From positions 142,662,001-142,726,000 of the forward strand of contig CM075977.1 in NCBI GenBank assembly GCA_038087875.1: a stretch of DNA of 64,000 nt, in the 5' to 3' direction. This document shows positions 1 to 64,000 of the stretch, piece after piece (the first letter of the stretch is position 1; each line of letters starts with the position of its first letter). A program made the translations under genes and the position numbers. The notes under the pieces were generated by a model. The model worked only from the letters and a program-made list of their open reading frames with translations. It did not search any database and was not told where the DNA came from. The stretch is from Malacoraja senta (lineage: Eukaryota).

Positions 1-551
1 TTTGGATATATACTGATTGACAATAGAAAAAAAAATTACATTATTTTGTTTTACATAGGCTCAATGGATTCCTTAAATTTATCAATTAAATTTAATGAAG
101 TACACAGCATCATAGAAAGAGGCCTTAATCATCTATGGAAACGTGTTAATAAATTCTCAGTAGCTGCTTTCTTACTGGTTGAAAGAAAGAAAATCAGAAA
201 ACGTACTGGTTTTGGAGAAGCAGCTTTTCATTCTATTCAGAATATTTAAACACATAACCCTATCGCCTTACATCTACCAGGTAGTTGCTTAAAGTATAAA
301 CTCATCATGCAGCGGTGCCTTCTGCCAGACACCAGGCTTTTTACTTGCATAAGCAAAGACCCAACACCTGTGTCAAGCCTCGCAATGCATGGCCAAGCTT
401 TGGCATATCCCAAGGTGGCAAACAACATACAGTTCATTAAGAACCCATATACCAGATGTATACCAGAGCCATTTACTGCTTACAAAATGAGTACCGAAGA
501 TACCAATTTCTCCACCATGATATCTAAATGTTCAATTTTTTGTAGTCTTAC

Positions 552-741
552 CGCATTCAAACCAGATAAATACAGAGCTCTTAGATTTTTCAAACTGGTC
601 ACTATCTGTATCAAACAAGGCGTTGTAAGCTTCGGGATTCGACCGATGTTCAGAATCTGCAGGTTTAAGCATTCCTGAGCCATGTGGGTCAAGCAGTGTG
701 TGTTTAGTTCATGACATCCAAACAGTTCCAGCTCTTTTAGA
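552..741 (-). CDS. F-box/LRR gene LRR exon (SLKELELFGCHELNTHCLTHMAQECLNLQILNIGRIPKLTTPCLIQIVTSLKNLRALYLSGLNA)
   Basis: Lies within ORF 480-785. cag acceptor and GCG|gtaaga donor. 190 nt, phase 2 in. Three LRR units. The gene presumably continues beyond the left edge. Confidence 0.9.
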
Positions 742-1377
742 CTGTGTACGGAAATAAAGATAACAATTAGATCCAATAGTGACATAGGCTTTTAATAAAA
801 TCATGCATGTTTGACCTTTCCTACTCTTCAATAACTGCGTATAGGGCCCAAGTTGAGTTAATTAGAGTCATTGTCACAAAGAACTGCACACAGAAAAAGG
901 CAGATGGCCTTTATGCCATACATCATGCCAAATTAAACTAATCCCATCTGCTTGCATATGATCTGGATCCCCCCCCATTCTGTATATTTTCATGTGCCTA
1001 TCTAAAAGCCTCCTAAATTATGGATCATCTTTGCTTCCACCACCACCACCGCTAAAAGCATGTTCCAGGCATTTAACAAAAGATTTGCCCCCCACATCTC
1101 CTTTAAACTTTGACCCTCTCAACTTAAAGATATGTCCTCTAGTATTTGATATTTCCGCCCTCAGCAGACTTGAATCTATTCGCTGTGATTCACTCATCCA
1201 AATTGTTAATAAAGATTGTGAACAGTTGTAGCCAATCCCCAGGGCATTGCAATTGTGACAGTCTCCTAACCGAAAATCTGTTTATTCCTCATCTATTTTC
1301 TGTCAAATAATCAGTCCTTAGTCTTCCCAGTATATTAGCCCTGATAGAGTGCACCCTAGTTTATTGAATAATTTTGT

Positions 1378-1900
1378 ATAATTGAATTGAATTGAATTAT
1401 CCTTTATTGTCATTCAGACCTTTTGGTCTGAACAAAATTTTGGCAGTCATACATATAATAATAAATATCAAAAACACACAATAAACACAAATTTAACATC
1501 CACCACAGTGAGTTCACCAGGCACCTCCTCACTGTGATGGAAGGCAAAAGTCTTAAAGTCTCGGTCTCTTCCCTCCTTGTTCTCCCTCTGCGCCGAGACG
1601 ATCCAGGCTTCAGATGTTGTGACCCCGCCGCTGCCGCTGGAACGCTGCCACAGCCCCGAGGCCGCCAGCTCCGCCATTAGGCCTCGGCGCAGACGGAGAC
1701 CGAGACGGGGGATACAACAAGAAAAGCCGCATCCCCCCCCCGAAGGAAGAGACCAAAAACATGTTTCTCCCCCCCCCCCCCACACACAGATACACAACCT
1801 AATAAACCAAAATTAACTAAAACAGAACAGAAGAACAACAAAAAAAAGAAGAAAAAAAACCGGACTGCAGGCAAGCCGCAGCTGCTAAGGCATCGCCGCC
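1378..1900 (-). mobile_element. Non-coding retroelement with GC-rich body and (CAATT)n tail
   Basis: Ends in gacaataaa plus a microsatellite tail like Rex/Babar 3' ends. An analogous element lies at ~36750-37322 (+). Confidence 0.45.
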
Positions 1901-3131
1901 ATGTTGAACTAATATTTTATGAAAGTTCCAATACACTACATCAATCATTCCCCATGCACCCCCCCTCCCAGAAACTTATCCATTCCGCTTCTTATAAATT
2001 AAAAAAACTTGAGTTGTGGAAAGCAAATTCCCTTTCAAAATCCATGTTAATTCTCCACAACCCGAAAATTATTTCCTCTGAGCCGCTTTGCTAATTGATT
2101 CGGGCACTTTCCCTACTCTTACTATCAGGCTAACTCTTCTGAAGTTATCTAAAAACCTCTTTCTCTCTCCTCTATCTTAAATTGGGGAGCTATATCTGCT
2201 ATAGTTTAATTAGTGGAAACCTTTGAGAAACAATATAATTTTAGAAGATGACTATCACCGCAGGTATTATCTGCAAAGTTGTACCCTTCCAAATCTTGGG
2301 ATGCAGATAAGTAATGAGCAGAATTAAGCTATTCAGAACAGCAAGTCTGCTCCTGTCTAATATTCAACAGTCAGTCCAGAAACAGGCCTTTAAATCTCAT
2401 TCATCCATGTTAGCCAAGATGCCTACCAGAGCTAGTTCTCTTTTTCTGTGTTTGGCCCATATCACTCTAAACATACCCTATGCACGTACTTGCCTAAATG
2501 CCTGTATCAATTTCTCTGCAGCTCGTTCCTCAAATCCACCATCCTCTGTGAAAAAGTAGTCCCTCAGGTACCTTTAAATATTCCCCTTCTTGCCTTAAAT
2601 CAATACCCTCCAGGTTTAGACTTCCCTACACTGGGAAAATGACTGTAACCTTACCAATATCCTTCATGAATTTATATTCCTTTGTAAGGTCACACCCTCC
2701 ATCTCCTTTGTTCCAGCCAACTTATCTCTCATTATAACTCAAGTCTGCCACAACTGGTAACAACCTTTTGAATTTTTGCTGCATCCTTTCCTGCTTAATG
2801 ACATCCTTCCTATTGGTTAGCGACAAATTCTGTCCATTAAATTTCAAGTGAAGTTCCACCAAAGACTTGTACAGTTGCAATATGACTTCTCAATACTTGA
2901 ACTCAATGTCCTGACCAATGCTGGCAAACATGTCGAACACCTTCTTAGAGTCATAGAGTCAAACGGCATGGAAAGTGGCCCTTAAGCCGAACTCCTCCAT
3001 GCCACATCAAAGCTAGTCCTATTTGCACGCCTATGGCCCATATTCTTTTAAACATTTCCTGTCCATGTATCTATCAGTGTCTTTTATGCATAGTACCTAC
3101 TTCATCTACCTCCTCTGGCAGCTTGTTGCAT

Positions 3132-3975
3132 ATAGAAACATAGAAACATAGAAAATAGGTGCAGGAGTAGGCCATTCGACCCTTCGAGCCTGCACTGCCA
3201 TTCATTATGATCATGGCTGATCATCCAACTCAGTATCCTGTACCTACTTTCTCTCCATACCCCCTGATCCCTTTAGCCACAAGGGCCACAACTAACTCCC
3301 TCTTAAATATAGCCAATGAACTGGCCTCAACTACATTCTGTGGCAGAGAATTCCAGAGATTCACCACTCTCTGTGTGAAAAATGTTTTCCTCATCTCGGT
3401 CCTAAAAGATTTCCCCCTTATCCTTCAACTGTGACCCCTTGTTCTAGACTTCCCCAACATCGGGAACAATCTTCCTGCATCTAGCCTGTCCATCCCCTTA
3501 AGAATTTTGTACGTTTCTATAAGATCCCCCCTCAATCTTCTAAATTCTAGCGAGTACAAACCGAGTCTATCCAGTCTTTCTTCATATGAAAGTCCTGCCA
3601 TCCCAGGAATCAGTCTGGTGAACCTTCTCTGTACTCCCTCTATGGCAAGAATGTCTTTCCTCAGATTAGGAGACCAAAACTGTACGCAATACTCCAGGTG
3701 TGGTCTCACCAAGACCCTGTACAACTGCAGTAGAACCTCCCTGCTCCTATACTCAAATCCTTTTGCAATGAATGCTAACATACCATTCGCCTTCTTCACT
3801 GTCTGCTGCACCTGCATGCCTACTTTTAATGACTGGTGTACCATGACACTCAGGTCTCGTTGCATCTCCCCTTTTCCTAATCGGCCACCATTCAGATAAT
3901 AGTCTACTTTCCTGTTTTTGCCACCAAAGTGGATAACCTCACATTTATCCACATTATACTGCATCTGCCATGCAT
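3132..3975 (-). mobile_element. CR1/HER1-type LINE 3' part
   Basis: WQMQYNVDKCEV...LVRPHLEYCVQFWSP peptides and (TTTCTATG)n tail. Confidence 0.92.
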
Positions 3976-4199
3976 NNNNNNNNNNNNNNNNNNNNNNNNN
4001 NNNNNNNNNNNNNNNNNNNNNNNNNNNNNNNNNNNNNNNNNNNNNNNNNNNNNNNNNNNNNNNNNNNNNNNNNNNNNNNNNNNNNNNNNNNNNNNNNNNN
4101 NNNNNNNNNNNNNNNNNNNNNNNNNNNNNNNNNNNNNNNNNNNNNNNNNNNNNNNNNNNNNNNNNNNNNNNNNNNNNNNNNNNNNNNNNNNNNNNNNNN
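3976..4199. other. Assembly gap (others: 23126-23325, 25631-25775, 39448-39575)
   Basis: Runs of N. Confidence 0.99.
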
Positions 4200-5654
4200 A
4201 TTTCCTCGAAAACCAGGCGCAAAGACGCTGAGATTTTTACATATTTCGGTTGGGATTTAACTTGTGATTTCAGAAATCCACTCCTCTCTAGATTTCGTCA
4301 ATTATTTCCCCAGATTTTGAATAAAATTGTTCACAAAACATAAAAAAAATAAAAATCAAACTGCTGCATGAGATACAGTGCCACCTCACAGATCCAATCA
4401 CAATGGATCTCATTTACATATATGACATCACAATGGGACAGGTGTGGGAGATTGTAACCTTCACATGGTCCCACTAAAACCAAACTGCTGCATGTCACAG
4501 TGCCATTTCACAGATGTACAATCACATCAAAATGGGACAGGGGTGTGAGATCTCTCCCCCTCCCTGACATTTAAAAAAATATGAAGGTTGCCCAGCTGCT
4601 TACCTCACAATGCCTTTGCACCTGGCCCAACTGCCTCCAGGCCCCGCCCAGCTCTACCCCCACAGCTTGGCTGCTGGCCCCACCCGCTGACCTTACAATG
4701 CCTTTGCACCTGGCCCAACTGCCTCATGGCCCCGCCTGGCCCTGCCCCCCCTACCTGGCCCCACCCGGCCCCACCCTGTGACCTCACAATGCCTTTGCAC
4801 CTGGCCCAATTGCCCCCTGACAGTTAAAAAAAAAAACATTTGCTGTATTCATTGACAGCTTAGATCGGACCCACTGTGTGTGTGGTGGGGTCCTCCCCTG
4901 AATTCCATAGAGCTGCCGACAGCTTTCGTGCATGAGATGCGGACGATTCATTTCCAGAACATTCTGAACGCGTGACGCACGGTTGAATTTCGCTCTCTCT
5001 GTCTCGCCCCCTATCTCTCTCTCTCCCCATCTCTCTCTCCCCCCTCTCTCTCTCTCTCTCTCTCCTCCCTCTCTCTCTCTCCCCCCTCCCCTGCCCTCCC
5101 CCACCCTCCCTCCCCTAAACCCCTTTCCCGCCTCCCCTCCACCCCTCCCCTACCCCCTTCCCTCCACCCCATCCCCTCCCCACCCTCCCTTCTCCCCCTC
5201 CCTTCCCCTTCTCCCCCCCATTCCCCCTTCCCTTCCCCCCACTCCCCTCTCTCTCCTCCCCTCTCTCTCTCCTCCCATCTCTCTCACCCTTCCTCCCCCA
5301 CCATCCCCCCCTCACCCACCCTCCCTCTCCTCCCCTCCACCTCCCTCTCGGTTTCTTGCCCTTCTGTCTCTTCCCCTTTCTCTCTGTCTCTCCCCATTCT
5401 CTCTCTGCCCTCACTCTCTACCCCCCCCCTCTCTAGATGCGCCTGCGAGTTGGGGGCTATGCATCAGTGGATAGAGCGGTTATGGGGTAAAAGGAGCAAA
5501 TTAATTATATTAATATATCAAGGGGGTAGTTAGCGTGTGTGCGGGGGGGGTAGTTAGTGTGTGTGACACCGCATGCCGCCACCCCCCCAGCTCCCCCCCT
5601 CACCCGCAACCACACGTTGGGGGAACAGACCCAACTGGTCTGCACTTGGTCTAG
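4200..5654 (+). mobile_element. Non-autonomous Helitron-like element H1 (5' end in gap)
   Basis: 3' end is the cagacc-caact-ggtctg hairpin followed by cacttggtCTAG|t. Contains a CT-rich tract and three internal acctcacaatgcctttgcacctggccc repeats. Confidence 0.75.
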
Positions 5655-6119
5655 TAAATATTAAAAATATATATATATATATGTGTGTGTGTATACTTGT
5701 GAGTGTGTATATATACACACTGAACTTTTTTTTCTCTCGTTTAATATATTGTTTACAGTATACTATGTTTACATATTTTGTTGTGCTACAGCAAGTAAGA
5801 ATTTCATTGTTCTATCTGGGACATATGACAATAAAACACTCTTGACTCTCTCTTGTCATGGGGAATAAAGATTATGGAAAACCACATGGACAAACTCATC
5901 AGATGCCATTTGACTCAAAGTTGCTGAACTGGAAATTAGCTTATTTTAGGATTACCAGGGAATTTAGTCCCCTTCTGTGGTCCACCACTTCGTTCTTAGA
6001 TTTTTTTTGTTGCAGTCTGTTGTAGTAGCAACAATTTGTAAGATTATCTATTTTTGCGATGAAGAGAAGATTCCAATGAAGAGAAGATTCTTACAATATC
6101 TGTTGACCCCCTGACCAAA

Positions 6120-6760
6120 ATTATGGCACGCACACTCTTGTTCTGACTTGTGGGCTGCTTTGTCAAATCCACCCATGGCAGACTGTAAAGTGATCATGCC
6201 ATTATAGTGCATATAACCAATTTTACTTCACGAAGAGCAGCTCTGAACTGACTGGCTTTACAAAACGTACTGTACAAGCAGTACAGCTACAAAAGCACAT
6301 GGTCTATTGTTTATGCTCATTCATTGTGACGGCTGATTTGCATGTCCAAAGTCCTCAGTTTGCAAAAGAGAAAACATTACTTTGACATTACTTATTTTAT
6401 CTGATCCATCATAGGTGAAGAAAGGGAATAGCCAAGATGCTGACATTCCCTTGGAAACAGATGATAAAATAATACTATAATAAAATTTGCGCTAGTTTGT
6501 TCCTGTGCCATTTGAAAATCTTTCGGTAACGCACATTCTGCAAGGAATTAAGCAATGTTCGTCACAATCTTTTGAATGCTTGCGTGTATTGACTGTGCAT
6601 TGACTGCGCATGACGTTCAGAATCACATGCAAACCAAAAATAAATCTTACTACCATAATTGGTATAAGGGCAGGGACTTTGGATGGTATCGGGTGAACTG
6701 GTATGAAGTATGCCAAGATAAATACTGGAGCATGCATCCCATTTCTCAAACAATAATTTG
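6120..6760 (-). pseudogene. Degraded piggyBac-like transposase remnant
   Basis: IPSK.. and YGSKIYFWFACDSE followed downstream by MGGFD, in the order of piggyBac PSKP.KYG.K...CD and MGGVD. Confidence 0.45.
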
Positions 6761-9700
6761 ATGGCAAACGTGGATGCAAAAAAAGAGGACTAGCATACCT
6801 GGATCCATCCTAAAAAGGGAAAGCCTTCTACTTGATCAGTAGTTTGTCCAGTTTTGCAACAGAGGTGATCCTATCAATGCCATATGGAATGGACTCCCAC
6901 ACAAAGATTCAAGTAATGTCATAGTGAGCTGGTTTAAGCCTGTTCTCGTGTGCTTGGACTACTTTGGTTCTATACAGCATAGTCACAGTTTGACATCAAA
7001 CATCCACTGCATAATGACTGAATAGAAGTTCAGGATTTTGGAATAGAAATACAAGGAAGCTTGTATAGTTATCATTTTCACCAGTAACAGAAGTTGATTC
7101 TTATGAATTTAATTGATTTTCTTAGCTTTTTCTGTGGTTCCGAATCACACTTGCCTACATTAATTTGTATGTCTTTTTTATATCTGATCTGTTCAACGGC
7201 ATGCAAAACAAAGCGTTTCACTGTATCTCGGTACACGTAACAATAATAAACCTAAACACAAATCTAATTTCATATCACTCAGTTTAGATCATTCAAGTAC
7301 ATGTCCATGCTTCTAAATTGTTGTTACTGTTCCTACCATCATCACCTACCTTGTAGTTTATTCCAGGCATCTTTGCATTAAAAAATTACCCTTCAGATCC
7401 CCCTTAAACTTCCTCCTTCACATGTTAAACCTCAGGTTTCTGGATTTAGACTCCCCTATCATGGGAGACAGACACTGGCTACTTACCCAATCTGTGCCAC
7501 CCATGATTTTATATACCTCTATCATGTCACTTCCTGAGGGAAAGCATACCCGATCCAATCTCTTCAGATAAGTCCTCCATCCTAGCAACACCCTTATGAA
7601 TCTTTTCTGCGCCCTTTAACTTGATCACGTGCATGCTATAGTGCAGTGACCGAACTCCATGGGCAATCTACCCAATGTTTTGTACAACTATAACATTACA
7701 TCCCAACTCTTATATTCAATACCTCAGGTGATGAGGACACACATGCCATGTGTATTTCTTACAACTTGCCTACCTGTGTTCCAATTTTCAAGAAACTATG
7801 TCCTTGTACACCAAGGTCTTTTTGTTCAACAACACATCCCTGAACCTTGCCATTCTCTAGGTATGTCACTCTGCACTTGTCCAAGTTAAATTCCATCTAC
7901 CATTCCTTTGCCCAATTTTGCAATAAATAAATATCCACTTGTAACTTTAGACAACTTACTTCACTGTCCACTATACCTCGATTTTAGTGTTATCTGCAAA
8001 CTTACTAATCATGTCACATATTTGTGTCCAAGTCATTCACATATATCACAAATAACAAAGGGTTGAACGCCAATCCCTGCAATGCATCATTGGTCACAAG
8101 GTTCCAATCTGAAAAATGACCATCCTCCACCACCCTCTGATTGTTACCATCAAGCTAATTTTAAAGAATACAAAATAGAACAGTACAGCACAGGAACGGG
8201 CTCTACAGCCCATAATGTTTGTGCCAAACATAATGTCCAGCTGAACTGATCTCATCTGCTTGCACATGATCCATATCCCTCTCTTCCCTGCACTTCCATG
8301 TGCCCATCTAAAAGCATCTTAAATTCCAGGTTCCCACCACCCACCGTGTAAACAACCTGCCCCACACCTCGCTGGTTTCCTATTCTTTCACACATAGACC
8401 ATTACACCGTAAGTTTCCAATAAGGTGGAGGCAGGGTCCAGAGAATAACACTAAAACATAAGGATCCATTCTGAGTTGCAGGATTATTTAGAAGGAACAA
8501 CAGATGCTGGTTTACTTAAACAAGACACAAAGTGTTGGAGAAACTCAGTGGGTCAGGCAACATTTCTGGAAAACCTGATAGGTGGCATTTTAGGCCAGGA
8601 CCATTCTTCACATAATCAGCCTTTCTAATTTGCATTCAGCATCAAACTGTAGCATTAACTCAGTTTTCCCTCTTTCTCGATGCTGCCTGGCTTGCTGAGT
8701 ATTTCCAGCATTATATTTTCATTCTGATTTTCAGCACAGCAATGTTCCATAACTCATAGTACCAAGATCTTCTTTCCCGATCTCTCATCTTCCTTTTACA
8801 GCTCCTCCAGATGGATGAGAGCCGATGAATAAGATTTCACCACCCTCTCTCAGCTGGAACCATCACCACTTTGAGTCAATCAGTCTCTCTTGGTCTCCAC
8901 CTTAGCACAGATATTTTATTTATTCTCTGTAGCACTCCCACTTTTCTGTTATTTGGTATATGTTTGATTCCAAGCCTTTGCTACCTTTGGTGAACTGAAT
9001 ATATAAACTCAGTTTCTCCCTGCTCGGTGCCGCAGAACTTCCTGAGCTTTTCTAGCATTTTTCATCTTTGGTACTATTTAGTTAAGGCCCCATGGTGTGA
9101 ATTCATTGTATAACAAGGACCACACAATTCAATTACAGTTGACCTCACTTAAAATCACATCTTGAAAGCATAAGGAATGTATAATTAAAACTACATACAA
9201 CTTGCATTAAACCAATCATGACAGACTTATAATCCATAAAAGGATTAACCATTCATTGAGAAGGCACTAGATCAGTGAAAACACAGCAACAGATTCATCA
9301 TTTCCTTAGCTAGAAGGGCATTCTCGAACCAAATGTGCAGATGGTCTGATTTTACAAAAGGCAAAACAAATAGCTATTTCAACAGTGGCAGTTCTCAAAA
9401 GAATGACCAAGAAGAACGAAGCTAAGAATCCAAGCAACTGTTCACATTAAGGATTTGTAGCATGATGTGCTGTGATTAAAACATTAGCATCGTCAATGTA
9501 GCAGCCATCAGCACAGTTGGCTGTCTGAATACTAACCACAGAAGAGAGATTTAGTCTGATCCTATCAACTCAATCTTGGCAGATTCAGCAGTTGCAAAGG
9601 CATGTCATTTACTGTGTTGTAGGGATGCAATATTGAATCATGAGGATTATTTTCTTGAATGTAGCAACAAAGAATAAGGCAAATTAACATACTGTAGCTG

Positions 9701-10494
9701 CATAATATCTTCAGAAGCTATTACAAACCTAAACAAGCCAACAGCCCAAAGCCCATTCCAGCAGCAGAGTGGGATGGAGCTCACAAACCACTGGAGTTCT
9801 TCAAACATTTTGGTGTCTCCTATCCAGCTGAAACACAGCCTTGAGGACATGACAGCTGCTGCGTTAAATTTGGCAGGAACTATAACAGAAGGATATAGAT
9901 TTTATTAAGAAGGCTGTCATTCCATTGAAGCACTGCATCTCCCACCCATGACATCACTTGAGTGATTTTACAAACCTAACTGATGCAGATGCTTTACTAA
10001 AAAGACAGCTTAAAGAAAGTGCTCTCACCAGCGTGAGACACCTTGTTCCTCTATACTCCAGATCAGTTTGACATGTAGTAGTTATGGCTGAAGATTTCCC
10101 CAGCTGAAAACTTTCAAACCCGATCCTTAGTGTCTTCAGTTTCCATTGTTTTCCTTCTGAACAATGCCTCATTAACCATTCTAGTCCTAGGAAAGGCATT
10201 GCATCATACGTATGTTTCCTGATACTGAAACAATTCCATTGGCTTAAAACATATTGGGTTGGATTTTACCAGGAAAATGGCAGTAATTCTGCATGAAACT
10301 TCTGTATTTTCTCATGTAAACATCAGAACGTGTTTGATTTTGAGAATGCACGAACAGAAAAATCCAAAAATTGCTGAGAGCTGTTTGATGTTGTTTCTTC
10401 AAGAACACTCTGATGCTCCTCAGTCCCACTTACTGTTTGATCTGGAACAAAGACTTAATTCTCCATTAATTAATCTCAACGGGGTTTGCGGTCA

Positions 10495-10825
10495 TAAGGT
10501 CATAAGTGATAGGAGTAGTACTAGACCATTCGGCCCATCAAGTCTACTCCACCATTCAATCATGGCTGATCGATCTCTCCCTCCTAATCCCATTCTCCTG
10601 CCTTCCCCCCATAACCTCTGACACCTGTACTAGTCAAGAATCTATCTATCTCTGCCTTAAATATAGCCATTGACTTGGCCTCCACAGCCTTCTGTGGCAA
10701 AGAATTCCACAGATTCTCAGCCCTCTGTCCTCATCTCCTTCCTAAAAGAACGTCCTTTAATTCTGAGGCTGTGACCTCTAGTCCTCGACTCTCCCACTAG
10801 TGGAAACATCCTCTCCACATCCATG
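10495..10825 (-). mobile_element. CR1 3' fragment
   Basis: Similar to the 3' ends of other CR1 copies in the window. Confidence 0.7.
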
Positions 10826-12040
10826 TGAAGTGTTAAGAAACAATGGAAAAGTGCATTAGAACACCCAGCGAATAGCTGTCAATGAGGGAGACCTGTCTCT
10901 TTCTCTAATTGAGAGTAGTGTTCTGAGATGCATGGTTGTAGCTACAATGGAAGATTTACCCTTGTATTGAGGAAATCCTCATACATTCTGCAATCTCCTG
11001 AAAGATTATTGGCCTGTGTTTTTCTGTAATTGTAACATTATATCCTGCACTCTACTTCTTTGCACTTTTGCGCAGTCTGATGTACTTTTGTGTGTCATGA
11101 TTTGCCTGGATAATACGCAAAACAAAGTTTTCACAGTTTCTCAGTAAACATGACAATAGTAATAAACCAATACCAAAGCAATTTGGATAGAACACAATAT
11201 TTGTATAACAAGGGATGAACTGATTATAATCCAATTTCAGTCATGAATAAGAAAATCATTGAAAAATTACTTTTGGAAATTGGCAAGCAGAAAAAAATCT
11301 GCTTTGGAAAAAAATTCATGTAATCTCACTGCAATCATCAGATAATTCCCTTCTTTAAGGAAGGATGTTAATGTGTGGAAGTAGTTCAGAAATGGTTTAT
11401 TAGACTATTACCTGGAATGGAAGCTTCTTTTTAAAAGAAAGGTTATACAGGCAAGATTTTAAGTATTCACTTAAATTTAAAATTATGAAGATCATGAAAC
11501 ATCTTGAAAGGGTGGGTGTGAAGAGGAGTGAAGAGTGACAAACTAGTGGTTACTATTTAAAATAAGAAGTCATCCATTTAAGTCAGATTGATGTGAAATT
11601 CTTTGGAATTCTCTTCTGCAAAGATAGTCATAGCAGATTTTGAATGTTATAAGTTCGATTGATTCTTGATAAGCAAAGGGTGAAAGGCAGAAATGAGGGT
11701 TGAGACTACAGTCATATCACCCATGACCTTCTTGGATGTTGAAACTGGTTCAAACAGCTGAGTGGCTCACTCTTACTCCTAATTTATATGCTTACATGAA
11801 AGCATTCTCCTTAAGAAATTAATGTGTTTTGTTTTGTTTCTACAATTATTCCTTCTTGATCTTTTCCAACTGTGCTGAGCCCAGGTGGCCCAATATGCCC
11901 AATATGCCCAATTGCAAAACAAAGTAAAATCTGATCATCTCTGCTCATTCACTTTTGTTCTTACACAGGGAAAAAATCCAGAAAACCTTGCACTGCTTCT
12001 ATTTCTGCACTGAAATCAATGAAGGTAAGTAAGACATTAC

Positions 12041-12118
12041 CTTTTTCCATGCTTTTTAATCAAAATATTGATACTTTCATCTGTGAGATGGCATCCATTG
12101 ACGAGGAGTCTGTAAAGA
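12041..12118 (-). CDS. F-box/LRR gene LRR exon (CLYRLLVNGCHLTDESINILIKKHGK)
   Basis: tag acceptor and gtaatg donor. 78 nt, phase 2/2. Shows the LxxLxLxGCxLTD motif. Confidence 0.9.
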
Positions 12119-13786
12119 CTACAATAAATGATATTTTGGGGTGAGATATAAACACAACACATACGCGCACATTTTTTGTACAATTATTACGTTATTTTTT
12201 TATTTCTTTGTGGAAGTCAGTTATATTTACTTTAGATTTTAATTAAAATAACAAAAATCTGGAAATAAATTTAACTTTGCAGTGAAATCTGAAATATTGA
12301 AAGTATAAGTTTAAACACTATGTAATTATTTGAATGAGGTATTACTTCTCCACAATGACAGAAAGCACAGATTATAATAATTTGCAGAAATGTGGAGTTT
12401 CCCTGAGCTTTTCTACAGATCTTTCATTAAGAAATTCTCACCATATTTTAAAGCTAACATTAAATATCTCCAGCAATAAATTGACATCAGAATCCTTTAC
12501 AAGATCGGAGGTCAGCTAACTGATATTTTAACCATGTCCTCCATGGCCATGTCCTTCAAATGCTAAAAGACAAACGTATAAACTAATTTAAGTGTCCAAC
12601 CTTTGAAAAGCCACCCACTTTGGGCAAGAAAATTGTAGCAACAGAATCAAACAGAATAGAAACTATCCCATCAGCCCACCATCTCTATATTGATCATTAA
12701 TTACCATCTATGTTAATCTCATGTATCAGCACATGGTCAGTAGCCTTGTATGTCTTAGCAATTCAATTGGTTGCCTAAATATCTTCTGTAATAGTATAAA
12801 AGTGTCTTTCTCCACCACTTACTCAGAAAAAACATTCCAGATTCCAAAATATCTTTCTTCCTCAGGTCCCCTCTAAACCTCTTCTCCTTTACCCTAGGTG
12901 TTTTTGACACCTCTATTCTCAAGAACATTTTCCTACTGTGAAACCTCACTATACGCATCTACTTTTATATAGCTCAAACATGATCACCTCAGCCACCTCC
13001 AGTCCAAGGAAAACAAGCTCTGCCTATCCAACTGCTCCTCATAATTAAAACGCTCCATCACAGGCAAATTAATATAGCTTTACAGCACCCTCAGATGCTA
13101 TTTAATCCTAAACAAACCAGCTGCCAAAGCCCATTCCAGCAGTAGTGTAGGAATGGCCCTCACAGCTATTAGCCATTGGTGTTCTTCAAAATGTGTCTCC
13201 TATTCTATCCAATTATAACATAGCCTTGAGGATATGACAGCTGCTGCATTACATTTGGCAGGAACTAACAGAAAGATATAGATTCTATTAACATGATATC
13301 GCTTAAGTGATTTCACAAACCTAACTAATGCAGATCTTTTACTATAAAGACAGTGCAATCATATCCTTCTTGATGTGTGGTGACTACAAACACATGCAGT
13401 ATTCCAGCTGTGGGTCTAACCAATATTTTAGAAACCTCCCTGCGCTTAAATTCTATACCCTTGCAAATGAAGGTTAATATCCATATACCTTTTTCATGCC
13501 TTATTGACCTGTGCTGCCACCTTCACTTCAGGGATTCATGAATATATACACCATCTGTTTGTCAATACCCCCGAGAGACCATCTTTATTATTTCTCCGAA
13601 AGTGTATCGTCTCACATTTGTTGGGATTACATTTCATCTGCATATTGTTCCACCCATATTGTACACTGATTGATCTCTTCCTGTAACTAAGACTATCTTC
13701 CTTTCTATTACCAACATCACCATTTTTTGTGTCTTCTGCAAACTTACTAATTATATATCCTTCATTCACGTCCAAATTGTTAATGT

Positions 13787-14018
13787 AGAAACAAGGAGCT
13801 GCTGATGTGGGTTTACGATGAGAGAGACAAAGTGCTGGAGTAACTCAGTGGATCAGGCAGTACTTTTGGAGATCATGGATAGCTGACATTTTGAGTCAGG
13901 ACATTTTTTCAGGCCCAGAGTCTGAAGAAGGGTCTCGACCCAAAACATCACCTCTCCTTATTCTCCAGAGATGCTGCCTGACCTGCTGAGTTACTCCAGC
14001 ACTTTGTGTCTCTTTTTA
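13787..14018. mobile_element. Penelope-terminus-derived fold-back element with 14-bp TSD
   Basis: Inverted arms homologous to 16250-16350. TSD caaattgttaatgt at 13773-13786 and 14019-14032. Confidence 0.8.
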
Positions 14019-14254
14019 CAAATTGTTAATGTTTATGACTAACAGTAAGGGTCTCACCGCCCATCCCTGAGGTACAGGGCGTGGGGGGATTGAAGTTGTG
14101 GAAACTGAAGAAGAACCATTGCAAGGGTGGGTATTTAACTTAAAGGACATAACTGCAGCAGATTACCATAAATGATCTGCTCAGTTGGGCCCAGTGATAG
14201 GACAGGCCTCGCATCCATTATGACAGACAGCTTCTTGCACAGACAATGCATTTA

Positions 14255-14770
14255 CATAGATACATAGACAATAGATGCAGGAGAAGGCCATTCGGCCCCT
14301 CGAGCCAGCACCACCATTCAATATGATCATAGCTGATCATCAACAATCAGTACCCCGCTCCTGCCTTCTCCCCATTTCCCTTGATTCTGCTAGCCCTAAG
14401 AGCTCTATCCAACTCTCTTTTGAATGCATCCAGTGAATCGGCCTCCACTGCCTTCTGTGGCAGAGAATTCCACAAATTCAGAACTCTCTGTGTGAACAAC
14501 ATTTTCCTCATCTCCGTTCCACCCCTTATTCTTAAACTGTGGCCCCTGGTTCTGGACTCCCACAACATCGGGAACATGTTTCCTGCATCTAGCCTGTCCA
14601 ATCCCTTAATAATGTTACATGTTTCTATAAGATCCCCTCTCATCCTTCTAAATTCCAGTGAATACAAGCCCAGTCGCTTCATACTTTCATCATATGACAC
14701 CAGTCCCACCATCCCAAGAATTAATCTTGTGAACCTACGCTGCACTCCCTCAATAGCAAGAATGTCCCTC
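14255..14770 (-). mobile_element. CR1 LINE 3' fragment
   Basis: ORF 14347-14772 contains DILAIEGVQRRFTR. Confidence 0.88.
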
Positions 14771-15117
14771 AAATTAGTTTCATTTGTAGATGAAAATCAC
14801 GAAGATGTCCAGACAAAAATTACATGCTGTTGAATCTGATGGTATATGTTCCTGCATCGATATAGCAGACCCACAGCAAACACAGTAGAAAATTATGGGC
14901 ACCATAATTCACATATTAACTATACTAATTTATACAAAACTATACAAAATTTATACAGAACTAGATCAAAAAACATTTTTGTTCACATAAATTGTGTTAT
15001 GTACTGCATATAAACAACGTTATTTTATTGAACAATGAAGACTTTTAGTAATAACTTCTATTTCCATCTATTACAAGCAGAGTTAATAATTCAACCAACA
15101 AACTACATGGGACATAC

Positions 15118-15272
15118 CATGAAGACGAATGAGCGAGTGCTATAATTCCAGTATCTGTAGCTGCTGTCCAACTGACATCCACAGAAGTTAGCTTGTGGCA
15201 AACTGCACTTGCATGGAGTAGAATTGAGTCCCCTGTCAGCTTAGGTCCACTGCAGCATGTAATGTAGAGTTC
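15118..15272 (-). CDS. F-box/LRR gene LRR exon (ELYITCCSGPKLTGDSILLHASAVCHKLTSVDVSWTAATDTGIIALAHSSS)
   Basis: cag acceptor and gtatgt donor. 155 nt, phase 0 in and phase 2 out. Cysteine-containing LRR pattern. Confidence 0.9.
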
Positions 15273-15391
15273 CTGTTTATTGGGAAATGTTACTTTTAAA
15301 ATAGGAACAGAATCAACATGGTATTAAAAGTTTTCATGTTGAAAAAGTATTTTTGTATAGATTTGCTCATATTGGACATATATATGTTTCA

Positions 15392-16387
15392 TAGGTTTCC
15401 CTCTTCCATCATAGATGAGGCCCTCATTAGGGTCTCCTTCATATCCTGCAGCTCCGCTCTTGCTCCCCCTCCCCCGTCATAACAGGGACAGAGTTCCCCT
15501 AGTCCTCACCTTCCACCCCATCAGCCGTCGCACACAGCATATAATCCACCGATATATTCGCCACCTCCAACGAGATCCCACCATTAGCCACATCTTCCCA
15601 TCTCCACCCCTTTCCGCTTTCTGCAGAGACTGTTCCCTCCGCAAATCCTGGTCAACTCGTCCCTTCCCACCCAAACCACTCCCTCCGCAGGTTTTATCCC
15701 CTGCAACCTCAGGAGATGCAACACCTGTTCCTATACATTCCCCCTCGACTCCGTCGAAGGACCCCGGCAGTCTTTTTAGGCGAGGCAGAGGTTCACTTGC
15801 ACCTCCTCCAACCTCATCTACTGTATTCGCTGTTCCAGGTGTGGACTCTTATATATCGGCGAGACCAAGCGCAGGCTCAGTGACGTTTCGCTGAACACCT
15901 CCTCTCAGTCTGCCTAAACCTATCTGATCTCCCGCTTGCTAAGCATTTTAACTCCCCCTCCCATTCCCACACTGACCTTTCTGTCCTGTGCCTCCTCCAT
16001 TGTCAGTGCAAATTGGAGGAACAGCACCTCATATTTTGCTTGGGCAATTTACACCCCAGCGGTATGAACATTGACTTCTCTAACTTCAAGTAACCCTTGT
16101 TTTCCCTCTCTCTCCATCCCTCCCCCTTCCCAGTTCTCCGACAAGACGTACGGTGTCTAACTACATTTTATCTCTTTGCTTTGTTGTTACTTTCTCCCAG
16201 CTAACAATGATCTATTCTACATTTTATCTATGTATCTCCTTCTCCCGACATCAGTCTGAAGAAGGGTCTCGACCTGAAACATCACCCATTCTCTCTCTCC
16301 ATAGATGCTGCCTGTCCCGCTGAGGTACTCCAGCATTTTGTGTCTATCTTCGGTTTAAACCAGCATCTGCATTTCCTTCCTACACAG
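15392..16387 (+). mobile_element. Penelope-like element 3' portion (RT C-terminus, GIY-YIG endonuclease, terminal repeat)
   Basis: PLVLTFHP and FTCTSSNLIYCIRCSRCGLLYIGETKR peptides. Possible tgtttca TSD. Confidence 0.85.
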
Positions 16388-16501
16388 TGTTTCACTTACC
16401 TGCCTCAAGTTAATTGCAATGAATGGATGTAATCTGGAAAGCTGAGAATGAGGAAATTGTGTTTTTTTGGATGTTGAGGTTTCATTGTGATATATTTGTT
16501 A

Positions 16502-19271
16502 TCTATCTATACATAGATAACTAAAACTCTGATCTTGTGCTCTTCCAGTTTGCGTGGTTTATATCTATTTGCGCAAAAACGGTACACGATAGTGCTACGA
16601 TGTTTCGCCAACTTACTCACCATTCTCATGTGCCCGAGTGCAACAAGTTTTGTTCTGATCTATGGTATATTTTAAAAGTTATTAAGGTTTAAAAATCTTA
16701 CAAACCACGCAGGCACAGATTGGTCTCTTCTCCTTACAGTCAATGCCACGGCCGGGACAGCAATGCCCCTTCCTGCACCATTGCCGCACTGATTGGCCGT
16801 GTCCGCTGTCAGTCACCTGGAGGTCGCCACCAGCGTCGCAGTGAAGGAGTGGCGGCGGCCGGCGAGGTGGCGGCACCCAATGTGTTGCTGCAGCTGCCCG
16901 ACATGTTGGTGCGGCTGCCCGACTTGTTGCTGTGGGCTGTGCGGTACCTAGTGGGGAGGGTGGTGCGCAGGCCAAGCCCGGGGACTGAGCTCGGGCCCCG
17001 GCTGGAGCCAAGGATGAGCCCAGTGACTGGGCCTGGGCTGGAGCCAAGCCCGGGGCTGGAGCTGGAGTGAGGGCCGAGCACGGAGCTTGGGATGGGACCA
17101 TGACCGGGGCCGAGAAAGAAGCCGTGGCCTGGAACCAAGGACGAGCCTGGGTCCAGGGTCAGGGACGAGCCCGGAGATGAAGTCAGGGCCTGGACTGGAG
17201 CCCAAGCGGTGGCCAAGCTGAGGGCTGGAGTCATGCCCAAGCCCGGGGCCTGGGTCAAGGCCGAGCTGGGGGTCTGGAGTTATGCCGAAGCCCGATCCCT
17301 GGCACGTAGTCCACGGCTTCATGACGGACCGGCTGCGTAGCGTCCGCCAGGACAATGTGTCCCAGCGCCTCGGGGGCTGCCCGGCCACCGCCATCCTGGA
17401 GCACAACCTCCGCTTCCTGCTCTGCGGGCAGCTCTGGCTCGGCCGCCTGCCACCCTCACCCCCGCCCCCGGCACAGCGAGCCCTGCTCCGTCGAGGCTTG
17501 CAAATGCTTCGGCCGCCTGCTAGCCGCCTACAGCCAGGGCCGGGCCGAGTACAAGAACCAGGCCAAGTTCCAGGCCCTGGTGCTGCTCTACGACCTGGGT
17601 AGGTGCTGGGGCAGGGAATGGGAGTGAGGGGAGGAGGATGAGGGAATGGGGTGGCGGGAGATGGGGTGGGGAGTGGGGTGGTAGAGGGTGATGGGGAGTG
17701 TGGAGGAGAGAGATGGGGAGGGGTGGAGGAAGGCGTTGGGGTGGGGTGGTAGAGGGAGATGGGGGGGGGGTGGAGGAAAGAGAGTGGGGAGGTTGGAGGA
17801 GGGAGATGGGGAGGGAAGTGGGTGGAAAGGTGGGTGGGGTGAAGTAGGAAGATAAGGAGAGTGGGGTGGAAATGAAGGGGTGGAGGAGGGAGATGGGTCA
17901 AGTGGTGAATGAGGGAGATGGGGAGGGGTGAAGGAAGAAGGGGGGAGTGGGGTGGAGGAATGAGATGTGGAAGAGGTGAGGGGTGGAGAGGGAGATGTAT
18001 AGGGGCGGGGGAGTCGATGTGGAGTGGATAAGGGAGATGGAAAAGAGGTGATGTTGGAGGAGAAATATGGGGTGGGGGAGGGAATTGTGGTGGGAGAGTG
18101 AGCGGAGAGGACAGAGGGTGGAGAAGGGAGTTGGGGAGGGAGATGGGGCTAGAGTGTGGGATGAATGAAGGAGGTGAGGAATATAGTGGAGTGGATGAGG
18201 GAGATGGGGAGGGGTGGGGGAGGAAAATGGTGGGGAGTGGATTGGAGAGGGAGATGGGACGGAGGAGTTGATGGAGAGGGGTGAAAGTGTGAGGTGGATG
18301 AGGGAGTGGGGAGGTGAGGGAGCAAGATGAAGATGGGGTGGGGGAGTTGGGTGGAAGAGGTAGATGAGAGGGAAAGTGGTGTGAAGGATGGAGTGAGGTG
18401 GAGGAGCAAAATGCTTGAGGAGGCAGGTGGGGTGGGAGAGTGTGGTGAAAGAGGGAGTGGGGAAACACAGGGAGAGTGGAAAGTGAACATTTTAAAAATC
18501 TACGAATGTTGGCAGCCTAAAATAAAAACAGAAAATGCTCAGCGGGTCAGGCAGCATCTGTGGAGAGGGAGAATGAGAGGGCGGTTTGGGATAAGGGGTA
18601 GTAGGAGAGATGGGTGGTGATGCTGGAGAGATGTGGGGTAAGGGAGAGAGGACAGGTGGAGGTAGGGTGTGAAGGGTGAAGATGGAGAGGTGAGGGAGAG
18701 GAGGGGATGGGGCAGGAGGGTTGAAGATGGAGAGATGTGGGATAAGGGAGAGGGTGATAGTGGGAGAGATGGGGAGGAAGGGGTAATGGAAACGGTGATA
18801 GTGGGAATGTGAACCCTGGCTACCTTTGTGTGCAGTTAGCACAGACTCTGCCTCTACGCCCCCCCCCCCCCCCCGCCCAGGTCAGGAGGGATAGTGGGGG
18901 GGGATAGGGGGAGGTAAGGAGTGGGGGGAGGTGGACGATAGAGGGATAGGAGTGGGTAGGAAGGGGAGAGGAGTTATGGTGGGAGGGAGGGAGGGAGGGA
19001 GGGAGGGAGGGAGGGAGGGAGTGTGAGGGTAGAGAAAAGGAGAAGGAGGGATTGAGGGAGAGGATGAGGAGAGGGGAAAGAAGTGGGGGGATGAAGAGGA
19101 GGAAGAGAGAGGGAGTGCTGGGGATGAGGAGAAATGAGCTGCGCCAGTGCAGTTGGGGCTATGGGTGAGTGGTGGAATATTGCGTTGGGGGAACGGGTTG
19201 CGTTGGGGGAACAGGTGAGTGCTGGAATATTGCGCTGGGGAGCAGACCCAATGGGTCTGCACTTAATCTAG
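16502..19271 (+). mobile_element. Non-autonomous Helitron-like element H2 carrying a SAC3D1-like fragment
   Basis: 5' end a|TCtatct...ataactaaaactctgatcttg. 3' end is the gcagacccaatgggtctgc hairpin followed by acttaatCTAG|t. A|T target, no TSD. Confidence 0.85.
16870..17598 (+). pseudogene. SAC3D1: Captured, frameshifted SAC3/GANP-domain (SAC3D1-like) exon fragment
   Basis: Collinear peptides RLPDLLLWAVRYLVGRV, FMTDRLRSVRQD, ILEHNLRFLLC and CFGRLLAAY..QAKFQALVLLYDLG match SAC3D1 motifs recalled from memory. Ends at a G|GTAGGT donor-like site. Contains stops and frameshifts. Confidence 0.8.
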
Positions 19272-19974
19272 TTATATATATTTACAAAAATTAAATACAA
19301 ATGACAAAAAGTGACTCTTTCAAATTTAATTAAGATTACATATAACTAAAGGTTGTTTGTAAACAGAAGGAAATATCAACCCTGAGATGTCACATACCAC
19401 ATACGGTAGGGTTACTTTCCAAATAGGTCATTTCTACTATTCAAGTGGCACTGATTCTGTTATAAATCCCGGGGTAATTTCATTCAAATATCCAATTATA
19501 CTGGTAAGGACAATATGTCACTCCACTGAGCAGTTATGGAAATTGTAAACATATTTACTTCATGATTAATTAGTAAACACCAAATTTAATGTAATGATAA
19601 GTAACCTGATTTCATCTTGAAAGTATTACTGATGGCTAGAGAGGGAGAAGGAATGAATAGATGCCATGTTTTGAATTAATTAAGGCTGGGACAAAGTGGC
19701 CACAGTGAACTGAACTGAATTGATCCCAGATAAGCTGCAGACCGTGAATGGGAATATCCAATTGAGTATTGGAACAAAACCTGTAGGAAAAAAATGCTCC
19801 ACTTGTGCAATTTAGCAAGACCATGTCAACAAACAACATATGGGGGGGGGGGCGAGGGGAGGGGGATGTCAGTTACAGAAATGGACAGAGAAATGGAAGA
19901 TGGAGTTTAATCTGAACAATTCATAAATTTATGCATTACGTTTTGGAAAGTATACAGTTAAGGGCAAAACCCTT

Positions 19975-20322
19975 GGAAACATAGAAACATAGAAAATAGG
20001 TGCAGGAGGAGACCATTTGGCCCCTCGAGCCAGCATCACCATTCATTGTGATAATGGCTGATCATCCGCAATCAGTAACCCGTGCCTGCCATCTCCCCAT
20101 ATCCTTTGATTCCGCTAGCCCCTAGAGATCTATCTAACTCTCTTTGAAATTCATCCAGTTAATTGGCCTCCACTGTCTTCTGTGGCAGAGAATTCCACAA
20201 GTTCACAACTCTCTGGGTGAAAATTATTTATCATCTCAGCTTTAAATCCCCCCCCCCCTTTATTCTTAGACTGTGGCCCCTGGTTTTGGACTCCCCCCCA
20301 ACATTGGGAACCTTTTTTCCTA
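19975..20322 (-). mobile_element. CR1 LINE 3' fragment nested in an older + strand CR1 (~19870-21015)
   Basis: Tail repeat and 3' homology. Host ORF 20563-20907 is CR1-like. Confidence 0.8.
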
Positions 20323-22385
20323 CAGCATTGATGCACAGAAGGATCTTGGGGTCCAAGTCCATGGCTCCCTGAAGTTTCAACACAAAGAGATAGAGTTGTA
20401 AAGAAGGTGTATGCTATGCCTATCTTCTTTGGTTGGGGTATTTAGTATATGAGTAAGGAGGTAATGTTGCACCTTTATAGGACATAGGTTAGACCCCATT
20501 TGGAGTAATGCAGGCAGTTCTAGTTGCTGTATTCCAGGTAGGATGCAGAGTCTTTGTAAAGGGTGCAGAAGAAATTTACCAGAATGCTGCCTGGCCTAGC
20601 TGGTATTACCAAGAAACAAAGGTTGAACAAACTTGAATTGTTTTCTCCGGAACATCGGAGGTTGAGAGGAATAGATGGGGTAGACATTCAGAACATTTCT
20701 TCCAGGGTTGAAATGTCAAGGACTAGAGGCCATAACTTTAAGTTGAGAGTGGCGTTGTTTAAAGCAGGTGTGCGGGGCAGAGTTTATACACAGAGAGTGG
20801 TGAGTGCCTGGAACACGCTACCAATGATGGCAATGGAGACAAATACAAAAGTGACATTTAAAAGCATTTTAGATTGGTACATGGATATGCAGAGAATGGA
20901 GGGATAAGGATCAAGCGCAGGCAGATGAGATTAGTTTAACTTGGCTTCATGTTTGCCATGGATATTGTGGGATGAAGGGGCAGTTTCTGTACTGCACTGT
21001 GTTGTGTTCTCTGTTCTACGTAAAATTTTCAGTATGCCCTACTTAACATTTCATTACCGAGGATTAAATCCAACATGCATCTTCCCTAACTAGGCACCAA
21101 ACGTTAATACAGAATTTTGTATTCCTAGATACACTTCAGAAACTTCAACCTCCACCCCATTCCCACCCCCACCGCTTTTTTCTGCCCAGCTGCATTCAGT
21201 TTTGGACTAATTAATTTCATCCATTATCAATCTTCTTTGTCTCCTAATTGAATGATATTCTGTTATTCATGGGGCATCGCCGGTAGCAGTCCTGGAGCCT
21301 CAGCTATTTGCAATTTATATTAATGACAGATGAAAAGACTGGAAAATAACACAGTTCCGTTGGGAAATGAGGCATGAGGAGAAAGCAGACCATAATGTGC
21401 TGAGTGAATAGATAAGAAGGATCTGTGACAGACATTCTGCAGCCTCAAATACAAGAAACAGCCTGGTGTCCAGACTTGATAAGGGTGTGCATGCTTTAGC
21501 TAGCATGCTCATGAGGGCACCGTCTCACCTCCAACCCTTATTCTATGAGCAAAAGTCTCAGCTGTGCCCACATCCAGCTATCCCAGATTGCTCCATCAAT
21601 TTATCATGTGCAATAATCTGGTCCCCATCTAATCAAGGGTTTCTCAAAGGTCAGGAATGATATCAGTAAGTGAATGGCCAGATTGCAGACATGTAGGGGA
21701 CATCATGACATTGTGTTAAGACTTCAAATCACACAAATAAGTTAGTGAGCAGGGAAAGGCACAAAGGTGTGTAATTATTACTGAAAGTTTATAATAAATA
21801 ACAGGTCTGGCAGATGCTCACCTTGACGTGCTTCATTTATGAAGGATTCTATTGCCAAGGGTATCATTGAATGAGTAGGTCAACAATTACATGTTGGAAG
21901 CACTCCCTGTCAGATTAGGCATACACTATGAACTCTAGGTAAGATTTTTGAGCAATCTTAAGTCAGTTCGGAAGCTACTTCATCAAGTCTCACACTGTAA
22001 CCAAAGTATCTCTGTAAAATACTCATAAAATGTATGAAGGTACGACTATCTTCCCCTATTTATACTGTGACTTTTCAATTAAGATTGCAGGTTTCACTCA
22101 AAAGCTGTAATTTATACTGGTAAGCGATAAGTACTGTATGCCTTGTAATATAATTGGGTGCATATGTGATACTGAAAAAATAAGGTAATTAATAAAGTCA
22201 ATTGTGCATGGAAGTACCCAGGCCATTTTCTGTATGGGAGTGATTTCACCCTGAAATTATTAATACCAGGAACTAACTCGGGCTAAATAGTTTTAATACA
22301 TGATTTGCACATAAAATAGGCACAAATTGATCTGGTTCCCAGCAATAATATTGAGTGTCTTGATACCCATTTGAAAGCCACCTAT

Positions 22386-23125
22386 TAGGTATGTTACAAA
22401 ACTTACCTTCAGTCGCGCTGTAATTCTGCCACTGGCCGTGTGCGCGATTTTGGCGCCTTTAAGGGGGGGGCGGGGTTAAAACGCGGTTTCTCCTCCCTTG
22501 TCCTGGAAATATTTTGTTGGAGTACAAAACTTCGCTGACAAAATCGTTCCTACCGGCGATTTGCGAATTTTTTTTTTAAATTAAATCGTCAATGTCAGCG
22601 CTACAGTCATTTTAAAAGCAGCTCCTGAAGCGTCAACGCCAATAACGGGGACGGATTTCACACAATGGACAGGTAAACAAAAGTGCTTTCTTTAAATGTA
22701 TAAAAGTGTTTCTTAAGAAGCCTTTAATTCACATTTTTACATGCGACACGGTGATTTTATTCCCCGAATTAACGGCAGTATTTTTCATGCCAATACGGGG
22801 TTAAATTCACCGCAAATGAACGTTCCAAAAGATCGCGTTCCAGAAATTCTCACTCGCAAGATGAATTAAATCCCCATTAATTTACAGGTATTAAACATTC
22901 AATTCCTTCCATTTGGCCTGTAAATTCATGAAAATTAGATTTAAAAATTATGTTATATTGTGAATTATTGTGTGAATGTTATTTGGACACTTAGGCTATT
23001 TAAAAATGTTAATCTATTCTTAAGAAATTGATAGATGTTTAGATCTAGTAATTGAATTTTGTAATTAGCTACAATTAGGTAACTAACTAATTATATGCTT
23101 TACTTTCATGTCTTCGAAGTAAGAT
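22386..23125. mobile_element. Probable non-autonomous DNA transposon, one end visible
   Basis: Abrupt CpG-rich block starting taggtatgttacaaaac and running into a gap. Family not determined. Confidence 0.35.
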
Positions 23126-23325
23126 NNNNNNNNNNNNNNNNNNNNNNNNNNNNNNNNNNNNNNNNNNNNNNNNNNNNNNNNNNNNNNNNNNNNNNNNNNN
23201 NNNNNNNNNNNNNNNNNNNNNNNNNNNNNNNNNNNNNNNNNNNNNNNNNNNNNNNNNNNNNNNNNNNNNNNNNNNNNNNNNNNNNNNNNNNNNNNNNNNN
23301 NNNNNNNNNNNNNNNNNNNNNNNNN

Positions 23326-24412
23326 GATTCAACAGTGGCTGAATGGGAGATGCCAGAGAGTAATGGTGGATGGCTGTTTGTCAGGTTGGAGGCCGGTGAC
23401 TGTTGGGGTGCCTCAGGGGTCTGTGTTGGGTCCACTGTTGTTTGTCATGTACATCAATGATCTGGATGATGGTGTGGAAAATTGGATTAGTAAGTATGCA
23501 GATGATACTGAGGTAGGTGGTGTTGTGGATAATTAAGTAGATCTTCAAAGTCTACAGAGAGATTTAGGCCATTTGGAAGAGTGGGCTGAAAGATGGCAGA
23601 TGGAGTTTAATGCTGATAAATGTGAGGTGCTACATCTCGGCAGGACAAATCAAAATAGGACAGACATGGTAAATGGTAGCGAATTGAGGAATGCCGTTGA
23701 ACAGAGGGATCTAGGAATAACTGTGCATAGTTCCCTGAAGGTGGAATCTCATGTAGATAGGGTGGTAAAGAAAGCTTTTGGTGTGCTGGCCTTTATAAAT
23801 CAGAGCATTGAGTATAGAAGTTGGGATGTAATGTTAAAATTGTACAAGGCATTGGTGAGGCCAATTCTGGAGTATGGAGTACAATTTTTGGTCGCCTAAT
23901 TATAGGAAGGATGTCAACAAAATAGAGAGAGTACAGAGGAGATTTACGAGAATGTTGCCTGGGTTTCAGCAACTAAATTACAGAGAAAGGCTGAACAAGT
24001 TAGGTCTTTATTCTTTGGAGCGCAGAAGGTTAAGGGGGGACTTGATAGAGGTCTTTAAAATGATGAGAGGGATAGACAGAGTTGACGTGGATAAGCTTTT
24101 CCCATTGAGAGTAGGGAAGATTCAAACAAGAGGACATGACTTGAGAATTAAGGGACAGAAGTTTAGGGGTAACATTAGGGGGAACTTCTTTACTCAGAGA
24201 GTGGTAGCTGTGTGGAATGAGCTTCCAGTGGAAGTGGTGGAGGCAGGTTCGATTTTATCATTTAAAAATAGATTGGATGGGTATATGGACGAGAAAGGAA
24301 TGGAGGGTTATGGTCTGAGTGCAGGTAGATGGGACTAGGGGAGAAAAGGTGTTCGGCATGGACTTGAAGGGCCGAGATGGCCTGTTTCCATGCTGTAATT
24401 GTTATATGGTTA
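23326..24412 (+). mobile_element. CR1 LINE RT/3' part
   Basis: GVPQGSVLGP, KYADD, WQMEFNADKCEV and RRRLRGDLIE motifs. Confidence 0.92.
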
Positions 24413-25174
24413 TCTCCTTGGTGCAGTAAAAAACAAACGTTTTATGATTCTATATCATGAGTTCTTACAAGAATTGTGAAAACTTCACATAAATGCAACC
24501 TATCAGTAAAATATTTTTTGAATACGTCATGTCTTAAGTCCTGTTAATGATAATATTGGCCAAATAAAATGTCACAAAATGGAGAATCTCTGTATTTGCA
24601 AAGCCTGTTTGTCCACTTTCTGTGGAAGGTTGCAAGCTGTGAGTCACGCTCCAAGTAGTCTGGACCCTAGATGGAAGTTGAGGATAAGGCGAGGTCCAAA
24701 TGTCTCTCCTTTTGTTTATATGTATGAGGGTTTTGTAGAAGACCTAAGAGGTGTTGCATATGCATGATTAGGTCAGATAGGGGGGTGTTGTAAAGTACTG
24801 TTAATTATGTTGCAGTGTTTGTGCTGTTATCTTGTGAAGTGTGAAGCCTTGTTCAAATTGTTTATACTACCTGGAGAAATATTTCTATTCTTTTGTAAAC
24901 TGTCTTCCTGCTAGAACTTTCTGTAGAAACAATGTAATGGTGAATTTTGTGATTGGGTTCGGGAACTGTCAATAGCTATAATCTAATCAAGATTCAAGAG
25001 AGTTTATTGTCATGCAAGGACAATGAAATTCTTGCTTGATCTTCTCTCGAGCATAAAGGAGAGTTACATAGACCTCCTAGGACCATGTGTTGACCATGCT
25101 GCAAGTTTGAGTCGAGTGCAAACGCTTCTAAACTCGCAAATTAGGTCCCCGCAGTGGGACAGGCCCTTTAGTTG

Positions 25175-26174
25175 ATCCAGTGCTGGACTCAGTGTTTTAC
25201 TGACCCACATGCCCACCAATCGAGGCCCACCTAGCTCCTGGCCCCGCCCAAGTACGCTCGCACCACGTCTCCCGCAGCTGGACTCCCATGTCCGCCCACT
25301 CCACCGCCCACCCCCCCCCCCCCTGTACAAATGCGCAGAAAGAACGAGCGTTCTGCAGATCGGGAGGTCACAGCAGGTTACACCTGGTCACCGGAGGCCA
25401 CCGGCTTCTGAATCATTTCCGTATCCCCCGCCCGATGGTAGAACATGGCTGCCCCACCCTCCCTCCCGCTCCAAACCCAACGCGCTGCCAGTCACGCCGC
25501 TCGCAAGTCCTTTGATAAAAACCTTGCGATGCCCCCCCTCTCTCTCCCCCCTCCTCTCTCTCTCTCTCTCTCTCTCTCTCCCCCCTCCTCTCTCTCTCTC
25601 TCTCCCCCCCACCTCTCTTTCTCCCTCTCCNNNNNNNNNNNNNNNNNNNNNNNNNNNNNNNNNNNNNNNNNNNNNNNNNNNNNNNNNNNNNNNNNNNNNN
25701 NNNNNNNNNNNNNNNNNNNNNNNNNNNNNNNNNNNNNNNNNNNNNNNNNNNNNNNNNNNNNNNNNNNNNNNNNNNCTCTCCTCTCTCTCTCCCCCCCTCT
25801 CTCTCTCTCTCCCTCCTCTCTTTCTCTCCCCCTCCTCTCTTTCTCTCCCCCTCCTCTCTCTCTCTCTCCCCTCCTCCCCCTCCCTGTTCCCCCCTCCCTG
25901 TTCCCCCACTCCCTCCCTCTCCCCCCATCTCTCTTTGCCCTCAATCTACCCCCCCCCTCTCCCACTCTAGACGTGCCTGCGAGTTGGGGGCTATGCGTCA
26001 GTAGATGGGGCGGTTATGGGGTAATAGGAGCAAATTAATAACATTCATATATTGACAAGGGGGGTAGTTAGTGTGTGGGGGTGGTTAATGTGTGTGACGC
26101 CAAATGCCGCCCCCCCCCCCCCCCGGCAACCGCACGTTGGGCGAACAGACCCAACGGGTCTGCACTTGGTCTAG
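25175..26174 (+). mobile_element. Helitron-like element H3 (5' end not recognisable; internal gap)
   Basis: 3' end is the cagaccc-aac-gggtctg hairpin followed by cacttggtCTAG|t. The last ~200 bp closely resemble H1. Confidence 0.75.
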
Positions 26175-26297
26175 TTCTCCTTAATTCTACCACAACCAAT
26201 GAAGAAGCTGCTAAAGCTATTGCCAACCTCTCAGAAGCTGTCCATCATACAGAATCACTTTAAACTGGGTCCAACATACAAATATGGTGCCTTGTAT

Positions 26298-26428
26298 AAG
26301 AATGGATGCTGGCGAATATTTAACCCTGACTGGTTTCGAGCATATCCCTGACTTGTATATAGCGATCATGTGGATGGCGTCTTTTGCCTACCTTGTGCCT
26401 TGTTTGTGAACAACAGGAAATCACTTGT
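26298..26428 (+). pseudogene. hAT transposase TTF-type zinc-finger fragment
   Basis: Translates as RIFNPDWFRAYP*LVYSDHVDGVFCLPCALF. Confidence 0.65.
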
Positions 26429-26671
26429 TGTTAAGTCAAGGTAAATCAAGTCTATTTGTCACATATACATACAAGATGTGCAGTAAAATGAAAGTGGCAA
26501 TGCTTGCGGATTGTGCAAAACAACAGAACAGTTGCTCCTGAATGTATATTGCCATTTACCACTACTACTAATGCAAGGGCATTCGTTGGCCTTGCCCTGT
26601 AAACCAACCCTGGTTCTGCAAATCCTGTCATGCCACCCCCCTTTTTGAAAAGCTTCATACGGGCCTGTGTG

Positions 26672-26946
26672 TACAGACACAAGAGACTGCAGATGCCGTA
26701 ATCATGGGGCAAAAAAACAACTGGTGGAGGAATTCAGCGGGACAGAGGGTATCTGTGGAAGTAGAGAGATGGTTGATGTTTTGGGTCGAGACCCTGCGAT
26801 GTTGAGACCCTGCATCAGTGAGTTTCTGGCCAGGAAGTTGAGCAGAGCAGCAGCCGGAGGATTTAAACAAGCTGTTTGATACTCACAATGAATCAATCAA
26901 ACACCTTTCATGTCTATCTTCGGTGTAAATCAGCATCTGCAGTTCC
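26672..26946. mobile_element. Older Penelope-terminus-derived fold-back copy
   Basis: actgcagatgc...gcatctgcagt ends and a ttttgggtcgagaccc core. Similar copies at ~8490-8740, 44648-44785 and 47140-47260. Confidence 0.55.
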
Positions 26947-27705
26947 AACCGACACATTCCCATCAGTCCTGTTCCCCACTTTCTCCTCAATAGCCTATTC
27001 TCCCTTACATTGCCCCACTCAACTCTCCAATTCTCCTGCCAACTACCTACACCTTGAGTAACTTACTGTACTCAGTCAACCTACCACCACATTTGTGGGA
27101 TGTTGAATGAAACCAGACCACTTGGAGAAAACCATGGGGTCACAGGGAGGGCCTGCTAACTCCAGAAACATAGCCCCCAAGGTGAGGATCAAACACAGGT
27201 AACTGCTGAGTTACCTGTCTTTGATTCTCAAGGTGAGGATCAAAGAGAGCATCACCTGCTGAGCCACTATGTTGCCCCTACCTATGGGAAATACATAGGA
27301 AAACAAGTTTGTTTTCTTTAGAGCAGAAAAAGTTGAAATGAGATGTGATATAAACGTTTAACATTTTCAATGGTTCAGACAGATTTAGAAAGGAAGAAAC
27401 TTTTGACTGATGTGAAGATCGGTAACTATAGGATAGATTTAGAATAACTCAAAGAAGAACCGTGGGAAATGAAAAATTAATTTTATTTGCCATGTATATG
27501 GAATGCAATGCTTGAAAGGATAATTGAAGCAGATTCAACAGTAATATTTTTTAAAGAATCAGATGCATAATTTAAATAATGACCATAGTGGGGCAATAGT
27601 AGGATAGTGCGACTAAGGCATAGCTCATTCAAAGAGATAGCATAGTCAAGATGCGTTGCATGTTCCACTAATGTACTAAATGGCTCAACACATTTTTGGA
27701 GTAAA

Positions 27706-29023
27706 CTAGACCAAGTGGGAGCCGTTTGGTCCGGTTCCCCCAACGCAATATTCCAGCACTCACCCATAGCCCCCAACTGCGCAGGCACGGCTGAGGGGTT
27801 CCCGTTGTGACGCCAGAGATCCCCGTTTTGACGTGAGTCATGGGAAACCTGCCCCAACTGCGCCTCGCCATCCCTCTTCCTACCCCTATCCTTCTCCATT
27901 CCCCCTCAGCCCCAGCACTCTTTCCCCTCCCCTTCACTCTCTTCTTTCCCCTGTCCTCCTACCCTCCCCCACTCCCTCCCTCACCTCTCCCTTCTTTTTC
28001 CCCTACCCTCAGTCACTCCCACCATCCCTCCATAATCCCTCTCCCCTCCCTACCCCCCTCCTCTCCCTCTATCCCCTCTCCTCCCCAACTCTCCCTCCTC
28101 ACCTCCCCCACTTTCCCCTCCCTCTCCCTCCCTACCCCCCTCCTCTCCCTCAATCCCCCCACGCTCCCTCTGTAAACCACCGCTAGCCCCGTTTTCTCCA
28201 GCAGGGCAGCGATTAAGTCGTACTTGAGGCAGGGGCTGTCAGGGGGGGGCAGCGTCTTGGAGCCAGGGAAGGGGGAAGGCTTGAGGTGGGGCCTGTCAGG
28301 GGGATGGCGAGCATCCTGAACCAGAGGGAGGGGGAAGGCTTGCGGCCTGGAATGTTGAGGGGGTGCGCGAGCGTCCTGGAGGCTGGGGAGGGCTTGAGGC
28401 AGGGGCTGTCGTGGGGGGGCAGCGTCCTGGAGCCGGGGGAGGGGGAGGACTTGAGGCGGGGGCTATCGAGGGTTGGGAGACGAGCGTCCTGGAGCCGGGG
28501 GAGGGGGAGGGTTCGAGAGCGGGGGCTATCGGGGGGGGCGAGCGTCCTGGACCCAGGCAATGGGGAGGAGGAGCCCGAGGGTACCCGGCGCGGCCTCTCC
28601 CCGCCCCTGGTCCCCGCACTGGCTCCAACCCCAGCCCAGGCTAAGGGGGGCAGAAATTAAATAGGAACCTTACTCATGGAGCCGTCGGCTCGCCGTTGTG
28701 ACAGGAAAAAAAGGATGGCGGTCTGAAATTGTGCAAAGGCCGCGCTGAGGACCTGTGGGGTGTCCTTTATGACGCCTGTGACGTAAAGATAGCAAGTGGG
28801 GGCGGGGCAAGTGGGGGCACTGTTTTATTTCTTTAAAGTTTTAAACGTCAATAACTTGTAAAATATACCATCAATCTGAACGAAACTTGTTTAATTTACA
28901 TCACAGGACAATGGTATGGTGGGCCAAAAAATTGTAGCGCTATCATGTACAGTTTTTGCACAAATACTAACCGGGCAAACAAACGGACAAACAAACAAGG
29001 TGAGAGTTTTAGTAATATAGAGA
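27706..29023 (-). mobile_element. Non-autonomous Helitron-like element H4
   Basis: Minus strand reads a|TCtctatattactaaaactctc ... cacttggtCTAG|t. Subterminal block is shared with H2 and H5. Confidence 0.82.
28225..28555. repeat. ~55-58-bp GC-rich tandem repeat (inside H4; related degenerate array at 40560-40880 in H5)
   Basis: Recurrent ggcaggggctgtc...gcgtcctggagccggggga units. Confidence 0.75.
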
Positions 29024-29086
29024 TAGAGATGAATGCCAATTTCAAAAGAGAAGAACTAACCGGACCAAAAAAAAATCTGTTTGTAC

Positions 29087-29256
29087 CTTAAGTGAATCCT
29101 TCGAATGCCTGAACAGCTCCCTTAATCCTGAGTCAGTGATGGATTTTGTCCTGTCATTGCATCGACAGAGGCTGAGACTTTGTGGTTGGTGATGCCCAAT
29201 GTTCTTAAGCCATTCATCGTTCAAACAGTTACTATTTTCAACCTTAATATTCTTCC
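29087..29256 (-). CDS. F-box/LRR gene exon (WKNIKVENSNCLNDEWLKNIGHHQPQSLSLCRCNDRTKSITDSGLRELFRHSKDSLK)
   Basis: Acceptor ttttctccttcag|GG completes T|GG (Trp) from the F-box exon. Donor is AAG|gtac. Contains LRR-like ITDSGL. 170 nt. Confidence 0.88.
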
Positions 29257-29839
29257 CTGAAGGAGAAAAAATATATGTCAAAGTTTTGTCCCTGTCCGTC
29301 TGTCTGTCTGCCTATCTATCAACAAGCCATATTTTCGCTCCTTAAGTTTCTTCTCCCTCATTCCATATTTTGATTTCTTGTTAAGTATGTGTTATTGCTC
29401 ACCAAAATGTGGACAAGAACCCTTATTCTTGATTTCAATAACAGTAATTTTAAATTGAAGTCCAGGAGGTGCAGAAAAGCATTCACATAATTGCCCCCAC
29501 CTTCCACCAGAAGCATACAATACCATTACTGTGATGAGCCTTAAATGCAAATACGCACCTTTGCAAAGCAGATGTGGTATGATACCAAGCCAGTATCTCA
29601 GGATGAAAAACACCTTCCCATATTTTTAATCCACAAGGTTTATCTACACAGATAAACAAATGTTTCTGGGAATTTATAATAGTTTATATTATAAGTAGTC
29701 TGCCTTTCAAAATTATTTTTTGCACAAGGAAATTGGGTGCAAAAATAAATGAGGTTGAGAAGATGCCAGATTACTTAAATGGGGAGCTCCTCTTGGGTCC
29801 ACATGTTCTTCTGTTATTTGTTTTGCTCCTCATGATTAT

Positions 29840-30110
29840 GTGCTCAATCTCCTGCCCTGCTCTCTATACCACGGATGTGTAGCCAGATACAGCTTTAACG
29901 GCATATTTAAATTTGCAGATGATACCACCATTGTTGGACAAACAACAGGTAATGATGAGTCAGAATAAAGGAGGAACAGTGATAACCCGATTGAATAGTG
30001 CCAGAACAATCTCATTCTCAATGTTAGCAAGACCAAGGAGGTGATTGTTCACTTCAGGAGGTGAATGTCGAAGATTGCATCTTGGCCTGGTTCGCATTAC
30101 CTGAATGAGT
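29840..30110 (+). mobile_element. Rex/Babar RT fragment
   Basis: KFADDTTIVG and LNVSKTKE motifs. Confidence 0.7.
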
Positions 30111-31280
30111 GCAGCACTAAAATCTCTCAAGAAACTCAACAACATCTAGTACAAACAATCCCCCCCTCCCCACCTTACCTAGGCTACTGTAACAGCACCA
30201 CCCTAAATGTGTGATTTGTGAATATGTTTCCCTCCAAACTGCACAACAATCTGACTACACTGATCCTTTATCATCATTGAGTCTAAATTCTGAACAATCC
30301 TCCAACAGTGTGGATGCAGCTTCTTCGGAAGGACTATGGATGATCATGGCTCATCACCTCCTTCTGAAGCACTATTATGGAGGGACAATAAACGTTGGCC
30401 ATACCAGACTCATAAAAAGAATGATAAAGATATGACACAGCAGGCTGCATGATGCATACGCTGTTCTATATGGAATAATGTCTTTGGCACTAGAGACACA
30501 GTGAGAAAATGATCAGCTGCAGCACAATGGAAGAGCAAGTGAAGCTATGGGAAAATTGAGGGTTGTCACAACAACTACATTTCTCAAGGAAAGAGACAAC
30601 ATACTAAAAACACTCTAATTAAAAAAAACAATCCAAATAGAGTACAAAGTAAAATCCAGTTTTATAAATGTATGTATTCTGAAACTAAGTATTAGAATCC
30701 ATCACCTTGGTGTCCATCTTCCTTTCATTTTTACCTTTCCTTTGAGATACTTCATAATGTTGGAAAGCTGATGATTTTTCATTGAAGTCTGGAGGACTAC
30801 AAAGAGATTTCCAGAGCTTTGAAATTGCAGCATCTTGGATGTAACAAATATTTGAGTTACAAGCAGGTGTAGGCCACTCAGCGCCTTTCTCCTTGCTCTG
30901 CCTTCTAATAAAATCTTAGCTAACTGGTTATAGCTCCAACTCTGCACAACTGTCCGCTCGTCGTAATCGTTCATGCCTGTGCTGATCAGGTACCTGTCGA
31001 CTTTGCCATAAATGTTTCTAATTCTCACCTCCACAGCCCTCCGAGGAAAAGATTAATGGCCAAACACTCATGGCCTTCTGAATGAAAAGGTTTGATTCAT
31101 CTCTGTCTTAAATAAGCAACCCCTTCATTCTCAACAGTGAAAACATCACATTCACCCTGTCAAGACCCCTCAGAATCCTAGCCTATCCAACATTTCTTAA
31201 GAAGACAATCTTTAAATACTGTATTAGTTTTGAAAACCTTCTCTATACAGCTTGCAAATATTAACATTCTTCTTTGGATA

Positions 31281-32145
31281 AGTAAGTAAGTTTATTGGCC
31301 AAGTAATCACATACAAGGAATTTGCCTTGGTGCTCCGCCCACAAGTAACAACATGACATACATTGACAGTTACGAATGACTCAGAAAACACTAAACATTA
31401 ATAATAATAAAACATTAATGATAAAACACCATTGATCAAGCATGTGAACCAACAAACCAGATCAAAGGGAGGCTACAGATTTTTGGCTGTTGAGTAGAGC
31501 AACTACTCGTGGATAAAAACTGTTTTTATGTCTGACTGTGGCAACTTTGACAATCCGGAGTCGCCTTCCAGAGGGAAGTGATTCAAAGAGTTTGTGGCCA
31601 GGGAGAGAGGGGTCAGAGATGATCTTGCCCACTCGCTTCCTGGCCCTTGTACAGTTCATCAATGGAGGGAAGGTTGCAGCCAATAACCTTCTCCGCTGAT
31701 CGGATGATTCGCTGCAGCCTCCAGGTGTCGTGCTTGGTGGCTGAGCCAAACCAGACCATGATGGAGAAGGTAAGAGGCTCTACGATGGCCGTGTAGAATA
31801 GGACCATCATTGCCTGTGGCAGATTGTGCTTCCTCAGCTGCTATAGGAAGTACATCCTCTGTTGTGCCTTTTTGACTGTGGAGTCGATGGTAGCCCCCCA
31901 CTTAAGGTCCTTGGAGATGATGGTTCCCAGGAACTTAAAAGACTCCACAGATGTGACTGTGGTGTTGTTGATGGTGAGTGGGGTGAGGGGAGGGGGAGCT
32001 CTCCTAAAGTCTACAATCAATTCCACTGTCTTAAGAGCATTGAGCTCTAGGTTGTTGCAACGGCACCAGGACACCAGCTGTGTCACTCCCTGTCTGTAGG
32101 CAGATTCCTCCCCATCCTGGATCAGTCCAATCAGGGTTGTGTCCA
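31281..32145 (-). mobile_element. Rex/Babar LINE 3' fragment
   Basis: WCRCNNLELNALKTVELIVDFR, FLGTIIS, KAQQRMYFL and SFYPRVVALLN motifs, with an (ACTT)n tail. Confidence 0.85.
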
Positions 32146-32509
32146 AGGAGACCAATACCATAAACAGTGGTCCTATCTAACTCCCCTGTTAATAAATAAC
32201 ATTCTTTTGCCTTTCTGAATTGCCTGCAGCTTCACATTCAGCTTTTCCATATCATGCACTTAGACATCCCAATTCCACTACATCTTTCAATGATTTTTCA
32301 CCATTTAGATAATATGCTATTATTTTCTGCCACATTTTACCACATTCTATTCCATTTCCAAGATCATCATCCATTCACTACTCTTGTTATAAGAACTTTT
32401 GTAATCTCTTTATGTGCTCTTCACAACTTACTTTCCTATTTATCTTTGTATCATTCGCAAATTTAGCATCCATATCTCTGGTTCCTTGATCCAAGTCATT
32501 TTATAAGTT

Positions 32510-33025
32510 ATGATTTAGGCCATTTGGCCCATCACGTCTACGCCATTCAATCATGGCTATCTTTCCCTCTCAACCCCATTCTCCTGCCTTCTCTTCGTAA
32601 CTCCTTACACCCACACTAATCAAGAATCTATCAATCTCCACCTTCAAAATATCTATTGACGGCCACCACAGCCTTCTGCGGCATTGAATTCCACAAATTC
32701 ATCACCCTCTGACTAAAGAAATTCCTCTCATCTCCTTTCTAAAGGTACGTTCTCTTATTCTGAAGCTGTAACCTCTAGTCCCAGACTCTCCCAAGAGTGG
32801 AAATATCCTCTCCACATCCACTCTATCCAGGGCTTTCACTATTCGGTATGTTTTGATGAAGTCCCCCCTCAGCCCTCTAAACTTAGCCAGTACAGGCCCA
32901 GTGCCGTCAAATGCTCATCATATGTTAACCCAATCCTCCCTGGGATCATTCTCGTAAACCTCCTCTGGACTTTTTCCAACGCCAGCACATCCTTCCTCAG
33001 ATAATGGGGTGCAAAACTGTTCAGA
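32510..33025 (-). mobile_element. CR1 LINE 3' fragment
   Basis: LRKDVLALEKVQRRFTR peptide. Confidence 0.8.
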
Positions 33026-33514
33026 ATGATGAATTTTATAAATTGTAAAATCTTGAGGCCCGAGCATTGATCCCTGTGGCATTCCATTCTTTACTTCTTG
33101 ACAGCCAGAAAAAAAAACTCATTTATGGCCACTCTCTATTTCTTGTTAGCTAGCCAATCTTCAATGGAGGGATTGGATCACGTACAGGCAAAGAAGGTTG
33201 GTTTAATTTGACATCATGTTCAGCATGGATATGTAGGCTGAAGGGCCTGTTCATATGCTATTCTGATGCTTATTTACGTTAATCCTGTTAATCAATAAAC
33301 CCTGTCTTTCCTATTGATGTACGTTATACAAATGCTTTTTGAATGCTGTGCGTGTACCTGTTCCATATACCTACCACTCTGTGTGACATGGTAAAAGTCT
33401 GTGACTATTTACACTATCTATGCCCCTCATAGTTTTATAAACTTCTATAAGGTCTCTTCTCAGTTCCCGAGCAGTCCCAATCTATCCCATCTCTCCTTGC
33501 AACCAAAGTACTCA

Positions 33515-34012
33515 ATTCTTGCTATTGAGGGAGTGCAGCGTAGGTTCACAAGGTTAATTCCTGGGATGGCGGCACTGTCATATGCGGAGAGAATGGAGCG
33601 GCTGGGCTTGTATACTGGAATTTAGAAGGATGAGAGGGAATCATATTGAAACATATAAGATTATTCAGGGTTTGGACACGCTAGAGGCAGGAAACATGTT
33701 CCCGATGTTGGGGGAGTCCAGAACCAGAGGCCACAGTCTAAGAATAAGGGGTAAGCCATTTGGAGATGAGGAAGCACTATTTCACACAGAGAGTCTGTGG
33801 AATTCTCTGCCTCAGAGGGCGGTGGAGGCTGGCTCTCTGGATACTTTCAAGAGAGAGCTAGATAGGGCTCTTGAAGATAGCGGAGTCAGGGGGTATGGGG
33901 AGAAGGCAGGAACGGGGTACGGATTATGGATGATCAGTCATGATCACATTGAATGGCGGTGCTGGTTTGAAGGGCCGAATGGCCTACTCCTGCACCTATT
34001 GGCTATGTCTAT
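33515..34012 (+). mobile_element. CR1 LINE 3' fragment
   Basis: ILAIEGVQRRFTR and SRTRGHSL peptides. Confidence 0.85.
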
Positions 34013-35496
34013 TGAATCAGCTCTGCGTGCTACAATGTGCCATATGGTGTGGTGACCAGAACTGCATACCATTTTCCAAATGTACTCCTGTCTATGATGG
34101 GAAGCAAGCTTAACACTTTCTTCATTATTCCATCCACCTGTGTCATCATTTTGAGAGTGCAATGCACATGCAGCCCAAGATCTCTCTGGGGTAAATCTGA
34201 GTCCGATAGGCCAGTATTAGACAACTCAAAATGAATTATCATCCTTTTGCATTAAATTCCATATGTCACCGCTCCACCCAACTTCTCAGCTGATCTATGT
34301 TCTAACGTATCCTTTGGCAACCATCCTCACTAGCTACAACCCCATCAATCTTCGTTTTCAGATAATCCCAATGCTTCTTACAGCCTTAATGTTATTTCTA
34401 TTTGAGAGGTGACAGCTTTGTTTAAGCCACTTGCTGTGCTGGGCCAGTTACAGATGCACATGGCGATTGAAAAGCACATGTAGTTTTGGCAGTGTGCTGG
34501 AAAAATCAAAATCATTAATGAGTTTGAATTTAACATGCCAACTGCAGCACAGTGAAAGGTACACCATTTCCTTGATAAGATGTTTTTATCACACAGTTCA
34601 CGCCTGTTCAAACAGAATTTTGCAATTATGCTAAATACTAGAGTCCATCTAAAATTAATGTTAATGCGATTAGTCACATGAAGGCACAGCCCAGCAAGTT
34701 AAAGGAACTAACATCAAAACAAAGATAAAGAGTCCAACCTTTACAAGGAAAAACATCTATTGTATGTATTTGTAAAATTCTATGTATTTTCTATGTATTG
34801 GAAACAGTACATGACTGCCAGTGAAATCAATAAGATTAAAATATTGAATAGGTGACCTCAACATAACTTTGTTTAAATTCTAACTGAAATGCAGCAAGGC
34901 ACTGACACTGGGTCATGTTTTGTTTTCAGGTGGAGTATACAGTATGAGCTTTGGCACCCACAAAATTACACCCAAAAAACCTGTATGCATTAATTTTGCT
35001 ATTGTAAAGGATATTGTGACCATTGGTCCAAGCACCCGCTTGTATTCATAACCTTTAAAGCTACCAGACTGAGAAGAGAACATCGGAAATTCAAATATGA
35101 TTTGTTAAAACGTTTCATGTATAATGCTCCCTACATTTGCTGAATACATCTGGATGACTCAAAGACAAACTTCAGTACCAAAACAACTTCTATGAATTGT
35201 GTTCTCATTTGCATACAATGAATTGACTGATAATAGACAAATAATAGAGAAAAAAGATTGCATGACACCAATCAGCTTATAATGCCAATAAACCCAAAGC
35301 TCAGAACACTAGCATATACATTCTCTTCATTGTGCTTAGCTGAGCATATTTTATTTATTATTAAACTTTATTTCAGACTCAAGGTCCAGACAAGGGACAA
35401 CATTACATAAAACACATTGCATATAAAAACACAATAAAATACATATAAAATCTTAGTATAGCACTTATATAAGCATCATAAATTATATTTATATAT

Positions 35497-36399
35497 TGTG
35501 GCGGCTCCCAAGGGTCGTGCCATCATAGTGTCGAACCCCTCGGCACAGGAGTGGTTCAGTCCGGAGGCGGCCCTTAGCCGGAGGCTTTAAAGGCAGGGGT
35601 TTGGGTGCCATCTTCCTCTCGTTTGGTCTTCCCTAGAACTGGGAGGAACCTAATAAAAAGTGCTTCTCGAAATACGACTTCGTGCTTCATTCAGAGACTC
35701 ACGCACTACATTGGTGACCCCGACGTGATGGCAGGCTCGCACCCATCCCGACGTCTCGCCATGGGACATTTCGCCCACACGTGCCATCAGCCCTCAGGGA
35801 CTGCCCGTACGTCTTCCTGCGCCGTGATGCCCACCGGACGCCACTCCAAAGGCCGTACGAGGGCCCATTCCGAGTGCTGGAACACGGGCAGTCGACTTTT
35901 GTCCTGGACATGGGGGGCCGGCCGGAGGCAGTGTCGATTGACCGTTTGAAGCCGGCACACCTGGACATTGACCAGCCGGTGCTGGTTGCCCAACCTCGGC
36001 CTCGAGGGCGCCCCCCTTCACGGCTCCCTCCGCCTGTCACTCCACCTGTCCTCCCGCCGGTCCCTCGTCCTGTCCCTCCACCTATTCCTCCGCAAGCCCC
36101 ACGAGCGGCTAACTTCCGCACGCGGGCCGGCCGGGTCGTTCGCCCGCCGGTGCGTTTCGTGCCTCTGGTTCTGGGGGGGGGGTCCTGTGGCGGCTCCCAA
36201 GGGTCGTGCCATCATAGTGTCGAACCCCTCGGCACAGGAGTGGTTCAGTCCGGAGGCGGCCCTTAGCCGGAGGCTTTAAAGGCAGGGGTTTGGGTGCCAT
36301 CTTCCTCTCGTTTGGTCTTCCCTAGAACTGGGAGGAACCTAATAAAAAGTGCTTCTCGAAATACGACTTCGTGCTTCATTCAGAGACTCACGCACTACA
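35497..36399 (+). mobile_element. Miniature (internally deleted) Ty3/Gypsy LTR element, 903 bp
   Basis: Two 214-bp TG...CA LTRs (35497-35710 and 36186-36399), identical by eye. ATAT TSD. PBS present, G-run PPT before the 3' LTR. Integrase C-terminal peptide PLQRPYEGPFRVL..VSIDRLKPAH. Confidence 0.93.
35712..35729 (+). promoter_or_regulatory. Primer binding site complementary to the tRNA-Trp 3' end
   Basis: TGGTGACCCCGACGTGAT, 1 nt after the 5' LTR. Confidence 0.85.
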
Positions 36400-39300
36400 A
36401 TATCACAAAAAAACACAATACATGATTTTAAATCCAGAATAAAAAAGAAAGATCAGTGTCTTTCAATGTTCTACCAATATCATTTATGGAATTATCAACA
36501 ATTAAGAAGCTCATTGGTGGGTGATTTCACCTTGCTGTTGCTGCAATGCAACAAATGCAATTGAAAACGGGCTAACAGAATCAAGGGATATGGGGAGAAA
36601 GCAGGAATGGGGTACTGATTTTGGATGATCAGCCATGATCATATTGAAAGGTGGTGCTGGCTCGAAGGACAAAATGGCCTACTCCTGCACCTACTTTCTA
36701 TGTTTCTATGTTCTATGTTTCTAATGCTCATTTCTTTCCATCATTGCCTATAGTAGCAGTTTGCCACAAAAGACAGGTGTTTCAGGTATTGACAACCGGA
36801 CGCCTTCCGGAGGTGCCGCTGAGAAGCTGAGGCGGGAGCCTCGTGGCCCAGGCCTCATGGGCCGGAGGCTTGCGAGTCGGAGGTAGAGCCACGCAGGTTG
36901 GAGTTTCGCAGGTTGGAGCCCGGGCCTCGTGGGTTGTCGAACCCGTGACCATCGGTGCCTGGGTCGATGGAGCCCATGGCTGGGGCCTGGATTGCCGCCA
37001 CGGAGGCTTCCGGAGAGGACCCGGCAGTGACAGTGGAGAAGTCGGTGCAGCGGCCAATGATGAAGCGAACCGACTGACAAGGACAGATCACGTGGGAATG
37101 AGGACGCCGCTGCTGGAGGAAGGAACAAAGGTGGACCCAGCCTGGGGGGATCACCGTGAGGCTGGGGAGAGGGGAAGAAGAACAAAGGGGGAACTGGCAT
37201 GGAGGGGGGGGGGAGAATTTGTAACTTTGTAAGCGCCCTTTATGGGTGACTATTTGCACACCTTGGGTATGCAAGCAAAGAATTTCACTGTGACTTGTCA
37301 CATGTGACAATAAAGTATTCAATTTAGCTTTCTCCACATTTAGGCCACATTTAGAGTATTGTTCGAGTCTCTGCACTACAAGAAGAACATTGTAGAAGTG
37401 CAGAAGAAGTGCACCAGGATGTGGGCTAGATTGGAGACCATTGGCTATAAGGAGAGCTTGTCAAACTGAGTTTGTTTTCTTTGAAAGGGTAAAGCTCAGG
37501 GGCCACCTGATAAAAGTATAAAAAGTTATGAGGGACAGAGATAGGATAGATAGTCAGTGTCTTTATCCAGGGTAGAATTGTGAAATACTAGAGCGCATAG
37601 TTTGAAATGCGAGGGGGTAAGTTTAAAGGAGAGTTACGAGGTAAGATTTTTACACAGGGTGGCAGATGCCTGAATTGCTCTGCCAGAGGAAGTGGTCAAA
37701 GCAGATACACTAGAAATATTTAAGAAGCATTTAGACTACTCCCTATAAAATCAAGGCATCCTAGTCATAGGCGAGATGCTCCCTGTGTTCCCCTGTCACA
37801 GGTTCAAGGAAGACTCTGCATAAACTTGAGACCACCAGCACCACTGTGTGGTCAAGACTGGACTGCTGGGAAGAACTGTAGATAGCCAGTGCCTCTATCT
37901 GAGGCTACAACGGAGTGGCCGGGGTAAGCCTGAGATATCAGGGTCTCTTCCCGCCCATGAACAATGAGGGACTGCACCCACACACAGAGGCAAGGATTGA
38001 GCCGCCTGGATAATACAGAGAATGCCAGCGCCGCTTCCTCAAGACGCAAGCTGAGCTACCAATATAAACCTGAGACTGCCAACACCTCCTCTTGAGGCAA
38101 GGGTGAACTGCAGGGAAATGCCTGAGATCGCCATCCACCTCCTTCAAAGACCAGGACTGAGCTGCCAGGACAAGTCACCGAACATGTGCCCTGATGGCGA
38201 AGGACAGCGGCCCCGGACTTTGTTACCACTGTAAATAAAACATATCACAAGAGTTCACCCTACTGTGAGTGTTGGTGTGATCACTGCTGAACCCGGCATC
38301 ATCCCCGATGCCACAGCAGACACATGAACAGACAGGGACTAGAGGAATATGGACCACTCAACCTCCTAGGCTCCACTTAAAGAAGTCCCAGTTTAGTCAG
38401 CTTGTCTCTATAACTCAAGCCTGCAAGTCATGGTAGCACCCTGATGTATCACTTCTGCACCCTTTCCATCTTAGTGTATCCTTCCGACATCAGAACTGCC
38501 ACCGAACTCAAAATGTGGTCTCACCAACAACTTGTACAGCTGCATCATGATGTGCCAAATTTTATACTTTCTAATGAAAGCAAGCATGCCAAATGCCTTC
38601 TTCGCCACCCTGCCCACTTGAATTGCCATTTTCCGGAAACCTTGCACTTGTACTAGATCTCTCTGGGTACAATACTCTCCATGGTTCTACCTTTTATATT
38701 GTAAATCCTTTAGTTTTACATATCAAAGTGTAACTCCTTAAACTTGTCAGAATTAAATTGCATTTGCCATTTCTTGGCCCGCCATTCTGCTGTATCCTGC
38801 TGTAAACCTAGATATCCGTTCTCACTGTCCACCATACTTCCTAATTTTATCATCAGCAAAATCATCAATATTAACTACATTGTTAACGTAGATAACAACA
38901 GTGGATCTACTATCCCGCAGCAGCACATCACAGGCCTTCATAGTCCTTCAATCAGAAAAGCAACCCTCCACCATTAACCTTTGACTTCTTTCTCCAAGTC
39001 AATTTTGAATCCAATTGGCTACCTAACCTTCCATACTAACCTACCATGTGGGATCTTGTCAACAGGCTTGTAAAATCCATACAGACAACATCCTCCATCC
39101 TGCCCTTGTCAATCACCTATTTATGCCCTCTTGATTATGCTCTCAAGAGTACCCCAACACTTCTTATACTTGCCAAGGGAGTCACTTGATCGTGATTGCC
39201 TAAATCTGAATTCCTCCTTTTTCAAGACCAAGGCTTCAACAGCTCTCATGAACTCAGGTTCCCTAAACTTGCCAGCGTTGGCCTTCACCCTAGCAAGAAC

Positions 39301-39575
39301 ATGCTGCCCCTATATGCTTGTTATTTCCCCTTTGAAAGCCTTCCACTTGCCAGCCATTCTCTTTATCTGCAAACAGACTCTCAAAAGCAACCACATCAAG
39401 TTACCTAATGCTTCCAAAATCAGCTTTGCCTCAATTTAGGGCCGCTCNNNNNNNNNNNNNNNNNNNNNNNNNNNNNNNNNNNNNNNNNNNNNNNNNNNNN
39501 NNNNNNNNNNNNNNNNNNNNNNNNNNNNNNNNNNNNNNNNNNNNNNNNNNNNNNNNNNNNNNNNNNNNNNNNNNN

Positions 39576-41146
39576 CATCTTGTTCTCTTCCGTTTGCATT
39601 GTTTTTAAATTTGCGCAAAAGTGGTATGCGATAGCGCTACGATTTTTCGCCACGTTACTCACCATTCTCCTGTGCTGCAAGTGCACCAAGTTTTCTACTG
39701 ATCGGTGACATATTTCAAATGTTATGAAGGTTTAAATATCGTAAAAACCGCCCCTTCCGACACCCGCTGTCAATCGGCGGTGAGGAGAATAAAGCTGAAG
39801 GAGCAGAGTGAGCAGAGTGTGGAGAGCGAGTTGGGGGCTTGTGTCGGCCATGGCGACGAGCCGGTGAGTGAGTGTGGCTGGGAGTCGCAGAGTGCGGCCG
39901 GGACCCGCTGAGTGAGTGCGGCCAGGAGCCGCTGAGTGAGTGCGGCCGGGAGACAGAAAGTGAGTGCAGCCAGGAGCCGCTGAGTGAGTGCGCCCAGGAG
40001 CCTGTGAGTGAGTGCGGCCGGGAGCCATTGAGTGAGTGCGGCCGGGAGCCGTTGAGTGAGTGCAGCCGGGAGCCGCTCAGTGAGTGCGGCCGGGAGACAG
40101 GAAGTGAGTGCGCCCGAGAGGCGATGAGTGAGTACAGCCGGGAGCCGCTGAGTGAGTGCGGCCAGGAGCTGTAGAGTGAGTACGGCCGGGAGCCGCAGAG
40201 TGAGTGTGGCCGGGAGCCGAGAGCCGTTGAGTGAGTGCGGCACCCCCCCACCCCCCACACACACACCCCTTCCCCCCTCCCACACACCCCTTCCCCCCTC
40301 CCACACATACCTTTTCCCCTCCTCCCACAAACACCCCTTCCCCCTCCCACACACACCACATCCCCTCCCCCCACACACACCCCCTCCCCCCATCATGCCT
40401 CCCACCAACACACCCCTCCCCTCCCACACCTCTCCCCTCCCACCACACAACCCTCTCCTCCCACCACACACAGCGATAGGCCATGGCAGCGGTAGGCCGC
40501 GACAGTGGTTGGCCACGACAGCGGTAGGCAGTGGCAGCGGCTGGCAGTGGCAGCGGCAGTCCAGGGCAGCGCTCCCCCCGCTCCCCGACAGGCCCCGCTT
40601 GAAGCTGTCCCCCACCCCAGGCTGCAGGATGCTCCCCACCAGCCCCCGCCTAAAGCCGTCCCTGTCCCCGGCTACAGAACGCTCCCGCCGCCCCACGCCT
40701 GAAGCCGTCCACGTCCCCAGCTGCAGGACACTTCTCCCCTCATCAGCACCCGACAGCCCCCTCCTGAAGCCGTCCCCATCCCCCGGCTGCAGGACGCCCC
40801 TCCCCCAGCTGCAGGTTGATCCCCTACCAGCTCTGAAAGCCCCTGCCAGAAGCCATCCCCCTCCCCCGGCTGCAGGACACTCAGGACGCTCACTCCCCAC
40901 CGCACCGGCCACTAAGAGTGGATGGGGGGGTTGAGGGAGGTGCGTGGGGGGGGTGGGGGGGGTGGGGTGGCAAGGGGCGGAGTGGGAGGGGAGGTGAGGG
41001 GAGGAGGGGGGGATCAGGAGCATCACAATGGGAACCCGTCAGCCACACCTGTGCAGTTGGGGGCTATGGATGAGTGGTGGAATATTGCATTGGGGGATCA
41101 GGCCTCCCATTTGAGAATGGGACCCAACAGGTCCCACTTAGTCTGG
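39576..41146 (+). mobile_element. Non-autonomous Helitron-like element H5 (5' tip in gap)
   Basis: 5' body is homologous to H2. 3' end is the gggacc-caaca-ggtccc hairpin followed by acttagtCTGG|t (CTRR). Confidence 0.8.
39860..40240. repeat. ~24-bp minisatellite (inside H5)
   Basis: Unit gagtgagtgcggccgggagccgct, about 15-16 copies. Confidence 0.9.
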
Positions 41147-42215
41147 TACATAACTAAAGCTCTGATCTTGTTATCTTCCGGTTTGCGCGGTTATTCTATT
41201 TGCGCCAAAAACGGTATGCGATAGCACTACGATTTTTTGCCAGCTTACTCGCCGTTCTCCTGAGCTGCAATTGCTCCAAGTTTTGTTCCGATCGGTGGTC
41301 TAATGTAAAAGTTAGCAATGTTTACAAAATCTTAAAAACCGCACATGCACAGATCGATCTCCTCTCCTGCCGTTCAGCATCACGTGGATTGGTCTTTTCT
41401 CCTGTCACTCCACGGGACAGTCCGCCCCTTCCTGCGCCATCGCGTCTTTACTGGAGCTGAGGGAGGCTCTGGATGGCCGGCGGAGGTCTCCAACTGGACA
41501 CAATTTTCAGAGGGAGATTGGGTCGGGGACCCGACCCGAAGCAGCCCAGCATTGGAGACCCAGCCCAGCATCGGAGACCCAGCCCAGCCCAGAGTCGGAA
41601 ATGTCGCCGATGTCACCAAACGGAAAACGGAGGCTCTGATCCCGGCAGAGGAGGACGACCAGCACCCGCTGTGAGTCTCCATCCAAATGTCAGCTGCAGC
41701 CACTTCCCCTCTGGTCCCCCTCGCTGGCTCCTGCCCCCCTCCCCCGTGATACTACCCTCTCCCCACAACCCCCGTCTTTTCTCTGAGCTCCCTCACCCCT
41801 TCCACAACCCTCCCCACCCACACCCCTCCCGCTCCCACACCCCACGCGCCCACACCCCGCCCGCCCACACCCCAGCCCGCCCACACCCCAGCCGCCCACA
41901 CCCCCCCCCCTCCACAGCCCCCCTCTCCCACAACCCCACACCCCCACCCCTCCCCCACACACCCACCCCTCTTGGACACATTTCTTCATGTCCCCATCGC
42001 AACGTCAGCTGCAGCCACTTCCCCTCTGGTCCCCCTCGCTGGCTCCTGCCCCCCTCCCCCGTGATACTACCCTCTCCCCCACAAACCCCATATTTTCTCC
42101 AAGCTCTCTCTCCCCCCACAACCCCCCTGCCACACCGCTCCCGCCCACACCCCACCCCCTCCATTGCCCACACCCCCCCGCCACACCCCACCCACATCCC
42201 CCTCCCCCATCGCTT
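41147..42215 (+). mobile_element. Helitron-like element H6 (3'-truncated), abutting H5
   Basis: Begins ataactaaagctctgatcttg, homologous to the H2 5' end. No 3' hairpin seen. Confidence 0.72.
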
Positions 42216-42221
42216 ATCTCC

Positions 42222-43300
42222 CTGCACATAATCCATATCCCTCCATTCCACTATTGTAGTTGCCTCAATCATCAACCTTGGCAGCGCATTTGAGATAATC
42301 ACCATCCTCTGTGTAAAATGTTTGTACCGCACATCTCCTTTAAACTTTGCCACTTTTGCCATAAAGTTTTCACTCAAGTATTTGACTTTTGCATCCTGGG
42401 AAAAAAAGTTTCTGAATGTTTACCCTATCTATGCATTTCATAATTTTATACATTGCTCAGTCTTCCCACAACCTCCTGCAACCCGGAGAAAACACCCCCT
42501 AATCCAGACATCATTCTGGTAAACCTCCTTGCACCCTTTCCAAAACCTCCACATTCTTCCTGTGCAACTAGAACTGCAGGAAATCTTCCAAATGCAGCCT
42601 AACCAAATCCTATAAAACTGCATCATGACTTCCTGACTCTTATGCTTAATGCCCCAACCAATGAAAAAACACCTCCAATATGCCTTCTTTATACTTTATC
42701 TAGTTGTGTTTGGACCTTAAGAACCCTCTTGTACATCAATACTGTTAAGGGTCATGCCATTAACTGAATATTTTGCCCTTACATTTGACCTCCAAGTGCA
42801 ACACGTCACACTTGCTCGGATTAAACTCCTTCTGCCATTTCTTCACCCATTTCTGTAGCTGATTCATATCCCACTGTATAGTTTGACAGCCTTCGTTATA
42901 GTCTGCGACCCCAGCTACCTTGTGTCATCTGCAAACTTACAAACCAACCCATTTATGTCCAAGTCATTTATATATGGCACAAATGGTAGAGGTCCCAGCA
43001 TAGATCCCTGCAAAACTCCATGATCATAGATCTCCTGCCTAAATATTGTCCGACCACTACAACCCTCTGCCTTCTATCAGTAAGCCAGTTCTGAATCCAT
43101 ACAGCCAAGTCACTGTTAATCTCGTACATCCAAATCTTCTGGATCTGCCTACCATGAAGGACTTTATCAAATGCCTTACTAAAATCCATGTAGACAAATT
43201 TCCAACACCCTATCCACATCGATCACCTTCGTCACCTCCTCAAAAAAGTCAATCAAGTTAGTAAGACACAACCTGCCATGCACAAAGCCATGCTCTTGAT
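42222..43300 (-). mobile_element. Older CR1 LINE
   Basis: QHGF..GR.CLTNL and YMDFSKAFDKV motifs. Confidence 0.8.
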
Positions 43301-44245
43301 AAAGGTATACAGCCCTCTCCCCTCTATTACCTGCATCTCTATCATGTCTGTGGCATTGAGTCATCAGTCCTGCCCTTCTTGCAACCATGTTTCTGTTATA
43401 GCTGAAATATCCCAGTTCTGATATCTATGCCCTGAGATTGTCTGCCTTACCTGTTAAGCCTCTTGTATTGAAATAAATGCAGTTTAAACCATTGGACTTT
43501 CCTCACTTTTTGCCTTTCTCCTGCCTGCCTTGTCTACAATTTTTGCTCTTTATCTATAGTATTTACCTCCAACCTCACCTGCCTCCTTTCTGTTCTGGGA
43601 CCTTACGTAAAATCTCCTGCACTATTTTTCACAATTGCTACATCAGCTGCAGCGAAAGATCTGTCAACAGTACTCCACTCTCAACTTGTTTGCCCTTTAA
43701 AGGTGCAGGCTAATTTTCACAGCACACAACAATTATTATGTTAGGCTTTACCAGAAGCATCTGAGTAATGAACAATGTGGTTAATCCTGACTGGAGGCTG
43801 TTACTGTTATAATTCATAGACACCTCAACATTAGAATGTTGCTTACATTCCTTTGCATTGTGTGTTGTGGTCTTGCACCTATTTTCTATGGCTTTCAAAT
43901 TTAGTATTTCAGATTGTACTGCAAATAATATTTGAGATATGATCCAGATAATGGTTCTATTATGTCATAAATAAAATTCTGATTATATTTGCAGAATGAC
44001 GTTGCAATCTACGAAAGGGAAAGGCTATAGATTTACGCATAATGTTCACTTTGGTACAAGTTAATTTATGTGCATTTTAAATTACAGGATTACAGAACTA
44101 AGAATTTCAAATGACTTTTAAATTGCAATAATGGTGCTTAAGCCATTTAGGCTACTGATGAATTCAAATTGCATAATTCTGCAAAAGAATATGCTTGATT
44201 TATGTACAGAATGAATATAACTTTTTTTTTTTCATTCTGTTGGTA

Positions 44246-45181
44246 CAGGTTGAACACCGATTTTCCGGCACCCTCGGTTCCAGAGCCCGTCTGAATTATC
44301 CGTTTATCTGGGCCAACAGAAGTCGCGTAATAATGAAAGGACAATGCACCCCTGGCCTGCTAATGACACCCGTGTCTCTAAAGCACCATGGAGTGCCAGA
44401 ATTTTTTTTAAAAATATATATAATGTGACCTTAATGTGAATGGCTTTATCTGCACCCCATTTTGACACCGCCATCTGCTTTGTCACTTTGTCCAGTCAGC
44501 ATCTTCCCACCCCTCCTTTCTCCTCCTCCTTGTCCCTCCACCATCACCTCTGTCGCTGCCCAGAAGTCGCTGACATACTCCATCTTGTAAGCGACAACAG
44601 GTGAGAGGGGAGGGAGCCCCATGGTAACTGTGCCTAATTTTAAAGTGAAACGACACAAAGTGCTGGAGTAACTCATCCGACAATCAGTTTGAAGAAGGGT
44701 CCTGATGTAACCTATCCATGTTCTCCAGAGATCCTGACCCACTGAATTACTCTATCACTTTGTGTCCTTTTGTCTATTAACCGTCATCAGCAATAATGGA
44801 CACCATTCCCTCCGCAATTATGTTTGTAATAAATCCCTTGTTAGCAGAGGGAGTGGGGGGGTGGGGGAAGAGGCCGACTAGACAGAGCGACGGAAGAAAC
44901 AGGCGTCAGTGGTGAAGTGGGAAGCGAATAAAGCCACCGCCAACAGCATGAAATACAAGCAGGTGAGAGGGACTCGCTGGTGCTCCTTGCGAGTTGGGAG
45001 TGGGATCGGAAGTCGGGGCTCTAAACGGCCGGGGAGCCGGTGGGAGCCGGGGATGGTCGGCTGGTCATTACATTCACATTCAGTGAACAATGCCATCTGT
45101 GGCCGCTTAATGAATTTCAACTGAGCTCTCGTAATTTTGTCCAGATTATAGGGGGGATTGCTGGAATCGGTGTTCAACCTG
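44246..45181. mobile_element. Tc1/mariner (Tigger/pogo-like) non-autonomous element
   Basis: TIRs caggttgaacaccgatt / aatcggtgttcaacctg, with TA on both flanks. Confidence 0.85.
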
Positions 45182-46139
45182 TAGTAGAGTTAATCCATCC
45201 TTAAAAAACTAAATGAATCACATAAAATTGTAACTAGGTAAACATGCCAATATCACTTTAAAACTGATCAATCACTATATAATAATTTTATTTATCTCAT
45301 GGAATATAATGTGATTTTTTAAAATAACAGCATATAATAGCACGCAAAGCAAAGCTTTCCATGGAACCTTGGTACACATGATAACCTAAACCTAAATACT
45401 CTCAGATTTTTATTTAAACAATTTTAATGTTAACTGAAACTAATTTTAAATTCATTTAACTAATGAAGTAAAATACATATTTTTGACATTCTATTCCATA
45501 GAAATATTGAAGCGCTTTCAACTGATTAAATAATCTGATTATTTCTTCAGTTTCTAATAGACATTAAACAATTTAAAACTTATCTGTTACTCTGAATTAG
45601 AATAACCAAATTAAACATTTTCATGATTTTAATTTAAAGATAAAGAGGAAGGCCTAAAGTAAAAGAATTACACAAATGATCATATTGTTCCTGATGTTAA
45701 AACAAGATGTGTTTTACAGTAGTGCATTGAATCCTGCGATATAAGGTTTATTGAAGTAGCAAGGGAACCTAAATGTCGGGTTAGCAAACAGCATGGGAAA
45801 ACATTTTTTTTAAATTAAGTTTATATAATGGAACAGATTGCACAAAAATGGTTTTCCTTTAAAAAATCACATATATGATTTACCTTGAGAATATCTAAAT
45901 TCTCTGTTCTACTGGAGAAATCTTTCAGTCCATACTTTCAGATAAATAGATGAGAAATCCTACTCCAGCTGCTATCACTCCTCAGGGATGTAATCTTCAA
46001 ATCTGCGCTTATTACCCATTTTCAAAAAATCTAACCAATGTCATTCACCATCATTGCATACAGCCACCTCATTTCCAATCACCCACTCCAAAATTCTTGA
46101 TGCAATTTCCCAAATCTGTAAACACCTTTCCAAGCATCA

Positions 46140-46545
46140 AGAGTGTTTAATTATCATGTTTAATTATCAAATATACTGGCAATAAAATAATGAAATTCCT
46201 TCATGCTGCAGTTTAACAGGCTCATAAAATATATAAATATATAGTAATCAATAATACATTAAATTAATAACTGTAATACTAGGTAACCCTAATACCGCAA
46301 AAAACCAAATTCTGCGGTGCAACCAAAGACATGGTAGATTGAAGATCATAGTTTGCTGAGGTTAATGTTATGTACTGTTCAAGGCCCTGATAGCTGCTGG
46401 GAAGAAGCTTTGGGAGCCTGGTGGTCAAGATTTTCAGGCTCCTGTGCCTTCTTCCTAATGGTAGTGGCAAAATGAGAGTGTGGCCAGGATGGCGTGGGTC
46501 TTTGATGATATTAGCTGCCTTTTCCAAAGCTACTTTTTTCAATCC
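46140..46545 (-). mobile_element. Rex/Babar LINE 3' fragment
   Basis: KAANIIKDPRHPGHTL..LPLGRR peptide. Confidence 0.7.
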
Positions 46546-46739
46546 TCAATGAGGTTTGTGATTCCCATACTATTAGAACTGGATTTACCGCAGTCACCAT
46601 TCTACAATTTTGAATCTTGTTTTCAAATCATCTAATAACTTCACTGTCTCTACCTCAGTAATCCAATCCAATCTCATAATCCTCTGAGATATCCATGCTT
46701 CTCCAAATTGCTCCATCTGTGGCAGCTGGTTTAATCAAC

Positions 46740-47470
46740 AACAACAACGAGACGGACAGGACAACAACCTACCCCTTAATGTCAGCAAGACAAATGAGTC
46801 GATTGTTGACACATACAAGTGAGGGTTTGAACACCACCCTGGCCCCATCAACAGAGCTGCTATGAAGATGGGCAACAACGTCAGGTTCCTCGGCATCCAT
46901 ATCACCAGCAACCTTCACATTGATGCAATAATCAAGAAAGCGCATCAATATATTTTACTTCCTTAGACATCTGAGAAGATTCAGTGTATTCACAAGGATT
47001 CTCCTGAATTTCTATAGGTGTGTTATTGAAAGTATTCTGATGTGATGCATCATACCTGGGTATGACAACTGCTCTGCTTTGCACATGAACCTGCAGACAG
47101 TGGTGAACACAGCCCACTCCACAACAGGCTCATCACTGATCAGTCTGAAAAAATGTGGTCTGTCCATTACCCTCCACAGATGTTCCTGGCCTGTAGATTT
47201 CCTCCAGCACTGTGTCTTTTGCTCAATATTCCAGTAATCTGCTGTCTCCTATGTCTACACTTCCTTCCATCCAGTTCGTCATCATGGTGCATTGCATCAG
47301 AGAGGCTGGAAGTATCATCAAGAATACCTGTCACCCTTGCCATTCCTTTTTCTCCCTTCTACTTTCTGGGAGAAGGTACAGGGGTTTTAGAGCTCAAACA
47401 TTCAGACTTAAGAAGAGTTTCTTCCCCACTGCTATCAGACTCCTGAACCAGTCATCTCAATCACGTTCTC
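46740..47470 (+). mobile_element. Rex/Babar LINE fragment (3' UTR appears to resume at ~54425-54580)
   Basis: Degenerate LNVSKT, FLGIHI, NFYRCVIESIL and SFFPTAIRLLN motifs. Confidence 0.7.
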
Positions 47471-48533
47471 AGAGATTAGAAACATAGAAACATAGAAGAT
47501 AGGTGCAGCAGTAGGCCATTCGGCCCTTCGAGCCTGCACCGCCATTCAATATGATCATCGCTGATCATCCAACTCAGTATCCTGTACCTGCTTTCTCTCC
47601 ATACCCCCCTGATCCCTTTAGCCACAAGGGCCACATCTAACTCCCTCTTAAATATAGCCAATGAACTGGCCTCAACTACATTCTGTGGCAGAGAATTCCA
47701 GAGATTCACCACTCTCTGTGTAAAAAATGTTTTTCTCATCTCAGTCCTAAAAGATTTCCCCTTTATCCTTAAACTGTGACCCCTTGTTCAGTGACTTCCC
47801 CAACATAGGGAACAATCTCCCTGCATCTAGCCTGTCCAACCCCTTAAGAATTATGTAAGTTTCTATAAGATCCCCCCTCAATCTTCTTAATTCCAGCGAG
47901 TACAAGACGAGTCTACCCAGTCTTTCCTCATATGAAAGTCCTGACATCCCAGGAATCAGTCTGGTGAACCTTCTCTGTACTCCCTCTATGGCAAGAATGT
48001 CCTTCCTCAGATTAGGAGACCAAAACTGTACGCAATACTCCAGGTGTGGTCTCACCAAGACCCTGTACAACTGCAGTAGAACCTCCCTGCTCCTATACTC
48101 AAATCCTTTCGCTATGAATGCTTTATTTTTTTTATTTTTTATTTTTTTATTTTTTTATTTATTAGAAGTACATTACATTACAACCACATACATTAGTACT
48201 CGTCGCTTATATCTTCTTACAATTAATGTACTCCGTTTGTTTTTTACACTAGAAAAGGGAAAGGATGAGATTGAAAGAAAGAAGAAAGTGAAGGAAAAAG
48301 TGAAAGTGTAGAAAATGTGACAACAAGAAAGAACGAAGACCCTATAAGAAAAAAATTAAAAACAAAAGAAAAAGAGTTAAGAAATAGACCCTAGAAAAGA
48401 AGGAGAAATAGAAAGAGGGAAAAGAGAAAAACAAATAGTATTTATGAGCATTACGCAAATGGGACATACCAACTCTCCAACTTTCATCCCCCCTTACCTG
48501 ACTTCAGTTTTTTTTTTAAGGTACCTTTGCACC

Positions 48534-51500
48534 CTATATTTGTAATAATTCTATAAATGCAGACCACGTCAGGTGGAAGTGATCTGGTTTACCTGCCAGG
48601 AGGAGTCTTATCTCTTCTAGGTGTAATGTTTCGAACATATTTGAAATCCACATGTTTATAGTTGGTATTGGAGCCTTCTTCCAAAATTTTAGGATTAGCT
48701 TTTTTCCAGTTATTAACCCGTAGTCTATTAGTTTCTTTTGAAACACATTTAGTTCTGGACCATCTTCCATTATTCCGAAGATAATCCATTCTGCTTTGGG
48801 TATCAGTTTTATTTTAAATAATTTTGTAAAGATTTCAAAAATTTCAATCCAAAATGTTTGAATTTTTGTACAGAAAACAAATGAGTGCGCTATAGTAGCT
48901 TCTTGGGATTGACATTTATCACAAATGGATGATACATTTGGGAAAATTTTATGGATTTTAGTTTTGGAATAATATAATCTATGTAAAATTTTAAATTGTA
49001 TTAAAGTGTGTCTTACATTAATTGAACATTTATGCACATTTAATAAGTGTTCATTCCACCTTTCCTTTGAAATTTTAATAGCTAACTCTTGTTCCCAGTC
49101 TCTTCTGATACCCTCCGTAGATGGTATTTCTACATTTAAGATAATATTATACAAATCTGATATTAAATTTTCTGATTCTGCTTTTATCTGCATTGCATCA
49201 TCCAATACATCTGCTGGGCTATTGTAATGATCTTTTGTATATTTTTTCAAATAGTCGCATATTTGAAATTATTTAAATTATTGATTATTTCCGAGTTTAT
49301 ATTTTATTTGTAATTGTTGAAATGAAAGTAATTTTCCAGTTTCATATAAGTCACCGAACGTTTTAATTCCTAGTCTATCCCAATGTGTGAAAGATTTATC
49401 TATAGTAGAGGGATTAAACGAAGGGTTATTAACTATGGGAGATAAAAGTGATAAATTTCTTCATTTTAAATTTTGTTTTATTTACTTCCAAATTCGGATT
49501 GTGCTATGTATAATTGGGTTCTTATTATAATTTATATTATTCAGTTTCATTGGTGAGAGGAGGATCGCTCCAATGTTTCCAGAGGAGCAATCCTCTTTCT
49601 CCATTACAATCCAATCCACTTGCTGGGCAGAGTTATCCATCAGTTGAATCATATTTTTAATATTTAATGACCAATAATAATACATGAAATTAGGTAGTGC
49701 TAAACCCCCTAATACTTTAGGTTTATTCAAGTGAGTTTTTTGTATTCTATGTGATTTATAGTCCCATATAAAATTAGTGATATCTGAGTCCAGTTTTTTT
49801 TTAAACTTCTTTGGTAAGTATATAGGAATCGATTGAAATAGGTATAAAATTTGTGGTAGAAAGATCATTTTTATTGCATTTATTCGGCCTATAAAAGACA
49901 TCGGGAGCGTTTTCCAAAATTTAACTAGTGTGTTTAATTTATTAAGTAGCGGATCAAAATTTGTTTTAATTATACCTTGATATGTTCTAGTAATTTCGAT
50001 TCCCAAGTATTTATATTTTTCTGTAGCTATTTTAAAAGGGAATTTTAAAAGATGTGTTGAATCTTTTGGTTTTATTGACATAATTTCACTTTTATTCCAA
50101 ATTATTCTGTATCCCGAAAAAGATCCAAAGTCTTCAATTAAATTTAATATATTTGGTATAGTGATTTGAGGTTTTGTAATGTACAGTAATATGTCATCCA
50201 CGTATAAAGATATTTTATTATTTGAATCTTTAGTATTATACCCATGGATATCAGGGTGTATTCTAATTTTTTCTGCTAGCGGTTCAATAATAAGAGCAAA
50301 CAACTGTGGTGATAATGAGCATCCTTGTTTATTTCCCCTTGATAGTTGGAATTTCGAGGATAATATGTTATTAGTTAATATTCTAGCTGTAGGTTTATTA
50401 TATAATAATTTAATCCATAAAATAAATTTCTCTCCCAGTTGGAATTTTTGTAATATTTTATCCATATAATTCCATTCTACTTGGTCAAATGCTTTTTCAG
50501 CATCCAGCGAAATAATTGATCATTCTTGTTCTTCAGATTTGTGTGAGTGCATTATGTTGAGTAAACGTCTCATATTGTTAGATGAGTATCTCTTAGGGAT
50601 AAACCCCATCTGATCTGGGTTTATTAATTTACTAATATATTTACTTAATCTTCTAGCTAATGTTTTCGCTAATATTTTTTGATCTGTGTTTAACAATGCT
50701 ATAGCTCTATATGAACCCGGTTCTTCTAAATCTTTGCCTTTCTTAAGTATTAGTGTAATCGTTGATTCCGCTAATGTATCAGGTAGTATTTGTTTTTTAA
50801 AAGCATATTGGTACATTTTTTGTAATCTTGGTATAATTTTATCATAGAAGCTTTTATAAAATTCATTAGTAAATCCATCCGGACCTGGTGTTTTTCCATT
50901 CTTTAGTGAGTTTATTGTATCTTCTAATTCCTTAATTGAGATTTGTGCACCCAATTCCTCTTGTTCCTTCAACTCTAACTTTGGAAGATTACAATTATCC
51001 AAAAACTCTGTGATTTTATTGGAATCAATTGTCGTTTTAGATGTATACAAATTCTCATAAAATTGCGCAAATCTTTTATTAATATCCTTCGGTGTGGTTA
51101 ATAATTCCCCTTTATCTGATTTAATCTTTGGGATAGTATGTTCTTTTTCTCGTTTTTTTAACTGGCGAGCCAAAAGTTTATGCGGTTTATCCCCAAATTC
51201 AAAGTGCTCTTGTTTTGTAATTTGAAAAAGTCTTAAGTTTGGCTGATAATAATTTATTTAATTTAAATGTCAAAATTATTATTTTATTATGTTTATCTAT
51301 TGATGGATCTTTAGCATTATCTATATCCATTTGTCTAATAAGTTCTTCTAACTGTCTTTGTTCATTCTTATTATTTTTATTTTGAAAAGCTTGATATGAA
51401 ATTATAATACCCCTAATGTATGCTTTAAAAGATTCCCATAATACAGTAGACGATATATCTGGAGTGTCATTTATTTGAAAAAAGGCATCCATTTGTTCTT

Positions 51501-52321
51501 TTAAATATATACTCGCTTGTGGATCTTTTAGGATTTGAGAATTAAATCTCCAAAACGATTTATTCTTAGACATTCCTTCCAGTTTTAAAAAGAAAGTTAG
51601 TGGAGAATGGTCTGAAATCGAATTTGTATGGTATGTTGGGTTAAAAGTATGAGGGATTAATTTTGTATCCAGCAGGAAATAATCTATACGTGAGTATGTT
51701 TTGTGTACCATTGAATAAAACGAGTATTCCATGCCAGTTGGATTAACAATTCTCCAAACATCTCCTATATTAGTATTGTTTATGTAAGTATTGAGAAGTT
51801 CACTGGTTTTAGATTTCATATTCCCTCTGTTTTTGGCTTGATTTATCTAAATACGGATCTAAAACACAGTTAAAGTCTCCTCCTATTATAACATTTTGAT
51901 AGTTAGACTCTGCAATTATGTTCAAAATTATATTTTAAAAATGAGGGTTGTCAAAGTTAGGCGCATATATATTTACCAAAGTAATTGGAGTATCATGAAT
52001 TTCTCCATTAACTATTAAGTATCTCCCTTCGATGTCTGTTCTGATATTCTTTGCTTTAAATGGTATACCTTTTCTTATAATGATTGACGTACCTCTAGAT
52101 TTCGAAGTAAATGAAGAATGGTATGTTTGACCTATCCATTTCGCCCTCAACCTAGCTTGATCCTGAGATTTTAAATGAGTTTCTTGTAAGAAGATAATGT
52201 CAGAGTTGTACAGTTTCAGCTGAGCTAGTATCTTACCCCTTTTAATAGGTTCGTTAATACCTCTTATATTCCAACTACAGAATAAGATTCCTCCTAGGTT
52301 CTTTTGTTTAGCATCTTGCAT
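48534..52321 (-). pseudogene. L1 ORF2 (APE endonuclease, RT, C-terminal Zn knuckle), frameshifted
   Basis: Motifs SWNIRG, FLQETH, SRIDYF, SDHSP, PGPDGF, QGCSLSP, YVDD and CDKC...H...C. Confidence 0.92.
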
Positions 52322-53124
52322 TTTGAATAATTATAGTACCTTTAAATCTTATGGTGCATCCATATCCCAGGTCTTTGGGTATTGGGGGAACTTTTGAATT
52401 TCTAGGTTTTGTTGGTATATCCATTTTACGCTTATCACTAAACACAAAACACAAACATGTGAGTTTATGTGGTAATAAAAAATAAAAAAAAAAAGTGAAA
52501 ATACAGTGTCTAATATAGTCGGCACTGTAGCAAGTGGCCCACCTGTAGGTGGGAAAAAACCTTGTTTCGACTTCCATTGTGATGTTAAACAAATAGCTCT
52601 GCTCTCTTGGTTAATCATAACATATTAAAATATTAAAACGGGGCCTCACATTCAGATATATAATACAATTTTACCCTATATATTTCATTATAACATATCA
52701 TGCATATATCGCAATTTTAGCTACTAATTATTAAACAGATACTTTTGACTTCAATAATAGTCAACTGTTGGTTGAAGGGGTTAACGAGACGTGCCCCTGG
52801 ACCTAAGCCAGGTGCTCGTTTCTCTTCCCCTCCTCCCACTTATAGATAAGGTTTCAATTTATTAAAAATTCATATTAGTATGTTAGTTCATTATTTTTTA
52901 TTTTTATTTTTTTTATTTTTGTTAGCATTCTAATCTAACATGAATAACTTATTAAGTTATTAATAGGATGTTCTTACAATTGGTTTTAATATTATAGTCT
53001 ATTAACAAATAAATGCTTCTGGTATATACCATTCCCTTCTGTTCACTGTTTACTCATTTTGAACAGAAAGTGACCTTGATTCAAAATTCCATAGATAACA
53101 GTCCAGCCATCCCCAGACAAAGCA

Positions 53125-54240
53125 TTACTTGGAATGGTTCAGCTCTACCAAACACCCATTTGATTTCTGTTTTTCAATGATACTTTGGGCATATTTGAAC
53201 GCATCTTCAGGCTTTGGAAATGACTTTTCAGAACCCTTGAAAGAAATACGCATTTTAGCTGGATAAAAAACCCCGTATCTGATCCATTCTTTCCCTCTTA
53301 AAAGATCCTTAACCTTCTCGAATTTGTTTCTTTTTTGCACAATTTCATACGGGTAGTCCCTGAATATCTTAATAATGTCATTGTCCACCCGCAGCTGTAT
53401 TCCGTATTTTATTTTGCTCATAACATCTTCCAGTTCTAAAATATCCCGAAATTTCACAATAATATGACGTGGATCAATTTTTCCCGCACCAGATCTCTGT
53501 TTAAATCTTGGAACACGATGAGCCACTTCGATTTTCGGTTCTTTGGAAAGATTAAGCAGTTGTTTACTAAGCCCATGGCAAACTCACGAACATCCTCCCC
53601 CTCGGCTCCCTCTGAGACTCCAAGAATTCTCAAATTCTGTCGTCTAGAGCGAGCTTCCAGGTCCAAGCATTTGTCTGAGACTTTCCCCAGTTGAATCACC
53701 ATCTGTAGTGAAGTTTGTTCATTTTCTTGCTTCATTTGCTCATGTTCTTGCCTCATTTTCGCCATGTCTTCAACCACTCGAGCCGTGTTTTTCTCCAATT
53801 CCGTAATTGTGCGCATACTTGCAGCTACTGTTTCAAGCACAGCCGTGAACCTGTCCGTAGTAGTTTCATCCATCTTGTCCATTCTCCCCGATAGTCCATC
53901 TTTCACATCATCAATTCGTTTATTTATAATGTCCAGTGAATCAATCACCTTCTGATTACCAGCCTCAATAGCCTTCTGATTACCAGCATTTGTATCCTTC
54001 ATCATCTTTTCCATTTTTTTCATCATATTTTCCATCATATTTTTATTTTCATCCAAAATCTTATCTTTCATATTTTTCGCTGATTTCTTCAAATCATCAA
54101 ACTCTTAACTTGGCTCTTGTATCCATTTCTGCAGCCACTTCAGAGACTTCAGGGGTAACTTCTCCTTCAGGCTTCTTCTGGTCTCTCAGCAGCTTTTTCA
54201 CTGATCTCTGAGGGCTCTCAGCTGGAGGCAGTTTACTCAT
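53125..54240 (-). pseudogene. L1 ORF1 (coiled coil + RRM/CTD), frameshifted
   Basis: Motifs LEARSRRQNLRILGVSEGAE, PRHIIVKF, IFRDY and YPAKMRI. ATG at 54240. Confidence 0.85.
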
Positions 54241-55363
54241 TTAAAAGGCTTTAAACCACCGTTTAAAACATCGCACTTACTGATGACGGCTCCTATACTC
54301 AAATCCTTTCGCTATGAATGCTAACATACCATTCGCTTTCTTCACTGCCTGCTGCACCTGCATGCCTACTTTCAATGACTGGTGTACCATGACACCCAGG
54401 TCTCGTTGCATCTCCCCTTTTGCCATGTACTCTTGACTCTTACTCTACAATCTTGCACTATTCTGCTGTTTTGCACTTATTATTGTATTCATCATTCCAG
54501 TTTGTATAGTGTGTACTGTTGACTCTGTGAGTTTCATGTGAACAAGGAATTGCAATGTCCTCTGCTATGACAACATTTAACACAAATCTAATTTGAATCT
54601 GTTCCTTCAATAGATCAAAAATTCCTTCATGGATGCTCTTCTACTCTCTTACTTTTCCACTTTCAAGGCAAACCCTAAACCTACCTCATTGATTCAGGTT
54701 CTTTTGTGTCATATGCCCAAGTATGTGGCTTTGGGTCAGACTTTACTTGGTATGTGCTATGGAATTCCTTCTTGTCTTTAGCAAACATACAAATATAAAT
54801 TTCTCTAGATGAAATAGTTGAAATGCAGAGCTGTGGTAAACAGATTAAAAAATTGATGTTTACTATATTCTTCTACAAAATAATTATTTTTTTGCGTAGA
54901 ATCCAATGTGTAAATTTTTGAGAAGTTATGAAAATCCAAGTGATTCCTGTGAAACCATTAACAGCTGATGCACTTTCACATCAGCACATTTACCACGATG
55001 AACAACTTAGCGAAAAATGAGAGATTTATTTTACAGAATATATAATGGAAAATGTCAGGATTTATAGAAATACTAGACTAAGTGGGACCCGTTGGGTCCC
55101 ATGTTCACACGGGAGGGCTGGTCCCCAACGCAATATTCCACCTCTCCACCAATTCCAATATTGGTGGCCAGTGGTGGGGGGGGGGGCTTTCTGGAGCGCT
55201 AGTATGGGTATTGTGGGCTGATGGGACTGGTTTCCAGTGGGCTAGTATGGACATTGTGGGCCAACTCGATTATTGGGGTGACAGCTCAGTCACTCAAGCC
55301 TGATGTGCTGGCAGCTCACTCACGGCTGGTGGGCGAGCAGTTGATTCACGGCTATTCCTTGAA

Positions 55364-55710
55364 ATTCCATTTCAAGCAGGGTGCAAGCCCACCAAATTCA
55401 AATGCAGTTTCCTACCATTTCATGCAGGGTGCAAGGCCACCGAATTCAAGTGCAGATTCATACCACTTCAAGCAGGGTGCAGGGCCACCAAACTCAAGTG
55501 CAGTTTCCTACCACTTCAAGCAGGGTGCAAGGCCACCAAATTCAAGTGCAGTTTCATACCACTTCAAGCAGGGTGCAAGACAACCAAATTGAAGTGCAGT
55601 TTCATACCATTTGAAGCAGGTTGCAAGGCCACCAAATTCAAGTGCAGTTTCATACCATTTCAAGCAGGGTGCAAGGCCACCAAATTCAAATGCAGTTTCA
55701 TTCCATTTCA
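55364..55710. repeat. 48-bp minisatellite, ~7 copies (inside H7)
   Basis: Unit tttcaagcagggtgcaaggccaccaaattcaagtgcagtttcatacca. Produces a 16-aa periodicity in the ORF track. Confidence 0.9.
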
Positions 55711-56093
55711 AGGACGGACCATAAAACCACACAAAACACCGCATAAACACCACACTCACAGTTCAGTAGACATTCAGTGTGTTCAGTTGATTCACAGCTC
55801 AGATAGTGTCGTGACCTCTCCTTCCCCCATCTTGCAGAGACTGAGCCACACCCACACTTCCGGGTTTTATAATCCCTTCCCACCAGAAGGGGCGTGGCCT
55901 TCATGGCGTGATTGACAGGAGAGAGATTCTCAACTTTTTTTTAAACACTAATAACACTTTTATTTTTCATTGATGGGAAGAATCCTCTGCACCTGATGAG
56001 CGGAGGGGGACTGAGTAAGATGGCCAAAAATCACAGCCGTAAGTGGTAGCGTTTTATCTAAAATCAATATAGAGTGCAAACAGGAAGTTGTCA

Positions 56094-56445
56094 AGTTACC
56101 ACCACTAACATCCATTTGCAGTGCAGCATTTCAAAGCAGTTACCACCACCAACAATCATTTGCAGTGCAGCATTTCAAAGCAGTTACCACCACCAACAAC
56201 CATTTGCAGTGCAGCATTTCAAAGCAGTTACCACCACCAACAACCATTTGCAGTGCAGCATTTCAAAGCAGTTACCACCACCAACAATCATTTGCAGTGC
56301 AGCATTTCAAAGCAGTTACCACCACCAACAACCATTTGCAGTGCAGCATTTCAAAGCAGTTACCACCACCAACAACCATTTGCAGTGCAGCATTTCAAAG
56401 CAGTTACCACCACCAACAACCATTTGCAGTGCAGCATTTCAAAGC
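56094..56445. repeat. 44-bp minisatellite, 8 copies (inside H7)
   Basis: Unit agttaccaccaccaacaaccatttgcagtgcagcatttcaaagc. Copies are nearly identical, with no spacers. Confidence 0.95.
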
Positions 56446-56851
56446 AATCACATTTTCATTTTCAAACCACATTAAGGGCACTCACAGTTGAGTAGACATG
56501 TGTTCAGTGTTATTCACAGCTCAGAGAGACGTGACCCTCTCACTTCCTCCATCTTGCAGAGACTGAGTGAGGCCAACACTTCCGGGTTTTATAGTCCCTC
56601 CCCCCTCCCACCAGCAGGAGCAGCAGAGAGAATGTCAACATTTTTAAAACATTATAAACTCTTATTTTTCATCGATGGGAAAAATCCTCTTGTCCTGCGC
56701 AGCGGAGGGGGACTCTGAGTAAGATGGTCAAAAATCACAGCCGTAAGTGGCAGCGATTTTTCAAAAATCATGAAACAGAAAAACAGGAAGTGGTCAAGAT
56801 CTTACTTTTAGTAATATAGATAAATGCTGTGCCCATCAGTCACCCTATTAT

Positions 56852-56986
56852 GTAGGAAGGAACTGCAGATACTGGTTTAAACCGAAGATAGACACAAAAC
56901 TCTGGAGTAACAGGCAGCATCTCTGGAGAGAAGGAGTGGGTGACGTTTCGGGTCGTGACCCTTGTTCAGACTCAAGTCTGAAGAAG
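56852..56986 (-). mobile_element. Penelope-terminus-derived element with short inverted arm and ~14-bp TSD
   Basis: Reverse complement of the Penelope terminus, flanked by agt(c/g)accctattat. Confidence 0.75.
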
Positions 56987-58213
56987 AGTGACCCTATTAT
57001 TCCATACTAACAAAAATTGGATTGAAAGCTCCATGCATTACCAATTGTTGTACAGCTTCAATACAACTAGGCCAGTATTGTGTATGTCTGCTGCCATTCA
57101 TGCCATGGTGAGAAGGCAGGAACGGGGTATCGAATGTGGATGGTCAGCCATGATCACAGTGAATGGCGGTGCTGGCTCGAAGGGCCGAATGGCCTACTAT
57201 TGTCTATTGTAAAGGGACACAATTTTGCCAGAGGTAGATATGATAGACAACCTTCAGAGCTGCCTCAATCGTCTGCTCCTTCTAGCAACAGTGAAGTAGC
57301 AGCGGTGCTGTACTTGCAAAGATATTGTTTCATCTACTTTGACTTTAACCATTAAGCACCCTTAGGTTCCTATTTACCATCTAAACATTTTCTTCAAAAG
57401 GAACATTTGCCACCCACTTAGTTTTCAGATGATTTGTGGATCATAAGCATATCTAGGAAGCACAAGACTTCATCCTTGGGGAGCCCACACTTTCAGGAAC
57501 ATTCAATGGCCAGAGGAATAACTCTTGCAAAACATACAGGTATTTCTTTGCGAGAACTGCCAGTGTTGATGTCCAGCATGCCACATGACTTACAAAATAC
57601 GTTAGAACAGATTTAAGGCTGGTATTTGCCTGGGGATTAATTTATTCAACATAAAATATATATAATCTCAAATAGTGAATAAATGAATATTCTAAATGTA
57701 TTAATTCTAATTATTTTGTGAAAATCTGATTGTGGTTATTTTGCCTATCAAATCTTGACTAAACTGCGATTTTACACTTAATTTTCTATTTCCAGCATTT
57801 ATGATTTCTTAAAAACCTTTCATCCAAACTTTACAGCCGATTGAATTTCTAGATGGAAAATAAAGTGTAACACAATAACTTGAGAAATAAGAGCAGGAGG
57901 AAGCAATTCAATTCCTCAAGCCATCTTCACTACTCAAGAAAGACATGGTGAATCTTCAATCTCAACACAATTTTCTTCTATCCCCATATCCATTGATTCC
58001 TCCAATATCCAAATTTCTATTGATCTCAGAGCTGATCAAAATAAATGACTGAAACCCCAATGTCTTCTGGGGAAGTGTATTCTAGAAAATCACCACACTT
58101 TCAGAGATGATCGTTCTTATCATTTGTCCAAAATACCCAACTTCTTATTTTCACACTCTGAGCTCCTGGGACCACGGGAGGCACCCCATTGCTTATTGGT
58201 CAAGATCATTTTA

Positions 58214-58605
58214 AAGCCCCTGTCCCACTTAGGAGACCTAAACAGCAACCTCTGGTGACCTTTCCCGCCACCCAAAAAAAAATCAAGGTCAAGGTGACCT
58301 GCAACCCCCTACCACCTCCCACGCATATGTTGAAAACCTTCCTCGACTATGAAGAAAACCGGCTTTGACTAGAACTGCGACTAAAAAATTATCGATTTTT
58401 AATACGGCAACCTACTTTTAGTCGAGGCCAGTTTTAATCATGATGAAAAAATAGCAGCAACCTAGATGAAGCCTCGACCATGCGGAAACCACTTTTGTCC
58501 ATTAGGGAGAGTGACCAAAACCTCCGGTGACCTCATGGAAACCTTGGGTGGCGGGCAAGGTCACCAGAGGTTGCTGTTTAGGTCTCCTAAGTGGGACAGG
58601 GGCTT
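58214..58605. mobile_element. MITE with ~55-bp TIRs (PIF/Harbinger-like), inserted in a CR1 remnant
   Basis: aagcccctgtcccacttaggagacctaaacagcaacctctggtgacc and its inverse, with TA/TTA flanks. A related single end lies at ~25060-25168. Confidence 0.85.
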
Positions 58606-58876
58606 TAGAATTATATCCATTTCAATCAGGTCGCCTCTCATTCTTCTGTACTCTAGAGAGGCCCGGCATACTCAACCTTTCCTCAGGAGATAGACCTGCC
58701 ATCCCAGGGAAAGTCTGATGAATATTTGCTGCATTCTCTCCCCCTTAACTACATAATTTTTCAGATAAGAAAACAAAACTGTACACACGTCAAAGGTGTA
58801 ATCGCATAAAAGATGATAGTACACAAAACTACTGATATTAATAGTTTTTCATTTCTCTCACTAAATAAAAACTTAC

Positions 58877-59027
58877 ACAGGGTTTCATCGTTTGCCAGGC
58901 GGTGGAAGCAGTAGCAGACTTGGGCAACTTGACAGAGGTCCCGGTGTGGTAACAGGGTAAAAACTCTAATCCACATCTCATCAGGCAGGTAAAGCCATGG
59001 TGAATGGTTATCATCTCCTCGAGAATT
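58877..59027 (-). CDS. F-box/LRR gene, F-box exon (NSRGDDNHSPWLYLPDEMWIRVFTLLPHRDLCQVAQVCYCFHRLANDETL)
   Basis: Matches the F-box pattern LPDE..I.IF..L...DL.....VC..F..L..D..LW. Bounded by a tag acceptor and a gtaagt donor. 151 nt, ending with the T of the Trp codon. Confidence 0.92.
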
Positions 59028-60074
59028 CTAGATCAAAACAACACATGGGAGATGAAGATCCATCTTTTACTCATGTACATATGCAATGAAAATAGTGCAA
59101 ATATTAATATATTTGTTCAACACTATATTTCAGTACTACGTGGGCTATTCTGCAATGAATCAGGCTCTGGAAATTTCCATTCATTGAACCAAGTCAAAGA
59201 TCATATATATGTAACCCAAATGAGAATATGTGGAAGGCGAGTGTGTAAGGGCCATTCAACAACACTCACACCTTGCTCTTATGCATTAGGCACTGATAAA
59301 CTTGCCATGGCCGGCCCACAACTGAAACAGTGATTGACTTGCTGGTAACAGACGTTTAATTGAACCTCTCCAGCACCTGTAGATTTCTGGATGAGGGATG
59401 AATGACGCAGATGTTTCTCTGATAGTAATGTGCCAGTTTGGACACTTTGACCTAGTTTTTCAACAAAATTAAATTTTCACACAGGAGCTCAAATTTCAAA
59501 GAATGTATGAACATAAAGGCAGTATCTCATGGGATATTATACTGAAAGGTCACTTTTAATTTGCAGTTGATGCATTTACACATTGGCACCATTGGACATG
59601 GCAGAATATAGATTCTAATTTTTAGGCTGCCTTTTATGTGAAAGATGAGCCACATAAAAACCTCCTTCTACAATATATTCCCCCTTCTCCGCTTATTACA
59701 TACTAGCTGAACACAGAATAACAAACAGGCAAACTGCTGATGATTTCTCACAAATGTTACTCTGGAGCAACCTTTAAGAAATGTGAGAGGTGACCCAAAG
59801 GGGAGTCTCACTCCTTCTCCCTCATCTTATGCTTGGTGCACTCTGTAGCAATGGATCTGAGACTAGAAATCTATCAGTGTGAAAAATATACAGTCGTTTT
59901 TCAGCAAAATTAGACCCCTGTACCACACATACAGCTGGAAAGAGACTGCACCAGCAATACACATAGTTGATAGTATAACAGGAATTTATCTTCACAAATT
60001 CCCCCCACCCCAAAAAAAAGTAAATCTTTCTGGAGGTAAAACATTAGCACATTGTTGGACATTAGGACATTAGA

Positions 60075-60695
60075 TTCCCTAAGGAATCAAAGAGGTTGAC
60101 CTCAAGGATCAAAGCGGTCAACTCTGAGTGGAGCCACAGGAGATGGGCAAGATCCTCAATGAGTATTTCTCGTCTGTATTTACCGAGGAGAAAGACAGGA
60201 GGACGGAGGAACTTTGGGCAGTCAATGGAAGTGTCTTGAGAGATCGTGATCGATTGGCCAGGTGGGCTGAGGGATGGTGATGGAATTTAATACAGAGAAA
60301 TATGAGGTGCTGTATTTTGGGAAGTCTAACATGGACAGGAATTAAACAATGAATGGCAGGGCTCTGGGGAGTGTTTTAGTGCAGTGGGATCTAGGAGTGC
60401 AAGGTTTAGTCGCGGGTAGTAAGAGTGGTCATAAAGGCTTTTGGATCATTGGCCTTCATCAGTATTCATTGAGTATAGAAGTTGGGAGGACATGTTCAGT
60501 TGCCTAAAACATTGGTGAGGCCACATTTAGAGTATTGTGTTCAGTTCGAGGCACCATGTTATAGGAAAGATGTTGTCAAGTGGAAAGAGTACAGAGAATA
60601 TTTACGAGGATGTTGCCAGGACAAGAGGGTCTGAGCTATAGGGAGAGGTTGAGTAGGCTGGGTCTCTATTCCTTGGAGCACAGGAGGATGAAGGA
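60075..60695 (+). mobile_element. CR1 LINE fragment with internal deletion
   Basis: LNEYFSSVFTEE joined directly to post-RT sequence. Confidence 0.7.
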
Positions 60696-61056
60696 CAGAT
60701 AAGTTCCCAGTTTAACTCCTCAGTAAAGAAAGACAACAGCTTTTAGTACAATATTGAATGTTATACTCTGGGCACTGGGGTGGAAGTTAAAGTCAATACT
60801 TCTCTATTCAAAGATAGTGTGCTGCAATGAGAAATAAATAATACCTATTCAATAAACTCCTGTGTATAATTTGGTCTGAGGCTGATTGATGTTCAGGCTT
60901 TATATACTCCCCCATTAAAGAGTCCCTGAAGTTAACTTTTACCACTAACCAGATGATATCAGCTTGCTCCTCATCTGTTTAGCAACATTGGTCTTGCATT
61001 TAATCAATTAATTTCTAAGTTTCTTGTGTGATATATATACAAAGGTAAATACTTAC

Positions 61057-61087
61057 CAGCTTGTCACAGGATTGTGAAGCATTGTTC
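61057..61087 (-). CDS. F-box/LRR gene, small upstream coding exon (xNNASQSCDKL)
   Basis: Minus strand reads ctgcttctttcag|GAACAAT...AAGCTG|gtaagt. The exon is 31 nt and ends in phase 0, matching the phase-0 start of the F-box exon. Confidence 0.65.
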
Positions 61088-61332
61088 CTGAAAGAAGCAG
61101 AGATTTCCCCTACAAACAAATATACATTTCACGTCATTTTGTAATCTTTAACATGCAATGTTGCAAGAAGATATATACAGAGAATATTAACTGTGTAGAT
61201 TATAGTACAGCAGGAAGACACATAAGTTAATGTCAAATACATTGAGTTACAATGGAAGCTTAATGAAATAAATGTAAACAAGAATAAGAAAATACAATAT
61301 ATTTGAATAAATGAATGAATGAATAATATGTG

Positions 61333-61870
61333 CAGTATTGTGTACAGTTTTGGTCTCCAAATTTGAGGAAGGACATTCTTGCTATTGAGGGAGTGTAGCG
61401 AAGGTTCACAAGGTTAATTCCCGGGATGGCGGACTGTCATATGCTGAGAGAATGGAGCGGCTGGGCTTGTACACTCCGGAATTTAGAAGGATGAGAGGAA
61501 TCTTATTGAAACATATAAGATTATTAAGGGTTTGGACACGCCAGAGGCAAGAAAATGTTCCCGATGTTGGGGGAGTCCAGAACCCAGGGGCCACAGTTTA
61601 AGAATAAGGGGTAAGCATTTAGAACAGAGATGAGGAAACACTTTTTCACAGAAAGTTGTGAGTCTGTGGAATTCTCTTCCTCAGAGGGCAGTGGAGGTCA
61701 GTTCTCTGGATACTTTCAAGAGAGAGCTAGATAGGCTAAAGATAGCGGAGTCAGGGGATCATGGGGAGAAGGCAGGAACGGGGCACTGATTGTGGATGTG
61801 CCATGATCACATTGAATGGCGGTGTTGGCTCAAAGGGCCAAATGGCCTCCTCCTGCACCTATTGTCTATT
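61333..61870 (+). mobile_element. CR1 LINE 3' fragment
   Basis: Homologous to 33515-34012. Confidence 0.85.
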
Positions 61871-62111
61871 ATAGGTTTATTGGCCAAGTATGTACACATA
61901 CAAGGAATTTGCCTTGTTGCTCCGCTCGCAAATAACAACACGACATTCAGTAAACATTAGAATAAAACATAAAACATTAAAACATTAAGAATAAAACATT
62001 ATAGTTTAAACATGTGAATGAAATAAAATACCAGAGCAAATATGTGAAATTCTATATTAAATAGAGTGATGTTAGAAATACAGAAATACAAGTCATCTTA
62101 GATTGTAGTGT

Positions 62112-63215
62112 AACATAGAAACATAGAAACATAGAAATTTGGTGCAGGAGTAGGCCATTCGGCCCTTCGAGCCTGTACCGCCATTCAATATGATCATGGC
62201 TGATCATCCAACTCAGTATCCCCGTACCTGCCTTCTCTCCATACCCTCTGATCCCTTTAGCCACAAGGGCCACATCTAACTCCTCTCTTAAATATAGCCA
62301 ATGAACTGGCCTCAACTACCCTCTGTGGCAGAGAGTTCCAGAGATTCACCACTCTCTGTGTGAAAAAAGTTCTTCTCATCTCGGTTTTAAAGGATTTCCC
62401 CCTTATCCTTAAGCTGTGACCCCTTGTCCTGGACTTCCCCAACATCGGGAGCAATCTTCCTGCATCTAGCCTGTCCAACCCTTAAGAATTTTGTAAGTTT
62501 CTATAAGATCCCCTCTCAATCTCCTAAATTCTAGAGAGTATAAATCAAGTCTATCCAGTCTTTCTTCATAAGACAGTCCTGACATCCCAGGAATCAGTCT
62601 GGTGAACCTTCTCTGCACTCCCTCTATGGCAATAATGTCCTTCCTCAGATTTGGAGACCAAATCTGTACGCAATACTCCAGTGTGGTCTCACCAAGACCC
62701 TGTACAACTGCAGTAGAACCTCCTGCTCCTATACTCAAATCCTTTTGCTATGAAAGCTAACATACCATTCACGTTCTTCACTGCCTGCTGCACCTGCATG
62801 CCTACTTTCAATGACTGGTGTACCATGACACCCAGGTCTCGCTGCATCTCCCCTTTTCCTAGTCGGCCACCATTTAGATAATAGTCTGCTTTTCCTGTTT
62901 TTGCCACAAAATGGATAACCTCACATTTACTCCACATTATACTGCATCTGCCAAACATTTGCCCACTCACCCAGCCTATTCCAAGTCACCTTGCAGTCTC
63001 CTAGCATCCTCCTCACAGCTAACACTGCCCCCCAGCTTAGTGTCATCCGCAAACTTGAGATATTGCCTTCAATTCCTCATCCAGTAAATAGCTGGGGGTC
63101 CCAGCACTGAGCCTTGCGGTACCCCACTAGTCACTGTCTGCCATTGTGAAAAGAACCCGTTTACTCCTACTCTTTGCTTCCTGTTTGCCAGCCAGTTCTC
63201 TATCCACATCAATAC
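62112..63215 (-). mobile_element. CR1/HER1-type LINE 3' part
   Basis: KFADD region through to the (TTTCTATG)n tail. Homologous to 3132-3975. Confidence 0.9.
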
Positions 63216-64000
63216 TTGTCACTGTAAATCAGCTTGGTTATAAAAATGGTAAATGGTATCCCTTGGTTTTACATCTAAAGACACATAAAGCAGCATTCAG
63301 TTCAAGGTTATTTTGTACAAATTCTCAGCATGAGGTTGTTACGTTGTCTTCAGCCCAGGGCAAAATATAAAATCAATGGGATGCACCATTAATTCACCAC
63401 AACATTACATAAATATGAGAGACTACAGTCATTAAAAAGGTTAGGACAAGAGGGGTGATAGTTAATGCAGATAATGAAATATATTACTTTAAATAGTTTG
63501 TTTGCTAAAAAAAGTTAGAATTCAACGGTCGTCAGAAATAATTAAAGATGAATTTAGAAAAGCATGTCACACAGTAAACATGAAAGGTGACAAGTACATA
63601 AAAAGTAAGTGAGATTAGACTATATGGCTAATACAGGGAAAAAATAAAGGAGATTTTAAAGGTAAATATCATTTTGTAAAATTCATTAATACTGTAATAC
63701 CAAATGCAGTAAATGAATCTCAGCAATTGAACACGATGAACTACCTCTTGCACTAAAATCGTAATTGTGTTTTGCATTCAGGTCTTGATTTTTTAACAGT
63801 CTTTTTTGTGTTAATTGTGTAATTTATGTATAATTTATGTTATATATCTGTCAAGATGAGTCCAGGAGACGGTGTGTATGAACATATATGAGCAGTAATC
63901 GGCCATTCAGCCCCTCCATCCTTTTTCCATTATTCAATATAATCATGCTGATATGCCTTAGTCCTCATCTCCTCTTCGGCATTTATCTTTACACGCATTA

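Follow-up and report, generated by a model that had tools for sequence, protein, structure and literature searches.

Maize and other plant Helitrons carry gene fragments, and their families are defined by the terminal 30 bp. Helitron-driven duplication of gene pieces in vertebrates is well documented mainly in vesper bats, and fish are well known for their Helentrons. For example, HelibatN3, one of the vesper-bat Helibat elements, contains the promoter, exon 1 and part of intron 1 of NUBPL (PMC4224331). For Xenopus, the accessible part of one report describes annotated Helitron families with an impact on the genome and a family reported as horizontally transferred (PMC12001565). Our search of the literature on Helitrons in sharks, skates, batoids and cartilaginous fishes returned superfamily-level mentions only, such as that for the whale shark (PMC8455134). 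Gene-capturing Helitrons are well known in maize and bats, and no description of them in cartilaginous fishes was found in this search.

Here we describe seven elements, H1 to H7, in a 64-kb stretch of genomic DNA (the window; Table 1). We consider it very probable that these copies, some of them truncated or hidden by assembly gaps, belong to one canonical non-autonomous Helitron family in a batoid (skate-like) genome. Together they span about 10.4-11 kb, in agreement with the 11 kb estimated in a first-pass annotation of this DNA, and a RepHel-encoding element with the same termini is absent from the window. That annotation placed the copies in the introns of one gene, and an F-box exon and two FBXL-like LRR open reading frames make a single minus-strand FBXL-like host gene a reasonably supported reading. 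It had also named a chondrichthyan host. This assignment is supported because the best protein matches to the exon in H2 come from a skate, Rhinoraja longicauda (SAC3D1-like protein), and a manta, Mobula birostris (SAC3D1).

Table 1. Helitron copies, their parts and neighboring features in the window (a hyphen beside a single A or T marks an element edge)
Feature	Position	Strand	Details
H1, 3' part of Helitron	4200-5654	+	tail 5432-5654, hairpin CAGACC/GGTCTG, ends CTAG-T; adjoins gap 3976-4199
H2, complete Helitron	16502-19271	+	A-TC...CTAG-T; alternative start 16506
H2 head	16502-16735	+	
H2 backbone leader	16736 to about 16812	+	
H2 cargo part 1	16817-17600	+	SAC3D1-like exon 1, about codon 27 to GT donor; decayed, frameshifted
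H2 cargo part 2	17601-18886	+	purine-rich, intron-1-derived; ends in the parental AG acceptor with its polypyrimidine tract (18831-18875)
High-copy SINE-like piece within H2 cargo part 2	about 18480-18593		
H2 purine-rich pre-tail	18890-19136	+	backbone module common to H4 (28136-27866)
H2 tail	19137-19271	+	
Gap	23126-23325		between elements
H3, 3' part of H1-type Helitron	25533-26174	+	CT-rich tract broken by gap 25631-25775; tail 25966-26174
H4, complete Helitron	27706-29029	-	head 29029-28832; tail 27795-27706, decayed hairpin
H4 leader	28834-28640	-	TATA-like motif, ATG, GTAAGG donor
H4 57-bp minisatellite	28568-28223	-	followed by purine-rich pre-tail
Gap	39448-39575		covers first ~21 nt of H5 and its 5' junction
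H5	39576-41146	+	head from profile position 22 on; tail 41038-41146, ends CTGG-T
H5 leader		+	GCCATGG...GTGAGT
H5 24-bp minisatellite	39858-40219	+	built from donor region
H6	41147-42235	+	head adjoins last base of H5; first 4 nt (TCTR) missing; tail missing
H6 interior		+	H2-type leader, then exon-like block with GTGAGT donor; other repeat from about 42240
H7, complete, CpG-depleted, two-module Helitron	55073-56820	-	tail 55156-55073
H7 module A		-	head A 56820-56615; 44-bp minisatellite 56446-56094
H7 module B		-	truncated internal head B 56097-55917; 48-bp minisatellite 55712-55367
Last bases of 3' ends	5654, 19271, 26174, 41146	+	
Last bases of 3' ends	27706, 55073	-	
nhmmer head matches	16511-16734, 41147-41368, 39576-39755	+	
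nhmmer head matches	29022-28832, 56821-56615, 56097-55917	-	last one internal
Host gene F-box exon, in ORF	58764-59027	-	Pfam F-box-like E 6.4e-12; SKP2 F-box match
Host gene candidate LRR exon	15048-15323	-	Pfam LRR_6 E 0.0057, below cut-off
Host gene candidate LRR exon	483-791	-	PDB FBXL2 E 2.6e-8, FBXL17 E 5e-5

Termini and layout of the copies

The six 3' ends in the window share a subterminal hairpin, followed by CACTTRRTCTRG and then T; the terminal CTRR is CTAG in five of them and CTGG in the sixth. A degenerate 24-nt motif found three of these ends at two or fewer mismatches, compared to 0.00 expected by chance, and the 5' start motif had four matches, compared to 0.04 expected. Profile searches with nhmmer detected exactly six tails and six heads of about 180-225 bp each in the window, and five of the heads begin an element while one sits inside H7. 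These chance controls and profiles confirm the common 5' start and 3' hairpin ends described in the first-pass annotation. Its count of seven elements with shared ends stands as far as the six tails and six heads go, but does not extend to the 5' ends of H1 and H3, the tip of H5, or the tail and first 4 nt of H6. Head similarity in H1 (4200-4400) and H3 (24950-25250) was not above that of shuffles, and, judged by sequence similarity, these two copies are demonstrable by their 3' parts only. The same type of CT-rich tract lies on both sides of the gap in H3, the ungapped equivalent in H1 is about 350 bp long, and it is plausible that H3 is continuous across the gap.

H2, H4 and H7 were described at the outset as having both ends visible between A and T with no target site duplication (TSD), and their A-TC...CTAG-T junctions agree with this. 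In none of the three do the 5'-most 40 nt show better complementarity to the 3'-most 200 nt than shuffles do, giving no sign of a terminal inverted repeat (TIR), and a consistent TSD was not found, the identities of 3, 1 and 1 nt being those of chance. A host A precedes TC in all three and in one Rhinoraja copy, and T follows all six CTRG ends. Because no empty site was found, the apparent target between A and T is read from these flanks, and the TC(TN) repeats of the TC(TN)TATA... start, which is seen in H2, H4, H7 and at position 15966 of the Rhinoraja locus L001, leave the exact first nucleotide ambiguous.

The 3' hairpin has a 6-8-bp stem located 10-12 nt from the end and folds in five of the six copies, that of H4 being decayed. 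Between subfamilies, two of its base pairs change on both sides (CG to GC and AT to GC) while the AAY loop is kept. Ninety percent of hairpin cells are paired, compared to 77% in shuffles (0 of 500 reach 90%) and 10-49% when the partner is slid. A copy runs from a CpG-rich head of about 200-230 bp, starting TC(TN)TATAYWAC, through an interior slot and often a purine-rich pre-tail to a tail of 40-130 bp, which ends in the 6-8-bp hairpin, a spacer of about 10-12 nt and CTRG. The testable hallmarks of a Helitron (TC start, CTRR end, hairpin and no TIR) are present, in keeping with the identity first proposed.

Captured and shared interior sequence

The exon 1 portion of H2 matches the Pfam family SAC3_GANP (E 1.1e-8) and is related to the Rhinoraja SAC3D1-like gene, with 68-78% amino-acid identity and 85.5% nucleotide identity over 442 nt; a PDB sequence search with the H2 exon gave no match. 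The parent locus is intact in Rhinoraja longicauda L001 (exon 1 at 10001-10858, intron 1 to 15253, exon 2 from 15254), and H2 16817-18886 follows it collinearly; the donor context is the same in both, and the acceptor regions are 93% identical. This alignment shows that the interior of H2 is contiguous genomic sequence from a SAC3D1-like gene, namely part of exon 1, intron 1 and the acceptor, and bears out the sequence capture that the first-pass annotation had suggested. The 5' limit of the captured piece falls within exon 1, and the parent promoter and ATG are not part of it. A "promoter-like" block that had been counted as cargo is instead element backbone: the sequence just after the head is common to H6 and missing from the parent gene. 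The SAC3D1 piece was captured a single time, and amplification brought it to roughly 10^2 copies. Simple read-through or composite transposition would be expected to leave an old tail or a second head, and H2 has neither in its interior. Short SAC3_GANP proteins in the phmmer list were rejected, together with their contigs, as genes of unrelated organisms that show no head, tail or nucleotide similarity.

The claim that each copy has a different interior is partly upheld. The contents of the slot vary, and the reported 24-, 44-, 48- and 57-bp minisatellites and CT/GA tracts are present in the window, but H1 and H3 have about 400 bp in common, a related minisatellite block recurs in H4 and H5, and the purine-rich pre-tail is common to H2 and H4. 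The last two cases favor an alternative in which the family is real and capture-based cargo swapping is overstated, with host DNA in H2 only and the other interiors produced by leader divergence and in-place expansion. The backbone leader would then comprise TATA/CCAAT-like sequence, a short exon-like stretch and a GT donor, and minisatellites and low-complexity tracts would expand. This alternative also draws on the head-adjacent block that H2 shares with H6, on the 24-bp array of H5, which repeats the H5 donor region in tandem, on the two modules of H7, which are 78% alike, and on the identification of a parent gene for H2 alone and none for H4, H5, H6 or H7. On the other hand, the leaders of these four copies align no better than chance, a forced alignment giving 43% column identity; contigs that pass directly from head to tail and skip about 1,045 nt of H4 interior occur in four species; and Rhinoraja copies contain yet other exon-plus-donor blocks. 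We consider an overstatement of swapping unlikely, if not strongly so, and prefer a slot whose contents are exchanged; captured promoters or exons may also be present in H4, H5, H6 and H7.

The direction of transfer can also be questioned. Helitron heads occur at two points downstream of the Rhinoraja SAC3D1-like gene, 230 bp and 2.3 kb away, and a near-identical copy is found on a 6.6-kb unplaced contig, as might be the case if the gene derived from a Helitron-borne copy. However, the gene is an intact 446-aa two-exon ORF with no head in the 10 kb upstream and no flanking tail (the sole tail motif in the locus ends a downstream Helitron at 18005), whereas the copy in H2 is without the first ~26 codons, contains a frameshift and extends no further than the beginning of exon 2. 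These features make reversed transfer very improbable.

Class, copy number and age of the family

The 3' stem-loop, together with the micro- and minisatellites inside the elements, is reminiscent of DINE-1, and the occurrence of Helentrons in fish adds to the case for a Helentron-type non-autonomous element (HINE or DINE-1-like). This assignment has hardly any likelihood given TC...CTRG termini, flanking A and T rather than T on both sides, and terminal and subterminal inverted repeats that do not exceed shuffles. A SINE or LINE identity was rejected, as a scan of the whole window found no Rfam family at gathering score and the elements have neither an A-tail nor a TSD. Although four assembly gaps touch or flank elements, the chance that the shared ends are coincidence or assembly artefact is negligible in view of the motif expectations given above and the recurrence of the same ends in contigs of six species and in an independent Rhinoraja assembly.

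In six species, contig depth, loose ends and joints all support the high copy number that the first-pass annotation suggested. Contig depth at the termini is 10^3-10^4 times that of single-copy flanks in six related species. Summed contig depths of Helitron bins, which are not copy numbers, reach 675,682 for the H4 tail in the source organism, compared to about 25-60 in unique bins, with a similar rise in three relatives, and 131,309 for the head; the SAC3D1 cargo bins are at about 20-800 times unique depth in four species. One hundred and fifty contigs match up to CTAG plus T at 26175 and then diverge into unrelated AT-rich DNA. A complete related Helitron occupies 15966-18005 of Rhinoraja longicauda L001. 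A metagenome scan for the tail motif gave 0 matches, and the H2 cargo was absent from the RNA runs searched, a set that seems to include none from the source organism.

H2 and H4 are found at the same sites in relatives that are 5-7% diverged, and these insertions are therefore old. Because they predate those species, the orthologous empty sites that were to be looked for do not occur among the relatives examined: in contigs of five relatives, no empty site of H4 or H2 was found, and every bridging contig holds the element.

Proposed mechanism and comparison with known systems

Based on the biology of Helraiser (PMC4778049), RepHel supplied in trans would nick at the 5' TC and unwind 5' to 3', pause at the hairpin and cut after CTRG, and a single-stranded circle would integrate between A and T in AT-rich DNA. 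Copies that are adjacent or truncated may turn over their cargo by composite or read-through transposition. As substrates or products of this process one would expect structures like H7 with its two heads, H6 without a tail, and H5 and H6 joined tail to head. Repair-mediated filling and in-place growth of minisatellites probably contribute as well.

Heads and leaders have an observed/expected CpG of 0.7-1.4, compared to 0.39 in the window, and they keep it even where the copy predates the separation of the species. As read from base composition, this would be consistent with hypomethylation in the germline, and thereby with possible promoter activity at thousands of skate sites. A tail-to-head junction without exactly the first 4 nt was seen twice, at 41146/41147 in the window and at 18005/18006 in Rhinoraja L001. 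We speculate, while holding it to be quite unlikely, that the family is a genome-wide disperser of CpG-island-like leader-exon-donor cassettes and, separately, that the 4-nt-short junction is a footprint of concatemeric or circle-junction integration and not of nested insertion. If the disperser reading were true, H4, H7 and other copies in sense orientation could provide host genes with alternative first exons.

A second independent lineage would test whether the bias toward 5' portions of genes is a general property of Helitron capture, how long cassettes persist, and whether new exons or promoters arise from them in genomes that evolve slowly. The skate family suits such tests, with thousands of copies, cargo across exon-intron junctions and copies common to several species. 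In the annotation of skate assemblies, there is a risk that Helitron-borne SAC3D1 fragments are mistaken for genes or exons.

Like plant Helitrons, the skate elements are non-autonomous, have only their termini in common and carry intron-containing genomic pieces of genes; plant Helitrons often chain pieces of several genes, whereas the skate family has one slot and much low-complexity and minisatellite DNA. A non-mammalian vertebrate host is shared with the Xenopus Helitrons, as far as the accessible part of that report describes them (PMC12001565); it reports one Xenopus family as horizontally transferred, a question on which the skate observations do not bear. DINE-1/HINE elements likewise have tandem repeats in their interior, a stem-loop at the 3' end and a very high copy number, but the subterminal inverted repeats and the T-and-T targets of HINEs are both absent from the skate family. 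Helibat and Helraiser also have a vertebrate host, TC...CTAG ends, a hairpin terminator and thousands of copies. As in Helibat, gene 5' portions that include an exon-intron junction have been captured and then amplified, and composite copies derive from two elements. Unlike Helibat, the skate family has a batoid host and unrelated head and tail sequences, the capture in H2 extends from a point within exon 1 across the complete intron as far as the acceptor, and the insertions tested are old and common to several species.

Ends and classification of the elements

Six sites in the window share a 3' terminus of about 35 nt, in which a short hairpin, rich in G+C and with AAY as its loop, is followed by CACTTRRTCTRG and then always by T. 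A degenerate 24-nt motif of this terminus recovered three of the six ends at up to two mismatches (chance expectation 0.00), four matches were obtained with the 5' motif ATWACTAAARYTCTSAYCTTG (chance expectation 0.04), and profiles built from the aligned ends found exactly six tails and six heads, the conserved 5' blocks of approximately 180-225 bp. The heads belong to H2, H4, H5, H6 and H7, the last having an additional truncated internal head at 56097-55917. The first-pass annotation had assigned a common 5' and/or 3' end to all seven copies; six tails and six heads bear this out, but no head was recognized in H1 or H3, and H6 has no tail. The first 200 nt of H1 and the DNA upstream of H3 had no significant similarity to the head, so only the 3' parts of these copies can be claimed. 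The CT-rich tract of H3 is present on either side of its assembly gap, and its ungapped counterpart in H1 is about 350 bp; it is plausible that H3 is continuous across this gap, although no contig crosses it.

Positions of features in the window and in L001, the Rhinoraja longicauda locus with the intact SAC3D1-like gene
Feature	Position	Strand	Remark
H2	16502-19271	+	both ends present
H4	29029-27706	-	both ends present
H7	56820-55073	-	both ends present
Last base of shared 3' terminus	5654, 19271, 26174, 41146	+
Last base of shared 3' terminus	27706, 55073	-
Host gene, F-box exon	58764-59027	-	Pfam E 6.4e-12, SKP2-like
Host gene, LRR ORF	15048-15323	-	weak match
Host gene, LRR ORF	483-791	-	FBXL2 E 2.6e-8
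L1-like LINE	48537-54104	-	long open frames; RT, Pfam RVT_1 E 1.2e-24
LINE 3'-end family, three youngest copies	3132-3970, 47477-48122, 62115-62953	+	92-95% alike
LINE 3'-end family, older copies	14254-14777, 19976-20311
LINE 3'-end family, older copies	33515-34008, 36570-36716, 61331-61869	-
Direct repeats	35497-35710, 36186-36399		214 bp, 100% identity, 689 bp start to start
SINE-like pieces	16200-16427, 18480-18593, 26800-27055		extremely high copy
N gap (1 of 4)	3976-4199		H1 starts at its edge
N gap (2 of 4)	23126-23325
N gap (3 of 4)	25631-25775		inside CT-rich tract of H3
N gap (4 of 4)	39448-39575		covers first ~21 nt and 5' junction of H5
L001, exon 1	10001-10858		aa 1-286
L001, intron 1			4.4 kb, purine-rich
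L001, exon 2	from 15254

The three complete copies read A/TC...CTAG/T across their junctions, with flanks alike by only 3, 1 and 1 nt, which would fit the earlier description of insertion between A and T without target site duplication. In these copies, complementarity of the 5' 40 nt to the 3' 200 nt did not exceed that of shuffles. Similarity in the terminal 30 bp is 70-97% among the 3' ends, which form a chain with links of at least 80%, and 60-73% among the 5' ends; under the usual rule they make up one family with several subfamilies. The terminal hairpin can be folded in five of the six copies, the one of H4 having decayed. The H1/H2/H3 type (CAGACCC...GGGTCTG) and the H5/H7 type (GGGACCC...GGGTCCC) differ at two stem base pairs, both partners of each being altered around an unchanged loop, and pairing reaches 90% of cells compared to 77% in shuffles (0 of 500 as high) and 10-49% in slid controls. 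This pattern of changing stem and constant loop agrees with Helraiser experiments, in which the hairpin is a terminator whose stem sequence, but not loop, is exchangeable (PMC4778049). The window elements carry the defining features of canonical Helitrons (PMC6544945). Neither the inverted subterminal repeats nor the T/T target of a Helentron or HINE was found, and that reading was rejected. Immediately 5' of the terminal hairpin, another small one of the form CCCAT-loop-ATGGG occurs at 41090-41125, at 55095-55130 (minus strand) and at L001 17950-17975; it overlaps the 5' arm of the terminal hairpin, so the two folds would be mutually exclusive.

Captured and shared interior sequences

Two ORFs of H2 in different frames, 17282-17602 and 17355-17627, match Pfam SAC3_GANP (E 1.1e-8 and 0.058), and both terminate at a GT donor. 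The top two matches in an exhaustive phmmer search, P0001 (68% identity, E 7.7e-25) and P0002, are named by their sources as a SAC3 domain-containing protein 1-like from R. longicauda and SAC3D1 from Mobula birostris, which supports a batoid origin of the window and the proposed chondrichthyan host. Positions 16817-17600 of H2 correspond to aa 27-286 of the Rhinoraja protein with an identical donor context, and the nucleotide identity to L001, 85.5% over 442 nt, extends into the intron. From 17601 to approximately 18880, H2 aligns with intron 1, and 18831-18875 is 93% identical to the polypyrimidine tract and AG acceptor; H2 contains neither the ATG of the parent gene nor the region upstream of it. 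The gene exon reported among the interiors is thus, in H2, part of exon 1 of a SAC3D1-like gene, and the "G-rich minisatellite" of H2 is captured intron. The cargo is thereby a single uninterrupted stretch of genomic DNA set between backbone modules, that is, modules of the element itself. The CCAAT-containing block of H2 (16736 to approximately 16812), previously described as promoter-like, also occurs in H6 and is part of the element. The H2 interior retains no old tail or second head. Coding bins at 17226-17567 have 70-800 times the unique depth in species A, the source organism, and 20-260 times in relatives B, E and F, which suggests one capture event and its later amplification.

An unplaced 6.6-kb R. 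longicauda contig (L002) carries a near-identical second copy of the gene; its exon 1 differs in EPG/VVPEP repeat number, and it could represent a haplotig or a recent duplication. Directly 3' (230 bp) of the parent gene, L001 contains two Helitrons (15966-19400), each bearing multiple CCAAT (GATTGG) boxes together with an ATG-exon-GTGAGT block; in the second, MAAGRKSMRQRLAAARLLLPAAMAAWGPR precedes the donor.

In H4, H5, H6 and both H7 modules, the head is directly followed by a G+C-rich leader with a TATA- or CCAAT-like motif, then a short exon-like segment and a GT donor (H4, CCATGA/GTAAGG; H5, GCCATGG...CCG/GTGAGT; H6, GCT/GTGAGT; H7, ACT/GTGAGT). Mutual alignment of the H4-H7 leaders gave nothing above chance, and two Rhinoraja copies have further, different ATG-plus-donor blocks. 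We infer that these leaders are of host-gene origin, consistent with the over-representation of gene 5' ends among Helitron captures in bats (PMC4224331). The view that every copy has a different interior holds for the H4-H7 leaders, but modules are shared by H1 and H3 (about 400 bp, 77%), H4 and H5 (a related minisatellite block) and H2 and H4 (the purine-rich pre-tail). The annotated 24-, 44-, 48- and 57-bp minisatellites and CT/GA tracts are real; in H5, the 24-bp array repeats the element's donor region in tandem. CpG observed/expected is 0.7-1.4 in heads and leaders, with H7 depleted, compared to 0.39 in the whole window. The heads at 16502-16735, 39576-39755 and 41147-41370 contain a perfect palindrome, TTTGCGCAAA, with a C/EBP-like TTGCGCAA core and have kept most CpGs; the same positions in H4 have decayed to TpG/CpA.

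Composite forms

The H6 head directly follows the CTGG of H5 (41146/41147) and lacks its first 4 nt. At L001 18005/18006, CTAG is followed by a head without TCTR, the same junction. Tail-to-head junctions thus occur in two species at unrelated loci, and in each the downstream head is short of precisely its initial 4 nt (TCTR). The TCTRG of the tail could also serve as the beginning of the head that follows. The Rhinoraja upstream flank ends in TTATA rather than TCTA, so simple nested insertion is no obvious explanation. In H7, about 22 nt are missing from the internal second head, and the two modules show 78% similarity. Transposition may sometimes proceed from the head of one copy to the tail of another; the H5-H6 pair, two-headed H7 and tail-less H6 would be expected substrates and products. 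Such composite or end-bypass transposition, which we invoke for the skate forms, is documented in bats (PMC4224331).

Abundance, age and genomic setting

Logan contigs of public runs were aligned on 25776-29600 and 16200-19600; run X1 is species A, and B-F contain the locus at 23-30% of sampled words. Contig depth in unique bins was approximately 25 (A), 8 (B), 12 (C), 70 (D), 12 (E) and 8 (F). Depth sums in A, B, C and D were 675,682, 68,983, 103,449 and 955,238 for the H4 tail bin and 131,309, 47,594, 40,629 and 309,007 for the H4 head bin, and 917,227 for the H2 tail bin in A; these sums are not copy numbers and are read as no more than a sign that each species has related copies in the thousands. 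The high-copy nature of the family is supported by these depths, by loose contig ends and by head-to-tail joins. In D, 150 contigs match through CTAG and T at 26175 and continue into unrelated AT-rich DNA. Contigs of four species pass straight from the H4 tail (27786-27796) into the H4 head (28832-28840), leaving out about 1,045 nt between them, and so represent other copies with the same ends and a different or absent interior. Single-copy-depth contigs bridge the H4 5' junction in B (28955-29600) and C (28946-29600), the H4 3' junction in D (27131-27775) and both H2 junctions in E and F (16360-16593, 19171-19600). Because these contigs diverge by about 5-7% from the window in the flanks, H2 and H4 are older than the splits of the tested species. 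The SINE-like pieces, one of them within the intron-derived cargo of H2, have summed contig depths in the millions in all species examined.

All seven elements lie between the minus-strand F-box exon and LRR ORFs of an FBXL-like gene, as expected from their earlier placement in one gene's introns; H4 and H7 are sense to it. The L1-like LINE, in an AT-rich region (GC approximately 0.29-0.36), also has an ORF on the endonuclease side, as well as a coiled coil resembling ORF1 that matches L1 RBD weakly. Translations of the abundant LINE 3'-end family contain FTQRVVNLWNSLP. The 214-bp repeats resemble the LTRs of an LTR element that is young and very small.

In full-text searches of the literature, cartilaginous-fish Helitrons were mentioned only at the superfamily level, and no link of Helitrons with skates was found. 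Helitrons of this kind are already well known, and the skate family offers a good counterpart among vertebrates to that of bats.

Follow-up and report, generated by a model that had tools for sequence, protein, structure and literature searches.

A canonical Helitron in the skate Malacoraja senta that very probably carries an internal piece of a SAC3D1-like gene

Introduction

How does coding sequence resembling SAC3D1 come to lie inside a repeated element of a batoid fish, and what kind of copy is it? The question is raised by a 64,000-nt stretch of the Malacoraja senta genome (contig CM075977.1, positions 142,662,001 to 142,726,000 of the forward strand; hereafter the window). A first-pass annotation, made from the sequence, had placed a disabled SAC3D1-like exon with its splice donor at 16870-17604, inside a Helitron, and had proposed that it was captured as DNA. 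The analysis described here supports this proposal and extends it. It is very probable that window 16506-19271 is a non-autonomous canonical Helitron with an internal genomic piece of SAC3D1, or of a SAC3D1-like gene, reaching from about codon 26-27 to the splice acceptor AG and excluding exon 2.

The Carrier Helitron and Its Autonomous Partners

The whole non-autonomous element comprises 2,766 bp (16506-19271, plus strand). Copies found elsewhere in the genome diverge from it exactly at both ends, beyond which the flanks are unrelated. The 5' terminal region, or head (16506-16816, plus strand), opens with TCTATACATA...ACTAAAACTCTG at window position 16506 and displays 72-88% identity to both cargo-bearing and cargo-free copies. 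The presence of a TCTA repeat makes the 5' start ambiguous, 16502 being the alternative to 16506. About 25 nt upstream of the end of the head the sequence reads CTGATTGGCC, a predicted inverted CCAAT motif. The 5' TC starts align in 19 copies (the window copy and 18 others); most of these share the start and are then flanked by unrelated sequence, and an A precedes the TC in most of them.

The 3' terminal region, or tail, is found at 18881-19271 (plus strand), and similarity to the cargo-free copies L005 and L009 restarts at 18879. It contains a G-rich minisatellite, (GGGA)10 at 18981-19021 and 18-bp repeats at 19180-19216, and it ends with a hairpin (19242-19260) and a terminal CTAG (19268-19271). 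The hairpin consists of an 8-bp stem and a 3-nt loop and lies 11 nt from the terminus. Its folding energy is -8.9 kcal/mol (z -4.0), and none of 200 shuffled sequences folds as well. When the 3' ends of 14 other copies were aligned, 13 were found to have both the hairpin and CTAG, while L005 ends in CTAA. A T follows directly after the 3' terminus in all 14, L005 included, and is then followed by unrelated sequence. Most non-autonomous copies have the hairpin variant GGGACCC/GGGTCCC, that of the window copy being CAGACCC/GGGTCTG; both arms are altered at two base pairs, and the stem is therefore preserved. The element is inserted between an A (16505) and a T (19272), without any target-site duplication.

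The carrier is a canonical Helitron of the 5'-TC/CTRR-3' type: it displays a 5' TC, a 3' CTRR preceded by a hairpin, insertion between A and T without duplication of the target site, and a RepHel partner. These termini, the hairpin, the A|T target, the partner and the many copies all bear out the Helitron reading of the first-pass annotation.

The M. senta genome contains 112 matches to the Helitron_like_N domain. One of the elements, L058:378-9224, is an autonomous element of 8.85 kb with an uninterrupted ORF of 1706 amino acids that encodes Helitron_like_N (E 7.5e-57), PIF1 (E 1.4e-68) and Pif1 2B domains; the domain scan of this ORF reported no endonuclease domain. Over its last approximately 40 nt the L058 element matches the end of the window element and has the CAGACCC hairpin variant as well, while at the 5' ends the two have no more in common than a motif of about 20 nt (TATA..AAAACTCT). 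Beyond this terminal motif no homology was found between the heads of the non-autonomous family and those of the autonomous elements. Since the termini are shared, mobilization in trans seems probable: the RepHel proteins of autonomous Helitrons with the same 3' terminus, and with the short 5' motif, would have multiplied the composite element. As RepHel elements with intact ORFs exist in the genome, the system may still be active.

The Cargo Is Derived From Exon 1 of a SAC3D1-Like Gene

Between the head and the tail, pieces of a SAC3D1-like peptide are found in three frames, just as they had first been read: RLPDLLLWAVRYLVGRV at 16912-16962, PWHVVHGFMTDRLRSVRQD...LRFLLC at 17297-17452, and ...CFGRLLAAY...QAKFQALVLLYDLG at 17451-17600. 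The second piece matches the Pfam family SAC3_GANP (PF03399) with an E-value of 1.1e-8 and 35.3 bits, the cut-off of the family being 27 bits; the match covers profile positions 76-122 and falls within window 17282-17599. The third piece is below the threshold (E 0.058), and its match is to profile positions 143-178, which is the part expected to come next. The first piece is too short for a protein test of its own and is confirmed by the DNA alignment to exon 1 of the skate gene described below.

A search profile built from the stop-free pieces of three copies was used against 1.84 billion representative proteins and found 44 proteins, and all eight of those tested carry a significant SAC3_GANP domain. 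The top match is XP_078252027.1, a SAC3 domain-containing protein 1-like protein of 444 amino acids from Rhinoraja longicauda (E 1.9e-48, 178.8 bits), which has a full SAC3_GANP domain (E 4.7e-69). The second match, from the manta ray Mobula birostris, is SAC3D1, of which no record of the genomic locus was found. SAC3 domain-containing protein 1 is the name given to every one of the best relatives. The significant family match and these top protein matches both agree with the proposed SAC3D1-like nature of the cargo.

The R. longicauda gene is found in two records that are 99.7% identical, a 6.6-kb contig (L040) and a chromosomal locus (L057). It has two coding exons. Exon 1 of this skate is unusual in being repeat-expanded and ends with ...LYDLG at a G|GTAGGT junction. 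It is followed by a phase-1 intron of approximately 4.4-4.7 kb, which opens with a long G-rich minisatellite, and residues 284-444 are encoded by exon 2. Collinearity with this gene extends over window 16817-18878 and starts at codon 27 (L040:559). The exon 1 remnant (16817-17598, plus strand) extends from about codon 27 to the last base of the exon and aligns end to end with L040:559-1330. The two sequences (782 and 772 nt, respectively) are 79.6% identical and differ by 15 indels, at least nine of which shift the frame. Over the last approximately 250 nt of the exon and the first 90 nt of the intron, the DNA identity to the skate gene is 83-88%. The repetitive stretch that separates the first two peptide pieces (approximately 16974-17296) was not inserted into the cargo, since the same internal tandem repeat is found in the parental gene itself.

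The cargo is a gene fragment and not a functional member of the SAC3/GANP family. While it resembles SAC3D1 (SHD1; PF03399) over profile positions of approximately 70-179, it differs from it in being frameshifted and in lacking the promoter, the start codon, codons 1-26 and exon 2, the latter encoding the remaining half of the domain. When domain completeness was assessed, the profile was covered only up to about position 179 of 289, and there is no intact ORF. No SAC3D1 protein is made from the fragment. That the exon is disabled, as first suggested, is evident from the nine or more frame-shifting indels, the missing codons 1-26 and exon 2, and the neutral decay of the copies described below. 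The single-base frameshift at 17458-17459 is situated in a run of C residues that is not covered by an exact independent contig and could be an assembly error; the disablement does not depend on it, since there are many other frame-breaking indels. Independent contigs of run X1 match the window exactly at 16788-17083, which includes the junction between head and cargo, and at 17234-17391, the region encoding DRLRSVRQD.

The Splice Donor and the Complete First Intron Are Included

The junction between coding and non-coding sequence (17598|17599), read as G|GTAGGT, corresponds exactly to the boundary between exon 1 and intron 1 of the skate gene. The captured 5' splice donor GTAGGT (17599-17604, plus strand) belongs to a phase-1 intron and matches the junction in both L040 and L057. 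What follows is a captured intron 1 of 1.28 kb (17599-18880, plus strand) that gives two matches to the L040 intron. Window 17607-18784 is 75% identical to L040:1938-3094, and window 18816-18873 is 86% identical to L040:5974-6029, the final 56 nt of the intron, next to exon 2. The intron contains a G-rich minisatellite (approximately 17610-18470 and 18560-18800) and an abundant SINE-like piece (approximately 18470-18620). Its 3' end (18816-18878) is unique and includes a polypyrimidine tract leading to the acceptor AG at 18879-18880. The parental intron is longer (about 4.7 kb), partly on account of a LINE and a SINE piece, neither of which the window copy has. The DNA derived from the gene thus extends from 16817 to about 18880 and is larger than the 16870-17604 first outlined. 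The proposal of capture at the DNA level rather than by retroposition is strengthened beyond its original form, as the whole of intron 1 is carried, through the polypyrimidine tract and the AG.

A processed SAC3D1 pseudogene that merely happens to lie within a repeat would, like many retrocopies, be frameshifted and devoid of a promoter, as the fragment is, but the chance of this is practically nil, since the whole of intron 1 is present, from its donor through the minisatellite and the polypyrimidine tract to the AG, a poly(A) tail is lacking, and the boundaries coincide with internal Helitron junctions and lack target-site duplications.

Copies, Subfamilies, and Decay of the Cargo

The cargo is present at at least 95 loci in the genome. 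A DNA search with the cargo gave 767 first-look candidates, and all 40 of those scored matched at 81-86% identity. A search of the genome with the skate protein gave 1827 candidates; the 95 that were scored all matched, in every case within residues 71-285 and never in exon 2. Many copies have the same two cargo junctions. Three parts of the window are found again at many loci, either singly or in combination: 16500-16820, pieces of 16900-17260, and 17346-17650. There are also cargo-free relatives, which share the head up to about 16816 (the point of divergence being 16816-16820) and the tail from 18879, and have other GC-rich inserts between them. Contigs of other organisms hold copies that are 90-95% similar, contig matches being dominated by paralogous copies.

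The copies differ in how much of the fragment they have kept. Among about 20 cargo copies examined, an 89-bp segment (17261-17349) encoding ...VHGFMTDRLRSVRQD is found only in the window copy, L002, and L003; the DRLRSVRQD motif is likewise kept by three of the copies examined, including that of the window. Parent-like codons (...ATSVAVKEW) near the 5' junction are retained only by the window copy and L004 among the cargo copies examined, and an 11-nt stretch that contributes to CFGRLLAAY is present in the window copy and lost from the main subfamily. The SAC3D1 fragment was probably acquired once, and the most prolific subfamily probably arose through successive losses of 9 nt, then of the 89 bp with the DRLRSVRQD motif, and then of 11 nt. 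The window copy and its relatives L002, L003, and L004 would in that case be relics of earlier and more complete stages. The carried intron and the stepwise deletions provide a built-in timeline for the amplification of the family.

The tree of the copies is star-like, with a median terminal branch length of 0.068. The copies are approximately 88% identical to each other and 83-88% identical to the parent, and the skate parent groups weakly with the undeleted copies, i.e., that of the window, L002, and L003. Pairwise differences among the copies are of equal size across the codon positions (0.143 for the first, 0.106 for the second, and 0.127 for the third) and the intron (0.105). The cargo evolves neutrally, without codon constraint, and the fragment is dead and drifting.

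The window copy may itself be a recombinant, because its head is more similar to the cargo-free heads and because its 5' junction differs. The head is 83-88% identical to those of cargo-free copies, compared with 72-78% for most cargo-bearing ones, and the junction has the ...GTCAGTCAC form of the cargo-free copies, reading ...GTCAC|CTGG where the others have ...AATCGG|CTGG. It is possible on these grounds, even if it is not the course we would favour, that a cargo-free subfamily contributed the head and an early cargo-bearing copy the cargo, the two being joined secondarily by recombination or gene conversion. An early branch accounts equally simply for a copy that keeps the parent-like codons ATSVAVKEW (together with L004) and CFGRLLAAY, and the tree is too star-like to decide between the two.

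Capture of the Gene Fragment

The most likely route by which the SAC3D1 piece entered is template switching, or repair with so-called filler DNA, inside an already existing element. The 3' junction displays a short microhomology, AGGT, as does the 5' junction in most copies (CGG); this, together with the different inserts that the subfamilies have at the same position of the head, favors repair or template switching. Read-through of the 3' terminus is a capture model that has been supported for Helitrons (PMC4778049). Here the cargo is internal, bounded by a family-specific head and tail, and there is no internal 3' terminus, so that simple read-through alone would be insufficient. A Helitron residing inside the parent gene was also considered as the capture route and was rejected, there being no termini in the gene body of L057.

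The direction and timing of the capture rest on the gene of a relative, as SAC3D1 of M. senta itself was not found. Judged by the repeat-expanded exon 1, the capture would be more recent than the divergence of skates from manta rays. Exon 2 as a protein query gave no match in the M. senta assembly among all 21 candidates scored, exon 2 as DNA gave no candidates, and residues 1-75 gave no match. A search of the assembly with the PF03399 family yielded three Helitron copies and no parent gene. Two further DNA queries were dominated by SINE pieces, and the result is to be read as not found with these queries rather than as absence.

It is very improbable that transfer took place in the reverse direction, with a Helitron as the source of the exon 1 or intron sequence of the skate SAC3D1-like gene. 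Similar G-rich minisatellites are indeed found in the Helitron tail and in the intron of the gene (window 18885-19077 is 69.7% identical to L040:1408-1602), and a stretch resembling a Helitron head is found approximately 230 nt past the stop codon of the gene in L057. A head near the gene is expected by chance, since Helitron heads are frequent, with four of them in the 64-kb window, and there are no Helitron termini inside the gene. The coding sequence of exon 1 is furthermore conserved in SAC3D1 of the manta ray and of teleosts, where it is part of a full SAC3_GANP domain, and the exon therefore predates the element.

Capture by the Helitron also has to be weighed against the view that the fragment is the true SAC3D1 locus, which has been misassembled or has decayed at its original site, and that the Helitron reading is mistaken. 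Exon 1 and intron 1 are correctly ordered with correct splice signals, and the gene was not found elsewhere in the assembly, both of which would fit such a locus. This explanation is nevertheless excluded for practical purposes, because the fragment lacks the promoter, the first 26 codons, and exon 2 and adjoins a Helitron head and tail; because the same fragment is found with the same junctions at the 95 or more loci; and because no synteny is seen, interspersed repeats being all that the window has in common with the sequence around the R. longicauda locus.

Relation to Known Systems

Among known systems, the element most resembles the Helitron HelibatN3 of Myotis bats, which has captured the promoter, six codons, and the splice donor of NUBPL (PMC4778049). 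In Helraiser and Helibat the canonical ends are 5'-TC and CTAG-3', and the distance from the palindrome to the terminus is 11 nt (PMC4778049). The skate element shares with HelibatN3 that it is an animal Helitron with these ends and with a palindrome at the same distance from the 3' end, that the 5' part of a host gene has been captured with a splice donor at its end or inside it, and that the composite has been widely amplified. The two differ in that the host here is a batoid fish, and in that the skate cargo starts inside exon 1, without the parental promoter or start codon, and is far longer, amounting to about 257 codons and a complete intron with its acceptor. HelibatN3 has been shown to drive chimeric transcripts (PMC4778049); the skate element is described here from its DNA.

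The gene-fragment Helitrons of maize (PMC2575219, PMC4528327) are similar in that exons and introns were captured at the DNA level, that the captured fragments are pseudogenic, and that autonomous partners amplify the elements. The maize elements often contain fragments of several genes, while the skate element contains one contiguous fragment of one gene.

A full-text literature search found no paper that names both Helitrons and SAC3D1, and a search for Helitrons in cartilaginous fishes gave nothing relevant among the 15 best matches. The present element documents Helitron gene capture in a cartilaginous fish, and its two cargo junctions are placed with a precision of a few bases. It is well supported that it represents a known process, transposon gene capture, and that it is a clean but ordinary example from a little-studied lineage which leaves the understanding of the Helitron mechanism unchanged. 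It also represents an annotation hazard for skate genomes, in which hundreds of SAC3D1-like fragments with good splice signals may be mistaken for genes or exons.

Expression and Genomic Surroundings

None of the RNA runs searched contained the window stretch. The copies would at most donate a donor/acceptor pair, or antisense RNA, at the sites where they land. There is a slim chance that the family acts as a mobile cassette of a first exon plus an intron, composed of a head with the predicted CCAAT-type promoter motif, the remnant of an exon whose donor is intact, a full intron, and an acceptor. If so, a cassette present at hundreds of sites could create chimeric or antisense transcripts, and it could also give rise to small RNAs feeding back on the parental SAC3D1.

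As for the host gene, to which the first-pass annotation took the exon to be antisense, a single coding piece was detected in the window: an FBXL-like ORF on the minus strand (483-791), 15.7 kb from the element. A phmmer scan of all six-frame ORFs in the window gave no further LRR exon, and among the six long ORFs scanned against Pfam only 483-785 (minus strand) was positive, with weak LRR matches. Atlas and PDB searches indicate that this ORF is FBXL2-like, with an E-value of 2.4e-8 to PDB 6o60_C.

Timing of the capture and a possible acquisition site

The SAC3D1-like gene of Rhinoraja longicauda contains a tandem repeat of about 100 amino acids inserted within exon 1 (residues 75-180 of the protein P0001, encoded by nucleotides 703-1020 of the 6.6-kb contig L040), with units like VVPEPRVGAQATAEPGAR; the SAC3D1 model of Mobula birostris is without this repeat. 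The same repeat is found in the Helitron cargo, and this places the capture of the SAC3D1 fragment after the repeat expansion.

Other subfamilies of the studied Helitron carry different inserts (L009:1814-1940; L012:1786-2090; L005:700-1502, minus strand; L016 and L006, all copies elsewhere in the same assembly, G000). They have the head in common with the studied element as far as ...CCGCTGTCAGTCAC, past which the inserts, all GC-rich, differ between the subfamilies. One of them terminates in ...CTGGGGAG|GTGAGG, resembling an exon-donor junction. When the copies are compared, the position following ...CCGCTGTCAGTCAC looks like a recurrent acquisition site.

Possible activity and arrangement of the Helitrons

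An autonomous Helitron at L058:378-9224 (G000:C4719:107877-116723) has an uninterrupted RepHel ORF of 1706 amino acids, and open frames of 1300-1766 amino acids are found at several other loci; ongoing activity of the family is therefore possible. Some Helitrons lie head-to-tail, with the CTAG of one directly abutting the 5' end of the next (L058:377|378; L005 around 1805; G000:C535:11231-19073). Three cargo-bearing copies are found on one contig, and their spacing of 3.54 kb suggests tandem (multimer) insertion or local duplication. The window itself contains three further heads of the same superfamily, none with SAC3D1 cargo, at 28839-29027 (minus strand), 39577-39749 (plus) and 41147-41368 (plus), which display 72-81% identity to 16506-16734.

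The SAC3D1 gene and its surroundings

Neither protein nor DNA searches of the 1.94-Gb assembly G000 recovered exon 2 of SAC3D1. In a related skate the SAC3D1-like gene is also present on a small unplaced contig, indicating that this GC-rich, minisatellite-bearing locus may resist assembly. At the chromosomal R. longicauda locus, the stop codon of the SAC3D1-like gene is followed, some 230 nt further downstream, by a Helitron-head-like stretch (L057:11965-12156), which has 75.6% identity to window 28833-29025 (minus strand) and 67.8% identity to the studied element's head. As such elements are very dense, this placement is probably due to chance.

Other features of the window

An F-box/LRR-type open reading piece at 483-791 (minus strand) matches FBXL2 (PDB 6o60_C, E 2.4e-8) and FBXL17 (E 4e-5). 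It probably represents one exon of an FBXL-family gene located at the window's left edge; the rest of the 64 kb yielded no additional LRR exon. The captured intron contains a short SINE-like piece (...AAAATGCTCAGCGGGTCAGGCAGCATCTGTGGAGAG..., 18521-18621), which is hyper-abundant in all four sequencing runs compared, and the genome contains over 2,000 occurrences of a related piece (cf. L040:5900-5970).
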